Shown here: piece after piece, positions 1 to 64,000 of the stretch
Layout of the letters: each line of letters begins with the position of its first letter
Numbering within the stretch: position 1 is the first letter of the stretch
NCBI RefSeq assembly: GCF_036588685.1
Contig: NC_086384.1
Location: forward strand, 50,096,001 to 50,160,000
Source of the DNA: Mytilus trossulus
Taxonomy: Eukaryota
Length of the DNA: 64,000 nt
Direction of reading: 5' to 3'
Made by a program: the position numbers and the translations under genes
Notes under the pieces: generated by a model
What the model saw: the letters and a program-made list of their open reading frames with translations, nothing else
Told to the model about the DNA's origin: nothing
The model's database searches: none

Positions 1-790
1 AAAAAGCTAAATTTGGTAAAAAATCGTAAAAAAATGGAAAAATCTGATAAAATTCATAGTTTTTCAGAAAATCAATTTATATTCTTTATTTAAAAAAGTG
101 CAATGCTTAAATTCATACTATTTTAACCACCAATATATTTTACGTGAAATTCAAAGATTTGTTGATCATATATAATGAATAATGAGAGGTAAAAAGTCTA
201 ATTGACCAAAACAGATGATGATGATCAAAAAGAAAATGACAAAATACATGGAAATATTTAAAAAAAGAAAAAAAAGATTAGAATATTTCATAGTTTTCTG
301 TATGCAACAAAAATATATTCATCAGTAAAGCCAGTCTCAGCAATGGGAACAGAATTAAATCAATTCAAACCATGACAAAAATGAAAATAACTGTTTTTGG
401 GTGAAAAAAGCGAAATTTGGTAAAAAATCGTCAAAAACTGGGAAAATCTGATAAAAATTCATAGTTTTTCAGAAAACCAATTAAGATGTTTGTGAATATC
501 AATTTATATTCTTTATATGAAAAACTGCAATGCTTAAACTCATACTATTTTAACCAACATGATGTTTTAAGCGAAAATCAAAGATCTGTTGACCATGCAT
601 AACATGTATAATGAGAGGGGAAAATTTTTATTGACCAAAACAGTTTGATGATCAAAAAGTAAATAACAAAATACATGGAAACATTGTTTTAAAGAATATT
701 TCATAGTTTTCTATATAAAACAAATATCTATTCATCAGTAAAGCCAGTCTCAGCAATGGGCACAGAATTAAATCAATTCAAACCATGACA
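1..790. repeat. Two diverged direct copies of a ~410-bp unit within the transposon arm
   Basis: 1-377 aligns to ~405-790 (e.g. atcagtaaagccagtctcagcaatggg.acagaattaaatcaattcaaaccatgaca occurs twice). Confidence 0.85.
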
Positions 791-1577
791 TTCACCGCAT
801 CCTACGTTCAACAGAAGACCATTTTTTCTACAGACACATCATTTGGCGACACACTTTTGCTGACAGTTGTATCTAATAATGTTAAGAAGTTTATAAGGTG
901 CAGGAGGATGTTCCATAAAAAAATTCTACTTTTGATTTCGCAACTATAGTCTGTAATCTGTAGGATGTATGTCAACTTATTCTGACATCAATTTTTGGCA
1001 CTGACATTACACTCTTTAAAACTATATGAGCCCTGTTTCGGTTGTTGGTGGTAAATTTTTCACCTGAACCGATGTGATTCCAGTAATTACTCTGGATGTG
1101 GATGTTCTCCAGAAAAGAATTTGAAGTCTTGCAAGAGGAAGTCCTCCATATAAACTCGTGAGCGCTTCTTCTTCTGCTTTATCGTTATTCATGAAAACTT
1201 GACCTTGCATTTTCAGATATTCTTGGTTAAGATTTTTTTAATGCAAGTCCTTTGCCTATTCCAAAAAGCCTAGATGTTGAGTTACAACCTGTTATAGAAT
1301 GCAAAAAAGGCAACACTCCACAAAAATTCTTCCTAAGAAATTCCTTTAGTCTTGTATTTTTCCATATTTTCATGTTTTGGTTTATTGCCATTTTATCAGA
1401 TTTAAGAATAACCCTTTTGCACTGCTGATTAACATGATGAATAAGTAACACTAGTAGATCCGCAAAGCTGTTAGCGCAATAGAAAGATCTGCATCATCAG
1501 TTGCATTATTACATCTAACGTCATTATCCTAAGCTTATCACAAAACATGTTAATAAGAGCTTGTTTGTTATGACTGT
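770..1577 (-). pseudogene. Inverted second copy of the XPG-like/Cys-rich end of the same transposase
   Basis: ORFs 1227-1451 and 1022-1210 (-); the reverse complement matches 2620-3340. Confidence 0.75.
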
Positions 1578-1588
1578 CCTTTTTAGTT

Positions 1589-3340
1589 ATGGATAATAGA
1601 TTTTTTTCCCTTCATCAATACTATGAACTTAGTAGGACATACCGTTTTTGGAGTGGTCTTTCTACACATCTGACTATAGAACAGATATTGATGAGAAGTG
1701 TCAAATATTCTGGAGGTATAACCAAGGTCACAGGAATGGGCGAATCCCAACGAGTACAATGGATACTATCTATGCCAGCTTTTGTAGACTATAACAGTAC
1801 CATGCAAGATCTCAATGGTGTTGAGTACTGTTCTAGTGATCAGCACAAAGAAGCTACGCGTGAAAGGAAAGAACGAGACAGGGTAGACACTCTTGCGATT
1901 CTTAAGTACCTTAGTGAAAGAAATCCTTTTACTAATGATGTTTTACTTATAAATATTGAAACAGGTATTGAGGCAGAGCCTGATGTCAACTTTGATAAAG
2001 CGGAAAGTACTGGAAATCAAAACTGTTAAAATTGATAAAAGGCGAAAAAGTTTTGAGTTATAGTTACAAGAAGTCAGACCAATCAATAACATTGTCAGCA
2101 AAACCGAAGACAAAGTCAGATTCAGACTTTCTAAATACGGATATAGATCCTCAATTGATGTGTCAATGCCTGACCACAGCAGCAAATGGTCTCTTTGTAA
2201 ACACATCCAAGGTATTCCAGTATGAATTATCCAGCGCTCTTTCTTCTATGTTTGATTGCAACCGACTACTTCGAAAGGCATGCATGTCAAAGTTAGCTGA
2301 TGCGATATGGGTATGTGGTAGTAATTGCATACATGAAATAGATGGTGAGGGTTTGTCCTTGCATGTAAGCATGTCCTTGATGGTGGATGACTATTGTAAC
2401 GACTTCCTTGGATGCTTGGAGGCATTATACAAATGTATATTGATCATGTAATCAGAAAGTAGAAAGACCCTGTTATTGTTTTGACAGTTTTCAAAAACTT
2501 CCTTCAATCAAAGATATACTATTAAACACATTTGCGTAGAACATATGGCATTATTTTGCTGAACATCAATTTCACCTCTTCTATGCCTTGCAAGACAAAA
2601 AAGGAAGTTTTCATGTCAAACAGTCATAACATACAAGCTCTTATTAACAAGCTTTGTGACAAGCTAAAGCATAATGACGTTCAATGTAAAAATGCAACTG
2701 ATGATGCAGATCTTCTTATTGCGCTAACGACAGTAGATTGTGCTTTGTTTTCAGAAGTGACTTCTTAGTGGTAGTTATTGGTGAAGATACAGATATATAA
2801 GTGCCTTTTTTGCATTCTATAACAGGTTGTGATTCAACATCTATGCTTTTTTGAGTAGGGAAAGGACTTGCATTAAAAAAAACTAAACCAAGAATATCTG
2901 AAAATGCAAGGTCAAGTTATCATAAATAATGATTCACTAAAGCAGATATCATCAAAGCAGGAGAAGAAGCGCTCACATGTTTATTTTGAGGTCTTTCCTT
3001 TTTAAGGTCTAAGGAATCAACATTCTTCACTCTAGATTAATTACTGGAAACACACCAACATCAGATTCAGGGCAATTTCAAAGTTTCAAAGTGTAATATC
3101 AGTGCCAAAAATGGATGTCAGAAGAAGTTGACATAGATCCTTCATACTATGGTTGGAAAATCAAAAGTAGAAAATTTTTTTCTGGAACTTCCTCCTGCAC
3201 CTAATAAAATTACCTTCTTTACATTATTAGAGACAACTGTCAGCAAAAGTGTGTCGCCAAATGATGTGTCTGTAGAAAAAATGGTCTTCTGTTGAACGTA
3301 GGATGCGTTGAATGTCATGGTTTGAATTGATTTAATTCTG
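1589..3340 (+). pseudogene. Fragmented Academ-like transposase C-terminal half (transposase, XPG-like, Cys8 finger)
   Basis: Consecutive ORF pieces 1589-2029, 2032-2451 and 2532-2768, plus further frameshifted pieces to ~3340, with stops and deletions. Confidence 0.7.
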
Positions 3341-4771
3341 TGCCCATTGCTGAGACTGGCTTCACGGATGAATAGATATTTGTTTTATACAGAAAACTAT
3401 GAAATATTCTTTAAAACAATGTTTCCATGTATTTTGTTATTTACTTTTTGATCATCAAACTGTTTTGGTCAATAAGAATTTCCCCCTCTCATTATACATG
3501 TTATGCATGGTCAACAAATCTTTGATTTTCGCTTAAAACATCATGTTGGTTAAAATAGTATGAGTTTAAGCATTGCAGTTTTTCATATAAAGAATATAAA
3601 TTGATATTCACAAACATCTCAATTGGTTTTCTGAAAAACTATGAATTTTTATCAGATTTTTCCAGTTTTTGACGATTTTTTTACCAAATTTCGCTTTTTT
3701 CACCCAAAATCAGTTATTTTCATTTTTGTTTAACAATGAATTTTGTTTGATCTGATTTTTAGTATAATAAGATTTGCATTTTTACTATTTTGGAATGATT
3801 TAATAACCGTTAAAACTCCAAATGGGTGTTTTTCCAGTTTTTAACGATTTCTTGATGATTTTGCAATATTTTACCCAAAATCATCATTTACCCTATTAAA
3901 AATTGCTTTCAAATTTTAAAATGATCAAAACAAAGGTTTGTGTCTTTTTTTGGAATATCAAATGAACTTCTATTACCATTTTTTTTATATTTTTCCTGTC
4001 TGTTTTTGTAATCAACTCACGCTTTGTTAATCTCAAATTCCAACAAAAATCTGATGTTTTCACCTAAAATTTCACTTTTATAGAATAAAAACATTTTTTT
4101 ATTTATTTCATTTCATAAACACTGTATAAACTGTTGTAAAACTTTTGGTTTGAAAAGATTATCTTCTAAAATAAATGTTTAACAAGCTTTTCCCAGTTTT
4201 TCACTATTTTTGACAAATTTTGCTATTTTCTCACAAAAAATCAATTTTCCCACTCAGATATCTTGGTAGACTTTTAGTATGTTGCAAAGAAAGCCTTTTA
4301 GAATTGAAAAATACCAAAACAAATTCTGTTGCAATTTTGTTGAGGTCAAATGCTATTTTGACTAGACTATACTGTAGTCTGTGATGCTGATGTTTTTTAA
4401 GTCCGTTCGTTGCATGTCAAAAATAATTCATTCATTTCATCAGAATTATTGTAACATTTATCTCTGTCTGTAAAAGAGATAAAAAAAATTAACTTTCGAA
4501 GGCAAAAGTGTAAATAACATCATGAAAAAAGAGGTAAAAAGACCCCCCCAAAAAAAAAAAAAAACAACAAAAAAAACCAACCAAGAACACACAACAACAT
4601 CCTTATAAAAACGGGTTTGATCTTAGGTGCTCCCGTCGTGTTGCTCATGTAAGTAAAAAACCAGTGATGATTAAAAAATTTAATTTGAATCTATTTTTAT
4701 CTATTTCATCATATAATTTGATATTAATTAAGCAACTGACGACATCATATGGATGTATTGTTATATGTAGT

Positions 4772-4816
4772 GGGGATTTACATTCAATTTGGACGCAGTA
4801 GTGCGAAACTTCCTGT
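4772..4816 (+). promoter_or_regulatory. Putative TLR-A proximal promoter: kappaB-like GGGGATTTAC (4772-4781) and ETS ACTTCCTGT (4808-4816)
   Basis: Both motifs are identical upstream of TLR-C (15935-15944, 15965-15973) while the spacer has diverged. Confidence 0.55.
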
Positions 4817-4895
4817 TTTGATTGTAAACCTTTTGTTTAACAATTAAACAATAAAAATATTGGTAACAATAGCTCTTTAGCACAATGAACTTAAG

Positions 4896-5025
4896 GTATA
4901 AGTTTCACAGATCTATATTTAAATGTTTACATATTGCCTGACTGGCTTGATTTGAAATGATGAAAAACCGATCAAAAGATATTTAATGATACTGTGTTTT
5001 ATTCATTTCGTTGTGATATATTCAG
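4896..5025 (+). other. Putative 5'UTR intron of TLR-A (GT..AG, 130 bp)
   Basis: aacttaag|GTAT...ttcAG|aaat is conserved in TLR-C (16044-16149). It would remove the ORF-track ATG at 4986. Confidence 0.5.
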
Positions 5026-5069
5026 AAATCAGATTACATTTTAAAGATTCACACATTAATTTTACCAAA

Positions 5070-7529
5070 ATGTTGACAATTCTATGTTTATTCTTTCTTT
5101 GTGTAAACTGTACTTTTTCGTTAATTTATTCTGGACATTGTAATATTTCATTAAGTATGAAGGAAATGAGATGTGATTGTAGTTCGAGGAATTTAACATT
5201 TATACCAACAGAATGTCCACGAAATACATCAGAGTTATATCTGGCTAACAATGAGCTTGGCATTTTAGGTAAGGAATCATTTTCTAGATATACACACCTC
5301 ACCTATCTAGATATAAGTTATTGCAATATAACGTCAATCGACCAATCAGCTTTCGATAATTTGACACAATTAAAAGAACTGAAATTTTTCAATAATCCTT
5401 TGAAAACATTTCAAAGTAATGTGTTTGCACCACTGAATGAGCTACGAATTATTTCCATATCGCACACTTTGCTGTCAACGTATCCAAGAGAGTCGTGGTC
5501 TGATGTTTGCAGAATTACAACAGTGATTTGTGACTGTGGTCCGTCAAATGGAACATTTTCGGAGATATTTTCCGCCATGAACAATTTGAATTACTTCCAA
5601 GTTGATTATCAGAGTGATGTCATACATAACCTTACATTTCAATCATTCAAAAGGACGCCATTGAAACATTTGAATATCAATGGCCAATTACGAGACATAG
5701 AAATAGATGCTTTTGCACCGTTAGAATTACTTTCTAGTCTTATTATTCCAAATCAAAATTTTCTTAAATTATCAAGAACATTACCAGCTTTGCACGTGTT
5801 TCAAAATCGACAAATGAATGAATTGGATTTGAGCAATAACTTTAATAATTATGGTGAATATGTTATTTCGGCTGATTTATTTGCATATATCGGTAACATT
5901 TGCGTAAAAAGATTATCTTTGGGTTGGAATGGTATAAGAAGGATAGACGCTGTAGCCTTTCAGAAAATGAAATATAAACATTGTCTTGAATCTTTGAACT
6001 TAAATAACAATGAATTTGATTATCATCAGGATCTTATTGTATTTTTTTTTAATTTCTTTATAAATATCAAAAGAATAGACATTTCTGCGATAACTAGTAG
6101 ATCTATTGAAAACATTCGAGAACAAAGTACTAATGGTACAAGAACGCTGGATCACCGAGTTATATTCCATCCTCGATCAGATTGGTCTATCAGACTACCT
6201 TCTTCACTCGAATTTCTAAATGCATCATTTATAATCGGATGGGGTAATCTGATAAACAGTTTAACATTTAAGGGTATTACAGGATTGAAAATTGTTGATT
6301 TTACATACTCATCACTTGACGATTGCAATTACACAATAAATGGACTTCAGAACGTGTTAATACTTAATGTTTCACATTTCCAATGTGGTCTTTTAAATCC
6401 AAACATTCTTCAATCTGCCGTCAATTTGGAACAGTTGATAATGCAAAGTTCTTCATTAAGTATTGGCCTTAAATATGATCACCACAGTAAATTCCTCCAT
6501 GGACTCAAACGTTTGCAGTATATAGACTTTTCAAGAAATGCATTTGAAGACCAATTCAGAATTTCAACATTTAAAAGTCAACTAGACAGTGTGCAATCTT
6601 TGATACTTGAAGGAAATTTATTCACAAGTGTTCCCTTAAATTTAGAAGAATTCAACCGTCTAAGTTTCCTTAACATCAGAAATAACAAGATAGCCTACTT
6701 GACAACTAAAGAAATTAACGCCATTGAAGTGCTATTCAGAAAATCAAATAGAACAATGACAGTCTTATTAGATGGCAACCCTCTTGTTTGTACTTGTGCT
6801 TCATTAGATTTTGTAGAATGGTTATTTACTACTAAAGTGAAACTTAACAGCAATGGTAGTTATACGTGTGTCGAAAACGATGGAAACATTACAACAACAA
6901 ATATCGTCTACAATCACTTGCGAATTTTTAGAATAAGATGTATAACGACAATATGGGTTATTTTTTCAGTTACATTGTTCGGTGTGCTTCTTTTATTCAT
7001 TCTAGTTGGATATCGTTACAAATTGCACCTACAATACTTTTTTTTATTTATCGGAATGGCCAATCCACTTTTCCTGAAGTCAAAAGAAGAAACACTTGAA
7101 TATGATGCATATGTAGCTTATTGCGATGGAGACTATCAATGGGTGTATGGACCTTTGCGCCTATTTCTCGAAGAGAGACGGAATTATAAACTTCTTTTGT
7201 TAGATAGAGGAGATGTCCTTGCTGGAGAACATAGACTTTTTGCTTTATACAATTCAATTCCAAAATGCAAAAAGATAATCTTAGTGATTTCAAAAGAGTT
7301 TGTAAACAATGATTGGGCATACTATGAAGCTACTGTAGGAATTGAACATTTCCTGGGCTTACAAGCGAGAATAATTGTTATAAACCTGGAAAATATAACC
7401 AAAACAGAAATACCGCAATGTGTTCTTCAAATGATGTCATTGGACGCCAACGATCATATTCGCAAAACAGACACATTAAATGAAAATAACATTTTCTGGA
7501 AATGTTTAGATCAAGCAATGCAACGTTAA
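5070..7529 (+). CDS. Toll-like receptor TLR-A (single cysteine-cluster type; signal peptide, LRRNT, LRRs, LRRCT, TM, TIR), ~819 aa
   Basis: CDCSSRNLTFIP LRRNT, LxxLxLxxN repeats, GNPLVCTC LRRCT, hydrophobic TM IWVIFSVTLFGVLLLFILVGY, TIR box1 YDAYVAY and box3 FW. Start set at 5070 by alignment with the paralog signal peptides (ORF track starts at 4986). Confidence 0.95.
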   Translation: MLTILCLFFLCVNCTFSLIYSGHCNISLSMKEMRCDCSSRNLTFIPTECPRNTSELYLANNELGILGKESFSRYTHLTYLDISYCNITSIDQSAFDNLTQLKELKFFNNPLKTFQSNVFAPLNELRIISISHTLLSTYPRESWSDVCRITTVICDCGPSNGTFSEIFSAMNNLNYFQVDYQSDVIHNLTFQSFKRTPLKHLNINGQLRDIEIDAFAPLELLSSLIIPNQNFLKLSRTLPALHVFQNRQMNELDLSNNFNNYGEYVISADLFAYIGNICVKRLSLGWNGIRRIDAVAFQKMKYKHCLESLNLNNNEFDYHQDLIVFFFNFFINIKRIDISAITSRSIENIREQSTNGTRTLDHRVIFHPRSDWSIRLPSSLEFLNASFIIGWGNLINSLTFKGITGLKIVDFTYSSLDDCNYTINGLQNVLILNVSHFQCGLLNPNILQSAVNLEQLIMQSSSLSIGLKYDHHSKFLHGLKRLQYIDFSRNAFEDQFRISTFKSQLDSVQSLILEGNLFTSVPLNLEEFNRLSFLNIRNNKIAYLTTKEINAIEVLFRKSNRTMTVLLDGNPLVCTCASLDFVEWLFTTKVKLNSNGSYTCVENDGNITTTNIVYNHLRIFRIRCITTIWVIFSVTLFGVLLLFILVGYRYKLHLQYFFLFIGMANPLFLKSKEETLEYDAYVAYCDGDYQWVYGPLRLFLEERRNYKLLLLDRGDVLAGEHRLFALYNSIPKCKKIILVISKEFVNNDWAYYEATVGIEHFLGLQARIIVINLENITKTEIPQCVLQMMSLDANDHIRKTDTLNENNIFWKCLDQAMQR

Positions 7530-8769
7530 TGAAGGAAAGTGACTTTTTTCAATTAATGATGTTCAACAATTGTTGTTTCATTGTAAAAATGCATTGTCAG
7601 TCTAAAGCGTATGCAAAAAAAGTAAACATTAAGAACCTGCACGGTGGTACTATAGATATGATGAACACTATATTAACGAAAGGAATAAAAGAAACCACTT
7701 ACAGGTATGAGCAACAATTTTTCCTTAACAAAAATGTATTCAAAAATCTTTTTACAGACGGTCATATGTGTAAAATGTCATTATCGGTAAACGCTTATAT
7801 ATATTTTGATAAAATTTTTTTTTTAAAAAATGGCGTTTTAGGTCAAATACATGAGTTTGACAATTTATGAGAAGACTTCCCACAACAGTTTATGTACAAA
7901 TTATCGAGATTATTTTAACCTGTTCATTCAAATTAGCACAAAAGTCATAATTTTGAAATCCTTGAATATACTTACTATTTGTGCAATACAAAAGACTATT
8001 TCATTGCTCTGATATATAGTCTTTCTTTTTTTAAATTGGTGTTTATTGTGCAGGTAACTTCAGAAAAGTGCTTCGGCCACAACCCAATTTTGAAGTTTTA
8101 CTTTCATTTATACAAATTCTAGATTACTAGTTAACATCGGTTGTAATTATAAGAAAAATGTCACATCGTTTTTTTAAGCAGACATGCTTGAGTGTATGCT
8201 AATTATGTGTATGATACAAACCATCTCTGTTTATTTAAAGTTTTCATATTTTTATATCTTATCAGGACGTAGCTATATTGAATACAATGCAATGTCAGGA
8301 AATAATGTGAAGTAGAGCAATGGTCTTTGTTTTTCTTCCCATTTAAATACCACTTCTTTTTATCAATATTCAGATCAATATCTTAGTTTTTGAACATTAC
8401 CTTATATATCAGGTAATCAAGTACGTACAATTTGAAGAATAGGTTAAAATGAATGACACCATTTTAATACACGCATTCATCGAAATCCCGCCGTTATAAG
8501 AGCCCCTCCTTGTCTCTTTTATGTTTTACAAAAATGATTTGAAATGTCTTCTTTTAACAGTTTAAATGTTTTGTACAATGTGATAGATATAAAATATTGA
8601 ATGTACAACCCGAATATCATTTTGTATATGTCGTTGTCCATTAATTTGTACCAACCACGATACATGGAATCGAAAACTGTTTTCCCCACGCAAATAGATA
8701 TAAGAAGATTTGGTAGTATGAGTGCTAATGAGACAACTCTCCATCCAAGTCACAATTTATAAAAATAAT

Positions 8770-9000
8770 AAACTAACCATAGATACCAGTATAAACGTTG
8801 TGTTTACGCTAGACGCACGTTTAGTCTGCAAAAGACTCAGTTGTGATCCTCAAATCTAAAAGTTAAAGAGACCAATTAGAGGACGAAGTTGGAGAGCATT
8901 GATAACCAAAAGTCCTAACAGTTTCGGGAAATACAGCTAAGGTTATCTATTCCTGAGGGAGAAAAACCTTAGTTTTACAATAAAGTATTGTAAACAGTAA
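8770..9000 (-). repeat. Degenerate copy of the hammerhead-containing interspersed repeat
   Basis: Aligns to 19130-19350 and 42370-42540; the catalytic core is mutated. Confidence 0.7.
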
Positions 9001-10133
9001 CAGTAAACCAATGTAGGTCAACGTACGGTCTTCAACACGAAGCCTAGCCTCACACTGAACCACACGCTAAAAAAGGTCCCAAAAGTTACTCGATAAGTGT
9101 AAAACCATTCAAACGGGAAAACCAACGGTCTAATCTATTTTAAAAAAAAACAAAGAAACAAGAAACACTTATGAACTACATCAACGAATGACAACTACAA
9201 CATCATATTCATGACAGAAAAATGTAAACCAATTTAGCAAAAAAGCTCGATATGCGACAATGAATGAAAACAATAAAAAAGTTCTATCAGATGTGATAAA
9301 TTAGGGAAATTGAAATACATTATAACATGCTGTGGATATCTTAACGCCAAGTTTTAATTGGATTTTGAGTAACTATAGTTCAAATTATATTCAAATTAAT
9401 TGTACCTTAACCAAAGAGCAAACACAATTACTTTAGTTTCAACGATTGTTTCGATAAACATCCAAGTCTGTTATTTTGAAGTGTTTGCACATCTATGGTG
9501 AGTTTATTTACAACCACTAGGTCGGTGCCACTGCTGGTGGAGATTTATTTCCCTGAGGGTATCACATGCCCAGTAGTCAAAACAGGCGTCTGGCGTATAT
9601 ACTAAATTTATTCCTGATGAGTTTAATTAAAACATTAAAACATAAAAATTGTGTTACCGTTACGCCAATTTATAATTTTATTTTTAGTAACTATATGTGT
9701 CAAATTATATCAAAATAAGTTGTACATTAACCAAACAACACACACTGCTTGTGTATTCAACGATTCCACTGATAAACATATCTAATTTTCTTATGTAGAA
9801 GTGTTTCCACATTGAAACTCCCATTTGTCAGTAAGATAGTTGCTTAAAAAGAATAGCATCTCAAGAATATTTTGAACTTAAACTAACCAGAGAGAAAGAC
9901 ACCAAGAACATATTAAGGCTAATAAGTCGAAAACAAACTGATAATCCAATGGTGGCATAGAAAAACAACAAATCAACAAAATACAAAGAACTATACGACA
10001 CAACGAACCCCAACGATACTGTTACACGTGGAATCAATTTAAGTAGAAAAATTGACTTTGCGAATAACAAATAATGTTTAAACAGTAGGACAACAAAACT
10101 ACACTCAAGTATTTAACAAATATATCCATGGAT

Positions 10134-10250
10134 GTATATGTAGGACTCTAAAGTGCGATGGGGACGCTAAAGTCCGATGGTCACGCTAAAGTGCGATGGT
10201 ATACGCTTAAATGCGATTCCTCCTTACGCTAAAGTCCGCTGGTCTGCGAA
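10134..10250 (+). repeat. Transposon-like terminus with ~19-20-bp subterminal repeats (acgctaaagtgcgatgg)
   Basis: gtatatgtaggactctaaagtgcgatgg...; a reverse-complement copy lies at ~50260-50405. Confidence 0.65.
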
Positions 10251-10936
10251 AGTATAGGCGAAAGAAACGTAGTTGGATTATGACGTTAACAGTCGTTTAT
10301 ACAAACTAAAAGTTAACACACCGGATGAAAAATCACAAATATTTCATTAAGAACTTTTAAACCAGATGTCAATGACTAAATTACATTAACCCTAAATGTG
10401 CTTTGATGGCTAAAACAAAGGGGATTTATTTTGGTAGTTGAAAGATGAGCTTGAATCCTGCAGTCGGACGTTTTACTTTAGGCTCTATTGATACAAGTAG
10501 TATTCACATTTACATCCTGTGTTCTGATTTTATTGGAAACAAACAGATACATTTGAATCATTATTTATATAGCAGTTGTCTTTGTGGTCCCTGTTAGAAC
10601 CTTTTCAATTTTATTGAAAAGTATCGTCGGCAAAACAAATAATGCTACATGTGTTCATACGTTAATTATAAATTGTCGGCTAAATCGTTATAGTGTAGAC
10701 ATTGCATGTAAATATAGCATGGCTATGAAGTTGTTTCAATAAAAAGAGACCAATCGCCTTTCTCTATTATTTGAATTAAAATATGCATCAAATGAATGTT
10801 ATATATTCCGACAATAATCGAATTTTGTATATGTGATTTAAAAGGACGGTAGTAAAGGAAGGTGTTCCAATAAGTACTAGACTACAACGTGTGAACGGCA
10901 AGCTACCCGTGTTATCACACTATTCAACAAGAAATA

Positions 10937-11127
10937 TCGTAACTACAATCCCCTTCCCTTTCATGAATGTGACTTACCGAATTCAGACTATTTACCGGAT
11001 TTGTAATCACATAATCAACACGACGGGTGCCACATGTGGAGCAGGATCTGCTTACCCTTCCGGAGCACCTGAGATCCCCCCTAGTTTTTGGTGGGGTTCG
11101 TGTTTTTTATTCTTTAGTTTTCTATGC
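10937..11127 (+). mobile_element. Penelope-like element 3' fragment truncating the TIR of pseudogene TLR-B
   Basis: Reverse complement of ~15310-15510. Confidence 0.75.
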
Positions 11128-12775
11128 TCAATCCAAATAGTAGCATTCATTGTTAACAAACTCATTTGAAATAATTAAGATCATCTTTTTACATTTTGAA
11201 ATGGAATTACTAATGGCAAGTCTTTTTTGACCAGGCCGTACATCCCCATCTCCTCTTTTTGACAAAAGAAGTCTATAATTTCGTCTCTCTTCAAGAAATG
11301 AACGCAAAGGTCCATACACCCATTTATAGTCCCCATCACAATAAGCTACATATGCATCATCTCCAAGTGCTTTTTCTTTTGACTTGCGGAAAAGTGGATT
11401 GGCCATTCCGATAAATAAACAAAAGTATTGTAGATGCAATTTGTAACGATATCCAAGTAGGATAAATAATAGAATCACACCGAATAAAGTTGCAGAAAAA
11501 ATTAACCATATTGTCGTTATACATCTTCTTCTCATAATTCGCAAGTTATTGTAGACGATATTTGTTTTTGTGATATTTTCATCGTTTCCGACACACGAAT
11601 AACTACCATTGCTGTCAAGTTTCACTTTAATAGTAAATAACCATTCTACAAATTTTAATGAAGCACACGTACAGACAAGAGGATTTCCCTCTAATAAGAC
11701 TGTCAATGTCTTATTTGATTTTCTAAATAGCACTTCAATTGCGTCAATTTTCTGTGTAGTCAAAGATAAAGAGCCTACGCCGGTTAAGGTCATTGAGGTT
11801 TAATGGAATAGTTGTGAATAAATTCCTTTCAAGTATCAAAGATTGCAAACAGTCAGTTTGACTTTTGAATGTTGAACTACTGAATTGGTCTTTGAATGCA
11901 TTCCTTGAAAGGTCTGTATACCGCAAAAGTTTGAGTCCATGGTGGAATTGTCCATGGTGATCATCTTTTAGACCAATACTTAATAAAGAACTTTGCAGTA
12001 TCAGCTACTCCAAATTTAATCCCGAATAAAAAAATTCACGATTTAAAATTTAGGATTTGAAGTGTGACATATTGAGAACTCCTACGTTCTGCAATCCGTA
12101 AAAAGATAGGTGCAGTCGTAAAATGAAGAGTATGTTAAATCAAACATTTTTAAGGTTTTAATATTCTTAAATGTGATGCTATTTATTGAACTGGTATGGC
12201 TGTGAATAAAAGATGCGTTGATGAATTCAAACGAAGACGGAAATCGTGTAACGACATCGTATGTGTATGGGAACTTAACTGTTGTCCTGATGGCCGGGGT
12301 AACATTGTTCATTATATCTCTTTTGTATTGGTATATTCTTAGTGAATCTTCTGAGATTTGTAAACAAATTGAGATTTACGATCAGCCAAGCTCTATATAT
12401 ATGTAAGTAGTTCTGTTGTAATAACATATTCCACGTAATGTCTAAAATTATTGCTCAAATCCAATTCATCCATTTTTCGATTCGCAAACACTCGCAAGCT
12501 GGTAATGTTTTTGATAATATTAGATAATCTTGATTTTGAATAATAAGACTGGAAAGAGCTTTTAAAGGTGAAAAAGAATGTATTTCTATCGCCCGTAATC
12601 TGCCCACTATACTTAAATATTCCAACGGTGTACTTTTGAATGCGCTAAAAGTAGAGTTATGTAAAATATTATGTTCATAATCAATGTAGAAGTACTTTAG
12701 ATTTTGCATAACAGAAAATATCCAAATCGCGAATGATCCATTTAACGGTCGACCATAAGTAAACACCATTAAAGC
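11128..12775 (-). pseudogene. TLR pseudogene TLR-B (5'-truncated, internal deletion, frameshifts, TIR truncated)
   Basis: ORF pieces 12455-12784, 12082-12312, 11744-11926 and 11128-11793 are collinear with TLR-F. Confidence 0.92.
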
Positions 12776-14111
12776 TGTTTTCATAAGTGAACAAAAGGAA
12801 TAATTCTGTTGTTGAATGTATTGATCGGTGCCATGAATGCACGCTCATTTCATGCTCAGACACTTTCGTCCCTGAACTATACAGATTGATATGAATAAAA
12901 TGAGGAATGGATTATACGTAAGTTAGAAAGGAACCAAATTTAAAAACAAATATAACCAAATGACATATAGGGGGCAATATATAGAGTTTCCATGTATATT
13001 AGACTATCTAAACAACGCGTTGTTTGTGTGTATAGAAGTGTGGTAGAACTAACATAGGTTTGATAAAACAATATTAAAATGTGTACACCTATATGATAAA
13101 GAAAAAAAACCCATTCAAAACATAAAATATTTGGTTTTTGCTTTCGCCGGGAACAAAGGGAAAACAATGTGAGCCACTCAAACAAAACTTCAGTTACTGT
13201 AATATATTATGCGTAAACTATTTTTCTATTCTTTTAATCAGTAAATTATAATTTTCTCTGGTGCCATCACAAAAAGAAAAGAAAAGATAAGTAAAGCTCA
13301 CCACATCAAGAGACAAAACCATGACCAACAAAAGACAGACAACAATAACACTGAAAATTAAAGATTGACCGACAGGAATATGATAAAAAGCCGGGTTGAC
13401 TACGTGTGATATGGAAGAGTGATTATATAGGTGTCATAGCATGGTGATGACAGAAACAGTATCACATTTACTACACAAGACAACAGGTTTCTGCTCCACT
13501 GGTGTTTCCAGACGTCTTTTTCCATATAAGTCTGTGATAAATTCAAAATAATATATCCGAAATCATCTGTGACACAGATATTTCATAACGGTCAACTAGA
13601 GTAAAACTTTCTACTTTTTTCCTTTATGAAATAAATCACGCTAATTTACAAATTTTGAGTAATGTGATGTTTTCTGACCAGACAATGAATGATCCACATT
13701 TTTAATATTTATGACTGGCTCAATATCAACAGTGCTCTTTCCTTCAAAAGTGTCGACTGTGGCATCATCGAAGGAAATTATCAACCTAATTTGTCTTGAC
13801 GTAAGAAACACTACGGGAGTCAGGAATTGCTCACATTTTAGCAGCATCTGCGAATTTTTCTTTCAAATTTCTTTACACTCATCCCTATATTTAACAAGCA
13901 AATGCTTCTTGTTTTACATTATCTTCACTTACTTGCTCGTGTTCTCATGGATAGCCAATCAAAATAACCTATAATAGTGAAACATACACGCAATGTACTC
14001 ATGTGTATGGTCAAATTTTGAACGACATCAAAGAAACACAAAGACATAATTCAAAAAGATTTGATAAAGAAAAGATGAGCGAGACTTTCGACTGTGTTCT
14101 ATTTTACATAG

Positions 14112-14990
14112 CTATTGTTATAGATCAGACTGATATAGATGATGGTTATACTTGTAACTCCAGAGTCTCTGTGTTCTATTTGACAACTATTGTTATAGAT
14201 CAGACTGTTATAGATGATGGTTATACTTGTAACTCCAGAGTCTCTGTGTTCTATTTGACAACTATTGTTATAGATCAGACTGATATAGATGATGGTTGTA
14301 CTTGTAACTCCAGAGTCTCTGTGTTCTATTTGACAACTATTATTATAGATCAGACTGATATAGATGATGGTTATACTTGTAACTCCAGAGTCTCTGTGTT
14401 CTATTTGACAACTATTGTTATAGATAAGACTGATATAGATGATGGTTATACTAGTAACTCCAGGGTCTCTGTGTTCTATTTGACAACTATTGTTATAGAT
14501 CAGACTGATATAGATGATGGTTATACTTGTAACTCCAGGGTCTCTGTGTTCTATTTGACAACTATTGTTATAGATCAGACTGGTATAGATGATGGTTATA
14601 CTTGTAACTCCAGAGTCTCTGTGTTCTATTTGACAACTATTGTTATAGATCAGACTGATATAGATGATGGTTATACTTGTAACTCCAGAGTCTCTGTGTT
14701 CTATTGGACAACTATTGTTATAGATCAGACTGATATAGATGGTTATACTTGTAACTCCAGAGTCTCTGTGTTCTATTTGACAACTATTGTTATAGATCAG
14801 ACTGATATAGATGGTTATACTTGTAACTCCAGAGTCTCTGTGTTCTATTTGACAACTATTGTTATAGATCAGACTGATATAGATGATGGTTATACTTGTA
14901 ACTCCAGGGTCTCTGTGTTCTATTTGACAACTATTGTTATAGATCAGACTGATATAGATGATGATCATTCTTGTAACTCTGGAGTCTCTA
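14112..14990. repeat. 75-bp minisatellite, ~11.7 copies (two units of 72 bp)
   Basis: Unit ctattgttatagatcagactgatatagatgatggttatacttgtaactccagagtctctgtgttctatttgacaa; gives 25-aa repeat ORFs on both strands. Confidence 0.97.
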
Positions 14991-15201
14991 AAGATTGATT
15001 TAAGCTGTACTACTGTAGTCGGAAATGATGATTTTTTTCAGTCCGTTTGCCGCATATCAAAAATAATTCATTCATTTCATAAGAATTATTGTAACATAGA
15101 GGCAAAAATTACTAAACTTTCGAAATCATAGTTCTAAAATAATATCAAGAAAAAAAAGACGCGTTTCAAGTAAAACATAAAAAAACAACATACTCACATA
15201 C

Positions 15202-15766
15202 AAGAGGGACGAAAGATACCAAAGGGACAGTCAAACTCATAAATCTAAAACAAACTGACAACGCCAAGGCTAAAAATGAAAAAGACAAGCAGAAAAACAA
15301 TAGTACACATGACACAACATAGAAAACTGAAGAATAAACAAAACAAACCCAACCAAAAACAAAACCAGGGGTGATCTCATGTGCTCCGGGAGGGTAAGCA
15401 GATCCTGCTCCACATGTGGCACCCGTCTTGTTGCTTATGTGATTACAAATCCGGTAAATAGTCTAATTCGGTAGGCCACATTCATGAAAGGGGAGGGGAT
15501 TGTAGTTACGACGTAAGGAACATATCCGATATCATTTGTGAAACGGTTATTCCATAACGGGCAACCAACTCGTGATGGCGTCCGTAAAATTTACGAAGGG
15601 ATGAGTTCAACTTCACCATATGGAACTCTTGGTTTAATAGCTTCCTTGTGAGCAGTAACCCTCTATCAAGAAAATCATTATAGGAAATGCAAGCACGGGA
15701 ATATCGTATCAATTGGGAGATATATACCCCGTATGAAGGTGCTGCTGGAATGTTGCTACTTAGAAA
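15202..15766 (-). mobile_element. Penelope-like retroelement 3' fragment (end of RT plus 3' region) inserted upstream of TLR-C
   Basis: LSSNIPAAPSYGVYISQLIRYSRAC..RKLLNQ motif. Absent from the paralogous TLR-A upstream region; related pieces at 10937, 32120-33621 and ~58235-58450. Confidence 0.75.
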
Positions 15767-15934
15767 CGTGATTGATTTTAGGTGCTCCCGTAGTATTGCG
15801 ATGATTAGTCTAAAAGTTGAAAAATTTGACTTTGATTTGAGTTTTGTGAATGATTTGTTATTATCTATTTCATGATGTACTAGATATTTATAAATCAATT
15901 GATGATACTATAGGGATGCATTGTTATATGAAGT

Positions 15935-15973
15935 GGGGATTTACATTGGACACAACAGGGTTAAACTTCCTGT
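15935..15973 (+). promoter_or_regulatory. Putative TLR-C promoter: kappaB-like and ETS motifs
   Basis: GGGGATTTAC and ACTTCCTGT are conserved with TLR-A. Confidence 0.55.
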
Positions 15974-16194
15974 TATGAATGTAAACCTTTTGTTAAATAG
16001 TTTAACATTGTTAACAAAAGATATTTAGCACAATGAACTTAAGGTATGTGGTTTACAGTTACATATTTAAATGTTAACGTTATGGCTGACTGGCTTTATT
16101 GGGTATGGTGAACCGATCAAAAGATATCATTTCGTGATGATACATTCAGAAATTAGATTAGAATTGTAAAGACTTACATAATAGTTTTATCACA

Positions 16195-18657
16195 ATGTTT
16201 ACAACTCAATGTGTATTCTTTCTTTGTGTAAATTGTACTTTTTTATTGGTTTATTCAGGCTATTGTGAGATTTCAATAAGTATAACGGAAATAAGATGTG
16301 ACTGTAGTTCGCGGAATTTCACATTCATACCTACAGAATGTCCACAAAATACATCAGGGTTATATCTGGCTAACAATGACCTTGGCATTTTAGGTAAGGA
16401 AGCATTTTCTAGATATAAACGACTCAGTTTTCTGGATATAAGTAACTGTAATATAGCGTCAATCGACCAATCAGCTTTTGATTATTTGACCCAATTAAAA
16501 GAACTAAAATTTGTCAATAATCCACTGAACACATTTCAAAGTAATGTATTTGCACCATTAACTGAGCTACGAGTTCTTTTTATATCGTATACTCTACTTT
16601 CAACGTATCAAAGAGAATCGTGGTCTGATTTTATCAGAATTACAACACTGCTTTGTGATGATGGCCCATTGAATGGAACATTTTCTGAGATATTTTCTGC
16701 CATGAAAAGTCTAAATTTCTTCGCAGTTGATTATCAGAGTGATGTTATTTATAACTTTACATTTCATTCATTTAAAAGGACCCCATTAAAGCATTTACAT
16801 ATTAATAGTCATTTACGAAAAATAGAAATCGATGGTTTTGCACCGTTAGAATTACTTTCCAGTCTTATCATTCCAAATCAAAATTTTCTGAAACTATCAA
16901 AAACATTACCAGCTTTGCACGTGTTTGAAAATCGAAAAATGGAAGAATTGGATTTGAGAAATAATTTTAGAAATTATGGTGAATATGTAATTTCGGCTGA
17001 TCTATTTGCATATATCGGTAACATTTGCGTCAAAAAATTATCTTTGAGTTGGAATGGCATTAGGAGGATAGATGCTATCGCCGTTCAGAAGATGAAATAC
17101 AAACATTGTCTTGAGACTTTAAACTTAAACAACAATGACTTTGACTATCATCAGGATCTTATTATCTTTTATTTAAATTTCTTTATTAACATTAAAAGAA
17201 TAGACATTTCTTCGATAACAAGTCGATCTATTGAAAACATTCGCGAACAAAACAGTAGTGGCACAGGAATCCTGGATCACAGAGCTATATTCGATTCTCG
17301 ATCAGATTGGTCTATAAGACTACCGTATTCACTCGAATTTCTAAACGCATCATTTATAATCGGACGAAATGATCCGATAAACAGTATAACTTTCAATGGT
17401 ATAAAACGATTGGAAATCTTTGACCTTTCATACTCATCACTTGCAGACGACTGCAATTACACAGTGAGGGGACTTCAGAACGTGCTAATACTTAATGTAT
17501 CACATTTCAAATGTGGTCTTTTAAATCCATACTTTCTGCAATCTGCAGTCAATTTGGAACAGTTGATAATGCAAAGTTCTTTACTAAGTATTGGCCTTAA
17601 ATATGATCACCATAGCCAATTCCTCTCTGGGCTCGAACGTTTGCAGTATATAGACTTTTCAGGAAACGCATTTGAAGACCGATTCAGAATATCAACATTT
17701 AAAGGTCAATTAGACAGTATGCAATCTTTGATTCTTGAAGGAAATTTATTCACAAGTGTTCCCTTAAATTTAGAAGAATTCAACCGTCTAAGTTTCCTTA
17801 ACATCAAAAATAATAAGATAGCCTACTTGACAACAAAAGAAACTGACGCCATTGAAGTGCTATTTAGAAGATCAAATAAAACAATGACAGTGTTATTAGA
17901 TGGCAACCCTCTTGTTTGTACTTGTGCTTCGTTAGATTTTGTAGAATGGTTATTTACTACAAAAGTGAAACTTGACGGCAATGGTAGTTATTCGTGTGTC
18001 GAAAACGATGGAGATATTACAACAACAAATATCGTCTACAATCACTTGCGAATTATGAGAATACGATGCATAACTACAGTATGGTTAATTTTTTCTGTAA
18101 CTTTATTTGGTATGCTTCTTTTATTCATTCTAGTAGGATATCGTTACAAATTGCACCTACAATACTTCTGTTTATTCATTGGAATGGCCAATCCACTTTT
18201 CCGGAAGTCAAAAGGAGAGACACTTGAATATGATGCATATGTAGCTTATTGCGATGGAGACTATAAATGGGTATATGGACCTCTGCGCATATTTCTAGAA
18301 GAGAGACGGAATTATAAACTTCTTTTGTTAGATAGAGGAGATGTCCTTGCTGGAGAACATAGACTTTTTGCTTTAAACAATTCAATTTCAAAATGCAAAA
18401 AGATAATCTTAGTGATTTCAAAAGAGTTTGTAAACAATGATTGGGCATACTATGAAGCTACTGTAGGAATTGAACATTTCCTAGGATTACAAGCGAGAAT
18501 AATTGTTATAAACCTGGAACATATAACCAAAACAAAAATACCGCAATGTGTTCTTCAAATGATGTCATTGGACGCCAACGATCATATTCGCAAAACAGAC
18601 ATATTAAATGAAAATAACATTTTCTGGAAATGTTTAGATGAAGCAATGAAACGTTAA
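16195..18657 (+). CDS. Toll-like receptor TLR-C, 820 aa, close paralog of TLR-A
   Basis: Intact ORF with signal peptide, LRRs, LRRCT, TM and TIR. Confidence 0.96.
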   Translation: MFTTQCVFFLCVNCTFLLVYSGYCEISISITEIRCDCSSRNFTFIPTECPQNTSGLYLANNDLGILGKEAFSRYKRLSFLDISNCNIASIDQSAFDYLTQLKELKFVNNPLNTFQSNVFAPLTELRVLFISYTLLSTYQRESWSDFIRITTLLCDDGPLNGTFSEIFSAMKSLNFFAVDYQSDVIYNFTFHSFKRTPLKHLHINSHLRKIEIDGFAPLELLSSLIIPNQNFLKLSKTLPALHVFENRKMEELDLRNNFRNYGEYVISADLFAYIGNICVKKLSLSWNGIRRIDAIAVQKMKYKHCLETLNLNNNDFDYHQDLIIFYLNFFINIKRIDISSITSRSIENIREQNSSGTGILDHRAIFDSRSDWSIRLPYSLEFLNASFIIGRNDPINSITFNGIKRLEIFDLSYSSLADDCNYTVRGLQNVLILNVSHFKCGLLNPYFLQSAVNLEQLIMQSSLLSIGLKYDHHSQFLSGLERLQYIDFSGNAFEDRFRISTFKGQLDSMQSLILEGNLFTSVPLNLEEFNRLSFLNIKNNKIAYLTTKETDAIEVLFRRSNKTMTVLLDGNPLVCTCASLDFVEWLFTTKVKLDGNGSYSCVENDGDITTTNIVYNHLRIMRIRCITTVWLIFSVTLFGMLLLFILVGYRYKLHLQYFCLFIGMANPLFRKSKGETLEYDAYVAYCDGDYKWVYGPLRIFLEERRNYKLLLLDRGDVLAGEHRLFALNNSISKCKKIILVISKEFVNNDWAYYEATVGIEHFLGLQARIIVINLEHITKTKIPQCVLQMMSLDANDHIRKTDILNENNIFWKCLDEAMKR

Positions 18658-19152
18658 TGAAGGACAGTGTCGTGATGGCTTTTTCAATTTATACTATTCA
18701 ACAATTGTTGTTTCATTGTACAAAGGCATTGTCAGTCTTAAACGTATACAAATAAAGTAAACATTAAATTTCTGCACGGTGGTACTATATATATGATGAC
18801 CACTATATGAACGAAAGGAATGAAAGAAACAAATGACATCAAAATACGTCTAGATGTGCTTGCAGGTATGAGTAACAATTTATCTTAACACAAATGTATA
18901 TAAAAATCTTATTACAGACGATCATATGACTGTAAAAGTAAAATATCATTATCGGTAAACACTTATATAAACATGTATTTTTATAAAAAAATCTATAAAA
19001 TTGAAATTGCATTTTAGGTCAAATACATGAGTTTGACATTCCAGAAGAATTTATGAACAAATTATCGAGATTATTTGACCTGTTTTTTTTAAATTGAAGC
19101 AAAAGTCATAATTTTGAAATAGTAATCAAAGGTGTCAGGATTATAATTAAGT

Positions 19153-19196
19153 ACACCAGACGCGCGTTTCGTCTACATAAGACTCATCAGTGACGC
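19153..19196 (-). ncRNA. Type I hammerhead ribozyme motif (intact core) in an interspersed repeat inserted at ~19121-19376
   Basis: Minus strand reads gcguca CUGAUGA gucu-uaugu-agac GAAAC gcgc GUC|uggugu, so stems I, II and III all pair. Confidence 0.85.
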
Positions 19197-19537
19197 ACAT
19201 ATCAAAATATTTATAAAGCCAAACAAGTACAAAGTTTGAAGAGCACTGAGGATCCAAAATTCCAAAAAAGTTGTGCCAAATACGGCTAAGGTAATCTTTG
19301 CCTGGGATGAGAAAATCCTTAGTTTTTCGAAACATTCAAAGTTTATTAAACAGGAAATGGATAAAAATGACCACATTCTTGAAAATTTTTACTTTTTGTC
19401 CAATATAAAAGACCATTTCATTGCTCTACTCTTATGTCTTTCTTTTTTGAATTTGGTTTTTATGGTGCAGGTATCTTCAGAAAAGTGCGTCGGCTGAAAC
19501 CCATTTTTGAAGTTTTACTCGGACTCAATTTTATTTA

Positions 19538-19583
19538 TACGCTAGACGTGCGTTTCTTCTACAAAAGACCCATCAGTGACGCT
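19538..19583 (-). repeat. Hammerhead repeat copy with mutated core (CUGAUGG)
   Basis: Same motif with substitutions in the core and stem II. Confidence 0.75.
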
Positions 19584-20299
19584 CGAATCCAAAAAAGTTA
19601 TAAATAGCCAAATAAAGTACTGAGTTGAAGAGCATTGAGATCCAAAATTCCTGAGAGTGTTGCCAAATACAGCTAAATTTATCTATGTCTAAGGTAGAAA
19701 AGCCTTAGTTTTTCAACAAATTTACAATTTTGTAAACAGTTAATTTATTAATATACCAATATCAATGATAATTCATGTGACCTCGGTTGCACTCAATATA
19801 AAAGACTTTAAAAAAATCAAGATTCGAAGAGGAAAAATCATGAATAAATTTCATCTCAACTTCTATTTATTGCTTTGTAATATGCATTTCGATTTTGCTT
19901 CTTCTCGTCAATAAATGTACGAAATAGTCCTAAGAACAAGACAAGTTATTACAATGGGCTGGCCTTAGTACTAAATACACGAGGAACACGATAAAAAGAC
20001 GTTCATTCTTTTTTTAACAAAAAAAAAGAGTATGATTGCCAGTACAAATTCTTCATATTGTCATACACAAAGTTCATGTTTGTAAGTAAAAAATACCAGT
20101 ACACTTCCGAGCAAAGGGATAAATACAGAAGATGAAAACAAAGCAATACACAAAGTGTATCTCTGACTAACTGATGTTAACAAGAAGAATATTTTAGGTT
20201 ACATATAAATTGTATTTGAGTTTTCTCTCTCTCTCTATGACTTATTTCACATACAACACTAATACTTTCACTCATCTGTTTTTCTACAATATGTATCAT

Positions 20300-21050
20300 G
20301 ACTTACTTTTTGATCTATTTTTTTTGAAAGAAATAAATTTGCTCATAGTTTATTAATTATTTCTTTTCTCTTAACTAAAAATAGATAAAATGAAAACACG
20401 TATATAAATAATTCTTTGTAATTATGATTAGCAAAATATGTAATAAACTTTCATGTTTGCAAATTAGAAACACATTCTCTTTGTTGAGATCAAAGTTTAC
20501 AAAAAACCGTTTCACAATATTGGAAAAAGACTACCACAATTGAAATGTTATTGGGCATTCAAACAACAGGTGCTCAATGGTTTCTTCTCCAAGTTTACAA
20601 AAAGTACATTACCTGGTATTTTTAATTTGATTTTGAACAAAAAGGTTTTAGTTGCTATAATCCTATGCAAAAAAAAATATTGGAAGGTTCTTAAATAAGC
20701 ATCTCTACAAGACTTTTTTGTTATCATGAAATATTCTGACCATTCTGTAGTATCAATAACTAACAGTTCTTCCCATTTCAAAAATTTTATTGTTGGTAGT
20801 TGAATACCTGCATCTACTCAGTTTTCATATACAAATTTGACGTTCACATTACACATGTCATATGTTTTTTTTAAAAGAAAGTATCACCAGTGCTAGACTT
20901 ATCAAAATCTTGATTAAGACAGTTTTATTTAAGGCATTTTTCATAGTGTTAGAGATTTTTGATAAAACCATAATATTTAATAAAATTGTTGGTTTGTACT
21001 TTTTCTTGAAATTACTTAAATTTATAAAAAAATCATATTTTCACGATTAA
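20300..21050 (-). mobile_element. Decayed non-LTR retrotransposon (L1/Tx1-like) ORF2 C-terminal zinc-binding region
   Basis: KW..W..LRTFQYFFLHRIIAT..L, followed by a frameshifted C.FC..E.ETIEHLLFEC (zf-RVT-like). Confidence 0.7.
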
Positions 21051-21754
21051 TAATGTCACTTACTGACTGCACGGACCTCTTTTTCCATCGAATGTAATAT
21101 GGGAAATCATCCAAAGAAGAACAGTTCAAAATATCTAAGAATAAAATGTCACTGACACAAATCTCAGTAACACGAAGCCTTGGCTCACACCGAACCACAC
21201 GCTAAAAAAAGACCCCAAAAGTTACTGGATAAGTGTAAAACTATTCAAACGGGAAAACCAACGGTCTTATCTATTAAAAAAACAAGAAACGAGAAACACT
21301 TATGAACCACATCAACAAACGACAACTTCAACATCAGACTCATGACAGAAAAATGAAAAAAATAGAGATTTTCTATCAGGTGTGATAACTTAGGGAAATT
21401 GAAATATATTATAACAGGTTGTGGATATCTTAACGCCAAGTTATAATTTGATTTTGAGTAGTTCAAGTTATATATTAAAATTAATTATACCTTAAACAGG
21501 GAACACACATCATTGGTAGTGTATTCAACGTACGATCCTTCTGATAAACATACCAAATTTTCAGATGTAGAACTGTTTGCTTATTAGAACTCTCATTTGT
21601 CTTTTGAATTTTTGAAATACTAAGTCTTTTCTACCTCGGGAATATATTACCTTAGCTGTATCTGGCACAACTTTAAGGACTTTTGGTTTCAATGGTCTTT
21701 AATGTTCAACTTCTTATTTTATTTGACTTTAAAAAAAAACTTTTTGGGAATCGA

Positions 21755-21798
21755 GCGTCACTGATGAGTCTTTGGTAGACGAAATGTGCGTCTTGCGT
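21755..21798 (+). ncRNA. Type I hammerhead motif, core retained, stem I/III weakened
   Basis: gcguca CUGAUGA gucu uuggu agac GAAAU gugc GUC uugcgu. Confidence 0.7.
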
Positions 21799-22135
21799 TA
21801 ATACAGAATGTAATCCTTGTATATATGATGAGTTTATTGTCAGAAAGATAGTCACTTGAAAAATAGTATCTCAAGCAATATTTGATCTTAAACTAGTCAG
21901 AGAGGCGAAAGACACCAAGAACATATTGAGGCTCCTAAGTCAAAAACATACTGATAATATAAAGGCATAGAAAAACGGCAAATCACCAAAAACAAGGAAC
22001 TGTACAACAGTACGAACCCCAATGGCAATGCTACACACACAACTTCAATTAAAGTGGGAAATAGTTATCAATAACCAATAACGTTTAAACAGTAGGACAA
22101 CAAATCTACACTCAATTATTTAACAAACATAACCA

Positions 22136-23660
22136 TAACCGCCTCATTTTTAGACGTATACCTCGAATTTGACATACACAGTCATCTCAGTACCAAAATC
22201 TATGACAAACGAGACGATTTCAATTTTGAAATTATCGATTTCCCCCACCTTAGTAGTAATATACCAACTTCACCTGCATATGGAATATACATTTCCCAAC
22301 TTATTAGGTATTCAAGAGCTTGCAGCTCCTATTCAGACTTTGTAAAACGTCACCATGTAGTGTCTGAGCAGAAAGTTGATGAACCAGGGGTATGTCAAAG
22401 AACGTCTCGTCCTTTTTCTAAAAAAGTTCATCGGAAGATACCCAGAACTTGTTGATAAATATTCCGTATCAACTTCACAAATAATACAAGATGGTCTTGA
22501 AGTTTAGATTTTGCGTACTGACGTTGGTTATCATCTTAATAACGCGTTATAGTATTATTTTATTAGTCTTTATTAATATTACTTGTAAATTTTTGAGATA
22601 TTCTTTTGAATTGACTCTGTGGTTATATAAAAACATCATGCTTTGAACGACAAATTATTTCATTTACTTAAATTACTCTTACTTATGGATTTTGACATAT
22701 CATGAACGACAAAATTATTTCATTCAATAAAATACTTTTAATTTCTGTTGAGTCTGTTTTTTATTTTGTACATTTGACGTGATACTGTACGTATGTATCC
22801 CGTCATACTTTGAACCACACCTTATTTATTTATTGTTATTACATTTACTGTTGAGTCTGTTGTTTTTATATCAACTTTACGTGACTATGCATGTATGTAT
22901 ACCTTCATACTTTGAACGACAAAATTATTTTTATGTCTACCTGTACGAATTTCAAACGCGCAATTTTACACCAGCAATGAAAACCATCTATTCTTTACGG
23001 GTAGACTTTATATAGATAAATTAAGTGGTATAAGAAAAGCATAAGGAGTATAATAAATTTGATATATGCCTTTTTGTGCTTCTTCGTTACATTTGTTGTT
23101 TTTATAGTGATGCAAGTATGCTTGTTTTGTTCATACTTTTAACGACAAAATTATTTTGATGTCTACCTGTACGAATTTCAAACGCGCATTTTTACACCAG
23201 CAATGAAAACCTTCTTTCCTTTACGGGTAGACTTTTTATATACATAAATTAATTGGTACAAGAAAAGCAAAATGAGTATGTTAAATTTGATGTATGCCTT
23301 TTTGTGATTCTTCGTTACATTTGTTGTTTTTATAGTGATATTAAGATGATAACACAATATTGACTGCTGTACCCCTATATTTTACATTTTTACTCTTTGA
23401 GTATGTTCGTTTTGTTCATACATCGTTGACAATGTAATGAAATTTGATGCGACTGTCATACAAGTGAGAGGTTTAGCTAGCTATAAAACCAGGTTCAATC
23501 CACCATTTTCTACATTAGAAAATGCCTGTACCAAGTCAGGAATATGACAGTTTTTATCCATTCGTTTGATGTGTTTGGACTTTTGATTTTGCCTTTTGAT
23601 TTTTGATTTTCCTTTTTGAATTTTCCTCGGAGTTCGGTATTTTTGTGTTTTTACTTTTTA
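22136..23660 (+). mobile_element. Penelope-like retroelement fragment (RT C-terminal part plus internally duplicated 3' region)
   Basis: My translation from 22138: TASFLDVYLEFD..TKIYDKRDDFNFEIIDFPHLSSNIPTSPAYGIYISQLIRYSRAC (no ATG, so not in the ORF track). The 3' part recurs at ~45000-45220 and, inverted, at ~40900-41230. Confidence 0.8.
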
Positions 23661-26382
23661 TGTTTATAATATGTGTTAATGTAATGCCATCTGTAACTGT
23701 ATAAGTTAGCTTGTTTGTGGAACATTACAAAAAATTCTTAAAATACTACTAAACAGACAGTCATTATATATATTAGAAAAACGAAAATTATGTGTATTTC
23801 ATTTCTTGGTGAAAACTGTCTAATTGATGTTTTCTCCTTACTATACAATTACTCAATCTTGTATGAGTATCAAGCAAACTGATTTAATTTTTTTTCTACA
23901 TAAACATGTTATACATCACAGTAACAGAATTCGGGTCTAGGCGTCTAATGGTTTACTTTTTACAAAAAAAACAAAAAATGAAAACAACACGTTTAATAAT
24001 TTAATCAGTCCTAAGCGCATTTCTAGATTTACGTTTAGCAGGAACGCTCAGAGCCAAATATTTGAAAGCCGAGGATGTATAAATACCGAAACAGTTGAAG
24101 AGGTATATAACAAAAAATACCAAAATGAAGCCAAATCCATGTAAGGTAAACTTTGCCGGAGAAAGTTGAAATCTCAGTTTCTTTATTATTTCAAAATTTA
24201 TCAACGGTTTGTTATAATCATGTCAGTATCGTACGTAATACTGACTACTGAGCTGATGCTACCCTCGGGGACTGATTGTCCAGCAGCATAGGTTTTGACC
24301 AAGTGCTGTAAATTTTTTTTTAAAACAACACGTTAAATAATTTAGTGCGTCCGAGGCGCTTTTCTGGCTTCATCTTCAATTGTGAACTGGATAAAGAGTG
24401 GTTTCATTAGCACTTATACCACATTTTCTTATCTGTGTCTTTTATAGAAATAAAGTCAATAACCGATCTCTTTAAAATCATTTCAATTTTGTATTTAAGA
24501 TATTAATTTCAAATATCAGCAAACACTTTAGTAACAGTTCACTTTCTTCTTATAGCATCTCTGTTGTTACTTTTGTATACTCTTGTAACTAAAGATAAGC
24601 GCAATGCAAGTGCATACGGGCATCTTTGGTTACTTATATGCATTTCAGATGGTCTCTAGTGGTCTTAAGTGGTTTTAATGGCAATCATACTTCATTTTGT
24701 TTAATTGTTGGTGCACATAATTGTTAAAGATGCGGATCATTCATCGCCGAAAAGTAAGTTCTTTTACAATAATCATGTTTATTATATATATTGAAATAAG
24801 GCCATCCTAAAACTATTTATCTATACTCGATGTACATAAATTGGAGCGAGTACGCGAAACTTTATTTCAATACTTTTTTTTTTCGGAATGAAAAAAAAAA
24901 AGTATGCACACATGTCTTCAATTTTTTTTCCAAACTCAAGTTTTCAAGAGTGAGAAATTATCTTTAACAGCGAACACAATTCTATTGTCAATGAGTTTGA
25001 GTGTTGATATGACATCTTAAATATAATTTTGTTCATTTATTTCTTATTGATAAAGTGTTAATGTAAATAGATTTTGTAAGCTTTTAAATTGTTGTTATTG
25101 AGGGAATTCGAAGTTTTACGTGTAGTCATTCGAACAGAAGTATTGTCAGTCTTTAAGGTATCTTTTTTAGCAGTTGACTTTATGATAGCTTAGCATCATT
25201 TTATAAGGTAAAAAGCTCTCAAATTCATGTTCATCGGTTTGACTCAAATTCTCATATTGGATTTTTAATATAAAAAACATATAAAATATTTATCCAATTC
25301 ATAAAAGCCAAAATTAAGTAATTCACAAGGCATGTTGATGATATGTAGCTTCGTTTCGTGTGTATTTTAGTCTAGGCGCCATCTAAATAACTATCGAGAT
25401 GACTAATAAAACAACCGATGGTCACATAACACGATATAAACATACATATAACTAGATATATGAACCTAGTGAAAATGGATATTTCTATGTCATTGTGATT
25501 TCAATTTTGAGATTAAAAGGATGTACATTTTTGATTTTACCTGTCTTAGAACGGTTTTCAGGTGATGGAATCAGTCAAATCAAATTATTTACCTCTATTT
25601 TACTTTCAATGAATGCTGGCATTATATTCCTTTATATATCCTAACAATCATTAATCATGTATAATCCATCTCTAGCTGAGGGGTTAAATTGAAGTTCACT
25701 GGAATACGAATTCAACGAGGTCTTATTATTTTCTTGCAAGTGAATAATTCATCCTCGATGTTTTCTAGCTTATTTTGACAAAATTTAAGCACCCTGACTG
25801 CTAATAGCAAATTGTATTTCAGTTTAATAAATGATTGAACAAAAGTTTGTATGTATCTCGTAGCTTGTGTCCCCAGAACAATGCACTATCATTATATATA
25901 TATATCTTTATCGTATAAAAACAGTAATGGCTATTTTGAAATATTGCTTTAGATATTCCAAATGATATTTGGTGGTAGTGTTAAGTATGTTAGCCTGAAT
26001 CTAATAAGAAGACACAAGCAGTAATATTTTTAAATTAAAGAAATTTCATTTATCTAGGCATTTAAATGGTGTCATTATTTCAAACCTTAATTTCGATTTG
26101 TTCGAAGTCTTTTACCTGTTAAAATAGGTAATTTTATACAAAATAGATAGGTATAATGAAGTGGTATTTGAAATGAAAGAAAATTATCGTTTAAAACATG
26201 AAACTTTACTACTGCATGCAACGTTGTCACATCCTGTTAAAATATTTTATTTTCATTGAACAAAATACAAATGGTTTTCATGCGTCACGATACAAGGAAC
26301 TTATTTTAAACACATATTGTACAAAACAATTTCACATTTTTCAATGACAGTCACGTGATCTTTGTTTATTTTAGTTCGTTGG

Positions 26383-26567
26383 ATACTTCAATATTGGTGA
26401 TTGATGCGCTGAATTTTGGTACTTCCTATTTTCTTTTTTCCTTGGGTACTTGGATGTTGGTGATTGGTGCGTTGAATTTTGGTACTTCCTCTTTTCCTTT
26501 TTCGTTGAGTACTTGGATGTTGGTGATTGGTGCGTTGAATTTTGGTACTTCCTCTTTCCTTTTTCGT
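26383..26567. repeat. 63-bp tandem repeat (3 copies) in the 3' flank of TLR-D
   Basis: gtacttggatgttggtgattg.tgcgttgaattttggtacttcctcttttcc...; four copies each at 52197-52445 and 53813-54061. Confidence 0.9.
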
Positions 26568-27005
26568 GTGAAGACTTTAACTATCCATGATTTAAAAACT
26601 ATTCGACAATTATTTTTCTTAGGGGTTGGTGTTACCCATATGACACATAAGTATGATTATGTTGATATATTGATCCATTCTTTTCTTTTTATACTAATAC
26701 TAAGCCCACTAATTTCGATTTCCAAACATATATTAATTAAAAAAGTATGAATTCAAAAATTATTTAATATCATAATTTAATCATCTATCATTACATGCAT
26801 TAATAAATGATAAATATAAAAAAGAAGATGTGGTATAATTGTCAATGGGACAACTATCCACAAAAGACCAAAATGACACAAACATTAACAACTATAGGTC
26901 ATCGTACGGCCATCAACAATGAGCAAATCCAATACCACAAAGTAAGCTATAAAAGGCCCCGATAAGACAATGTAAAACAATTCAAACGAGAAAACTAAGT
27001 TGGCT

Positions 27006-27624
27006 TCACTTACGTTTCATGGCTAGATCCAAACATTTCCAGAAAAAAATAATTTCATTTAATGTTTTTGTTTTACGACTGTGGTCATTGGCGTCCAGTG
27101 ATACCATTTGCATTACACATTGCGGTATTTTTTATTTTGTAGTACTTTCCAAGCTTATAACAATTAGTTTTGCTTGCAACTTAATAAAATGCTCAATTCC
27201 AACAGTAGCTTCATAGCTCGCCCATTCATTGTTCACAAACTCATTTGAATTAATCAAGATCATCTATTTACATTTTGAAATGGAATTACTTATGGCAAGT
27301 CTATTTTGACCAGGCCGTACATCCCCATCTCCTCTGTCAGACATAAAAAGTTTATAATTGCGTCTCTCTTCAAGAAATGAACGCAACGGTCCATACACCC
27401 ATTTATAGTCTATATATATATATGCATCATATTCAAGTGTTTCTACTTTTGACTTCTGGAAAAGTGGATTGACCATTCCGATAAATAAGCAAAAGTATTG
27501 TAGATGCAATTTGTAGCGATATCCAAGTAGGATAAATAATAAAAGTACACCGAATAGTCGTAGAAAAAAATACCCATACTGTCGGAATACATCTTATTCT
27601 TATAATTTGCAACTGATTGTAGAC
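27006..27624 (-). pseudogene. TLR remnant TLR-D (end of LRRCT, TM, TIR; stops and indels)
   Basis: ORF piece 27264-27509 plus flanks that translate to TM and TIR box3; closest to TLR-B. Confidence 0.92.
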
Positions 27625-27711
27625 TTTTAAGAATTCTTAAATTCGTGGTTTACTGTGACCCAAGAAAACCACGAAAATTGGTATACCACGAATACAATTT
27701 TTTTTTCACAG

Positions 27712-27864
27712 TTACTATCTTGTATTTTTGATTTTTGTGGTAATCCGTGGGGTTTTAATGTCGCAAATATCCATTTACCTGTCTCCGCGTCGCCAGGTAA
27801 ACTCAATTTGCGACAGTAAAACCCCCAGTTTATCCCCGAAAATTCTCAAATACTATACGGTTAT
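27712..27864. repeat. Short palindromic MITE-like element
   Basis: ggggttttaatgtcgcaaat..tttacctg / caggtaaa..atttgcgacagtaaaacccc arms. Confidence 0.7.
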
Positions 27865-28146
27865 CTCCTAGTTTAGACTTTCTTACACCGATCAGGACAT
27901 GTGAAAAAAGCACCTAGTAATAACTAATCTCCTAATTTAGACTTCTGTGCTGACATTTACTATCATTGATATGGTTATATTTATAAATTTACTGTTTACA
28001 ACCCTTTTGAAATTGTTGAAATACTTAGGCTTTTCTACCGCAGGAATAGATTACATTAGCTGTATTTGACAAAAACTTTAAGCAATTTTTGTCATCAATG
28101 CTCATCTTTGTACTTTATTTGAACTTTTAAATTTTGTTGAATTTGA

Positions 28147-28190
28147 GCGTCACTGAAGAGTCTTTTGTAGACGAAACGCCCGTTCGGTGT
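28147..28190 (+). ncRNA. Type I hammerhead motif variant
   Basis: gcguca CUGAAGA gucu uuugu agac GAAAC gccc GUU cggugu; the first stem I pair is mismatched. Confidence 0.6.
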
Positions 28191-28211
28191 AAATACTAAA
28201 TTAAATCATGC

Positions 28212-30922
28212 AATCTAAGAAGATTTTTTATCAAGAATTTGCAAGGACGTCCATTTACCGACATTTATTAACGCTTTCCTTAAACATTGCAGAGATACAG
28301 CAGTCACGGATGTTAATATATATGAGTACAAAAGAGGCAGGTATTCAAGTACCTGTCTAATATTTTACAGAATGGACTGCTTTCGGCTTATATCCTTTAC
28401 ATAATTAAAATTTAACTGTTTAGAGCTGAAAATATCGTAATACACATTTGCTGAGAACATATATTTTAGTATTGATACGACACCGACCAAGACATGTGAA
28501 AAAAGCACCCAGTAATAACTAAAAAATTAACCCATGTCTAAGAATTAGCTTATTTCTTTTCATCCTACAGCAGCTAGTACCTTTTAGACTGCTAATAGCG
28601 AATTGTATTTCAGTTTAATAAATGATTGAACAAAAGTTTGTATGTATCTCGTAGCTTGTGTCCCCAGAACAATGCACTATCATTATATATATATCTATAT
28701 CGTATAAAAAAAGTAATGGCTATTTTCAAATATTGCTTTAGATATTCCAAATGATATTTGGTGGTAGTGTTATGTATGTTATCCTGAATCTAATAAGAAA
28801 TCTATGAAGATTTTTTATCAAGAATTTGCAAGGACGTCCATTTACCGACATTTATTAACGCTTTCCTTAAACATTGCAGAGATACAGCAGTCACGGATGT
28901 TAATATATATGAGTACAAAAGAGGCAGGTATTCCAGTACCTGTCTAATATTTTACAGAATGGACTGCTTTCGGCTTATATCCTTTACATAATTAAAATTT
29001 AACTGTTTAGAGCTGAAAATATCGTAATACACATTTGCTGAGAACATATATTTTAGTGTTGATACGACACCGACCAAGACATGTGAAAAAAGCACCCAGT
29101 AATAACTAAAAAAATAACCCATGTCTAAGAATTAGCTTATGTCTTTTCATCCTACAGCAGCTAGTACATTTTAGAATGCTAATAGCGAATTGTATTTCAG
29201 TTTAATAAATGATTGAACAAAAGTTGTATGTATCTCGTAGCTTGTGTCCCCAGAACAATGCACTATCATTATATATATATCTAAATCGTATAAAAACAGT
29301 AATGGCTATTTTCAAATATTGCTTTAGATATTCCAAATGATATTTGGTGGTAGTGTTATGTATGTTATCCTGAATCTAATAAGAAATCTATGAAGATTTT
29401 TTATCAAGAATATGCAAGGACGTCCATTTACCGACATTTATTAACGCTTTCCTTAAACATTGCAGAGATACAGCAGTCACGGATGTTAATATATATGAGT
29501 ACAAAAGAGGCAGGTATTCCAGTACCTGTCTAATATTTTACAGAATGGACTGCTTTCGGCTTATATCCTTTACATAATTAAAATTTAACTGTTTAGAGCT
29601 GAAAATATCGTAATACACATTTGCTGAGAACATATATTTTAGTATTGATACGACACCGACCAAGACATGTGAAAAAAGCACCCAGTAATAACTAAAAAAA
29701 TAACCCATGTCTAAGAATTAGCTTATGTCTTTTCATCCTACAGCAGCTAGTACATTTTAGAATGCTAATAGCGAATTGTATTTCAGTTTAATAAATGATT
29801 GAACAAAAGTTGTATGTATCTCGTAGCTTGTGTCCCCAGAACAATGCACTATCATTATATATATATCTAAATCGTATAAAAACAGTAATGGCTATTTTCA
29901 AATATTGCTTTAGATATTCCAAATGATATTTGGTGGTAGTGTTATGTATGTTATCCTGAATCTAATAAGAAATCTATGAAGATTTTTTATCAAGAATATG
30001 CAAGGACGTCCATTTACCGACATTTATTAACGCTTTCCTTAAACATTGCAGAGATACAGCAGTCACGGATGTTAATATATATGAGTACAAAAGAGGCAGG
30101 TATTCCAGTACCTGTCTAATATTTTACAGAATGGACTGCTTTCGGCTTATATCCTTTACATAATTAAAATTTAACTGTTTAGAGCTGAAAATATCGTAAT
30201 ACACATTTGCTGAGAACATATATTTTAGTGTTGATACGACACCGACCAAGACATGTGAAAAAAGCACCCAGTAATAACTAAAAAAATAACCCATGTCTAA
30301 GAATTAGCTTATGTCTTTTCATCCTACAGCAGCTAGTACATTTTAGAATGCTAATAGCGAATTGTATTTCAGTTTAATAAATGATTGAACAAAAGTTGTA
30401 TGTATCTCGTAGCTTGTGTCCCCAGAACAATGCACTATCATTATATATATATCTAAATCGTATAAAAACAGTAATGGCTATTTTCAAATATTGCTTTAGA
30501 TATTCCAAATGATATTTGGTGGTAGTGTTATGTATGTTATCCTGAATCTAATAAGAAATCTATGAAGATTTTTTATCAAGAATATGCAAGGACGTCCATT
30601 TACCGACATTTATTAACGCTTTCCTTAAACATTGCAGAGATACAGCAGTCACGGATGTTAATATATATGAGTACAAAAGAGGCAGGTATGCCAGTACCTG
30701 TCTAATATTTTACAGAATGGACTGCTTTCGGCTTATATCCTTTACATAATTAAAATTTAACTGTTAAGAGCTGAAAATATCGTAATACACATTTGCTGAG
30801 AACATATATTTTAGTATTGATACGACACCGACCAAGACATGTGAAAAAAGCACCCAGTAATAACTATAAAATTAACCTATGTCTAAAAATTAGCTTATTT
30901 CTTTTCTTCCTACAGCAGCTAG
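28212..30922. repeat. 586-bp tandem repeat, ~4.6 near-identical copies
   Basis: The ggacgtcc landmark recurs at 28245, 28832, 29418, 30004 and 30590. Confidence 0.97.
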
Positions 30923-32119
30923 TACATTTTAGATTGCGATTTATAGTGTTAACCATAAGCGATCTACGCATCTCAATATGAATTTCGTATGCTCCATCTC
31001 TCATCTCTTTTATCACCAACATAGTTCTAATAACTTTAAGTTTAACTTACAGGTACAAAAATGCACAACTATTAGTTCAACAGAATGCACAAATATTAGT
31101 TCAACAGAATGCACAAATATTCAATTCAATAATAACAGTCTCTTTGCAGCAAGTTTGCGCAATGCATTTTGAAAATTTCAACAGACCGATGCAATTCTTT
31201 CCGCATGGATTTTCTTGTCGCTAAATAATTTTATAGCAATTTCCAATAAAGTGAGGGCCTCCAATGCATTCCAATATGGTATTTAATACTTTTCTTCTGT
31301 ACCAAGTTGTAGACCATCAATGATATCCTGACACTGCCTTAAATTGTTGAGGTGAAAATAAGCATATGCTGTGGGAGGAAATGGACATGTAAAATTCGAA
31401 CCCTCTATTAAAATTTTATCTGGTGTTTATGTTGAATCTCCGGTAAATCGTATACAATCACACGCATTATTTTCAACAGGTTAACAACACTCTTCTTGTG
31501 TAATGATAGAAGCTTAATTGATTGGTGATGGAGATCTGAAAAGGTCATCTCGCTGTACAGTTTTCCGGAAGTACGTATCAATAAAGAGTACCGTATATTG
31601 TGTAAAGCTTAACTGTACTGTTTTCTCTTGTAAAACAAAGGAATATCAATAGGCATCAAGATACAGCGTCATGATAGAAATTTGTTAGCAGATACCTTAG
31701 ACATGGTTTGTACTATTTGTATTGGTATGTCGACAATTATACCATCAAGTGGTACACGTTCAGCTTGATTTTTGCACCACTGTGAAATGCAATATGCATT
31801 TAAAGATTGTTGACACATATATCAGATTCAACATAAAGTTCTTAATTATCTGCATAAAACAACATTTTGGTTTGTTCTAATTTCTGAACATCATTTACAT
31901 ATGAGGTAAACGGTTCGATTGGGAAATTCCACATCAACACATCAGAGTAAGATATTTGATCTGAAAATAAGATGCATCGCCAATACAACCATAGCTATGT
32001 AACGTATATAATTCATCTAAATGTACGTCACGAGCGCATCCCTCTATTTTGTTCTAAAACATGTTCTTCTCTGGGATGTTGAAATGGAAACAAACTGAAT
32101 GCTCGACAAAATGTACTAA

Positions 32120-33621
32120 AAGAGGGACAAAAGATACCAAAGGGACAGTCAAACTCATAAATCTTAAATAAACTGACAACGTCAAGGCTAAAAATGAAAA
32201 AGACAAACAAACAAACAATAGCTTACATGACAAATCTAAGGCCGTGTTCACATTGACCTAAACTCGGTGTTGTGTTAATGTAACTCACACATAAACTAAA
32301 CATAATTACGTTCCCATTGATAAAACTCAATGTTTACATGTAGTTTAAATCATGTTTTGTCTACATGCAGTCGATAGTCGATGTAGGCCTTGTGTAGGTT
32401 CAGTGTACACAAAACTAGACATTCCAAATTGTTATTTTTCCATTTATATGTAAAAAAGAAACGATTTTTATATAAAATTGATACTTATAACACTTATTAA
32501 TAAAGTTCTTTACAGAAATGTTTGTCTGAACTTGATATATTTATTTGTTATAAAAACACTTTACGTATCCTTATAAACCCCTTATCAAGACCCATCCATC
32601 ATCATTGCCGAACACATATTCCATTAGAAAAGGTCTTCCCGAATCGACTGGACGTACAAAATGTCAGAAATATTTGGCAATGGTCTTAACTCAAACAACG
32701 ATTCACTCATAAATACATTACTAAAAAAGGGTGAGATTGATTGTTTGTTTGTGTAGAATCTCAGATCCGTTAAAATACAATAAAAAGTAAATAAAATATC
32801 ACCCTCTCCTTTTGCTAAAAAAAACCCAAACAAACTTGTAGAAACAATACCATTTGAAACAAACAGAAAAGATAGAAATGTACTGATCCTTAAAATCGCA
32901 ATTCTTTTTCTTTGTCTATAAGCACGGTGATGCAGTCTGTATTTTCAATGCGTAGTCGAGACATCTTTAAACTACTGCAAATCATCCAAAATGATTTTCT
33001 TAAAGGAGCAACTACTTTATTTTTTAAAAAAGGGAGGGGGTCTGAGTCCGAAGTTTTTTTCTCTCGCGAAAGTTAATATTCATTTTTTTTCGATGGCACC
33101 AATTCAATATTTAATAGCATAATATATGGGGGAAACTTTGGATTCAGACTATTTTTTTCATTCTTATCATCTGTATAATCCGATTTTTTAATCAAATTTT
33201 GGAAAAAATCCATCCCCCCATTTTTTTTAAACTCAAATGGTCGTTCCCTTACTGCTAGAAAAGTTGTTCGAAAATTTGAGTTCGGTTCTACGTAATGAAC
33301 ATTTAAATGACATAAAGTTTACAAGTGTTAACTAATCTTATGTACAGGTAACAAAACAAGGTGTATAGATATGGACAAATCTTATGTGAAACTAGTGCAG
33401 ATTACATTAAACCAAATGTAAACATGTTTAATGTACACGGCGTTTGGTGTGAACACGGCCAAAGGCCAAAGAAAACTAGAGAATAAACAACACGAACTCC
33501 ACCAAAAAACTAGGGATGATCTCAGGTGCTTCGGACGGGTAAGCAGACCCTGCTCCACATATGGCACCCGTCGTGTTGTTTATGTGATAACAAATCCGGA
33601 AGGTAGTCTAATTCGGATTTA
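32120..33621 (-). mobile_element. Penelope-like 3' fragment inserted in the cGLR pseudogene (possible TAA duplication)
   Basis: 32120-32236 and 33470-33621 match 15202-15470; the empty site in the intact gene is gacTAAcctgctga. Confidence 0.8.
32240..33460. mobile_element. Non-autonomous DNA transposon (PIF/Harbinger-like) with 13-bp TIRs, nested in the Penelope-like fragment
   Basis: GGCCGTGTTCACA (32240-32252) ... TGTGAACACGGCC (33448-33460); flanks TAA/AAA. Confidence 0.7.
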
Positions 33622-35736
33622 TAACCTGCTGAAACATCGCATAAAACAAGGCATAAGATTATTAGGCATCCATACAGCTAGTGGTAGTTCTTCAGATATC
33701 CAGAAAATAAATGTTTTCAGGACAAAAGATCAAAACATTTAAAAAAAATATTCTATAACATCCTTTAAAATAATTTTTAAGAGAGAAAAACAGAGTAATT
33801 GAGTGTGAGTAAATGTGTTTATTAGAAATTTCTCAGCTACTGAAACAGATATTCGCCATTCTTTACCTTGTTTAGGCGGTACGTTAACTCCATTCCAGGG
33901 TTTAAGCTAGGATTTTGAGGGCTTTAGTCACTTTTGCGCGATATGAAAATCAACTTTTGTTTTTTCTGTAACAGCAAGGGATCAAGGGTATAGTTTACTA
34001 GCCTTATCTTTGACTTTGTCAGATTTAAAAGGACTAAGGCATGATTGGCAGTCAGTATTGTATGATTTGACTGTATTGGCCAAGTGGCGGATCCAGAAAT
34101 TTATTCACTATTCACCATTTAAGGTGCGAATCATATTTTTGGATTAAATTTCATAGAGATTGATCCAATATCCACCCATTTAGGTGCGAATCATATCCCT
34201 GGCCTTCCATTGATACTGTGCTATGTACGCAATGTTTCGGGTTATTTTGGAAATGTTTTTATTCCAGGGAAACCTTCATCAGAGACCACCCCTTTTGTTT
34301 TTGTTTTGTTTTGATTTGTTTAGTTTTAATTTTTAATTATTTCTTTTTTATTACTATTTTACTTGAGTTTAGTTTTTTTTTAAATTTTATTTTAAATATT
34401 TCAAACAGTTTCTGAACTGTTTTTTTTTTAATAATTTCACTATATTTTTTTTATTTTTCTTAAATTTTTTAACCAATGTTAAATTAATTAATTACTCGTT
34501 TCAGAGTACGACTTTGTCCCCAGAAGAATATCAGTTCACATGTGTTGTTTACATGATGGTCATTATTTAGTTCCGCACAGTTAAATGTTTAGTAGGAACT
34601 GTGAGGTTTAGATAAATTATTGTATAGCTCGTTTAACTAATTCACCAGTGTTTCTGTTTCTTTTGAAACCTATTGATGGGTGGATATTGGATCAATTTCT
34701 ATGAAATTATGTCTAGATCCCCCTACTCCGCCTCTGTGACCCTTTTATGAAATATTCTGACATGCGATGTGGAAACGTAGTTCACAATTTCTCTTCAGTT
34801 TGTTACAGAGGACATTCCTGATCAACAAAAGTTGGATTCAAGGAATAACAGCAGAAATTAACTTGCAATGAGTACATCACTGCGTAATCCGTATTCTTAT
34901 AAAACGTTTAAATCGATATTTGGAAATCATTTCTAATAAGTTGGAACTGTATACAATCCTTTTTGGATAGAGTATAACAACTGATAGGAGGTTGTAATCA
35001 AATCAAGAAAAGTTCACATTTACTATTTTCGGTTTTAAAAGAAACGAAAACGGAGAGTGACAAGTGATTGATAAATTCAAAACTAGTCCGGATTTATCAG
35101 GAAATTAACATTGTTCGGTTTAATTTCTTTAAGTTAGAGATATATATTTGTATCTCTCGTTTAATTGATTCTAAACGATTTCGTATTTTACAATTTTAAT
35201 GAGAGTCTATAAATAGTAATAAATACTTCCACGCATGCGTAGCACTCAGTACATGAAGTACTTGTTTAAATCGTGAAGACTTCCCTAAAGACGTTTGAAT
35301 AAATTTTCTATTTTAAATGAAAATTGTCGAAAGTTTTTGATGGCAATTTATATCAATTATGACGCAAATGCATTCGAATGAAGAGTCTACGACAAACGAA
35401 CTTCAAATTGTAATCGTTTGAGAAATATTGAAATTCAAATGCGAACTGTCCGGAGTAACAATTTCGATCAAATGACGAAAACTATAGTATACTCCTGGTT
35501 GTTGAAATTCCAACTGACTGATTTTCCTGGAATAATAATTAGGATGGTCAATTATGAGGTTTATTAATAATTAACGGATTAGTGACCCATCTGATGGCGA
35601 TAATCGGATTAGTTGTAATCACAACTTGTAACACGTGTTAAAAATGTTAAATAACTGTGGTCTAAAACATGAAGACAGGTAAATTTATTGTTTTTAATGC
35701 GAAATTATTTTACACTTTTAAAATGTTAGTGATGAA

Positions 35737-36316
35737 AGGAGTTTGTCCAGTAAGACCCCTTTTTGGCCCCAAAATATAGCAGTTTTACAAAATTGTTTAA
35801 AGGTAAACTGTTAGTTACTTATTGGACAGTAGAATGCTTCTGCTACATAAATATGAGCTGGTTTTGACAATAGAATCCACATATATCGGATACTAGCACC
35901 ATTAAGTCATGCTAAATTACTGAAATCTTCACAATCCCATCATTTTAGTTAAATTTTAGACGGTTTCCGTGTAAAACGAAAGTGGCCGCATTCGTGTTCA
36001 TCCTAAATATTGAAAAGCAAGTTGTATTTGATGATAATACATAACATATATTATAATGGTTTAATGATGAACACGGATGCGGCCACTTTCAATTTTGATA
36101 AAAACTATCTGAAAAAGTGACATTTTTCGGCGCATTTGTAAGATTTGTCATATTTGAATTCAGATTGTTTTTAAGCACTAAGTTAGTTACAATCTTTCAC
36201 ATAAATTAAATGAATCGAATAAAATAGACACTTAAGTTTTTCAAAAGTGGTCAACATCTTTCGTCCGATGAACCTGGAATTTGAGGCAAAAATCGGTTCT
36301 TACCGGACCTTCTCCT
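35737..36316. mobile_element. MITE with ~37-bp imperfect TIRs (Kolobok-like AGG..CCT ends) and an internal inverted repeat
   Basis: aggagtttgtccagtaagacccctttttggccccaaa / tttgaggcaaaaatcggttcttaccggaccttctcct; internal IR at 35979-36002 and 36066-36089. Confidence 0.7.
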
Positions 36317-36358
36317 TTACTTGAAATACTTTCCTCAATTCGAAAACCCTTTCGTAAA

Positions 36359-38319
36359 TTACGTGTTCATCTTCACAATAATTGCGGCAGAATTCTCCGA
36401 TTCATCCGGGTAGATTTTCAAAGACTGTAAGAAAGCTTGTCGTGCAGATTCCTTGTCGCCAAATAATTGTAAAGCAATTCCCAATAAAGTGTAGGCCTCC
36501 GCTGTACTCTTAAAATCTGCCATCAAATATCTTTCTCCTATAACAATTTTTAAATCTTGAATAGAATCCTGACAATGTCTAACATCATTGAGGTGATTAT
36601 GACAAAGAAAACTAAGGAAATAAGCATACGCTGTGGATGGAATATAATATATGTCATTGCATCCCTCTATTAAAAGTTCTTCTGGTGTTAACGTTGAATT
36701 CTCTGTTAATTGTATCAGATCTACGAACAGTATTTTCCGAAGACAAGCCACACTCGTCTTAAAGAATGACAGCAGTTTAAGTGACTGGTAATGGATATGT
36801 GACAGAGTCAATCCCAGAAACAGTTTATCGGAAGAACATTTTGATATAGAATACCTAATGATGTGTAAAGCTTTCCTGTATTGCTTTGTTTTGTAAAAAA
36901 ATGAAGCTACCATAAGCCATCCAGAAACAGCGTCATGATAGACATTTGTAAGAAGTGTACTCAAACAGGATTTGTACCGTTTGTATTGGTATTTATTATT
37001 GATAATTGCACCATAAAGTGGAAATCTTTGAGCTTGTTTACTGCATCGCTTTGATATGTAGTATGCATACAAGTGTTTTAATGAAAATTTATGACACCAT
37101 ATGCTGTGAAATAATCCGGGGTTGAATACATGTATATCTAACTCAGAATAAGTTTCGAAGATATCTATACCAACATGCAAAATTCTGGATTGCACTATTT
37201 TCTTAACGTCATTTACATATAATGTACATGGTTCAATTGGAATATTCCTTATCGATACAGTAAAGTTAGATATTTGATCTGAAAATAAAATGCATCGCCA
37301 ACCATAGCTGTGTAACGTGTTTAATTTTTTTAAAAGTACATCACGAGCACGACCGTCTATTTTGTTCTCGAACATGTTGTTTTCTGGAATGAAGTAATGT
37401 GAACAAACCGAATGCTCAACACAATAGACTAACCTGCTGAAACATCGCATAAAACAAGTTATAAGATTATCAGGTTTCCATACAGATGATGGTAGTTCTT
37501 CAGATATCCAGAACATAATTGTTTTAAGGAAATATGAACAGAGTAAATCTTTACATTCAGAATCATTTGATATAACATCTTTCAAAATTATTTTCAAGAG
37601 AGCATAGCACATTAATTGGGTGTGAGTAAATGTATTAATTAGAAGTTTTTCAGCTACTGAAAAAGATACTCGCCATTCTAGATCTTCTTTCGGTGATCCG
37701 TGAACTCCGACCGGTACAAAAAGTACTCCGTGTTTTATAATACTTTGTATGACGTTATGACTCGGCCATGAGCTACCTGATCTTGTTATCCAATTTACAG
37801 CAGAAGATATCCACATTTTACCATGTAAAGAAAAGGCATGATCAAAAAATCCATTTCTGTCAGATATACACGGTCCATGAATTTGGTTGCCTTCTTTCAA
37901 TACCAATAACATATTTCCCTTACATAATGCACTAGAAAAATAACGTTTACCATAATGTTCTTCACATAATTGAAAAAGACGAAACGAATCTCTGCTATAG
38001 TCTAGTCTTAATAAAGTATAACAAGGCTTTACATCGTCTGTATCCATGGACAAATAAGGTCTACGTATATCAAAGTCAGGTTGTACATTTTCAATAACCT
38101 CAACGAATTTGCTCACAAACATAATATCAAAATCACTTCCTCGCATGTCAAGTCCTTCTCCAATGCTTCCACTTGTTATTACTGTTTCCTTCTTGTTATT
38201 CGACAAATTGTCTCTCACCATGTTCATTAATCTGATTGTTTTAACATGCTTTTCCGTTCCTACGATATTTTGACATAAATGGCGGTAAAGAGCTTGTGAT
38301 ATGTTTGGTATTATAATAT
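36359..38319 (-). CDS. cGAS-like receptor (cGLR; Mab-21 nucleotidyltransferase with C-terminal TPR-like helices), main coding exon
   Basis: NTase signature SGSIGEG...SDFDIM, candidate third acidic residue FFDHAF, EWRVSFSVAEK and LCSYFLKT Mab-21 motifs, HYFIPENNMF, TPR-like AYTLLGIALQLFGDKESARQAFLQSL. The frame stays open 92 nt upstream of the ORF-track Met to a phase-1 acceptor (tttctaattacAG, 38320-38321). Confidence 0.92.
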
Positions 38320-38892
38320 CTGTAATTAGAAAATTAAAACAAACATGGTAAGAACATAATTTTGTTCAAGGTATATATCATAAAAAACTGTACATTTATG
38401 ATGCCTTCACTAGTTTTATTGACAGTTAAGTTCTCCAAAGTATAAACAATTATTTGTTTTGAACGTTAAACTTAAATCAAACGAGATATTAATATGCAGA
38501 TGATGTATTATACACTTATTAGTAAAGTAAAGTTCAAAATAATTGAAATTGATCAGGGAAAAACTCTTAAATACATAAGAGGACTAATACATTGATATGA
38601 ATTAATTAGAGACATGAATAAAACGGAATGTTTGAAAATTTATTTATTCTTTCGTACAGTAAAAAACGTTTTTGATTCATACTTTTCTCTTATATTGATT
38701 TTACCATTCTTTTTTTCAAAACTCCTATAAAAGTATTTATGACCCTTTTATTTTTCATACTTAAAGTCGTGCAAAATTGACCTACTTTGATTGAATTTTT
38801 TATAATATTTTGTTTTAAAGTAATCTCTCCCTGAATTGCTAAGTTGGAAAGATTGTTTTCTACAAAACCAAATATCTGTTTTTTTTTCAAAT

Positions 38893-40185
38893 ATACTAGT
38901 ACTATAAAAGAAACGATACACGATTTTTTGTTCAAATCAAAGATACATTTTTCCTTTTATAGGACCAATATTGAAGGTAGACATATTTAATGACCATGGT
39001 AATACAAATATGTTTAAAGCAATTTTGTTTTGCTTTCATGACGTCACTTGGCGAAATTTAAACTTTTTGACAAAATTTTCATAAAACCACAATTTTAAAA
39101 ACAGAAGTTCCAACTAATGATGACATTCTCATATTTAGAGGTAAAGACAACGTGTGCCATCTATTCTTTTTTCAAATAATACAGTTTCTTCGTTTATTTG
39201 TTTAGAAATCGTAAAAATGCATACATTATCAAATGATTTACCATAGACAGTATGTGTTAAGTGAAATTCAAAAAACGGTTTCAATCTTTAAACTAATCAG
39301 AATGGTTCCAAATTTATAGTGTGTTGTTTTCATATCTAAAGCGTTGATTTGAGACGAATTGTTTTTGGCATTTTTTGAGATTTCAAAAAAACTCTTTTTT
39401 TACCAAAAATTAAAAAAAAACATTATTTTAACCGATTTGTTACAACATGAACATGACTTGAATAGCATATTGAATATTTTTAAACAAATTAGAAAATTCA
39501 TTTAGTACTTAGAACATTGTTTGTCGATTTTTTATCCAACTTTCTGCAAAAATAATTTGCACCCTATGTTCATTTACACGGAATTTAGTTACTTTCCGAC
39601 AGGTTACAAGTTTCATTATCGTATGTGCATAAATAAAGGCAACAGTAGTATACCGATGTTCAAAACTCATAAATCGATAGAAAAAAAAACAAATCTGGGT
39701 CATAAACCAAAACCGAGGGAAACGCATTAAATACAAGAAAATGACGACACAACATTAAAATGTAACACACACAGAAACGAACTAAGCATTAGACAAAATC
39801 CGATGCAAATAACAAATATAAAATCAAAACTAAATACATGAATTTGGGATAAAAAAATTACCGTGACACGTTTTATAATAATGTGAATTCACACTCGAAT
39901 ACAAGAGGAAACAAACGACACAAAAGAAACACAACGTTAAAATGTTACACACACAGAAACGAACTATAATATAACAAAGACCATATTCCTGACTTGGTAC
40001 AGGACATTTTTTAAAGAAAAAATGGTGGGTTGAACGTGATTTTTTGGCATGCCAAGCCTTGCAAATGAAAATACATTGCAAATGAAAGCTTTTTAAAATG
40101 GTGTGTCTCAATTTGTTTCATATTTTATACTTTTTGATAAATTTATTCCAAAGTCGTGTATCGTTTCTTTGTTAGTTAGTATACT
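38893..40185. mobile_element. TIR element in the cGLR intron, with a nested interspersed repeat (~39630-40060)
   Basis: aaagaaacgatacacga / tcgtgtatcgtttcttt inverted ends; the nested repeat recurs at ~59085-59320 and, inverted, at ~42150-42275. Confidence 0.6.
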
Positions 40186-41587
40186 AGTTTAAACATTGCA
40201 TAAAAAAATTGTGTTTCAGTGTTTAAAAAACTGTGTCAAACATTGTTTGCCAATCTGTCAAAATATTTACAGATTTAAACAAAGAACTAAACCTTATTAT
40301 GTAATGCTATCATACACCTAATCATCGTGATTAATAGTTAAATCATCTCAAAATAGCCTAACCTGTTAATATTTTGTTTACAATATAAATAAGTCATTTG
40401 TAAGCTATGGTGATGAAATTTCCTTTAAATTATATTTTTTATGTGAACACAGAATAGTATAAAATAAAAAGTTGCTCATACTCATTTCAAAGTTTGAAAG
40501 AATATACAAATTAACGTTGTTGCTAAACTACAATCTCGCAAGCCTGTTTTTATCTAGGTGCGATATGTGTTTTTCTGTAAAATCTATGTTCGTTCCTATT
40601 TTAAACAGACGTTCTAATGATTCCGAATACGCCATATACTTTAACTTTGTAATTTGGTTATAAATGGCAAGAAACATTGCAAATGGAGTATTTTTCAAAC
40701 TACCTCAAGATATAAATAATTGTGTTTAAATACATGGTAATTCATATGTAAAGTTGTGGATATAAAATCGAGTTCTCTTTTATATGAAATAGAAAGTTCC
40801 ATACACAATATCGTTCTGTATACAAAACCATTCGAAAGTGAAAAAAAATAGTTTAGATGTGCTAACATGTACATATAATACATTCACTGACCTATCTTGA
40901 ACTCCAAGGGAAATTCAAAACGGAAAATCTATAATCAAAATGCAAAATCAAAACCGCAAACACATCAAATATATAGATATTAATTGTCATAGTCCTGACT
41001 TGGTACAGATATTTTCTTATGAAGAAAATGATGGATTGAAACTAGTTTTATAACTACCTAAACGTGTCACTTTTATGAAAGTTGCACAAAATGACCATAT
41101 TTTGTCAACAATGTGTGAACAAAACAAAGAGACATATCAGCTGAAAATGTCAGAAATAGCGGTACATCAGTCAATAACAAATATGTCAACAAAGAAACAC
41201 AAAAAGGCATATAGACAAAGCACATCAGCAACACTAAAAAAATAATCAAAGGAAGATGACGGGTTGTGATAATGATGTATTTGAGATAATTCATGTGTTT
41301 TAATCTATTCGTGGTTTTAAGATATTAGAACTTAAAAAGATTAATATATGATTTTTTTTTATATGAAATAAATTTAAAATGTTTACCTTTTATTCTCTTA
41401 TTCTGTTATATACATATGGGGCTGATCCGTGGATATTCGTAATATTTGCTTTCGTTTCCAATTTTAATAATATGTAATGTACAACAAGTACACAAGATTT
41501 TACATTAAAAAAAAAAACAGCCGTTGGTAACTATTCTATCCCATTATTAATAAGATTGTCTATGTAAATTAAAGTTGAAATGTTTAC

Positions 41588-41602
41588 CTTCCATTGTCTC
41601 AG
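41588..41602 (-). CDS. Candidate cGLR start micro-exon 2 (ctgagacaATGGAAG|gtaaac)
   Basis: The phase-1 donor matches the phase-1 acceptor at 38319, giving M-E-D-I-I-I-P. Confidence 0.6.
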
Positions 41603-41902
41603 CTTGTTGTAGGAATGTGTTTTCCCGTAATATCAACTTTCGTTTTTATTTGAATTACACGTAGTTATAGCACCTACGCAATACTTTATAATTTGCATTT
41701 AAAACCCCAGGTATATCAAACATGGTGAAAAGGAAAGCTAAGAAAAAAAAATGTGTACACACGTGGCAAATTAGGTATTAGTGTGTTTGTTTATCTTCAT
41801 ATTACACTTTAATATATGTCTGTTTACATGAACAGCAGACTGTTACTATTTTATCACATTATGTTTAAATTTGTTGTTTTAAATTAAAGGTAAATTGTTT
41901 AC

Positions 41903-41918
41903 CTGCCATCCTTTCAGC
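41903..41918 (-). CDS. Candidate cGLR start micro-exon 3 (gctgaaaggATGGCAG|gtaaac)
   Basis: Phase-1 donor; paralogous to micro-exon 2; gives M-A-D-I-I-I-P. Confidence 0.6.
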
Positions 41919-42401
41919 CTGTTATAAGATTTTATATGAAATGTGTATTTCCGTTATACCAACTTTCGTTTCCATTTAACTTAAACCAACTGATAACACC
42001 TGTATGTAGACAAAACTATTTTGTAATTTGCATTCAAAAACTCAGGTACATTACACATTGTGACAAACTAAAATATCAATAAAAAATGTGTACACACGGG
42101 GAGAATTAGGTTGTATATAGATCTTGTTAACAGATCTGGTTTATATATCGGGTTTGTGTCGTTGTTCTCCTCTTATAGTTGATGTGTTTCCCTCAGTTAT
42201 AGTTTGTAACCCGGATTTGTTTTTTTCAATCGATTTATGAACTTTGGGCAGCGGTATACTACTGTTTTTTTATTTATGTTACTGTTGATATTTAAGTTAT
42301 TCAATATTTTGTAACATAGGCAGCAATTCATAATTAATAATAGTATATTAAAGATTAAAATGCCTTAATAGTTATCAAAAGTACCAGGATTATAATTTAG
42401 T

Positions 42402-42445
42402 ACGCCAGACGTGCGTTTCGTCTACATAGGACTCATCAGTGACGC
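42402..42445 (-). ncRNA. Type I hammerhead ribozyme motif (intact core)
   Basis: gcguca CUGAUGA guc cuaugua gac GAAAC gcac GUC|uggcgu. Confidence 0.82.
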
Positions 42446-43876
42446 TCATATCAAAATAGTTATAAAGCCAAACAAGTACAAAGTTGAAGAGCATTGAGTA
42501 TCTAAAATTCCAAAAAGTTTTGCCAAATACGTCTAAGGTAAAACCTACCTAAGAATGTGAATAAACACATTTAGAGTTGGAGTTACACATCTGCCTTATA
42601 TTGATTCTAGATAGGTTCCTTATAAATAATTTATAAGTTTACAGTTTAGAGAAGGAAGTAGGTAAATTAGAACAGATCATTAATTATTTTGTCAAACCAT
42701 TGATAACATGACAAGATATGTAAGTGATAATGTCAAACTTATGTGCACACATAATGTTTCTGGGAGGGATAAATGGAACTTTTTAAAACATCACTTCGTT
42801 AACATTCTATAAAATAAGATAAACGATGACAATATGTGCATTTCGACTATTAGTGTCTCGTCTAGGATGCTCAGTTAAATATTTAAATATTACTAAGTTT
42901 GCAAAGATTTAAGATTTAAAAGTGCCCAACTCATCAGATCACTTCAATGAAGAAAAAACATTTAACAAAAGCGCACACTGGTAGAGGAGTCCGGGCAGTT
43001 TAATGATTTTTATAGATTAATATACGCAAAAATAAACATTTCGAACACAACATTAAGGGTGGGGTGACACATATCAAAAGGGGAGAAAATAAAAAAAAAC
43101 ATGTAACAATTGACACAAAATATGTATAATACAACATAAAGGATGTTAATATCGAAGAACGGCAAAACTGAAAACCTTCTACTTTTTTCAGTGACCGCCT
43201 TCAACACGTTGAAGTTTATGTCACTTGACAACCTCATATGAGAATTGACAAGAAACAAGCAAATACAGTCTTCAAAGCATAAAATAGTACAAACGATGAA
43301 GCAAAACGGACTTGGTACTCGGAACTCAAATCTGACTTTACATGTCCAATCCCTTCTGAAGACACATATTTGATATTGACAAAAGTTAAGATTGATTGCA
43401 CAATAACCAAAAACGTGTTTGTTTAAATTGAATACTTGAAATCTGCAGCTGGCATTTCAGTAACTGCTAGTAGTTTTTGTTGATTTATGTATTTTTATCA
43501 ATTTGCTTAGCTTTTTTTGTTACCTTTTCTGACATCGGACTCGATCTCCCTTAAAACTGAGTTATACTGTGCGTATTGTTGTGTTTATGATTCTTATAAA
43601 TTGACTAGAGGAATAGGGAGTTTAGATCTTACAAAACATGTTTAATCACGCCGCGTTATTGCGCCTGTCCAAAGTCAGGATCCTCTATCTCTTGTTAGTC
43701 TTGTATGTTCTTTAGTTATAGTTCATTTATGTTTGGAGTTTAATATGACGTCCATTTTCACTGAAGTAGAACATTTTTTTTATTTAGAAGGCAGCTAAAT
43801 CCCGCCTCAAGGTGCAGAATGGTTTTCGCTGTGTTGAAGACCCATTGGTGGACTTCGGATGTTATGCATTAGAATC

Positions 43877-43962
43877 GGAATAACAGTACTGTAGCTGAAG
43901 TGTCGCCATCTGCAAATCGAAAATTGATGGTGGCAACTCTTCAACTACAGTTCTGTTATTCC
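43877..43962. repeat. 86-bp imperfect palindrome (internally deleted MITE-like)
   Basis: ggaataacagtactgtagctgaagtgtcgcca / tggcaactcttcaactacagttctgttattcc. Confidence 0.8.
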
Positions 43963-46540
43963 TTAAAGATAAGCCTAACGAATCTTAATGTTAGTGTTCC
44001 AAAATATTCACACAAATGCAAAACAATGCAGTATCAAGTAAATTTTCAAATAAACACACTAAACATTTACAAAATATGAATGATGAACACAAAATAGAAC
44101 ATGTAAAACATTCCTTATCATGTTTGTGGTATATAGGTCATGCCAAAAACCATAACACAATGATAGGTAGCAGTACATGTATGAGGTCTACTGGAATTCA
44201 ATAGCATTTGGTTTATAAATATGTCCACTGATTTTGGAGATTACTCTTACAAAAATCAAAACACAATATGTTCAATAAGATTACTATCAACTTCAGATGT
44301 CTGTTTTAATGTTCTTTTCAATACAAGGAAAATCATAATGTGTATATACTATTTTATATGAGTTATACTATCTGACGATAACCAAATATGGTTTAGCAAT
44401 AAGGTTTATATTTGAATATGCGTGTTATTAAATTGAATCACTTCCTCTGCATACTCTTATACAGGTTAGTAGCAATATTCTGTAGTGTCGAGCTGTTTGA
44501 AAAAGCCATTAGTAGTACCGAAGCAAAATGAGGAATTTTGCAAACTTAGATCATTGATGCCTTCCGTAAAAACTCGTTTGACTTCTTATCGTCAATGTGG
44601 TTCATTATGTGCCATACTGTCTTGAATCAAAGTCCGTTGCGAAACCGGAAAGGCCGAAAGAATCCGATTAGTTCGTAATCATTTTACAACGTATTGAAAC
44701 TCATAATTCAAAAATAAACACCATGGCGAAACAAATAAATGCAAAAACACTGACCAACCAAGCATATCAAAAACAGGAATCTCATGTGATGCTGCTCAAC
44801 ATAACGCACCATCGTATTGGTCATGTAGGTTAAATTGATCTGCAACGCAAATTTGTTTTTGAGGACCTCTAACTGCAGTTCATACATAAGAAGCTGTTAA
44901 TAATAAAAAAAATAATATCAAGTATGTTGTCAGTTATTTCAAAATGAAATAACATTCACGAATAGTATTACGTTTACGTTTACGCATCGTTGTAAATATA
45001 TGAATTTGATGAGACTGTCGTATAAGTGAGAGGTTTAGCACTATAAAACCAGTTTCAATCCACCATTTTCTACATTTGGAAATGCCTGTACCAAGTCAGG
45101 AAAATGACAGTTGTTGTCCATTCGTTTGATGTGTTTTGTCATTTGAATTTGCCATTTGATTAGGGACTTTCCGATTGAATTTTCCTCGAAGTTTAGTCTT
45201 TATGTGATTTTATTTTTAACACCTTCAATTTATCGTTGTTCACTATTTTAACGAAAGAACATATTTCAAACGAATATGAATAATATCTCTCTCTTTTTTT
45301 ATAGCATTCTTATTACATGTATCTATTCGACATTTTACGTTGAATTTATCAAACCTTCAATTAAGTTTATAATTAATGCAATATATTCAGATCGTAATCT
45401 GCCTTGTTTTCTTTTTAAATTTGATGATTGTTTTAGTATTCAGATTTAAGCAAGTCTGTCAACGCAGATTGTTTCACATACCAATAGCGATTAATTTGTT
45501 TTTGTTATGCATTTATGGAATTTGCGATGGAACGTTGTAACAAGACTGCCGTTCGTCCTGTAGAGTTTGCGTTTCTCAACCGATCGTCACGTCACTTGTT
45601 GTATACATTAATTTTTTTTTGCAGGGGTAAAATCAAAATTGTTTTAAAATAAAGAGCAAAGGTCACATCGGTAATGTAGTAACGAGGGGATAATCCGCTT
45701 TAAGATATCATGTTAAAATTGAGATGCATCCTTAATGAACTAGAATCTTTTTGTTAAATTATAACTTTTAGTTTACTTATTAATATTTGACACTATGATT
45801 CGCTCTCTCAATTTTTACCTTTTTATTCGATCAAAGACAGTACATTTATTTCCTTTTATTTCCTTTTTTAGGGTTTGGTACTGTGGTCTTCAACCTGAAT
45901 GAGATCATGCAATGACCCTGAATGTCTGTTTTATTTGTTGCCTTGTGTAATATTGTTTAGGAACAAAATAAAAAACAAACAACAACATAAGATTTAATCT
46001 TTATCTTAATCAGAAGAGACATCAAGTGCCTTTCAATTCTTTTATTAACTTGTTTGCACTAATTTGCTTCGAGTTTGTTTTGGCAGTGCAACTCATAGGG
46101 CGAGGCCATTCACCAGCTTCTTCATCTTTCTGGTCAGACAAGACATCCTGTTTTCGGGTCTAGCGACGTCTTAATAAACCGGAATTTAATAAAAGAAAAT
46201 AGTAGAATTTTAATTGCATTGTCGCGTGTCGTAACGACAGGAAGCCTTACATGTTTGTTTTTCGTAATCTCAAATTTATGAAATGTAAATAGAACAAGTA
46301 GCTCGGGAAATTGCAATTGTTATCCTTTCCTTGTTTCCTTTCAGTGTATTAATTTTTTGTACAACAATTATTTTATTGTTTACTTCATCAATAAGAAACT
46401 TCAGTTACATGGATAATGTCAAAGGTTAATATTTGTTTTGTAATATTTTGCATGACTTGTTATATTTGTGTTAAAATCAACTTTATTAGTTTTATTATCT
46501 AACAGAGATATTCAGTAGTTTTATCGAAGTGTTTTTAGAA

Positions 46541-49029
46541 ATGATTCTTTCTCAACTTTTGTCGTTTCTTTGGATTATATGTGTCAGTTCCCATTTTATG
46601 TGTTACCGAATCATTGTGATATTACATTAACTAAAAAAGGACATAAGATGTAACTGCAGCTCAATGGATTTAACACATATACCAGCAGATTGCCCATCAA
46701 ACACAACAAGTTTATATTTGTCTAATAATAATCTGGACATTATATCAAGGAAAGCTTTCACTAAATATGCAGAGCTTAGATATCTGGATATAAGTGGTTG
46801 TCATATGACAACAATCGACCAATCAGCATTTGATAATTTATCACATTTAAAAGAACTGAGAATGTCACCACTAGATGATCTACAAGTACTTCATATATCA
46901 CATGACTTGCTGTCAACGTCTTCAAAAGAGTCGTGGTCGGATTTTCATAATATAACAAAAGTGTTTAGTTATGGTGGACCGTCAAATGGGTCGTTTGCAG
47001 AGATATTTCTGTGATGAAAAATCTGAAGTATTTACATAGTCGTATTCAAATTCATGTTCTACGTAAATGTACGTTTCATGCCTTTGCAGAAACGCCATTA
47101 AAATATCTAGAGGTAAACGGCCATTTAATGACGATAGAAAAAGATACTTTTTAACCATTAACATTTCTTTCCAGTCTTGTAATTCCAATTGCACGTTTCC
47201 TAAAACTATCAAATACTTTGCCAGCTTTGCACGTGTTCAAAAAACGTCAAATGGATGAACTAAATTTAAACAATAATTTCAGAGTACACGGTGAATTCAT
47301 TGTAACAACTGATTTATTTACATATATCGGTTACATTTGTGTGAAGAAATTATCTTTGACCTTCAATGGCATAAAAATTATCAATGCTGACGCAGTTCAG
47401 AAGATGAAATATAAACATTGTTTTGAGAGTTTAAACTTAAGTAACAATGACTTTGATTTTCACCAGTTGTTAACAATATGGTTTTTCAATTTGTTTACAC
47501 ATCTGAAGACATTAGACATGTCGGATAACAACATTCAATTTAATCAAAATAAAGTTAAGATAGATGGAATTAAACATACACGTGATAATTATGATCTATC
47601 TGATAATGAATCCTTTAACATCATTCCCTCATATTATCCTCCAGATATTGTATCATGGTTTCCTTCGACACTTGAAATCCTGAATATATCTTGTATCAAC
47701 GTAGTAGGGAACCCAATCAACAGCCTTACATTTAAAGAAATCAAAGACCTGCAAATAATTGATTCATCATACTATTCATTGTTTGACTGCAATTACACAT
47801 TTAACGGACTTCAGGACGTGTTAATACTTAATGTTTCACATTTCAAATGCGGACTTTTAAATCACAACCTTCTACAATCTGCCGTCAATTTGGAACAGTT
47901 GATAATGCAAAGCTCTTCACTATGTATCGGCCTAAACAATGATCACCACTGTCAATTCCTCCATGGACTCAAACGTTTACAGTATATAGACTTTTCAAGA
48001 AATGCATTTGAAGACCGATTTAGAATTTCAACATTTAAAAGTCAACTTGATAGTTTGCAATATTTGATACTTGAAGGAAATTTATTCACAAGTATTCCAT
48101 TATGTCTGGAAGACTTTAACATATTAAGTTTTCTAAATATTAGAAACAACAAGATAGCCTACTTGACAACTGAGGAAATTGACGCCATTGAAGTGCTTTA
48201 CAGAAAATCAAATAGAACAGTGAAAGTCTTATTAGATGGCAACCCTCTTGTATGTACTTGTGCTTCATTAGATTTTGTAGAATGGTTATTTACTACTAAA
48301 GTGAAACTTGACAGCAATGGTAGTTATTCGTGTGTCGGAAACGATGGAAATATTACAACAACAAATACAATTTACAATGACTTACGAATTATGCGAATAA
48401 GATGTATAACAACAGTTTGGTTAATTTTTTCTGCAACATTATTCTGTATGCTTCTATTGTTTATTCTAGTTGGATATCGTTACAAATTGCACCTACAATA
48501 CTTTCGTCTATTCATCGGAATGGCCAATCCACTTTTCCGGAAGTCAAAAGGAGAGACACTTGAATATGATGTATATGTAGCTCATTGCGATGGCGACTAT
48601 ACATGGGTTTATGGACCTTTGCGCATATTTCTTGAAGAGAGACGAAATTATAAACTTCTACTATTAGAAAGAGGTGATGTTCTTGCTGGAGAACCTAGAC
48701 ATTTTACTTTATACAATGCCATTCCAAAATGCAAAAAGATAATCTTAGTAATTTCAAAAGAGTTTGTTAACAATGATTGGGCATACTATGAAGGTATTGT
48801 TGGAATTGAACATTTTCTAGGATTACAAGCAAAAATAATTGTTATAAACCTAGAAAATATAACCAAAACAGAAATACCGCAATGTGTTCTTCAAATGATG
48901 TCATTGAACGCCAACAACCACATTCGTAAAACAGACACATTAAATGAAAAAAAACATTTTCTGGCAATGTTTAGATCAAGCAATGAAACATTAATGAAAG
49001 ACAGTGTTATTATGGCTCTTTTCAATTGA
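46541..49029 (+). pseudogene. TLR pseudogene TLR-E (frameshifts and a deletion in the first ~700 bp, +1 in an A-run near the end; 47218-48950 still open)
   Basis: The ATG at 46541 frameshifts after the signal peptide; pieces 46664-47014 and 47218-49029; terminal IFW.CLD is read out of frame. Confidence 0.88.
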
Positions 49030-49671
49030 TGCTATTAAACAATAGTTTGCATTGCACTCATGCTTTGTCAGTGTAAAGCATATGTAAATAACGTAGACAT
49101 TAAAAACCTGCACGGTGGTACTGAAGATACGATGACAACTATATTTGTCAAAGGAACAAAATAAACCTTTGATATTAAAATACGGCTAGATGGGCTTGAA
49201 GGTATGAGCAACAACTTTCCCATAACAAAAATATACTACTAAAATTTGTTTTACCAAGATGATGTTATGTGTAAAATATCATTGTCGGTAAATCGCTTAT
49301 ATATATTTTGACTAAAAACGTTGCTTGAAACGACATTTTGGTCAATATACGTGAATTTTATTACTATTTTAGAGTATTTTACAACGTGTCATCACACGTA
49401 ACTTTCTTTGCAAATGTATCGAGACTATGTTAAACTGTTTATTAAAATGTAACACAAAAGTAATCCTTGAATAAACTGACTATTTATGCAAAGACTAATT
49501 CCTTGATCTTATCTCATGTTTTACTTTTTTTTGGAATTTGGCGTCTATGATGCAGGTAATTCCAGACAAGTGCTTTAGACACAACCTATTTTTGAAGTTT
49601 TCCTTTCATTTATATAAATTCTATATAACTAGTTACAACAGTTATCAAGGGTACCAGGATTACAATGTAAT

Positions 49672-49715
49672 ACGCCATACGCGCGTTTCGTCTTCATTAG
49701 ACTCATCAGTGACGC
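49672..49715 (-). ncRNA. Type I hammerhead ribozyme motif (intact core, GUA triplet)
   Basis: gcguca CUGAUGA gucu aauga agac GAAAC gcgc GUA|uggcgu. Confidence 0.8.
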
Positions 49716-51598
49716 TCAGATCAAAATAGTTTTATAGCCAATTAAGCACAAAGTTGAAGAGCATTCCGGACCCAAAATTTCAAAATACGGCTAAGGTAAT
49801 ATATTCCTGGGATAATAAAGTCCTTAGTTTTTGAAAAAAAAATTGTTACAGGAAATTTATAAATATATACAAATAATTGTATTTAAATGAAAAAATACTA
49901 TTTCACATAATTTTGTCAAACAGACATGCTTGATTGTATGCTTATCATGTGTATGATACGAACCATATCTGCTTTTTTAAAGATTTAATAATTTTACATT
50001 TGAAAAAAAAGTAGCTATATTGCATTCAATACAAGGTCAGAAATGTATGTGAAGTAAAGCGATTTTCTTTGTAATACCACTTCTGTATAGCAATATTCAA
50101 ATAAAATATCTTACTCATTAAACATTACCTTATTCAACTGGTTAGAGAAGAAAGATTTAAGTAATACAGCAAATGCCTACACTTTGATTGGAATTGCTTA
50201 CTTTGTTTCATGTTGAATGCTCGTTTACGTTTTTCAAAGCCCTCGAAACTTCCCGTATTGGTCCATCGCACTTTAGCGTGATATACTGCCGTACAGTATA
50301 TTAGCAACCAAACAACCATCGAATTTTAGCGTGAGACTACGCCATACTTGAGTGTAGACCATTGCACTTCACCGTAGCCATCGCACCTTAGAGTCCTACA
50401 TATACTAGTATAATATGTGTTGATGTAACTAATGTAATCTGTTGATGTATAGGGTAGCTTAATTTTGGAACCTTAAATCTTAAAATACCACTTAACAGAT
50501 AGTCATTTTATATAAAATAAAATGTGTATTTCATTCTTTATTGAAAATTGTCTCACTGATGTACGAATTTATACTCCTTAAACTACAATTACTCAATCTT
50601 TTGTAAGCGAACTATTGGGCTATTCCAGAATTAGTCTGTCCCCCCCCTATGGAAGACATTGGAATTCCAGATTTTTTTTCCTTTATTTTTTCTAAAATTC
50701 CAAACAAATTTTCCATCTGGACAAAAAAAATCCAAACTTTTTGTCTATTGGTGCACAAGAAATTCCATGTAATTTTCAAAGGGGCGAATAATTTCCAGAA
50801 ATTTTTTACTGATATTCATTAAGATTTTCCAGAACAGAAATATTTGGTGACCCATTATTTCCAGGTATATTACACAAGAGTATTGATCAATTCCCCATGT
50901 ACATGTATAAACATGAAAAGACTTCAAAATAATGGGGGAGGGGCAAAGATCTGACACTGTCAGCAATAGTAGTTAAGAGAGCAGGAGCATTCAAAATATT
51001 GTACTGTTTTCAATTACGGTAGCTATTACACTGATAAAATTTAAATAAACCATGTATATGCCTCTTTTGGGGGTATACCGTATATAATATTCAAGATATA
51101 GATTGATAAAGTTATGCTTCCACTAGTATTATAACATGCGTATTGATTGATTAATATATTGTTTGAGAAATAAATAAACATCAATAGATAACATGAAGTA
51201 TAGATAAAGAGAGACAATAGAAAACAAGAAGTAAAGATAAAAAGAAAGAATAGAAAACAAGAAGTATAGAAAAATAGCAAGTAAAATAGATCACATGGTG
51301 TCGGGCCCCTTATTAATATCAGTAATTTATATTATGAATATAAGTGTCAAGAATGGCTTGGGCTCCTGACGATGGACATGGCCATGGTCAATTAGTTGAT
51401 TCTAATTGGTCTAAATAGATGTTCGAAACACCTAGTGATCTATGGAGTTGGGGTGCTGGGATAGGATATGATAACGATTTATTGAAATTTTAAAAAATCT
51501 ACATATACATGTTATACATTACAGTAAAAATATAGAAAAGCGGGTCTTGGCCATTTTATGGTTTACTTTTAAATCAAAAGATGAAACCAACACGTTTC

Positions 51599-54500
51599 AT
51601 AATTTAATGCGTCCGAAGCGCTTTTCTTGATTTACCTTTATAAGGAACGCTCAGAGCCAAATATTTGCCTTCCCATCCCTTTAAACAGAACAATGCAGTT
51701 TCATTGTAAATGCAAGTATAAAAACAGTAATGCCTATTTAGAATATTGCTTTAAATAATCCAAATGATATGTGGATTGTTATTTAAAGTACGTGCTCTTG
51801 GATCTAATAAAAAGACACAACAGTTACATTTTTAAATAGAAGAAGTTTTATTTATTTATGCATTTAAAGTGTGTCACTTATTCTTATCTTTATTTCGATT
51901 TATTCGAGTTCTTTTACCTGTTAAGATAGGTAATTTTATACGAAATAGATTTGGGTATATTGAAGTGGTTTTTAAAATGAAAGAAACCCATTATCGTTTA
52001 AATGCACATAAACTTTACTATTGCATGCAACGTTGTCACATTCTGTTAGAATATTTAATTTAATTTATATTGAACAAAATACACATGGGTTGCATGCGTC
52101 ACGGTACAAGGAACTTATATCAAACACATATTTTACAAAATAGTTTCACATTTTTTCATGACAGTCACGTGATGTTTGTTTATTTTTTAACGTTGAGTAC
52201 TTCAATATTGGTGATTGATGCGTTGAATTTTGGTACTTCCTATTTTCCTTTTTCGTTGGGTACTTGAATGTTGGTGATTGATGCGTTGAATTGTGGTACT
52301 TCCTCTTTTCCTTTTTCGTTAGGTACTTGGATGTTGGTGATTGATGCGTTGAATTTTGGTACTTCCTCTTTTCCTTTTTCGTTGGGTACTTTGATATTGG
52401 TGATTGATGCATTGAATTTTGGTACTTTCTCTTTCCTTTTTCGTGACTTGATAAATAATAGTTATACTTCCAAATAAATGTAAAATTTAATTAAAAATGA
52501 TTTAAAAAATATTCGACATTTATTTTTGTTAGGGATTGGTGTTCCCCAGAGGTGAGGTGAAAGTACGACCATTTTGGCCATAGGGTCCACATGAACCTTA
52601 AACAAAAAAGTATGATAAATGTAATATATTAATGTCTTTTTCTTATTCTTTTCTAAAGCAAAGCTCACTCATTTAGATATCCCAGAATATTCAATGGAAC
52701 AAGTTTAAATTTGAAAATTGTTTTAAATTATAATTTTATCATTTATCATTTATAAATGACACAGTTGTTATCACTACCGTTCCATGGCTTTATCCAAACA
52801 TTTCCAGAAAATGTTATTTTCATTTAATGTGTCTGTTTTACGAATGTGGTCATTGGCATCCAATGCCATCATTTGAAGAACACATTGCGGTATTTCTGTT
52901 TTGGTTATATTTTCCAGGTTTATAACAATTATTCTTGCTTGTAATCCCAGGAAATGTTCAATTCCAACAGTAGCTTCATAGTATGCCCAATCATTGTTCA
53001 CAAATTCTTTTGAAATCACTAAGATTATCTTTTTGCATTTTGGAATTGAATTGTTTAAAGCAAAAAGTCTATGTTCTCCAGCAAGGACATCTCCTCTATC
53101 TAACAAAAGAAGTTTATAATTCCGTCTCTCTTCGAGAAATAAGCGCAGAGGTCCATATACCCATTTATAGTCGCCATCGCAATAAGCTACATATGCATCA
53201 TATTCAAGTGATTCATAATTTAATGCGTCCGAAGCGCTTTTCTTGATTTACCTTTATAAGGAACGCTCAGAGCCAAATATTTGCCTTCCCATCCCTTTAA
53301 ACAGAACAATGCAGTTTCATTGTAAATGCAAGTATAAAAACAGTAATGCCTATTTAGAATATTGCTTTAAATAATCCAAATGATATGTGGATTGTTATTT
53401 AAAGTACGTGCTCTTGGATCTAATAAAAAGACACAACAGTTACATTTTTAAATAGAAGAAGTTTTATTTATTTATGCATTTAAAGTGTGTCACTTATTCT
53501 TATCTTTATTTCGATTTATTCGAGTTCTTTTACCTGTTAAGATAGGTAATTTTATACGAAATAGATTTGGGTATATTGAAGTGGTTTTTAAAATGAAAGA
53601 AACCCATTATCGTTTAAATGCACATAAACTTTACTATTGCATGCAACGTTGTCACATTCTGTTAGAATATTTAATTTAATTTATATTGAACAAAATACAC
53701 ACGGGTTGCATGCGTCACGGTACAAGGAACTTATATCAAACACATATTGTACAAAATAGTTTCACATTTTTTCATGACAGTCACGTGATGTTTGTTTATT
53801 TTTTAACGTTGAGTACTTCAATATTGGTGATTGATGCGTTGAATTTTGGTACTTCCTATTTTCCTTTTTCGTTGGGTACTTGAATGTTGGTGATTGATGC
53901 GTTGAATTGTGGTACTTCCTCTTTTCCTTTTTCGTTAGGTACTTGGATGTTGGTGATTGATGCGTTGAATTTTGGTACTTCCTCTTTTCCTTTTTCGTTG
54001 GGTACTTTGATATTGGTGATTGATGCATTGAATTTTGGTACTTTCTCTTTCCTTTTTCGTGACTTGATAAATAATAGTTATACTTCCAAATAAATGTAAA
54101 ATTTAATTAAAAATGATTTAAAAAATATTCGACATTTATTTTTGTTAGGGATTGGTGTTCCCCAGAGGTGAGGTGAAAGTACGACCATTTTGGCCATAGG
54201 GTCCACATGAACCTTAAACAAAAAAGTATGATAAATGTAATATATTAATGTCTTTTTCTTATTCTTTTCTAAAGCAAAGCTCACTCATTTAGATATCCCA
54301 GAATATTCAATGGAACAAGTTTAAATTTGAAAATTGTTTTAAATTATAATTTTATCATTTATCATTTATAAATGACACAGTTGTTATCACTACCGTTCCA
54401 TGGCTTTATCCAAACATTTCCAGAAAATGTTATTTTCATTTAATGTGTCTGTTTTACGAATGTGGTCATTGGCATCCAATGCCATCATTTGAAGAACACA

Positions 54501-54830
54501 TTGCGGTATTTCTGTTTTGGTTATATTTTCCAGGTTTATAACAATTATTCTTGCTTGTAATCCCAGGAAATGTTCAATTCCAACAGTAGCTTCATAGTAT
54601 GCCCAATCATTGTTCACAAATTCTTTTGAAATCACTAAGATTATCTTTTTGCATTTTGGAATTGAATTGTTTAAAGCAAAAAGTCTATGTTCTCCAGCAA
54701 GGACATCTCCTCTATCTAACAAAAGAAGTTTGTAATTCCGTCTCTCTTCGAGAAATAAGCGCAAAGGTCCATATACCCATTTATAGTCTCCATCGCAATA
54801 AGCTACATATGCATCATATTCAAGTGATTC
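51599..54830. repeat. Direct tandem duplication of 1616 bp (51599-53214 / 53215-54830) with TTC junction microhomology
   Basis: ORF-track duplicates are all offset by 1616; I could see only five substitutions. Confidence 0.96.
52774..53214 (-). pseudogene. Isolated, uninterrupted TIR-domain copy of TLR-F, without an upstream in-frame ATG
   Basis: ESLEYDAYVAY...CLDKAMER*; an in-frame TAA lies 12 codons upstream of the junction. Confidence 0.85.
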
Positions 54831-56855
54831 TTCTTTTGACTTCCGGAAAAGTGGATTTGCCATTCCGATAAATAAACAAAAGTATTGTAGGTGCAATTTG
54901 TAACGATATCCAATTAGAATGAATAAAAGAAGAACACTGAATAAAGTTGCAGAAAAAATTAACCATACTGTAGTAATACATCTTATTCTCAAAATTCGCA
55001 AGTGATTGTAGACGATATTTGTTGTTGTAATATTTCCATCGTTTCCGACGCACGAATAACTACCATTGCTGTCAAGTTTTATTTTTGTAGTAAATAGCCA
55101 TTCAACAAAATCTAATGAAGCACAAGTACAAACAAGGGGGTTTCCCTCTAATAAGACTGTCATTGTTTCATTTGATTTTTCAAATAGCACTTCAATCGCG
55201 TCAGTTTCTTCAGTTGTCAAATACGCTATTTTGTTGTTTCTGATGTTTAGGAAACTAAGACGGTTCAAGTCTTCTAGATTCAAGGGAATACTTGTGAACA
55301 AATTTCCTTCAAGTATCAAACATTGTAAACTGTCAAATTGACTTTTAAATGTTGAAGTTCTGAACTGGTCTTCGAATGCATTTCTTGAAAAGTCTATATA
55401 CTGCAAATGTTTGAGTCCTTCGAGGAATTTACCTTGGTAATCCTCTTTAAAACCAACACTTAGTGAAGAACTTTGCATTATTAACTGTTCCAAATTGACG
55501 GCAGATTGCAGAAGGTTGTGATTTAAAAGTCCGCATTTGAAATGTGAAACATTAAGTACTACCACGTTCTGAAGTCCATTTAATGTGTAATTGCAGTCTG
55601 CAAGTGATGTGTACGTCAAATCTATTATTTTTAAATGTGGTATACCCTTGAATGTTATACTGTTGATCATGCCAAAATCATGGCCAATTAAAAAGGAGGC
55701 GTTAAAGAATTCGAGAGAAGAAGGAAGTCTTATTGAGTAATCTTTTGGCGTGTCAATTTTAAGACCATGGTATCTCGTTCTTCTAGAAATATCACGTTTT
55801 AGTTTTTGAATATTTTGTATATAGTTACTATTAATTAAAGACATGTCTATTCTCTTGATATTGATAAAGTAATTGAAATATAAAAAGATATATTCCTGGT
55901 GAAAATCAAATCTATTCCTACTTAAGTCTAAAGTCTCAAGACAGTTTCTGTATTTCATTTTCTGGAAAGCGGATGCATCTATGAGCCTGATACCGTTGTC
56001 TCCTAAAGATAATCTTTTTACGCATATGTTACCGATATATGCAAATAGATCAGCCGAAATAACGTACTCACCGAAAAATTTGAAATTGCTGCTCAAATCT
56101 AATTCATCCATCTGTCGATTTTTAAACACGTGTAAGGCTTGTAATGTATTTGATAGTTTCGAGAATCTTTGACCAAGCGTACTAAGACTAGAAAGTACTT
56201 CCAACGGTGCAAATGTATCGATTTCTATTTCTCGTATACCGCCATTGATACTTAAATACTTTAATGACGTCTTTTTAAATGAATCAAATGTATAGTTATG
56301 AATAACATAACCTTCATAATCGCCTTGGAAATAATGAAGATTTTTCATGACAGAAAATATATCTGCGAATGATCCGTTCGACGGTCCACCATAAGTAAAC
56401 ACCTTTCTTATGTTTAATACATCTAGCCAAGACTCTCTCGGATACGTTGACAGCAAGTCATGTGATATATGAAGTACTTGTAGGTCATCTAGTGGTGCAA
56501 ATGTATTCCCTTGAAACGATTTCATTGGATTATCGAATAAATTGATTTCGGTTAAAAGTGTCAATTTTTCAAAAGCTGATATATCTATTGCACTTATATT
56601 ACAACTGCTTATATCCAGATATCTAAGCTGTGTATATCTAGTAAATATGTCCTTACCTAGACTGTTAAGGTTATTATTCATTAGAAGTAAATCTGTTGTG
56701 TTTGATGGACATTCTGCCGGTATGAATGTTACATTCCTTGAACTACAGTCACATTTTATTTCATCCACACGTATTGTAATATCACATTGTCTTGAATAAA
56801 CAAACGAAAGAATACAGTTAACACAAAGAAAGAATAAACGTTGTAGTATCACCAT
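54390..56855 (-). CDS. Toll-like receptor TLR-F, 821 aa
   Basis: Intact ORF with signal peptide, LRRNT, LRRs, LRRCT, TM and TIR. Confidence 0.96.
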   Translation of the reverse strand: MVILQRLFFLCVNCILSFVYSRQCDITIRVDEIKCDCSSRNVTFIPAECPSNTTDLLLMNNNLNSLGKDIFTRYTQLRYLDISSCNISAIDISAFEKLTLLTEINLFDNPMKSFQGNTFAPLDDLQVLHISHDLLSTYPRESWLDVLNIRKVFTYGGPSNGSFADIFSVMKNLHYFQGDYEGYVIHNYTFDSFKKTSLKYLSINGGIREIEIDTFAPLEVLSSLSTLGQRFSKLSNTLQALHVFKNRQMDELDLSSNFKFFGEYVISADLFAYIGNICVKRLSLGDNGIRLIDASAFQKMKYRNCLETLDLSRNRFDFHQEYIFLYFNYFINIKRIDMSLINSNYIQNIQKLKRDISRRTRYHGLKIDTPKDYSIRLPSSLEFFNASFLIGHDFGMINSITFKGIPHLKIIDLTYTSLADCNYTLNGLQNVVVLNVSHFKCGLLNHNLLQSAVNLEQLIMQSSSLSVGFKEDYQGKFLEGLKHLQYIDFSRNAFEDQFRTSTFKSQFDSLQCLILEGNLFTSIPLNLEDLNRLSFLNIRNNKIAYLTTEETDAIEVLFEKSNETMTVLLEGNPLVCTCASLDFVEWLFTTKIKLDSNGSYSCVGNDGNITTTNIVYNHLRILRIRCITTVWLIFSATLFSVLLLFILIGYRYKLHLQYFCLFIGMANPLFRKSKEESLEYDAYVAYCDGDYKWVYGPLRLFLEERRNYKLLLLDRGDVLAGEHRLFALNNSIPKCKKIILVISKEFVNNDWAYYEATVGIEHFLGLQARIIVINLENITKTEIPQCVLQMMALDANDHIRKTDTLNENNIFWKCLDKAMER

Positions 56856-57107
56856 TTTTCAAATCAATTGTAAATCTTTTACTTTTAATATCTTTATTTT
56901 GGAGTGCATAACCACAAAATTTAGTAATATTCTCCTTTCATTAAACATTTAAATATCTAAATATAAACATGTATATAGCATTCAAAAACCGGAGCCACTC
57001 AAGCAATAATCAAAATAATAAATTATATATACAAAGGTAAATTTCATATCAGTCTAAATTTTATTGTTGATATGTTACCAAGTTGATAATTGTTTTGCGG
57101 AAGATAA

Positions 57108-57143
57108 ACAGGAAGTACGGGCGGTTACATGAAATAGAAATCC
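57108..57143 (-). promoter_or_regulatory. Putative TLR-F promoter: ETS site (57108-57116) and ISRE-core GAAATAGAAA (57131-57140)
   Basis: The reverse complement of 57100-57190 aligns with 4730-4820. Confidence 0.5.
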
Positions 57144-60117
57144 AAACTACCTAGCTGATACATCCTCATTGTATCGTCGGTTCATTTAACATTTTTAAAA
57201 GTAACTAACATATCATGAACCCCCCAACGGATTTTAATCAAATCACGTGATACGATGTTTAAAGATTTCAGGTGTTTTTACTTTAATTCACATTATGAAT
57301 TAAAAATATTTATTAGTCATCGTTAGTACGTGGATTATTGAATATCGTAAATTTAATTTTAAACTTATTATAAATCTATCGCTTATGTTTTTTTTTATAT
57401 TATTTTCTATTCTTTTTTCATGTTATTTTTGTTAATTTGTTTTTTGTTTATTTAAATTCGTATTGCCACAAACTGTAAATATTTAATGTCAATAAGTTTG
57501 ATGTGATTATACATTGTTCTATGATATTTTAATTATTGTGTGTGTCAATCACTTTATTTACTTCATATTTACATTTCTCATTTGCTTGAGCTCATTTGAT
57601 AGTTTTTAAATTTGTCAGTTTTACTTTTTTGAAAGTACAACAGATTTTTCACACATGTTTGTGTAGAATAACAATTAATTAAAATTAACAATTCAATACC
57701 AGATCTTCCACGATCCAAGTGGAATGCTTGATCACCGCTATATATCGAAATTGATTATTTCGCGGCCGTTTTCGTCGATATATATGCCGAATGACTGCCA
57801 TGGAAATAGTCCATTTACAAGTAGAAAATATTTCAATAAAAACTAGTGATACACAAAACTCATAAATACACCTTTTATTATTTGATAACCCTTTATTATA
57901 ATAACAGTACTGTTGTTTTCATGTAATTTATCATTTTGCTCTAATTTTGAAAAATAAATCTGAATTAATATATAGGAATCGATAATCGTGACACACAGGA
58001 TGCATCTTTCTCCGAAAATTACTTATCAACATATCGTGGTCGTTCACAGGAAGAACGAATTTGTATTTATAAACACAATAAACAAAACATGAGGTTAAGC
58101 ATTACACAGGTAAAATTTATATTTTGTCATCCGTTTACCTTTGATGGGGATCGAGCTTAGTTATATTAGGGTGAGCTAGATATGAGTTCATTTGAGTTCT
58201 AATGGCTAATGTCATCATGTTTATAGAATATAGAGGTGAAAGATACCAAAGAGACATTCAAATTCATTAGTCGAAATTAAATTGACAAAGCCATCAAATT
58301 TCTAAACATGAAAAATACATGTAGACGAAGAACAGTACACCAAACACAACATAGAAAACTAAAGTCTGGGCAATACGAATCCAATTAAAAACTAGGAGTG
58401 ATAAGGACGATAAGCAGTTTCGGTTCCGAATTGTAGCACCCCTCGTTTTGCTCATCATAGTGGAGATCCGGAAATAACTCGAATTCCGTAGTTCACACTA
58501 CATGTACTTAGGAAAGAGGGAACGGGATATAATTAGATTTAAAGGTATTTGTATTAAAGACATATGCAATCTTTGTTTTTGTTTTCATATTCTAGCTGAC
58601 AAAAATCATGAAATTGCTGATTACCGAAATTTCAAATGCCCATAAATATGCAACTGGTAATCTTAGTTTTGGATTGTAACATCTTATATGTTGTGTTAGA
58701 AAATAATCATAATATCCAAAATGCGATTTGATATTTCTGAAACTCAAAATGCTCTCAGTTTCATGGCCCATGTTTATGGAAAACTGCTTAAACTTATAAC
58801 TTTCCCAAGTGCATCTGTTGTATACTACTTCCTGCATTGTCCAGCAAGTTTTGAATATTGTATTGCTTATATATACAGATCTGCAGGAGCGGATCCAGTC
58901 ATTTAATAACAAAAGGGTTCCAATCCCAGCGCAACCGTATTTCCCTATTTAAATGAATTGATCGTAAAAAAGGGATTCCAACACCCGGAACCCCATCTCC
59001 CTTTAGATCCGCCACGAGCTGCAAATACTTTTTTCGGTGTAAATTGCTAACATTCTTCTTGTAGCAAATACAGATTGAATCTTATATAAAGGCAACAGTA
59101 GTATACTGCTGTTCGAAATTCATAAATCGATTGAGAAAAAAAACCAAATCTGGGTAACAACTAAAACTGAAGGAAACACATCAAATATAGGAGGAGAACT
59201 AAGACACAACATTAAAATGTAACACACAAAAACGAGCTATAACTATGGTCATTTCCCTAACTTGGTACAGGGGATTTAAATAACCAAAAAAAATGGTGGG
59301 TTGAACCTGGTATGCCAACCCTTTAGGTTTAACCCCTTCCTGTTCCCATCGGTACTCTGCTACCGATGGGCTATATTTTTGGGCAACTAGCTTGCGTAAA
59401 GTATTGAATCTTTGGCATTTGTTGACGTACAGAAGTGGTTGATGGCTCAAATCAATCCCCTATATCACAGCTGGGTGATTCGTGGGGCCTAAAACCTCTC
59501 GCGAGTATGGTTTGGTATCAAATCGCTCCTAACGGACAACGTTTTCTCCTGTGAAAACCGTGTTTTTTTTTTTAATTTTGAACACAATATTTCCGTAGAG
59601 TATGGGAAAATATACTGTTGATTTTGGGGGCAATATAACTTTTTTTTATTAACTTCGCTGTGTATTTTTGAGGAAAACTATTCATAGTATGATTTAAACT
59701 TGTTCGCAAGTGAAATAAGTGATTGTAAGTGTACCAACGCAATCCTTTACCTGAAACGCACTCTCAATTTGTGGTCACTAATTTCCAAATTAATTGAAAA
59801 AGAGACAAAAACAGACAAAAAGTCATGTTTTTTTTTTTGAGGTTGACATAGATGTAACAGAACATTGTTTCTGAAGTGCCTGGTTATGGTTATGCCGAAA
59901 ACACTTTTGTTGAAATAAAGAAACTGGTAAAAGTTAAGAAAAAAATAGCAGACTAAAGTATGATATCATCCTATATTCGCTCAAAATGATGGGATTTACA
60001 ACAATTATATGTTATATCGAGACTTAATTTCTATACGAAAACAGACTGATTATTTGTTTACTCTCACTTCGTTAATGGAACAGTTAACTACTAAAATTTC
60101 AATGTTTTAAACTGGAA

Positions 60118-60190
60118 CTCCCGTGGTTCAGTGGGAAGCTGCACTAGCCCACAGCAGGAAGATTGCATGTTCGAACCTCAAAGCCGGAGG
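60118..60190 (+). repeat. tRNA-derived SINE-like head / tRNA relic
   Basis: A-box TGGTTCAGTGG and B-box GTTCGAACC at tRNA-like spacing; no clean cloverleaf. Confidence 0.45.
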
Positions 60191-61275
60191 TAAAAAAATA
60201 CTTTCCCATATTAAATGTAACTTAACTTAACTTTACTTTTAATTTAAAAAAGAGGGTCATGAATACATACAAAACTCAAATTAAAAACAATGTTTGTATG
60301 TTTTTAAATAATGTGTGTCCTAATTGCACCCCCCCCCCTTCAACTAATACATCATAGGCCCAAAACACCAAAGTAATTATTGGTAATTCATTGAATCTTA
60401 CTTTTAAAGTAAAAATTATATGTGCTGCTTGAATAAACATAGTTTAACCTAAAATTTGTGTCAAGGATAAGATTTTTGACGAAAAAACGGCTGAAATCCG
60501 TTATTTTGCATATTGATGGCATCAACGTTTGGAAGGCATACATCACGTATTTCCTCCAACTATACCATAATTGTAACTTTCCTGTTTCTATCAGACTTAG
60601 GACATTGCTTTGACACCAAAACTATATCCTATTAGCCATTATAAAAGTCTTCAAACGACCTTTTTCGCACGATTTTTGTATTTTTTTTACTTTTTTTCCG
60701 CAAGTCACGTGACTTTTGGACAGATAACACGTGACTTCAGAAGACAAAATTTCTGATATATTTATTTCTTTCCAATATTTAATCAATTATCTCTCAAATG
60801 GACCCACAACCACCTTTGTGTAAGCTTCAGTGCGAATGCTATATGCGATTGAACTTTGATAGTGTCTTTTCATAAGTTTGCGTCAAATTTGGCGGAACGT
60901 GAAAGGGTTAAGGTAATTGCAATGAAAAAATGTTTTTATTAATTTATATATATAAGAAAAAGACGTCAAATATTTATAACAATGAATGTTCAATCTTTTA
61001 TTATTTATGCACATAATGTGTGACCCATATTTGTGGTTTCCCAAACCAGTTATTTTCAGAATTGTAAACAAGGTACGAAGTTTTTGCAACAACTTGTCAT
61101 CGGAACATGGGGAATGATTTATAAGTTGCGGGTTTTTTTTTATGACAATGAAACATGTTTTTTTTTCTTCTGTTTATAGACATCCCATTCGTCACAACTC
61201 GGCTGATTCCGTACCTTCTAGTAGGAGAGTAACGGATTCACCCGAGGATTGCCGATTGAGACATCATCATCAACA

Positions 61276-61780
61276 ATGGAAATCAACAATCTTCCACCAG
61301 AAGTGATTGTAGGGATTTTCAGATATTTACCCACAGAGGAACTGATACAGTCTAAAGTTATATGCAAACTTTGGTAACAACTGAGCAAGTCAAAAATATT
61401 GTGGAAAAGTGTTACCGCTATATCGTATATCAATATTAAGGAAACAGCGCAAAACACATCGTCTTGAAAAACATGTTGATCAATAGTCACCAGATTCACA
61501 ACTTAACAATTAGTCCACTAGGGTTAAAGGTAATTTTGCAACAAAGTCGTGAAGTTGAATTTGCTTACCTTTCCAATCTTGTTCTTGTGGCAGAACGAGT
61601 GTATAGCACATCTTTATTAAGTTTGATCAGTGAAAGATGCCCGAATCTAAAAACTTTGAAATTTAGTTGTTTCTATTGAAAAACATGGGAAACGACAGCT
61701 AGCTTTCTAAAGAAGCTGCCATTAGAAGAAATAGACATGGCTTTTGAAGACGATGATATAGACGTTTCTGTTTTCCCGTC
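61276..61780 (+). pseudogene. Intronless F-box/LRR-type gene fragment with premature stops and a frameshift
   Basis: My translation: MEINNLPPEVIVGIFRYLPTEELIQSKVICKLW*QLSKSKILWKSV (F-box), then ..ISERCPNLKTLKF (FBXL-type repeat). Confidence 0.75.
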
Positions 61781-61782
61781 CT

Positions 61783-64000
61783 TGTAAGTTGTTGGTTCGC
61801 CATTCTTGATGACACGTACTAATGCTTTACGAACCAAACCATCTGAACTTGGATAAACTTCAACTATAGTTCCTGTTAACCACTGATTCCTTTGCAGAGT
61901 ATCATCAATCTTGAGCACAATATCATCCCTACATATATTGCGGCTTTCAACTTCCCACTTTTTCCTGAGTTGAAGATTGTGTAAGTATTCTGTTTTCCAC
62001 CTTTTCCAAAACTGATTGGCTAATACTTGCACTTGTTTCCATTGAGCTTAATAAGTATCTTTAAGTGATAAATCTGGAATATATTCCGTATCATTGTCTG
62101 TTTTGTGAGTGAGGACATTTTGCGATAACACATGAGGTGACTCTGGATCACTAGATACTACAGTTATTGATCTGTTGTTCACAATACAACATCCTTCCGC
62201 CATTAAAGTGCATAGAATTTCATGTGTAATTTGTTTACCTTTTATATCGCACAACATTGAATTCAAGATCTTTCGAGCTAGTCCTATCATACGCTCCCAA
62301 GCACCGCTCATATTGGAGGCGTGTGGTGGGTTAAATTTCCATATGGTTCCATTCTTTTGGAGATGGTCTTTAATTGGTTGGTCTTCAACGTTGAAACTTG
62401 TAATGTCTAGTTCATTTATAGCTCCAATGAAATTTGTACCTTGATCTGACCGGAATTCCTTGACTGGTCCTAGAAGAGCTGTAAATCTGCGCAATGCATT
62501 GGTAAAGGAAGATGAAGTCATCTCCTCAACCACTTCTATGTGTATTGCTCGAGTTACTAGACAGGAAAACATAATCGCCCATCGCTTTGTATTTGCTGAA
62601 CCTCCACGTGTGCGTCTTGTTAAGATGGACCAAGGACCAAAGGTGTCCACGCCCACATAGGTAAATGGAGGGCTTGGTGTGAGACGGTCAGAAGGGAGAT
62701 CAGCCATATTCTTTTGTTCGTCACTTCCTGGCAATTTACGACATTTTATACAGTTGTGTAGGATGGAATTAATGAGGCGTTTACCTCCAGTAAACCATAT
62801 TCCTCTTGAACGAATTGCTCCTTCCTTCAGTAAAATGTCTTCCTATGTGCTGAACAGCATTGTTACAGTGCTTGACTATTAATGTAGCAATGTAGCTTTT
62901 ACCTGGTATAATTACAGGCATTTTTTCACAACTTTCTATGTCTGAGATTTTAAGTCTTCCTCCTACTCGAAGTAATCCATCGGAGTCTAATACTGGTGAA
63001 AGTGCAATTAAACTACTGTTAATTTGTAATGGTTTACTTTGCTTCAATCAGCTAATCTTATTATAGTATGTGTCTTGTTGTACCTCCTTTATAATCAACT
63101 CCTCAGACTCCTTCATAAAGGTGACGCAAGACTTACTGTTCTTTCCATCAGTCGCATCTTTGTGCCAAATTGAAGCTTTTCGTTTAAGAAATGCGATACC
63201 TCTAACAAGACTTGTCCATGTTGAAAAATGTTCAAATAAACTTATGTCTAGACCCGATGACTTAACAAATGTCTTTTTAACTTCCACTAATGATCTCACT
63301 TCTTTGTCGACTTCTGGTTCTATGACTTCAAACAGTGTGCTATCTGATAAATTCTGGGACTCAAAAAAGGCGTTTGGAACTTTTAACCATTCTGATTGTC
63401 TTAGACTGTTAACTTCCAATGGTCTTGTACCATGATCTGCTGGATTGTAGCTTGTTGGCACATAGTTCCATTGCAATTTTGTAGAAACCTTCAGAATTCG
63501 GTCAACTCGATTGCTGACATACACGTAAAATAGCCTAGTCTCATTATATAGATAACCTAGGACCACTTGACTGTCTGTATAAAAGTATGTGGCAGATGAA
63601 GGTATCTCAAAAGTCTTCTGAATGAAAGACGCAAGTTCTGTTGCTAGAACGGCTGCACACAACTCAAGTCTGGGTATGGTGTGACCATGGTTAGGTGCTA
63701 ATTTTGATTTTCCTAATACGAATCCCAACTGAGAATGTCCATTGTCATTGAATGTGCGAATGTAAGCTACTGAGGCTATAGCATCTTTGGATGCATCTGA
63801 ACAGATGTGGAGTTCACATTTTGAACAGTCGCCTAAAGATGTTTCAGTGAAAGATCTTCGGATTTCTAATGTTTCTAAGTCCTTTAAGGATTGTTTCCAG
63901 ACCTGCCAATCATTCAGCAAATATTCTGGTAATGGATCATCCCATTCTACACTTGAGTTTTGTTAAGCTTGTCTCATTATCAGTCTCCCTTCTAGGATTA
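61783..64000 (-). mobile_element. Decayed BEL/Pao LTR retrotransposon pol (RNase H, integrase, C-terminal domain), 3'-truncated with no LTR; continues beyond the window
   Basis: ELHICSDAS, TIPRLELCAAVLA, YTDSQVVL, GVDTFGP, FRSDQGTNF, GAWERMI, FWKRWKTEYL; split by stops and frameshifts. Confidence 0.95.

Follow-up and report, generated by a model that had tools for sequence, protein, structure and literature searches.

The 64-kb stretch of Mytilus trossulus DNA analysed here (the window) is best explained, with a probability of roughly 0.7, as one repeat of a 590-kb array in which a mixed block of TLR and cGAS-like receptor (cGLR) genes was copied several times following one old and likely chance juxtaposition, unequal crossing-over being the likely mechanism, with the two families likely independent of each other. 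According to this model, the two families would have come together once, probably by accident, before the mixed block was multiplied. The TLRs would be membrane receptors under ETS control, with ectodomains that diversify and a single TIR maintained by gene conversion, and the cGLR would be an IRF-inducible cytosolic nucleotidyltransferase with a cyclic dinucleotide for STING as its putative product. A TLR-to-IRF-to-cGLR link, if there is one, would operate in trans, making physical linkage unnecessary. The first-pass annotation had instead proposed a physically linked, possibly co-induced sensing module reminiscent of prokaryotic defence islands; a selected, co-induced island is unsupported given the chance-level proximity at preset distances, the block copying, the co-copying of broken genes, the differing cis-elements and the presence of one such element at an unlinked cGLR.

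Gene content of the window

The features of the window are collected in Table 1, and the earlier inventory is borne out, coordinates included: three intact and three broken TLRs, a duplicated TIR fragment, and two cGLRs, of which one is intact and the other a relic. The fragment described as a lone TIR is present but is not a separate gene. A TIR-only gene at 52774-53331 is excluded, as this segment is a recent tandem copy of the TLR-D 3' end (5 mismatches in 1,619), and its frame lacks a methionine ahead of the last third of the TIR. That no other intact host genes are present is true as far as long ORFs go, short-exon genes falling outside such a scan. A domain scan of 18 of the 31 ORFs of at least 100 aa and 58 of the 62 ORFs of 68-99 aa gave matches to no families other than TLR, Mab-21 and the BEL/Pao retrotransposons. 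Across 660 kb, ORFs of at least 220 aa, judged by eye and with multi-exon genes outside their scope, are TLR, cGLR, minisatellite and mostly transposon-like sequences, with a few frames unnamed. The pathway partners STING, MyD88 and IRF were not seen among the long ORFs of the region.

Table 1. Features of the window (positions in the 64-kb stretch)
Feature	Position	Strand	Remarks
ETS core CAGGAAG upstream of TLR-A	4809..4815	-	motif match
TLR-A, intact	5070..7529	+	819 aa; single-cysteine-cluster TLR; LRRs, TM, TIR; BB-loop DVLAG
E-type broken TLR relic	11131..12808	-	Pro-type BB loop GDGDVRPG
Minisatellite, 75-bp unit, 12 copies	14092..14989		longer arrays in sister blocks
TLR-B, intact	16195..18657	+	820 aa
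E-type broken TLR relic	27012..27624	-	TM + TIR portion only
Tandem array, 586-bp unit	28212..30933		4.6 copies, 98% alike
cGLR relic, two pieces	31211..33891	-	31211-32119 and 33622-33891; split by insertion
cGLR exon 2, intact	36359..38319	-	Mab-21 NTase, helical bundle, C-terminal TPR-like helices; GS loop, D-x-D...D triad
Second tandem exon-1 unit copy	41578..41775	-	70% alike; possible alternative first exon
cGLR exon 1	41903..42071	-	5' UTR, ATG GCA G, GT donor
IRF-type element AAACGAAAGT	41962..41971	-	within cGLR exon 1
TLR-C pseudogene	46532..48990	+	frameshift near 47008, stops; head-to-head with cGLR
Tandem duplication, 1,616 bp	51596..54830		'lone TIR' lies in its first copy, 52774-53331 (-)
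TLR-D, intact	54390..56855	-	821 aa
ETS core of TLR-D	57109-57115		upstream region; motif match

The array and its repeated block

The window lies within a longer array (G000:C12, 49.93-50.52 Mb) containing 33 TLR-derived loci, ten of them intact, and 13 cGLR-derived pieces, six of them intact. The repeated unit reads TLR-B(+)/TLR relic(-)/cGLR(-)/TLR-C(+)/TLR-D(-) with collinear spacers, and occurs in three complete copies (50.112-50.153, 50.320-50.398 and 50.449-50.521 Mb) and one that lacks TLR-D (49.969-50.004 Mb). Between the window and the third block, identity is 96.8% for TLR-B, 92.5% for the cGLR, 91.6% for TLR-C, 95.2% for the C-D spacer and 94.2% for TLR-D, and the spacers are 65-84% covered. 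The TLR types that flank the cGLR are mostly dead: all ten E-type minus-strand relics are broken, as are six of the seven C-type loci, the single intact copy lying at C12:50,001,398. These pseudogenes have been co-duplicated as faithfully as the live genes. A 3' cGLR relic likewise occupies the equivalent place in four blocks, and the TLR-A protein has an identical twin 170 kb away at C12:49,930,966.

All eight local cGLR rows form one clade (SH-like support 100; all trees were built with FastTree). The repeated block, the mixture of live and dead copies and the monophyly of local paralogues characterize a birth-and-death array built by segmental duplication, and the turnover previously claimed for both families is supported. 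The TLR/cGLR alternation along 590 kb arises because one mixed block was copied several times; the alternations are therefore not independent events. The locus offers a well-resolved case of two hugely expanded mussel immune families becoming interleaved, and a warning that neighbourhood counts within such arrays are non-independent evidence of function.

The cGLR gene

The first exon of the cGLR was newly located in the present analysis, giving a spliced product of 655 aa from exons 1 and 2. One contig of the presumed-RNA run X4 joins 41903-42071 to 37792-38319, with GT-AG ends. Exon 2 matches Pfam Mab-21 at 24.2 bits (cut-off 24.1) and Mab-21_C with an E value of 3e-18, and its best PDB sequence match is 8gjy (E 3.5e-14), so that the gene belongs to the Mab-21 family as used by Li et al. 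2023. The predicted model (pLDDT 80) also has the homology to cGAS and CD-NTases which those authors employ, as the top listed Foldseek rows are all cGAS, MB21D2 or cGLR1, with TM scores by target of 0.60-0.73. The active-site motif in the relevant section of Li et al. (PMC9980059) is h[QT]GS X8-20 [DE]h[DE]h X50-90 h[DE]h. The window cGLR contains the GS, the DFD and the third Asp, common to its clade, and the last of these residues lines up with an Asp in coral Sp-cGLR1; however, its loop reads TSGS and its third acid lies 92 residues on, just outside the motif. In other respects the gene resembles the bivalve expansion covered in that section, with a Mab-21 NTase and helical bundle in a TPR-appended architecture, a predicted cGAS fold (TM 0.72 to mouse cGAS) and a copy number in the hundreds (428-673 candidates per genome here). 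The portion of the main text drawn on here names no Mytilus enzyme.

The next relatives of the array clade are 60-71% identical and lie on C5, C6, C8 and C14, where no TIR match occurs within 100 kb among the matches listed. Contigs cover the cGLR in all four RNA or presumed-RNA runs, which were selected because they contain it; TLR-D-like sequence is covered in two of the four. Absent cover is uninformative, and contigs cannot rank expression.

The TLR lineage

The TLRs of the window form one lineage (72-84% identical). The intact genes contain LRR and TIR domains by Pfam, exceed 800 aa in a single coding exon and fit the V-type single-cysteine-cluster TLR; visual inspection of the alignment shows one CxC cap ahead of a hydrophobic helix, and a hydrophobic stretch at the N-terminus. 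Across the intact genes of the array dN/dS is below 1, and for the TLRs it is 0.15 in the TIR versus 0.31 in the ectodomain. Synonymous divergence is 0.02-0.27 in the TM and TIR versus 0.33-0.77 between ectodomain types, and the trees conflict. From these patterns, the TIR ends look to have been homogenised by gene conversion. The mammalian TLR1/TLR6 pair, as described in the relevant part of PMC2077338, is comparable in that conversion spans the last LRRs, cap, TM and TIR and the N-terminal ectodomains diverge; unlike that pair, the mussel array holds ten intact copies and many relics, and its putative conversion is proposed from dS and trees.

In all ten intact TLRs, an alanine aligns with the TLR2 BB-loop proline (RDFIPG), so that the MyD88-type proline is absent; alanine is the TLR3 state in the portion of PMC7215789 used here. 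The broken E-type relics retain the proline. Because Pro-type loops also occur in relatives from other Mytilus, the alanine is recent relative to the linkage, and its putative conversion-driven spread is a lead for further work.

The Mytilus TLR clusters of Saco et al. 2023, in the sections of PMC10279657 relevant here, are similar in having single-exon sccTLRs of more than 800 aa (V-type by the size rule of those authors), tandem duplication, species-specific copy numbers and a TIR more constrained than the ectodomain. They differ in that no cGLR inside a TLR cluster is mentioned in those sections.

Candidate regulatory elements

Both families were said to carry kappaB, ETS, IRF and STAT-like motifs. 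Footprints of what we take to be an ETS core and an IRF-type element are present, while the kappaB and STAT parts of the claim fail on site counts and conservation. The ETS core occurs once in each of the ten TLR upstream stretches examined (control, 0.023 per 430 bases) and was not found within 1 kb upstream of five unrelated TLRs. The IRF-type element AAACGAAAGT, present once per cGLR first exon, is the top 10-mer of 211 windows over 14 exon-1 copies (0.95 versus a mean of 0.66), and an unlinked cGLR on C14 has an equivalent first exon that carries it. This element predicts interferon-like induction of TPR-type cGLRs, a second lead. The conserved elements thus differ by family, with ETS at the TLRs and the IRF type at the cGLRs.

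STAT/GAS sites fall under the chance level (17 versus 26 expected). Of the four strict kappaB matches, three fall within coding or pseudo-coding sequence; the fourth is part of an interspersed repeat that has 18 further matches in 660 kb. The density of GAAANNGAAA is the same as in a control free of genes (2.19 versus 2.18 per 10 kb). No conserved kappaB or STAT site was found in either family, and the site counts and kappaB placement exclude kappaB/STAT control common to TLRs and cGLRs. The cGLR intron contains a pair of ISRE-like sites (40786, 40834). Head-to-head co-regulated pairs have starts within about 1 kb of each other. The starts of the cGLR and TLR-C are ~4.2 kb apart, and the conserved elements of the two families differ.

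Genome-wide proximity of TLRs and cGLRs

The suggested permutation test compared 141 Mab-21 clusters with 297 TIR/TLR matches at preset distances. The census is a sample of at least 284 Mab-21 and at least 297 TIR/TLR matches, each search having scored the best 150 or fewer of 376-673 candidates. Within this sample, proximity is no greater than chance from 25 to 250 kb (p 0.12-0.41), with 4 observed versus 1.84 expected at 25 kb (p 0.12), 4 versus 2.89 at 50 kb, 6 versus 4.61 at 100 kb and 11 versus 10.0 at 250 kb. Cut-offs picked post hoc give a ~3-5 fold excess in the same sample. Four cases versus 1.08 occur at 12 kb (p 0.025; 0.10 without the window locus), the 12-15 kb range gives p 0.025-0.04 (0.10-0.13 without it), and flanking on both sides within 100 kb occurs 3 times versus 0.57 (p 0.017; 0.09 without it). 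This short-range excess keeps the island idea alive at low odds.

Three other TLR/Mab-21 neighbourhoods lie on C2, C3 and C4, the members of the C3 one likewise having been duplicated together (95-97% over 11 kb). One origin for the C2 and C12 loci is unsupported, as the C2 cGLRs are 35-37% and the C2 TLRs ~30% identical to those of the window; cGLRs much closer to the window's sit elsewhere, without TLRs. No cGLR-like match occurs in the 50 kb around the TLR at C7:46.19 or in the 40 kb around that at C4:66.42.

Linkage in other Mytilus

Physical TLR-cGLR linkage is upheld by the recurrent blocks and by persistence in at least one outgroup Mytilus. In M. coruscus, TLR-cGLR-TLR appear as consecutive accessions (CAC5367593-5) on one scaffold, and TLR and cGLR accessions are interleaved in M. 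edulis; judged from accession order, the arrangement likely holds in both. Among the sequences listed, no TLR shares a contig with the clade cGLRs of M. galloprovincialis. The M. californianus cGLR P0033 shares a contig and nearby accessions with a TLR yet falls outside the clade. The relevant part of Saco et al. 2023 (PMC10279657) describes mussel TLR positions as only partly conserved, and PMC8063583 gives no date for splits within Mytilus. One of 14 proteins with an array-type TIR, the M. edulis model P0016, XP_071147330, is fused to a cGLR. A fusion family is rejected on this count, a read-through or annotation join being likely, and the model suggests same-strand TIR-cGLR adjacency.

Alternative explanations

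It is unlikely that the locus is a selected co-regulated module, in which shared enhancers or inheritance as matched haplotypes would keep the TLR3-like receptors next to the IRF-inducible cGLRs. The head-to-head cGLR and TLR-C genes, ~4 kb apart and retained in several blocks, the adjacency in M. coruscus as well as M. edulis, the four independent neighbourhoods within 12 kb and the TLR3-like alanine are consistent with such a module. However, the preset distances show no excess, the TLR-C partner is broken in six of seven copies, the cis-elements differ without a common kappaB or GAS site, the IRF-type element also occurs at the unlinked C14 cGLR, and the alanine is younger than the linkage. 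If co-regulation were true, gene neighbourhood would become a tool to assign functions to orphan invertebrate receptors. Slightly more doubtful is a genus-wide nucleic-acid-sensing locus, one of several neighbourhoods (C2, C3, C4, C12), in which selection would hold TLR3-like receptors and IRF-inducible, TPR-bearing cGLRs in one place and amplify them jointly. Such a locus would be an animal counterpart of defence islands, minable by guilt-by-association and occasionally yielding TIR-cGLR read-through fusions. In the relevant portion of PMC10197012, bacterial defence islands and their proposed fungal analogues likewise place unrelated defence genes together amid mobile DNA. The mussel locus differs in that it comprises only two families, which owe their numbers to local copying of a single block, with no preset-distance enrichment, no pathway partner among long ORFs and no sign of unit transfer, and the many different systems of a defence island were not seen by eye among ORFs of at least 220 aa in 660 kb.

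A shade less probable again is a general tendency without cis-coupling, whereby fast-turnover immune families settle in duplication-tolerant, gene-poor regions and meet somewhat above chance. Mab-21 clusters lie near C1q more often than expected (6 versus 2.46 at 100 kb, p 0.027; 4 versus 1.45 at 50 kb, p 0.047), each p value being one of 32 uncorrected tests, whereas the GPCR sample has no such cluster within 100 kb (0 versus 2.55 expected); PAV hotspots are reported in mussels in the part of PMC10514466 concerned. However, TIR-C1q proximity is unenriched (4 versus 3.07 at 100 kb), and local shifts of up to 3 Mb yield the same expectation as whole-chromosome shifts. That the repetition is largely an assembly artefact of uncollapsed haplotypes set in tandem is very improbable. 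The TLR-A copies at 49.931 and 50.101 Mb, 98.3% identical over 12 kb and fully so in protein, with a 100-N gap between them at 50,082,345, fit such an artefact, but genes differ by 3-17% between blocks, the window is free of any N and both lineages share one contig in other Mytilus assemblies. The most that such an artefact could do is raise the number of copies counted at 49.93-50.10 Mb. Copy number also differs widely between Mytilus assemblies, which is a further lead.

Gene content of the window

The first-pass annotation held that the only intact host genes here belong to two receptor families, and this stands for long open reading frames (ORFs) in a Pfam scan, with short-exon genes outside its reach. 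Of the 31 ORFs with at least 100 residues, the 18 scanned matched only the TLR, Mab-21 and BEL/Pao families, while 58 of the 62 ORFs of 68–99 residues gave no match and the other four sit inside a duplicated copy. The proposed inventory of three intact and three broken TLRs with one intact and one broken cGLR was also confirmed, but the lone TIR is not a gene of its own, as it belongs to a 1,616-bp tandem copy of the TLR-D 3′ end. The window TLRs form a single lineage (mutual identity 72–84%), and the one intact Mab-21 protein has a TPR-like C-terminal part. The nearest proteins to these genes come exclusively from Mytilus mussels among the matches listed, where no close kin of the TLR lineage was found beyond Mytilus (best 27%).

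Coordinates of window features and of other TLR/Mab-21 neighbourhoods (C, chromosome; L, locus)
Feature	Position	Strand	Content
Intact TLR (TLR-A)	5070-7529	+	LRR + TIR domains
Intact TLR (TLR-B)	16195-18657	+	LRR + TIR domains
Intact TLR (TLR-D)	56855-54390	-	LRR + TIR domains
BEL/Pao LTR retrotransposon remnant	61673-64000 and L021		Integrase, Peptidase_A17, DUF5641; continues past window end
Mixed locus	C2:44,495,982-44,556,235 (L063-L069)	all +	Broken TLR, intact cGLR, broken cGLR, intact cGLR, intact TLR
Co-duplicated block	C3:45,187,437-45,322,115 (L081-L087)		419-aa Mab-21 ORF and adjoining TLRs, 95-97% over ~11 kb
	C4:23,857,878-23,866,204 (L089-L090)		Stop-interrupted ankyrin-Mab-21 frame ~3 kb from intact 882-aa TLR frame

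A repeated TLR–cGLR block

The window spans C12:50,096,001–50,160,000 of a 1.30-Gb genome, in which this TLR lineage is nearly restricted to C12:49.93–50.52 Mb, as TIR identity is 56–100% inside this interval and at most 37% elsewhere among scored matches. In the 660 kb around the window, 10 of 33 TLR-derived loci and 6 of 13 cGLR-derived pieces are intact. The order TLR-B(+), TLR relic(−), cGLR(−), TLR-C(+), TLR-D(−) occurs three times in full and once without D. Comparison of the window with the third block gives identities of 96.8% (B), 92.5% (cGLR), 91.6% (C), 95.2% (C–D spacer) and 94.2% (D), with spacer coverage of 65–84%. Because the order recurs and both genes and spacers match between blocks, the TLRs and cGLR were copied jointly. 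The copied material includes the minus-strand E-type TLR relics, all 10 of which are broken; a cGLR 3′ relic is present in four blocks, and the C-type TLR, the head-to-head partner of the cGLR, is broken at six of seven loci. Since broken loci have been co-copied, co-duplication here requires no function.

One 12-kb stretch, which has an identical TLR-A and an N gap at 50,082,345, is a possible uncollapsed haplotype. The interval C12:50,031,649–50,090,109 holds 75-bp minisatellite arrays of 7–9 kb and a near-perfect 368-bp array adjoining a 100-N gap, and is a possible assembly join.

The cGLR and its subfamily

A contig from sequencing run X4 (run kind not on record) joins 41903–42071 to 37792–38319; the intron ends are GT-AG, the ATG lies within exon 1, and the product has 655 residues. 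The AlphaFold model (pLDDT 80) resembles cGAS and MB21D2 as well as the cGLR1 proteins of coral and oyster (TM by target 0.60–0.73). The active site contains a GS loop (TSGS) and a D-x-D...D triad with a spacing of 92. Two of the three cGLR features listed by Li et al. (PMC9980059) are present; for the third, the active-site motif, the key residues are there while loop and spacing both fall just outside the published definition. Enzymatic activity is predicted. The same TPR-type subfamily forms a very large array at 53–61 Mb and 77–78 Mb of C14, the chromosome with 59 of 128 scored matches.

Regulatory elements

Of the kappaB, ETS, IRF and STAT-like motifs reported initially, those retained are ETS at the TLRs and an IRF-type element at cGLR exon 1. 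The kappaB and STAT/GAS claims were not supported: kappaB matches in the window fall within coding DNA or an interspersed repeat, GAS sites are rarer than chance, and ISRE-like sites are as dense as in a gene-free control. A single ETS core lies ~220–305 bases upstream in 10 of 10 TLR stretches, which share ancestry (expectation 0.023 per stretch). This set comprises nine intact TLRs and the broken C of the window; the TLR at 49,969,081 was omitted because an insertion sits directly upstream.

The top-conserved 10-mer of cGLR exon 1, AAACGAAAGT, has 12 of its 15 occurrences in the 660 kb in or beside cGLR exon-1 regions. The cGLRs here carry two or three tandem copies of a first-exon unit (41578–42071 in the window, and in paralogues), most with the IRF-type element. 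The octamer ATGCAAAT is also found in 5 of 14 copies of this unit. Exon 1 and its element recur at an unlinked cGLR on C14, and a variant occurs at a cGLR on C6; none was found within the 4–6 kb examined at two further cGLRs. Thus, each family retains its own element, and that of the cGLR is independent of TLR neighbours.

Linkage in other Mytilus

A cGLR tree of 70 rows (8 local and 62 of 120 listed matches) unites all 8 local rows in a clade (SH-like 100) whose other members are 24 M. edulis proteins encoded on a single contig, 7 M. galloprovincialis proteins, one M. coruscus protein and a database entry that duplicates a local gene. Judged by accession order, TLR–cGLR adjacency probably also holds in M. 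coruscus and M. edulis, and it was not demonstrated in M. galloprovincialis. In M. californianus, the cGLR P0033 lies on the TLR contig with neighbouring accession numbers but falls outside the clade. A 1,499,187-base M. coruscus scaffold encodes CAC5367593 (C-type TLR), CAC5367594 (clade cGLR) and CAC5367595 (intact TLR, likely E-type), which would mirror the C/cGLR/E order of the window if accession order reflects gene order. M. edulis accessions alternate (147302 TLR, 147321 cGLR, 147325 TLR, 147327 cGLR, 147330 TIR-cGLR model, 147332 cGLR), and a second run has cGLRs at 147878–147885 followed by a TLR at 147887. The linkage is therefore likely older than the divergence of M. coruscus, which dates back tens of millions of years; gene neighbours commonly stay together over such spans without selection. 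Mussel TLR positions are described as only partly conserved by Saco et al. (PMC10279657). One M. edulis model, P0016 (XP_071147330.1; 1 of 14 matches), joins a Pro-type TIR of this lineage to a clade cGLR at the exon-2 start, possibly through read-through or an annotation join.

Proximity genome-wide and origin of the array

The most probable account (roughly 0.7) is that a cGLR of the TPR-bearing subfamily landed among these TLRs in ancestral Mytilus, after which unequal crossing-over would have multiplied blocks carrying both. The TLRs would then serve membrane sensing under ETS control, and the cGLRs, independently of them, would be IRF-induced and signal to STING. A selected, co-regulated TLR–cGLR module appears improbable. 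Genome-wide association of the two families was assessed by circularly shifting one family within each chromosome (284 Mab-21 and 297 TIR/TLR matches on C1–C14; small-contig matches dropped; at most 150 candidates scored per search). Mab-21 clusters with a nearby TIR match did not exceed chance at the preset distances (for 25, 50, 100 and 250 kb, observed 4, 4, 6 and 11; expected 1.84, 2.89, 4.61 and 10.0; p 0.12 at 25 kb). All four observed cases fall within 11 kb, which counts against chance juxtaposition, and an excess appears at post hoc cut-offs only (4 vs. 1.08 at 12 kb, p 0.025; flanked within 100 kb, 3 vs. 0.57, p 0.017), with p 0.10 and 0.09, respectively, once the C12 locus is removed. 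The neighbourhoods on C2, C3 and C4 are real, but their lineages are distant from those of the window.

A general gathering of immune families is slightly less probable still. In sampled controls, Mab-21 clusters were near C1q matches unusually often, with 6 cases within 100 kb where 2.46 were expected (uncorrected p 0.027), and Mab-21/GPCR proximity gave 0 vs. 2.55. No description of a mixed TLR–cGLR array was found in an open-access library, and supplementary lists accompanying Li et al. and Saco et al. may include these genes; both the components and the process are already known.

Selection and possible TIR homogenisation

Mean dN/dS is 0.31 in the TLR ectodomains and 0.15 in TM+TIR; the two cGLR halves average 0.37 and 0.50. 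The dS of TM+TIR (0.02–0.27) is far under that of ectodomains between types (0.33–0.77), and ectodomains cluster by type across species while TIRs cluster largely by species group. This combination resembles the gene conversion described for TLR1/TLR6 (PMC2077338), suggesting that conversion may have shaped the TIR ends.

Alanine occupies the position of the TLR2 BB-loop proline in all 10 intact local TLRs, as it does in TLR3 (PMC7215789). The proline is mostly retained in M. coruscus and M. californianus relatives, including intact forms; in this array the Pro-type loop occurs in relics only, and in other mussels it is paired with a D-like ectodomain (proteins P0132 and P0153).

What the first reader, a model, noticed from the sequence alone, without database searches (positions are those of the whole stretch)
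41365..42110. Triplicated start-micro-exon module with ISRE/GAS motifs feeding the cGLR
Seen: three tandem homologous units 3-3.6 kb upstream of the cGLR main exon. Each has an AG-bounded 15-16-nt segment ending AG|GTAAAC. Units 3 and 2 end in ATG GCA G and ATG GAA G (phase 1, exactly fitting the acceptor at 38319); unit 1 (41387-41402) has lost the ATG. Splicing 3 to 2 to main stays in frame (MAAETMEDIII), whereas including the 16-nt unit 1 would frameshift. Each unit retains an IRF-element-like CTTTCGTTT 35-55 nt upstream despite divergence around it, and unit 2 has TTCCCGTAA, a GAS/SIE-type STAT site. Inference: duplicated inducible promoters/alternative first exons, possibly with a poison exon, making this cGLR an interferon-stimulated-like gene in an invertebrate.
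Basis: partly seen in the sequence, partly recalled or inferred. Interest (0 to 1): 0.78.

Follow-up and report, generated by a model that had tools for sequence, protein, structure and literature searches.

The report
Triplicated start-exon promoter of mussel cGLR
Three tandem copies of a small promoter-like block ending in a start-codon mini-exon sit upstream of a mussel immune-sensor gene; the copies and a conserved immune-type DNA motif are real, but whether they switch the gene on during infection is untested.

Summary
On the minus strand of a Mytilus trossulus window, three diverged tandem units (70-78% alike) lie 3.07-3.58 kb upstream of the single large exon of a Mab-21/cGLR-TPR gene. 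Each unit ends in ...AG|GTAAAC. Unit 3 ends ATG GCA G, unit 2 ends ATG GAA G, and unit 1 has ATA in place of ATG.

The public protein model of this gene (XP_063409066.1) starts MAD and is otherwise identical to the window's exon. That start fits unit 3 spliced directly to 38319, so the start exon is already annotated.

The same module sits upstream of all seven other paralogues I examined in the cluster (19 units). Relatives occur in distant subfamilies, so it is the family's usual 5' module, multiplied in tandem.

An IRF-core motif (GAAACGAAAG type) about 60 nt before the ATG is enriched family-wide. The proposed STAT site is not conserved. Its position matches a GGAAA/kappaB-like element in other subfamilies.

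The AGs upstream of the mini-exons lack pyrimidine tracts, which favours first exons with their own promoters over internal micro-exons or a poison exon.

RNA evidence is missing: the two raw RNA runs laid had zero depth on the gene. Inducibility therefore stays inferred. I rate this a new member of a known kind, of moderate interest.

The parts
36359..38319 (-). Main (single large) coding exon of the Mab-21/cGLR-TPR gene, stop codon included. The acceptor is cag|AT at 38320/38319.
   Evidence: ORF and translation. Pfam Mab-21_C 3.2e-18, Mab-21 4e-5 (24.2 bits against a 24.1 cut-off) and TPR hits at the C-terminus. 652 of 652 residues identical to residues 4-655 of XP_063409066.1. Related to solved cGLR1 and cGAS chains, E 3.5e-14 and 1.7e-12.
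41871..42111 (-). Unit 3: a promoter-like block plus a mini first coding exon. The segment is 41918-41903, ATG 41909-41907, donor GT 41902-41901. This is the annotated start (M-A-, then G+AT = D).
   Evidence: (the only ATGGCAGGT in the window). u3-type copies occur in P4, P5, P6 and P7.
41963..41973 (-). GGAAACGAAAG of unit 3. It holds the IRF core AANNGAAA, with the two GAAA repeats 1 nt apart.
41556..41790 (-). Unit 2: an intact second copy. The segment is 41602-41588, ATG 41594-41592, donor GT 41587-41586. Spliced to 38319 it would give M-E-D.
   Evidence: No transcript evidence was obtained.
41637..41644 (-). AACGAAAG of unit 2 (in context, AAAAACGAAAGT).
41622..41630 (+). On the gene strand it reads TTACGGGAA, part of the conserved TATTACGG(G/A)AA block. 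It starts 18 nt after the start of AACGAAAG.
   Evidence: The exact 9-mer is in 1 of 7 u2-type units.
41365..41500 (-). Unit 1: a decayed copy. The segment is 41402-41387 with ATA in place of ATG, the donor GTAAAC is kept, and AACGAAAG lies at 41449-41456.
   Evidence: The u1 type reads ATG ACA G in P2, P3 and P8, and ATA or ATT in P1, P4, P5 and P6.
41244..41386 (-). Flank downstream of unit 1, shared only with the paralogues of this cluster. This is the start of the 3.07-kb stretch of intron between unit 1 and the main exon.
41175..41241 (-). Fragment of a dispersed repeat. It marks the point where similarity to paralogue P2 drops from 88-99% to about 70%.
   Evidence: 1192 candidates genome-wide.

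Best explanation
The region is a tandem triplication of the family's standard 5' module. That module is a promoter-like block of about 110-150 nt followed by a very short first coding exon. The exon holds a few untranslated bases plus ATG-NNN-G, and is spliced in phase 1 to the one large exon.

Unit 3 is the start used in the annotated model (MAD...). Unit 2 is an intact spare or alternative start (MED...). Unit 1 is a dead copy. The u3-u2-u1 arrangement is older than most gene duplications in this 500-kb cluster, and it has been reshuffled among paralogues.

Each live unit carries an IRF-core GAAA motif about 60 nt before the ATG. A GGAAA-type (Rel/kappaB-like) block follows 18 nt after the motif's start. 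The most likely function is therefore IRF/Rel-type immune-responsive transcription from alternative promoters.

Shown: the anatomy, the annotated use of unit 3, the family-wide module and the motif enrichment. Inferred: the transcription start inside each unit, the use of unit 2, factor binding and inducibility.
For: Start exon:
- ATGGCAGGT is unique in the window.
- 16 of 24 fetched homologues start M-(A/T/E)-(D/E), then the conserved exon.

Family module:
- 19 units lie upstream of 8 of 8 examined paralogues on this contig. All are on the gene strand, 3-14 kb from the main exon.
- Three units are present in P1, P4, P5 and P6.
- 13 of 19 units keep both ATG and GT.

Motif:
- AACGAAAG is in 13 of 19 units, against a background of 0.003 per 60 nt.
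- The genome pattern AACGAAAG-N30-60-ATGNNNGGTAA gives 40 matches against 24 for the reversed control. At least 17 lie upstream of family exons, 9 in this cluster and 8 elsewhere. The spacers of those elsewhere are unrelated in sequence.
- I chose 11 distant genes by their main exon only. Of their 11 start-exon candidates, 7 have AANNGAAA at -90..-31 (background 0.061, P = 8e-7). Four of the 11 have GAAA-N1-2-GAAA (background 0.011, P = 4e-6).

First exon rather than internal exon:
- The pyrimidine fraction before the unit AGs is 0.50 (n = 18). Before the main acceptors it is 0.68 (n = 8, P = 4e-5). Background is 0.49.
- Unit L031 has no AG within 47 nt of its ATG.

Plausibility:
- IRF, Rel-homology and STAT DNA-binding domains are encoded in this genome.
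- Bivalve IRFs bind ISRE (PMC13524488, passages).
- Oyster CgcGAS mRNA rises 13-fold after poly(I:C) (PMC8218723, passages).
Against: - No transcript evidence was obtained. Raw RNA runs X21 and X24 have zero depth on 37750-38346. None of the four predicted junctions is among the 15 joints listed, though 17 more were not shown.
- Within the cluster the units are no better conserved than neutral DNA. u3 units are 84-90% alike among P1, P4, P5 and P6, or 72-90% with P7. u2 units are 75-93% alike. The main exon is 84-88% alike, and 400 nt of proximal intron is 86-89% alike for P1 against P3, P6 and P8. Within the cluster, shared descent is enough to explain the motif.
- The motif survives in 3 of 6 dead units against 10 of 13 intact ones, which is no clear difference (by eye).
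- The exact 8-mer is in 0 of 6 units from the first six genes of the motif-blind sample.
- The two GAAA repeats are 1 nt apart, not the 2 nt of the classical ISRE (consensus recalled from memory).
- No kappaB consensus (GGRRNNYYCC) is present in the window's three units.
- The CAG just before each segment is conserved in 18 of 19 units. That also fits a splice acceptor.
- The annotated model is a computed prediction, and I could not see its RNA support.
Confidence: 0.55

Rival explanations
1. The mini-exons are internal micro-exons. A non-coding first exon and the real promoter lie further upstream, for instance in the conserved block 42539-43173. The conserved sequence before each segment would then be intronic splicing control. 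Chained or alternative inclusion (3>2>main, with unit 1 as a poison exon) would tune the output.
For: Each segment in the window is bounded by AG, and CAG or AAG is kept in 18 of 19 units. Some distant units have fair pyrimidine runs before CAG, such as L041 and L026. A block upstream of the module (42539-43173) is shared with P2, P3, P4 and P5. Joining 3>2>main keeps the frame in P1, and also in P4 and P5, where the u2 segment is 15 nt.
Against: There is no pyrimidine enrichment before the unit AGs (0.50 against 0.68 at real acceptors). Segment length varies from 11 to 16 nt, so chaining would not keep the frame in P2 or P3. L031 has no AG for 47 nt. The annotated protein is MAD, not the chained form. 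No reads cover the upstream block (bins 42725-43122 have zero depth in the raw runs).
Confidence: 0.2
2. Only one unit matters. Units 2 and 1 are neutral leftovers of a tandem duplication, and the GAAA and GGAAA blocks are inherited sequence without factor binding. The gene would then be driven constitutively or in a tissue-specific way, not by infection.
For: Unit divergence within the cluster is no lower than that of intron DNA. Six of 19 units are visibly dead, and 3 of those still hold the 8-mer. The DNA is AT-rich (GC 0.28-0.33), which makes GAAA-type words fairly common: AANNGAAA has a 0.061 chance per 60 nt.
Against: The motif class is enriched at a fixed distance in distant subfamilies whose spacers no longer align. 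A second GAAA directly precedes the selected 8-mer in 8 of 9 family-type units found genome-wide, and is absent from the likely chance hit L035. kappaB consensus sites sit at a fixed 17-nt offset in 3 of 10 such units, against a background of 0.015.
Confidence: 0.2
3. One reading: a JAK-STAT plus IRF (ISGF3-like) interferon-stimulated promoter, with a working GAS/SIE site in unit 2.
For: TTCCCGTAA is present at 41622-41630. It equals a high-affinity SIE variant as I recall it. One STAT DNA-binding domain locus exists in the genome. An oyster interferon-like receptor activated ISRE, STAT3 and GAS reporters (PMC8218723, introduction passage).
Against: The 9-mer is in 1 of 7 u2-type units and in no u3 or u1 unit. 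It is not the palindromic TTCNNNGAA (recalled). The conserved letters at that place are ACGG(G/A)AA, which fit a Rel or ETS-like half-site better.
Confidence: 0.05

Closest known systems
Arrays of alternative first exons, each with its own promoter, spliced to common downstream exons (for example clustered protocadherins and UGT1A; recalled, not tested here)
   Same: Tandem, homologous units of promoter plus first exon. Each ends in a donor that fits one shared acceptor, and some copies have decayed.
   Different: There are only three copies. The exon contributes just Met-X and one base, so the protein barely changes and only regulation could differ. Use of more than one unit is not shown.
IRF/NF-kappaB-driven pattern-recognition genes, including inducible cGAS homologues (oyster CgcGAS is induced by poly(I:C), PMC8218723; mammalian cGAS as an interferon-stimulated gene is recalled)
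   Same: An immune sensor gene of the cGAS/cGLR family with IRF-core motifs close to its start. Other subfamily members have kappaB consensus sites beside the same motif.
   Different: The GAAA repeats are 1 nt apart rather than in the classical ISRE spacing. The window's units hold no kappaB consensus. No binding or induction data exist for this gene.
Expanded bivalve cGLR (Mab-21) family with TPR C-terminal architecture (Li et al., PMC9980059, passages and figure legend seen)
   Same: A Mab-21 core plus TPR. The gene family shows a huge radiation: 817 first-look candidates in this genome, 68 of them scored.
   Different: In the passages I saw, that paper treats proteins, not gene structure or promoters. 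Its Tables S1 and S2 (supplements closed) may list Mytilus members.

Membership tests
cGLR / Mab-21 (cGAS-like) protein family, for the gene the module feeds | Mab-21 nucleotidyltransferase core and Mab-21 C-terminal domain | tested here: met
   PF20266 3.2e-18. PF03281 4e-5, at 24.2 bits against a 24.1 cut-off. cGLR1 chain 8gjy_A at E 3.5e-14 and cGAS chains at about 2e-12.
cGLR / Mab-21 (cGAS-like) protein family, for the gene the module feeds | Complete active site (G-S ... [DE]h[DE] plus a third acidic residue) and nucleotide-signal synthesis | tested here: inconclusive
   GSIGEGLDMRGSDFDIMF is visible in the translation. The third acidic residue was not mapped, and the solved-structure alignments start after residue 160. 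Enzyme activity cannot be tested here.
Alternative first-exon / promoter array | Several homologous units, each ending in a donor compatible with one common acceptor | tested here: met
   Units 3 and 2 end ATG NNN G|GT in phase 1, and the acceptor is at 38319. Thirteen of 19 cluster units are intact.
Alternative first-exon / promoter array | Each unit has its own transcription start, and more than one unit is used | not testable with these tools
Only the use of unit 3 is implied, by the annotated MAD model.
Internal micro-exon / poison exon | A functional 3' splice site (pyrimidine tract plus AG) before the segment | tested here: not met
   The pyrimidine fraction is 0.50 before the unit AGs, 0.68 before the main acceptors and 0.49 for background. 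No AG lies within 47 nt in L031.
Internal micro-exon / poison exon | Inclusion seen in transcripts | not testable with these tools
   No spliced reads were obtained.
ISRE / IRF-binding element | IRF core AANNGAAA (consensus recalled) | tested here: met
   AAACGAAA is in all three window units, and AANNGAAA is in 12 of 19 cluster units. It is in 7 of 11 start-exon candidates of the distant genes chosen blind to the motif, P = 8e-7.
ISRE / IRF-binding element | Tandem GAAANNGAAA with 2-nt spacing (classical ISRE, recalled) | tested here: not met
   Units 3 and 1 read GAAA-C-GAAA, with 1-nt spacing, and unit 2 reads AAAA-C-GAAA. Two-nt spacing is seen only in some relatives (P4, P5, P6 and P7 units, L026, L037).
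ISRE / IRF-binding element | Bound by an IRF and needed for induction | not testable with these tools
   IRF domains are encoded at four loci in the genome. No binding data exist.
GAS / SIE STAT site | TTCNNNGAA-type palindrome (recalled), conserved among copies | tested here: not met
   TTCCCGTAA occurs only in unit 2 of this gene, that is 1 of 7 u2-type units and 0 of 12 others.
NF-kappaB (Rel) site | GGRRNNYYCC consensus (recalled) | tested here: not met
   No match in the window's three units. Three of 10 distant units match at a fixed offset of 17 nt. The window keeps only GGGAAA or GGAAA at offset 18.

The most novel reading that the evidence does not exclude
Hundreds of Mytilus cGLR paralogues may share one compact regulatory cassette. 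It would consist of a CGTAGGTG block, an IRF-core GAAA motif, a Rel/kappaB-type site 17-18 nt after the motif's start, an initiator-like CAGGCT and an ATG-NNN-G mini first exon.

The cassette would be repeatedly multiplied in tandem and swapped between paralogues by recombination, since the module tree and the gene-body tree disagree. The expanded sensor family would then be wired into a feed-forward loop: cGLR to STING to IRF/Rel and back to cGLR transcription. Different unit combinations would give each paralogue its own induction profile.
Probability: 0.3. Interest if true: 0.65.

Novelty: new member of a known kind. Interest (0 to 1): 0.42.

Why it matters
Bivalves carry hundreds of cGLR genes, and almost nothing is known about how they are switched on. 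A short, recognisable 5' cassette shared across the family would give three things.

- A way to correct gene models. Many public models start at an internal Met or read through the intron.
- A concrete DNA element to test with mussel IRF and Rel proteins.
- A handle on how tandem duplication and recombination diversify regulation in an expanding immune gene family.

For this single gene the practical result is modest. The start exon is already in the public annotation, and the spare copies may be idle.

Tried and rejected
- **Tandem Repeats Finder.** It did not report the units. The repeat finder did.
- **RNA evidence.** Two raw RNA runs (X21, X24) gave zero depth on the main exon, so the junctions could not be tested.
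  - X1 contigs cover the exon only up to 38157.
  - The X7 contig called record 11 ends exactly at the acceptor with 59 unplaced letters. X7 also covers introns and may hold DNA, so I do not count it as a splice.
  - The peaks at 39541-40137 and 42327-42541 are dispersed repeats, not this gene.
- **Pattern with a fixed 80-nt lead.** It was meant to list start exons without using the motif. It gave 288 matches against 195 for the control, but the output was cut to the first 100 places and 80 letters, so it was not usable.
- **TATA reading.** TATAAAA lies 27 nt before the ATG of unit 3. It is absent from unit 2 and variable in relatives, so I did not rely on it.
- **Selective constraint within the cluster.** It is not demonstrable, because the units diverge as fast as intron DNA.
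- **Transposable element.** I rejected this for the units themselves: DNA search finds them only next to family genes on this contig. A true repeat fragment lies beside them at 41175-41241.
- **Rfam.** Nothing passes the gathering score in the window. There is only a sub-threshold hammerhead hit, outside the units.
- **Literature.** Searches 'Mytilus'+'cGLR', 'cGAS-like receptors'+'bivalve' (32), 'Mytilus'+'IRF'+'ISRE'+'promoter' (33), 'Mab-21'+'Mytilus' (48), 'ISRE'+'cGAS'+'oyster' (50) and 'bivalve'+'alternative first exon'+'promoter'+'immune' (51) found no paper describing this module. This covers only the held library. Supplementary tables were closed.
- **Joined model.** I did not build or search a joined (spliced) protein or cDNA. 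The short N-terminal readings (MAD, MED, the chained form) were worked out by hand from codons. The database protein P0121 was used as it stands.
Full report
**What is there.** The window is part of contig C12 (60,198,110 bases) of a 1.3-Gb genome. It is Mytilus trossulus. A public M. trossulus protein sits on a contig of exactly that length and is identical to the window's exon over 652 of 652 residues.

The gene lies on the minus strand. One large exon, 36359-38319, encodes a Mab-21/cGLR core with a TPR tail. Its acceptor is ...aattacag|AT at 38320/38319.

Three homologous units lie 3.07, 3.27 and 3.58 kb upstream. Each ends in a short AG-preceded segment followed by GTAAAC.
- Unit 3 ends ATG GCA G (ATG at 41909-41907).
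- Unit 2 ends ATG GAA G (ATG at 41594-41592).
- Unit 1 reads ATA AAA G.

**The start exon is real and already annotated.** The protein XP_063409066.1 (LOC134692539, 655 aa) reads M-A-D and then the window's exon. ATGGCAGGT occurs once in the 64-kb window, at 41901-41909 on the minus strand. It skips units 2 and 1.

Of 24 homologues whose sequences I fetched, 16 begin M-(A/T/E)-(D/E) followed by the conserved exon. Three begin at the internal Met, and five have other N-termini. One of those five is an intron read-through and one is a TIR-domain fusion. An ATG-NNN-G start exon in phase 1 is thus the family rule.

**The module is a family feature, and the triplication is old.** The family is huge: 817 first-look candidates, of which 68 were scored, all as single ~640-aa exons. 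Seven paralogues lie within 500 kb on the same strand. Every one has the module 3-14 kb upstream of its exon.

A profile of the exon-plus-donor core finds 19 units in the 8 genes. They fall into three types.
- **u3:** ...GGAAACGAAAGTTGG...ATGGCAG|GTAAAC.
- **u2:** ...AAAACGAAAGTTGA...ATGG(C/A)AG|.
- **u1:** ATG ACA G in P2, P3 and P8, but ATA or ATT in P1, P4, P5 and P6.

P1, P4, P5 and P6 have all three types. In P4 and P5 an insertion puts about 3.7 kb between u3 and u2. Thirteen of the 19 units keep both ATG and GT.

Gene body and module have different histories. P1 and P2 are 93% alike in the exon and 99% alike in the proximal intron. Yet P2 lacks u3, and its units group with P3. P1's u3 groups with P4 and P5 (90%), and its u2 groups with P6 (87%). 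The break lies at a dispersed-repeat fragment, 41175-41241. One distant paralogue (L040) also has two tandem units 533 nt apart. Another first-stage note reports two modules per cGLR elsewhere in this genome (I tested that only through L040).

**First exon or internal micro-exon?** The AG before each segment is conserved in 18 of 19 units, but it has no pyrimidine tract. The pyrimidine fraction at -23..-4 is 0.50 there. It is 0.68 for the eight main-exon acceptors (P = 4e-5) and 0.49 before any AG in these regions.

Segment length varies from 11 to 16 nt, so chained splicing would not keep the frame in P2 or P3. In one distant unit (L031) no AG occurs for 47 nt before the ATG. Across subfamilies the conserved letters there are CAG(G/A)CT, 12-20 nt before the ATG. 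That fits an initiator-like start as well as it fits an acceptor.

I therefore prefer the reading "promoter plus very short first exon" at about 0.6, against "internal micro-exon" at about 0.2. This remains inference.

**The motifs.** AACGAAAG occurs 8 times in the window against 2.45 expected, and 0 of 100 shuffles reached 8. Three of the eight are the units. It is in 13 of 19 cluster units.

Genome-wide, AACGAAAG-N30-60-ATGNNNGGTAA gives 40 matches against 24 for the reversed control. Nine are in this cluster. At least eight more lie 2-16 kb upstream, on the same strand, of family exons on contigs C5, C8 and C14. Their spacers no longer resemble those of this cluster. In 8 of 9 family-type units a second GAAA directly precedes the selected 8-mer. 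It is missing in L033 and in the likely chance hit L035.

Because that set was chosen by the motif, I also took 11 distant genes chosen only by their main exon, 89.4 kb of upstream DNA in all. Eight of these genes have a non-stop ATGNNNG|GTA candidate, 11 candidates in total, and roughly five would be expected by chance. Seven of the 11 have AANNGAAA at -90..-31 (background 0.061, P = 8e-7). Four have GAAA-N1-2-GAAA (background 0.011, P = 4e-6). In the first six of these genes, none of the six candidate units has the exact 8-mer.

So an IRF-core element at a fixed distance is a family trait, but a loose one. It matches the IRF core AANNGAAA. In units 3 and 1 it also matches GGAANNGAAA. It does not have the 2-nt spacing of the classical ISRE. 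All of these consensus sequences are recalled from memory.

The proposed STAT site does not hold up. TTCCCGTAA is in 1 of 7 u2-type units and in no other unit. What is conserved there is TAT(T/A)ACGG(G/A)AA, starting 18 nt after the start of AACGAAAG. At offset 17 in three units of other subfamilies sit textbook kappaB sites (GGAAAGTCCC, GGGGAATCCC, GGGAAGTCCC). The background for such a site is 0.015 per unit. One of these units is 2.06 kb upstream of a family exon. The window's own units have no kappaB consensus.

The genome encodes IRF domains at four loci, Rel-homology domains at two loci and a STAT DNA-binding domain at one locus.

**Evidence against a functional reading.** Within the cluster the units diverge as fast as, or faster than, intron DNA. 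The motif persists in 3 of 6 dead units and in 10 of 13 live ones (by eye).

No RNA evidence was obtained. In two raw RNA runs the main exon had zero depth, and no predicted junction was among the joints listed. One observation remains unexplained. In run X24, 49 reads lie on the flank just below unit 1 and all leave the window's sequence exactly at 41387.

**Comparison with what is known.**
- Bivalve cGLR radiations and the TPR architecture are published (PMC9980059, passages).
- Oyster CgcGAS is induced 13-fold by poly(I:C) within a cGAS/STING-TBK1-IRF axis (PMC8218723, passages).
- Bivalve IRFs bind ISRE (PMC13524488, passages; PMC5869526, figure legend).
- Arrays of alternative first exons are a known kind of gene structure (recalled).
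- My six library searches found no description of this 5' module or of cis-elements of mollusc cGLR genes. Supplementary tables were closed.

**Verdict.**
  - Supported: duplicated start modules and an IRF-type motif.
  - Not supported: the STAT site and the poison micro-exon.
  - Untested: inducibility.
- This is a new member of a known kind, of moderate interest. The main value is the family-wide cassette it points to.
- I built no joined (spliced) sequence and sent none to any tool.

Noticed in passing
window 42367-42541 (hit at 42402-42445, minus); another copy about 49640-49883: A repeat of about 175 nt, 250-640 nt upstream of unit 3, has enormous RNA depth in all four runs. It holds a sub-threshold type I hammerhead ribozyme match (30.5 bits against a gathering score of 34, E 6e-5). 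Copies also lie upstream of paralogues P4, P5, P6 and P8. It may be a retrozyme-like element (that name is recalled).
   Followed up: partly
window 7675-7682 and 18810-18817 (+): Two homologous stretches near the window's TLR genes carry AACGAAAG followed by a GAAA-rich run and then CAG|GTATGAG. They may be IRF-type motifs beside TLR first exons.
   Followed up: no
window 41283-41387: In RNA run X24, 49 reads cover the flank below unit 1. All of them continue beyond 41387 into one agreed sequence that differs from the window's, while the gene's exon has zero depth. This is unexplained. It could be a diverged copy read through unspliced, or a structural variant.
   Followed up: partly
window 36382-41246 against G000:C12:50337586-50342264 (L013): The closest paralogue P2 is 93% alike in the exon and 99% alike in the proximal intron, but only about 70% alike from 41244 upward. 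It lacks unit 3 and has an in-frame TAG. This suggests recent gene conversion or recombination that spared the 5' modules.
   Followed up: partly
protein P0016 (M. edulis, 824 aa): This homologue carries a TIR domain joined N-terminally at the same main-exon boundary. So the shared acceptor can take exons of a neighbouring TIR/TLR gene, at least in a predicted model.
   Followed up: no
window 47401-47712: A tandem repeat with a 66-nt unit is conserved upstream of paralogues P2 and P3, which carry many more copies.
   Followed up: no
L016/L017 and L018/L019 (paralogues P4, P5): In both paralogues unit 3 and unit 2 lie about 3.7 kb apart, against 315 nt in the window. I did not identify the inserted DNA.
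   Followed up: no
L027, L028, L029 (G000 C8:41491432, C14:53252995, C14:77431033): Start-exon units of other cGLR subfamilies combine GAAACGAAAGT with a perfect kappaB site 17 nt after the start of AACGAAAG. A TAAATA-type box lies about 30 nt before ATGGCAG|GT.
   Followed up: partly
proteins P0001, P0017, P0021, P0014: Several public models of this family start at the internal Met or read through the intron (MFYHVCFKFLIT...). That suggests the mini start exon is often missed by annotation.
   Followed up: no
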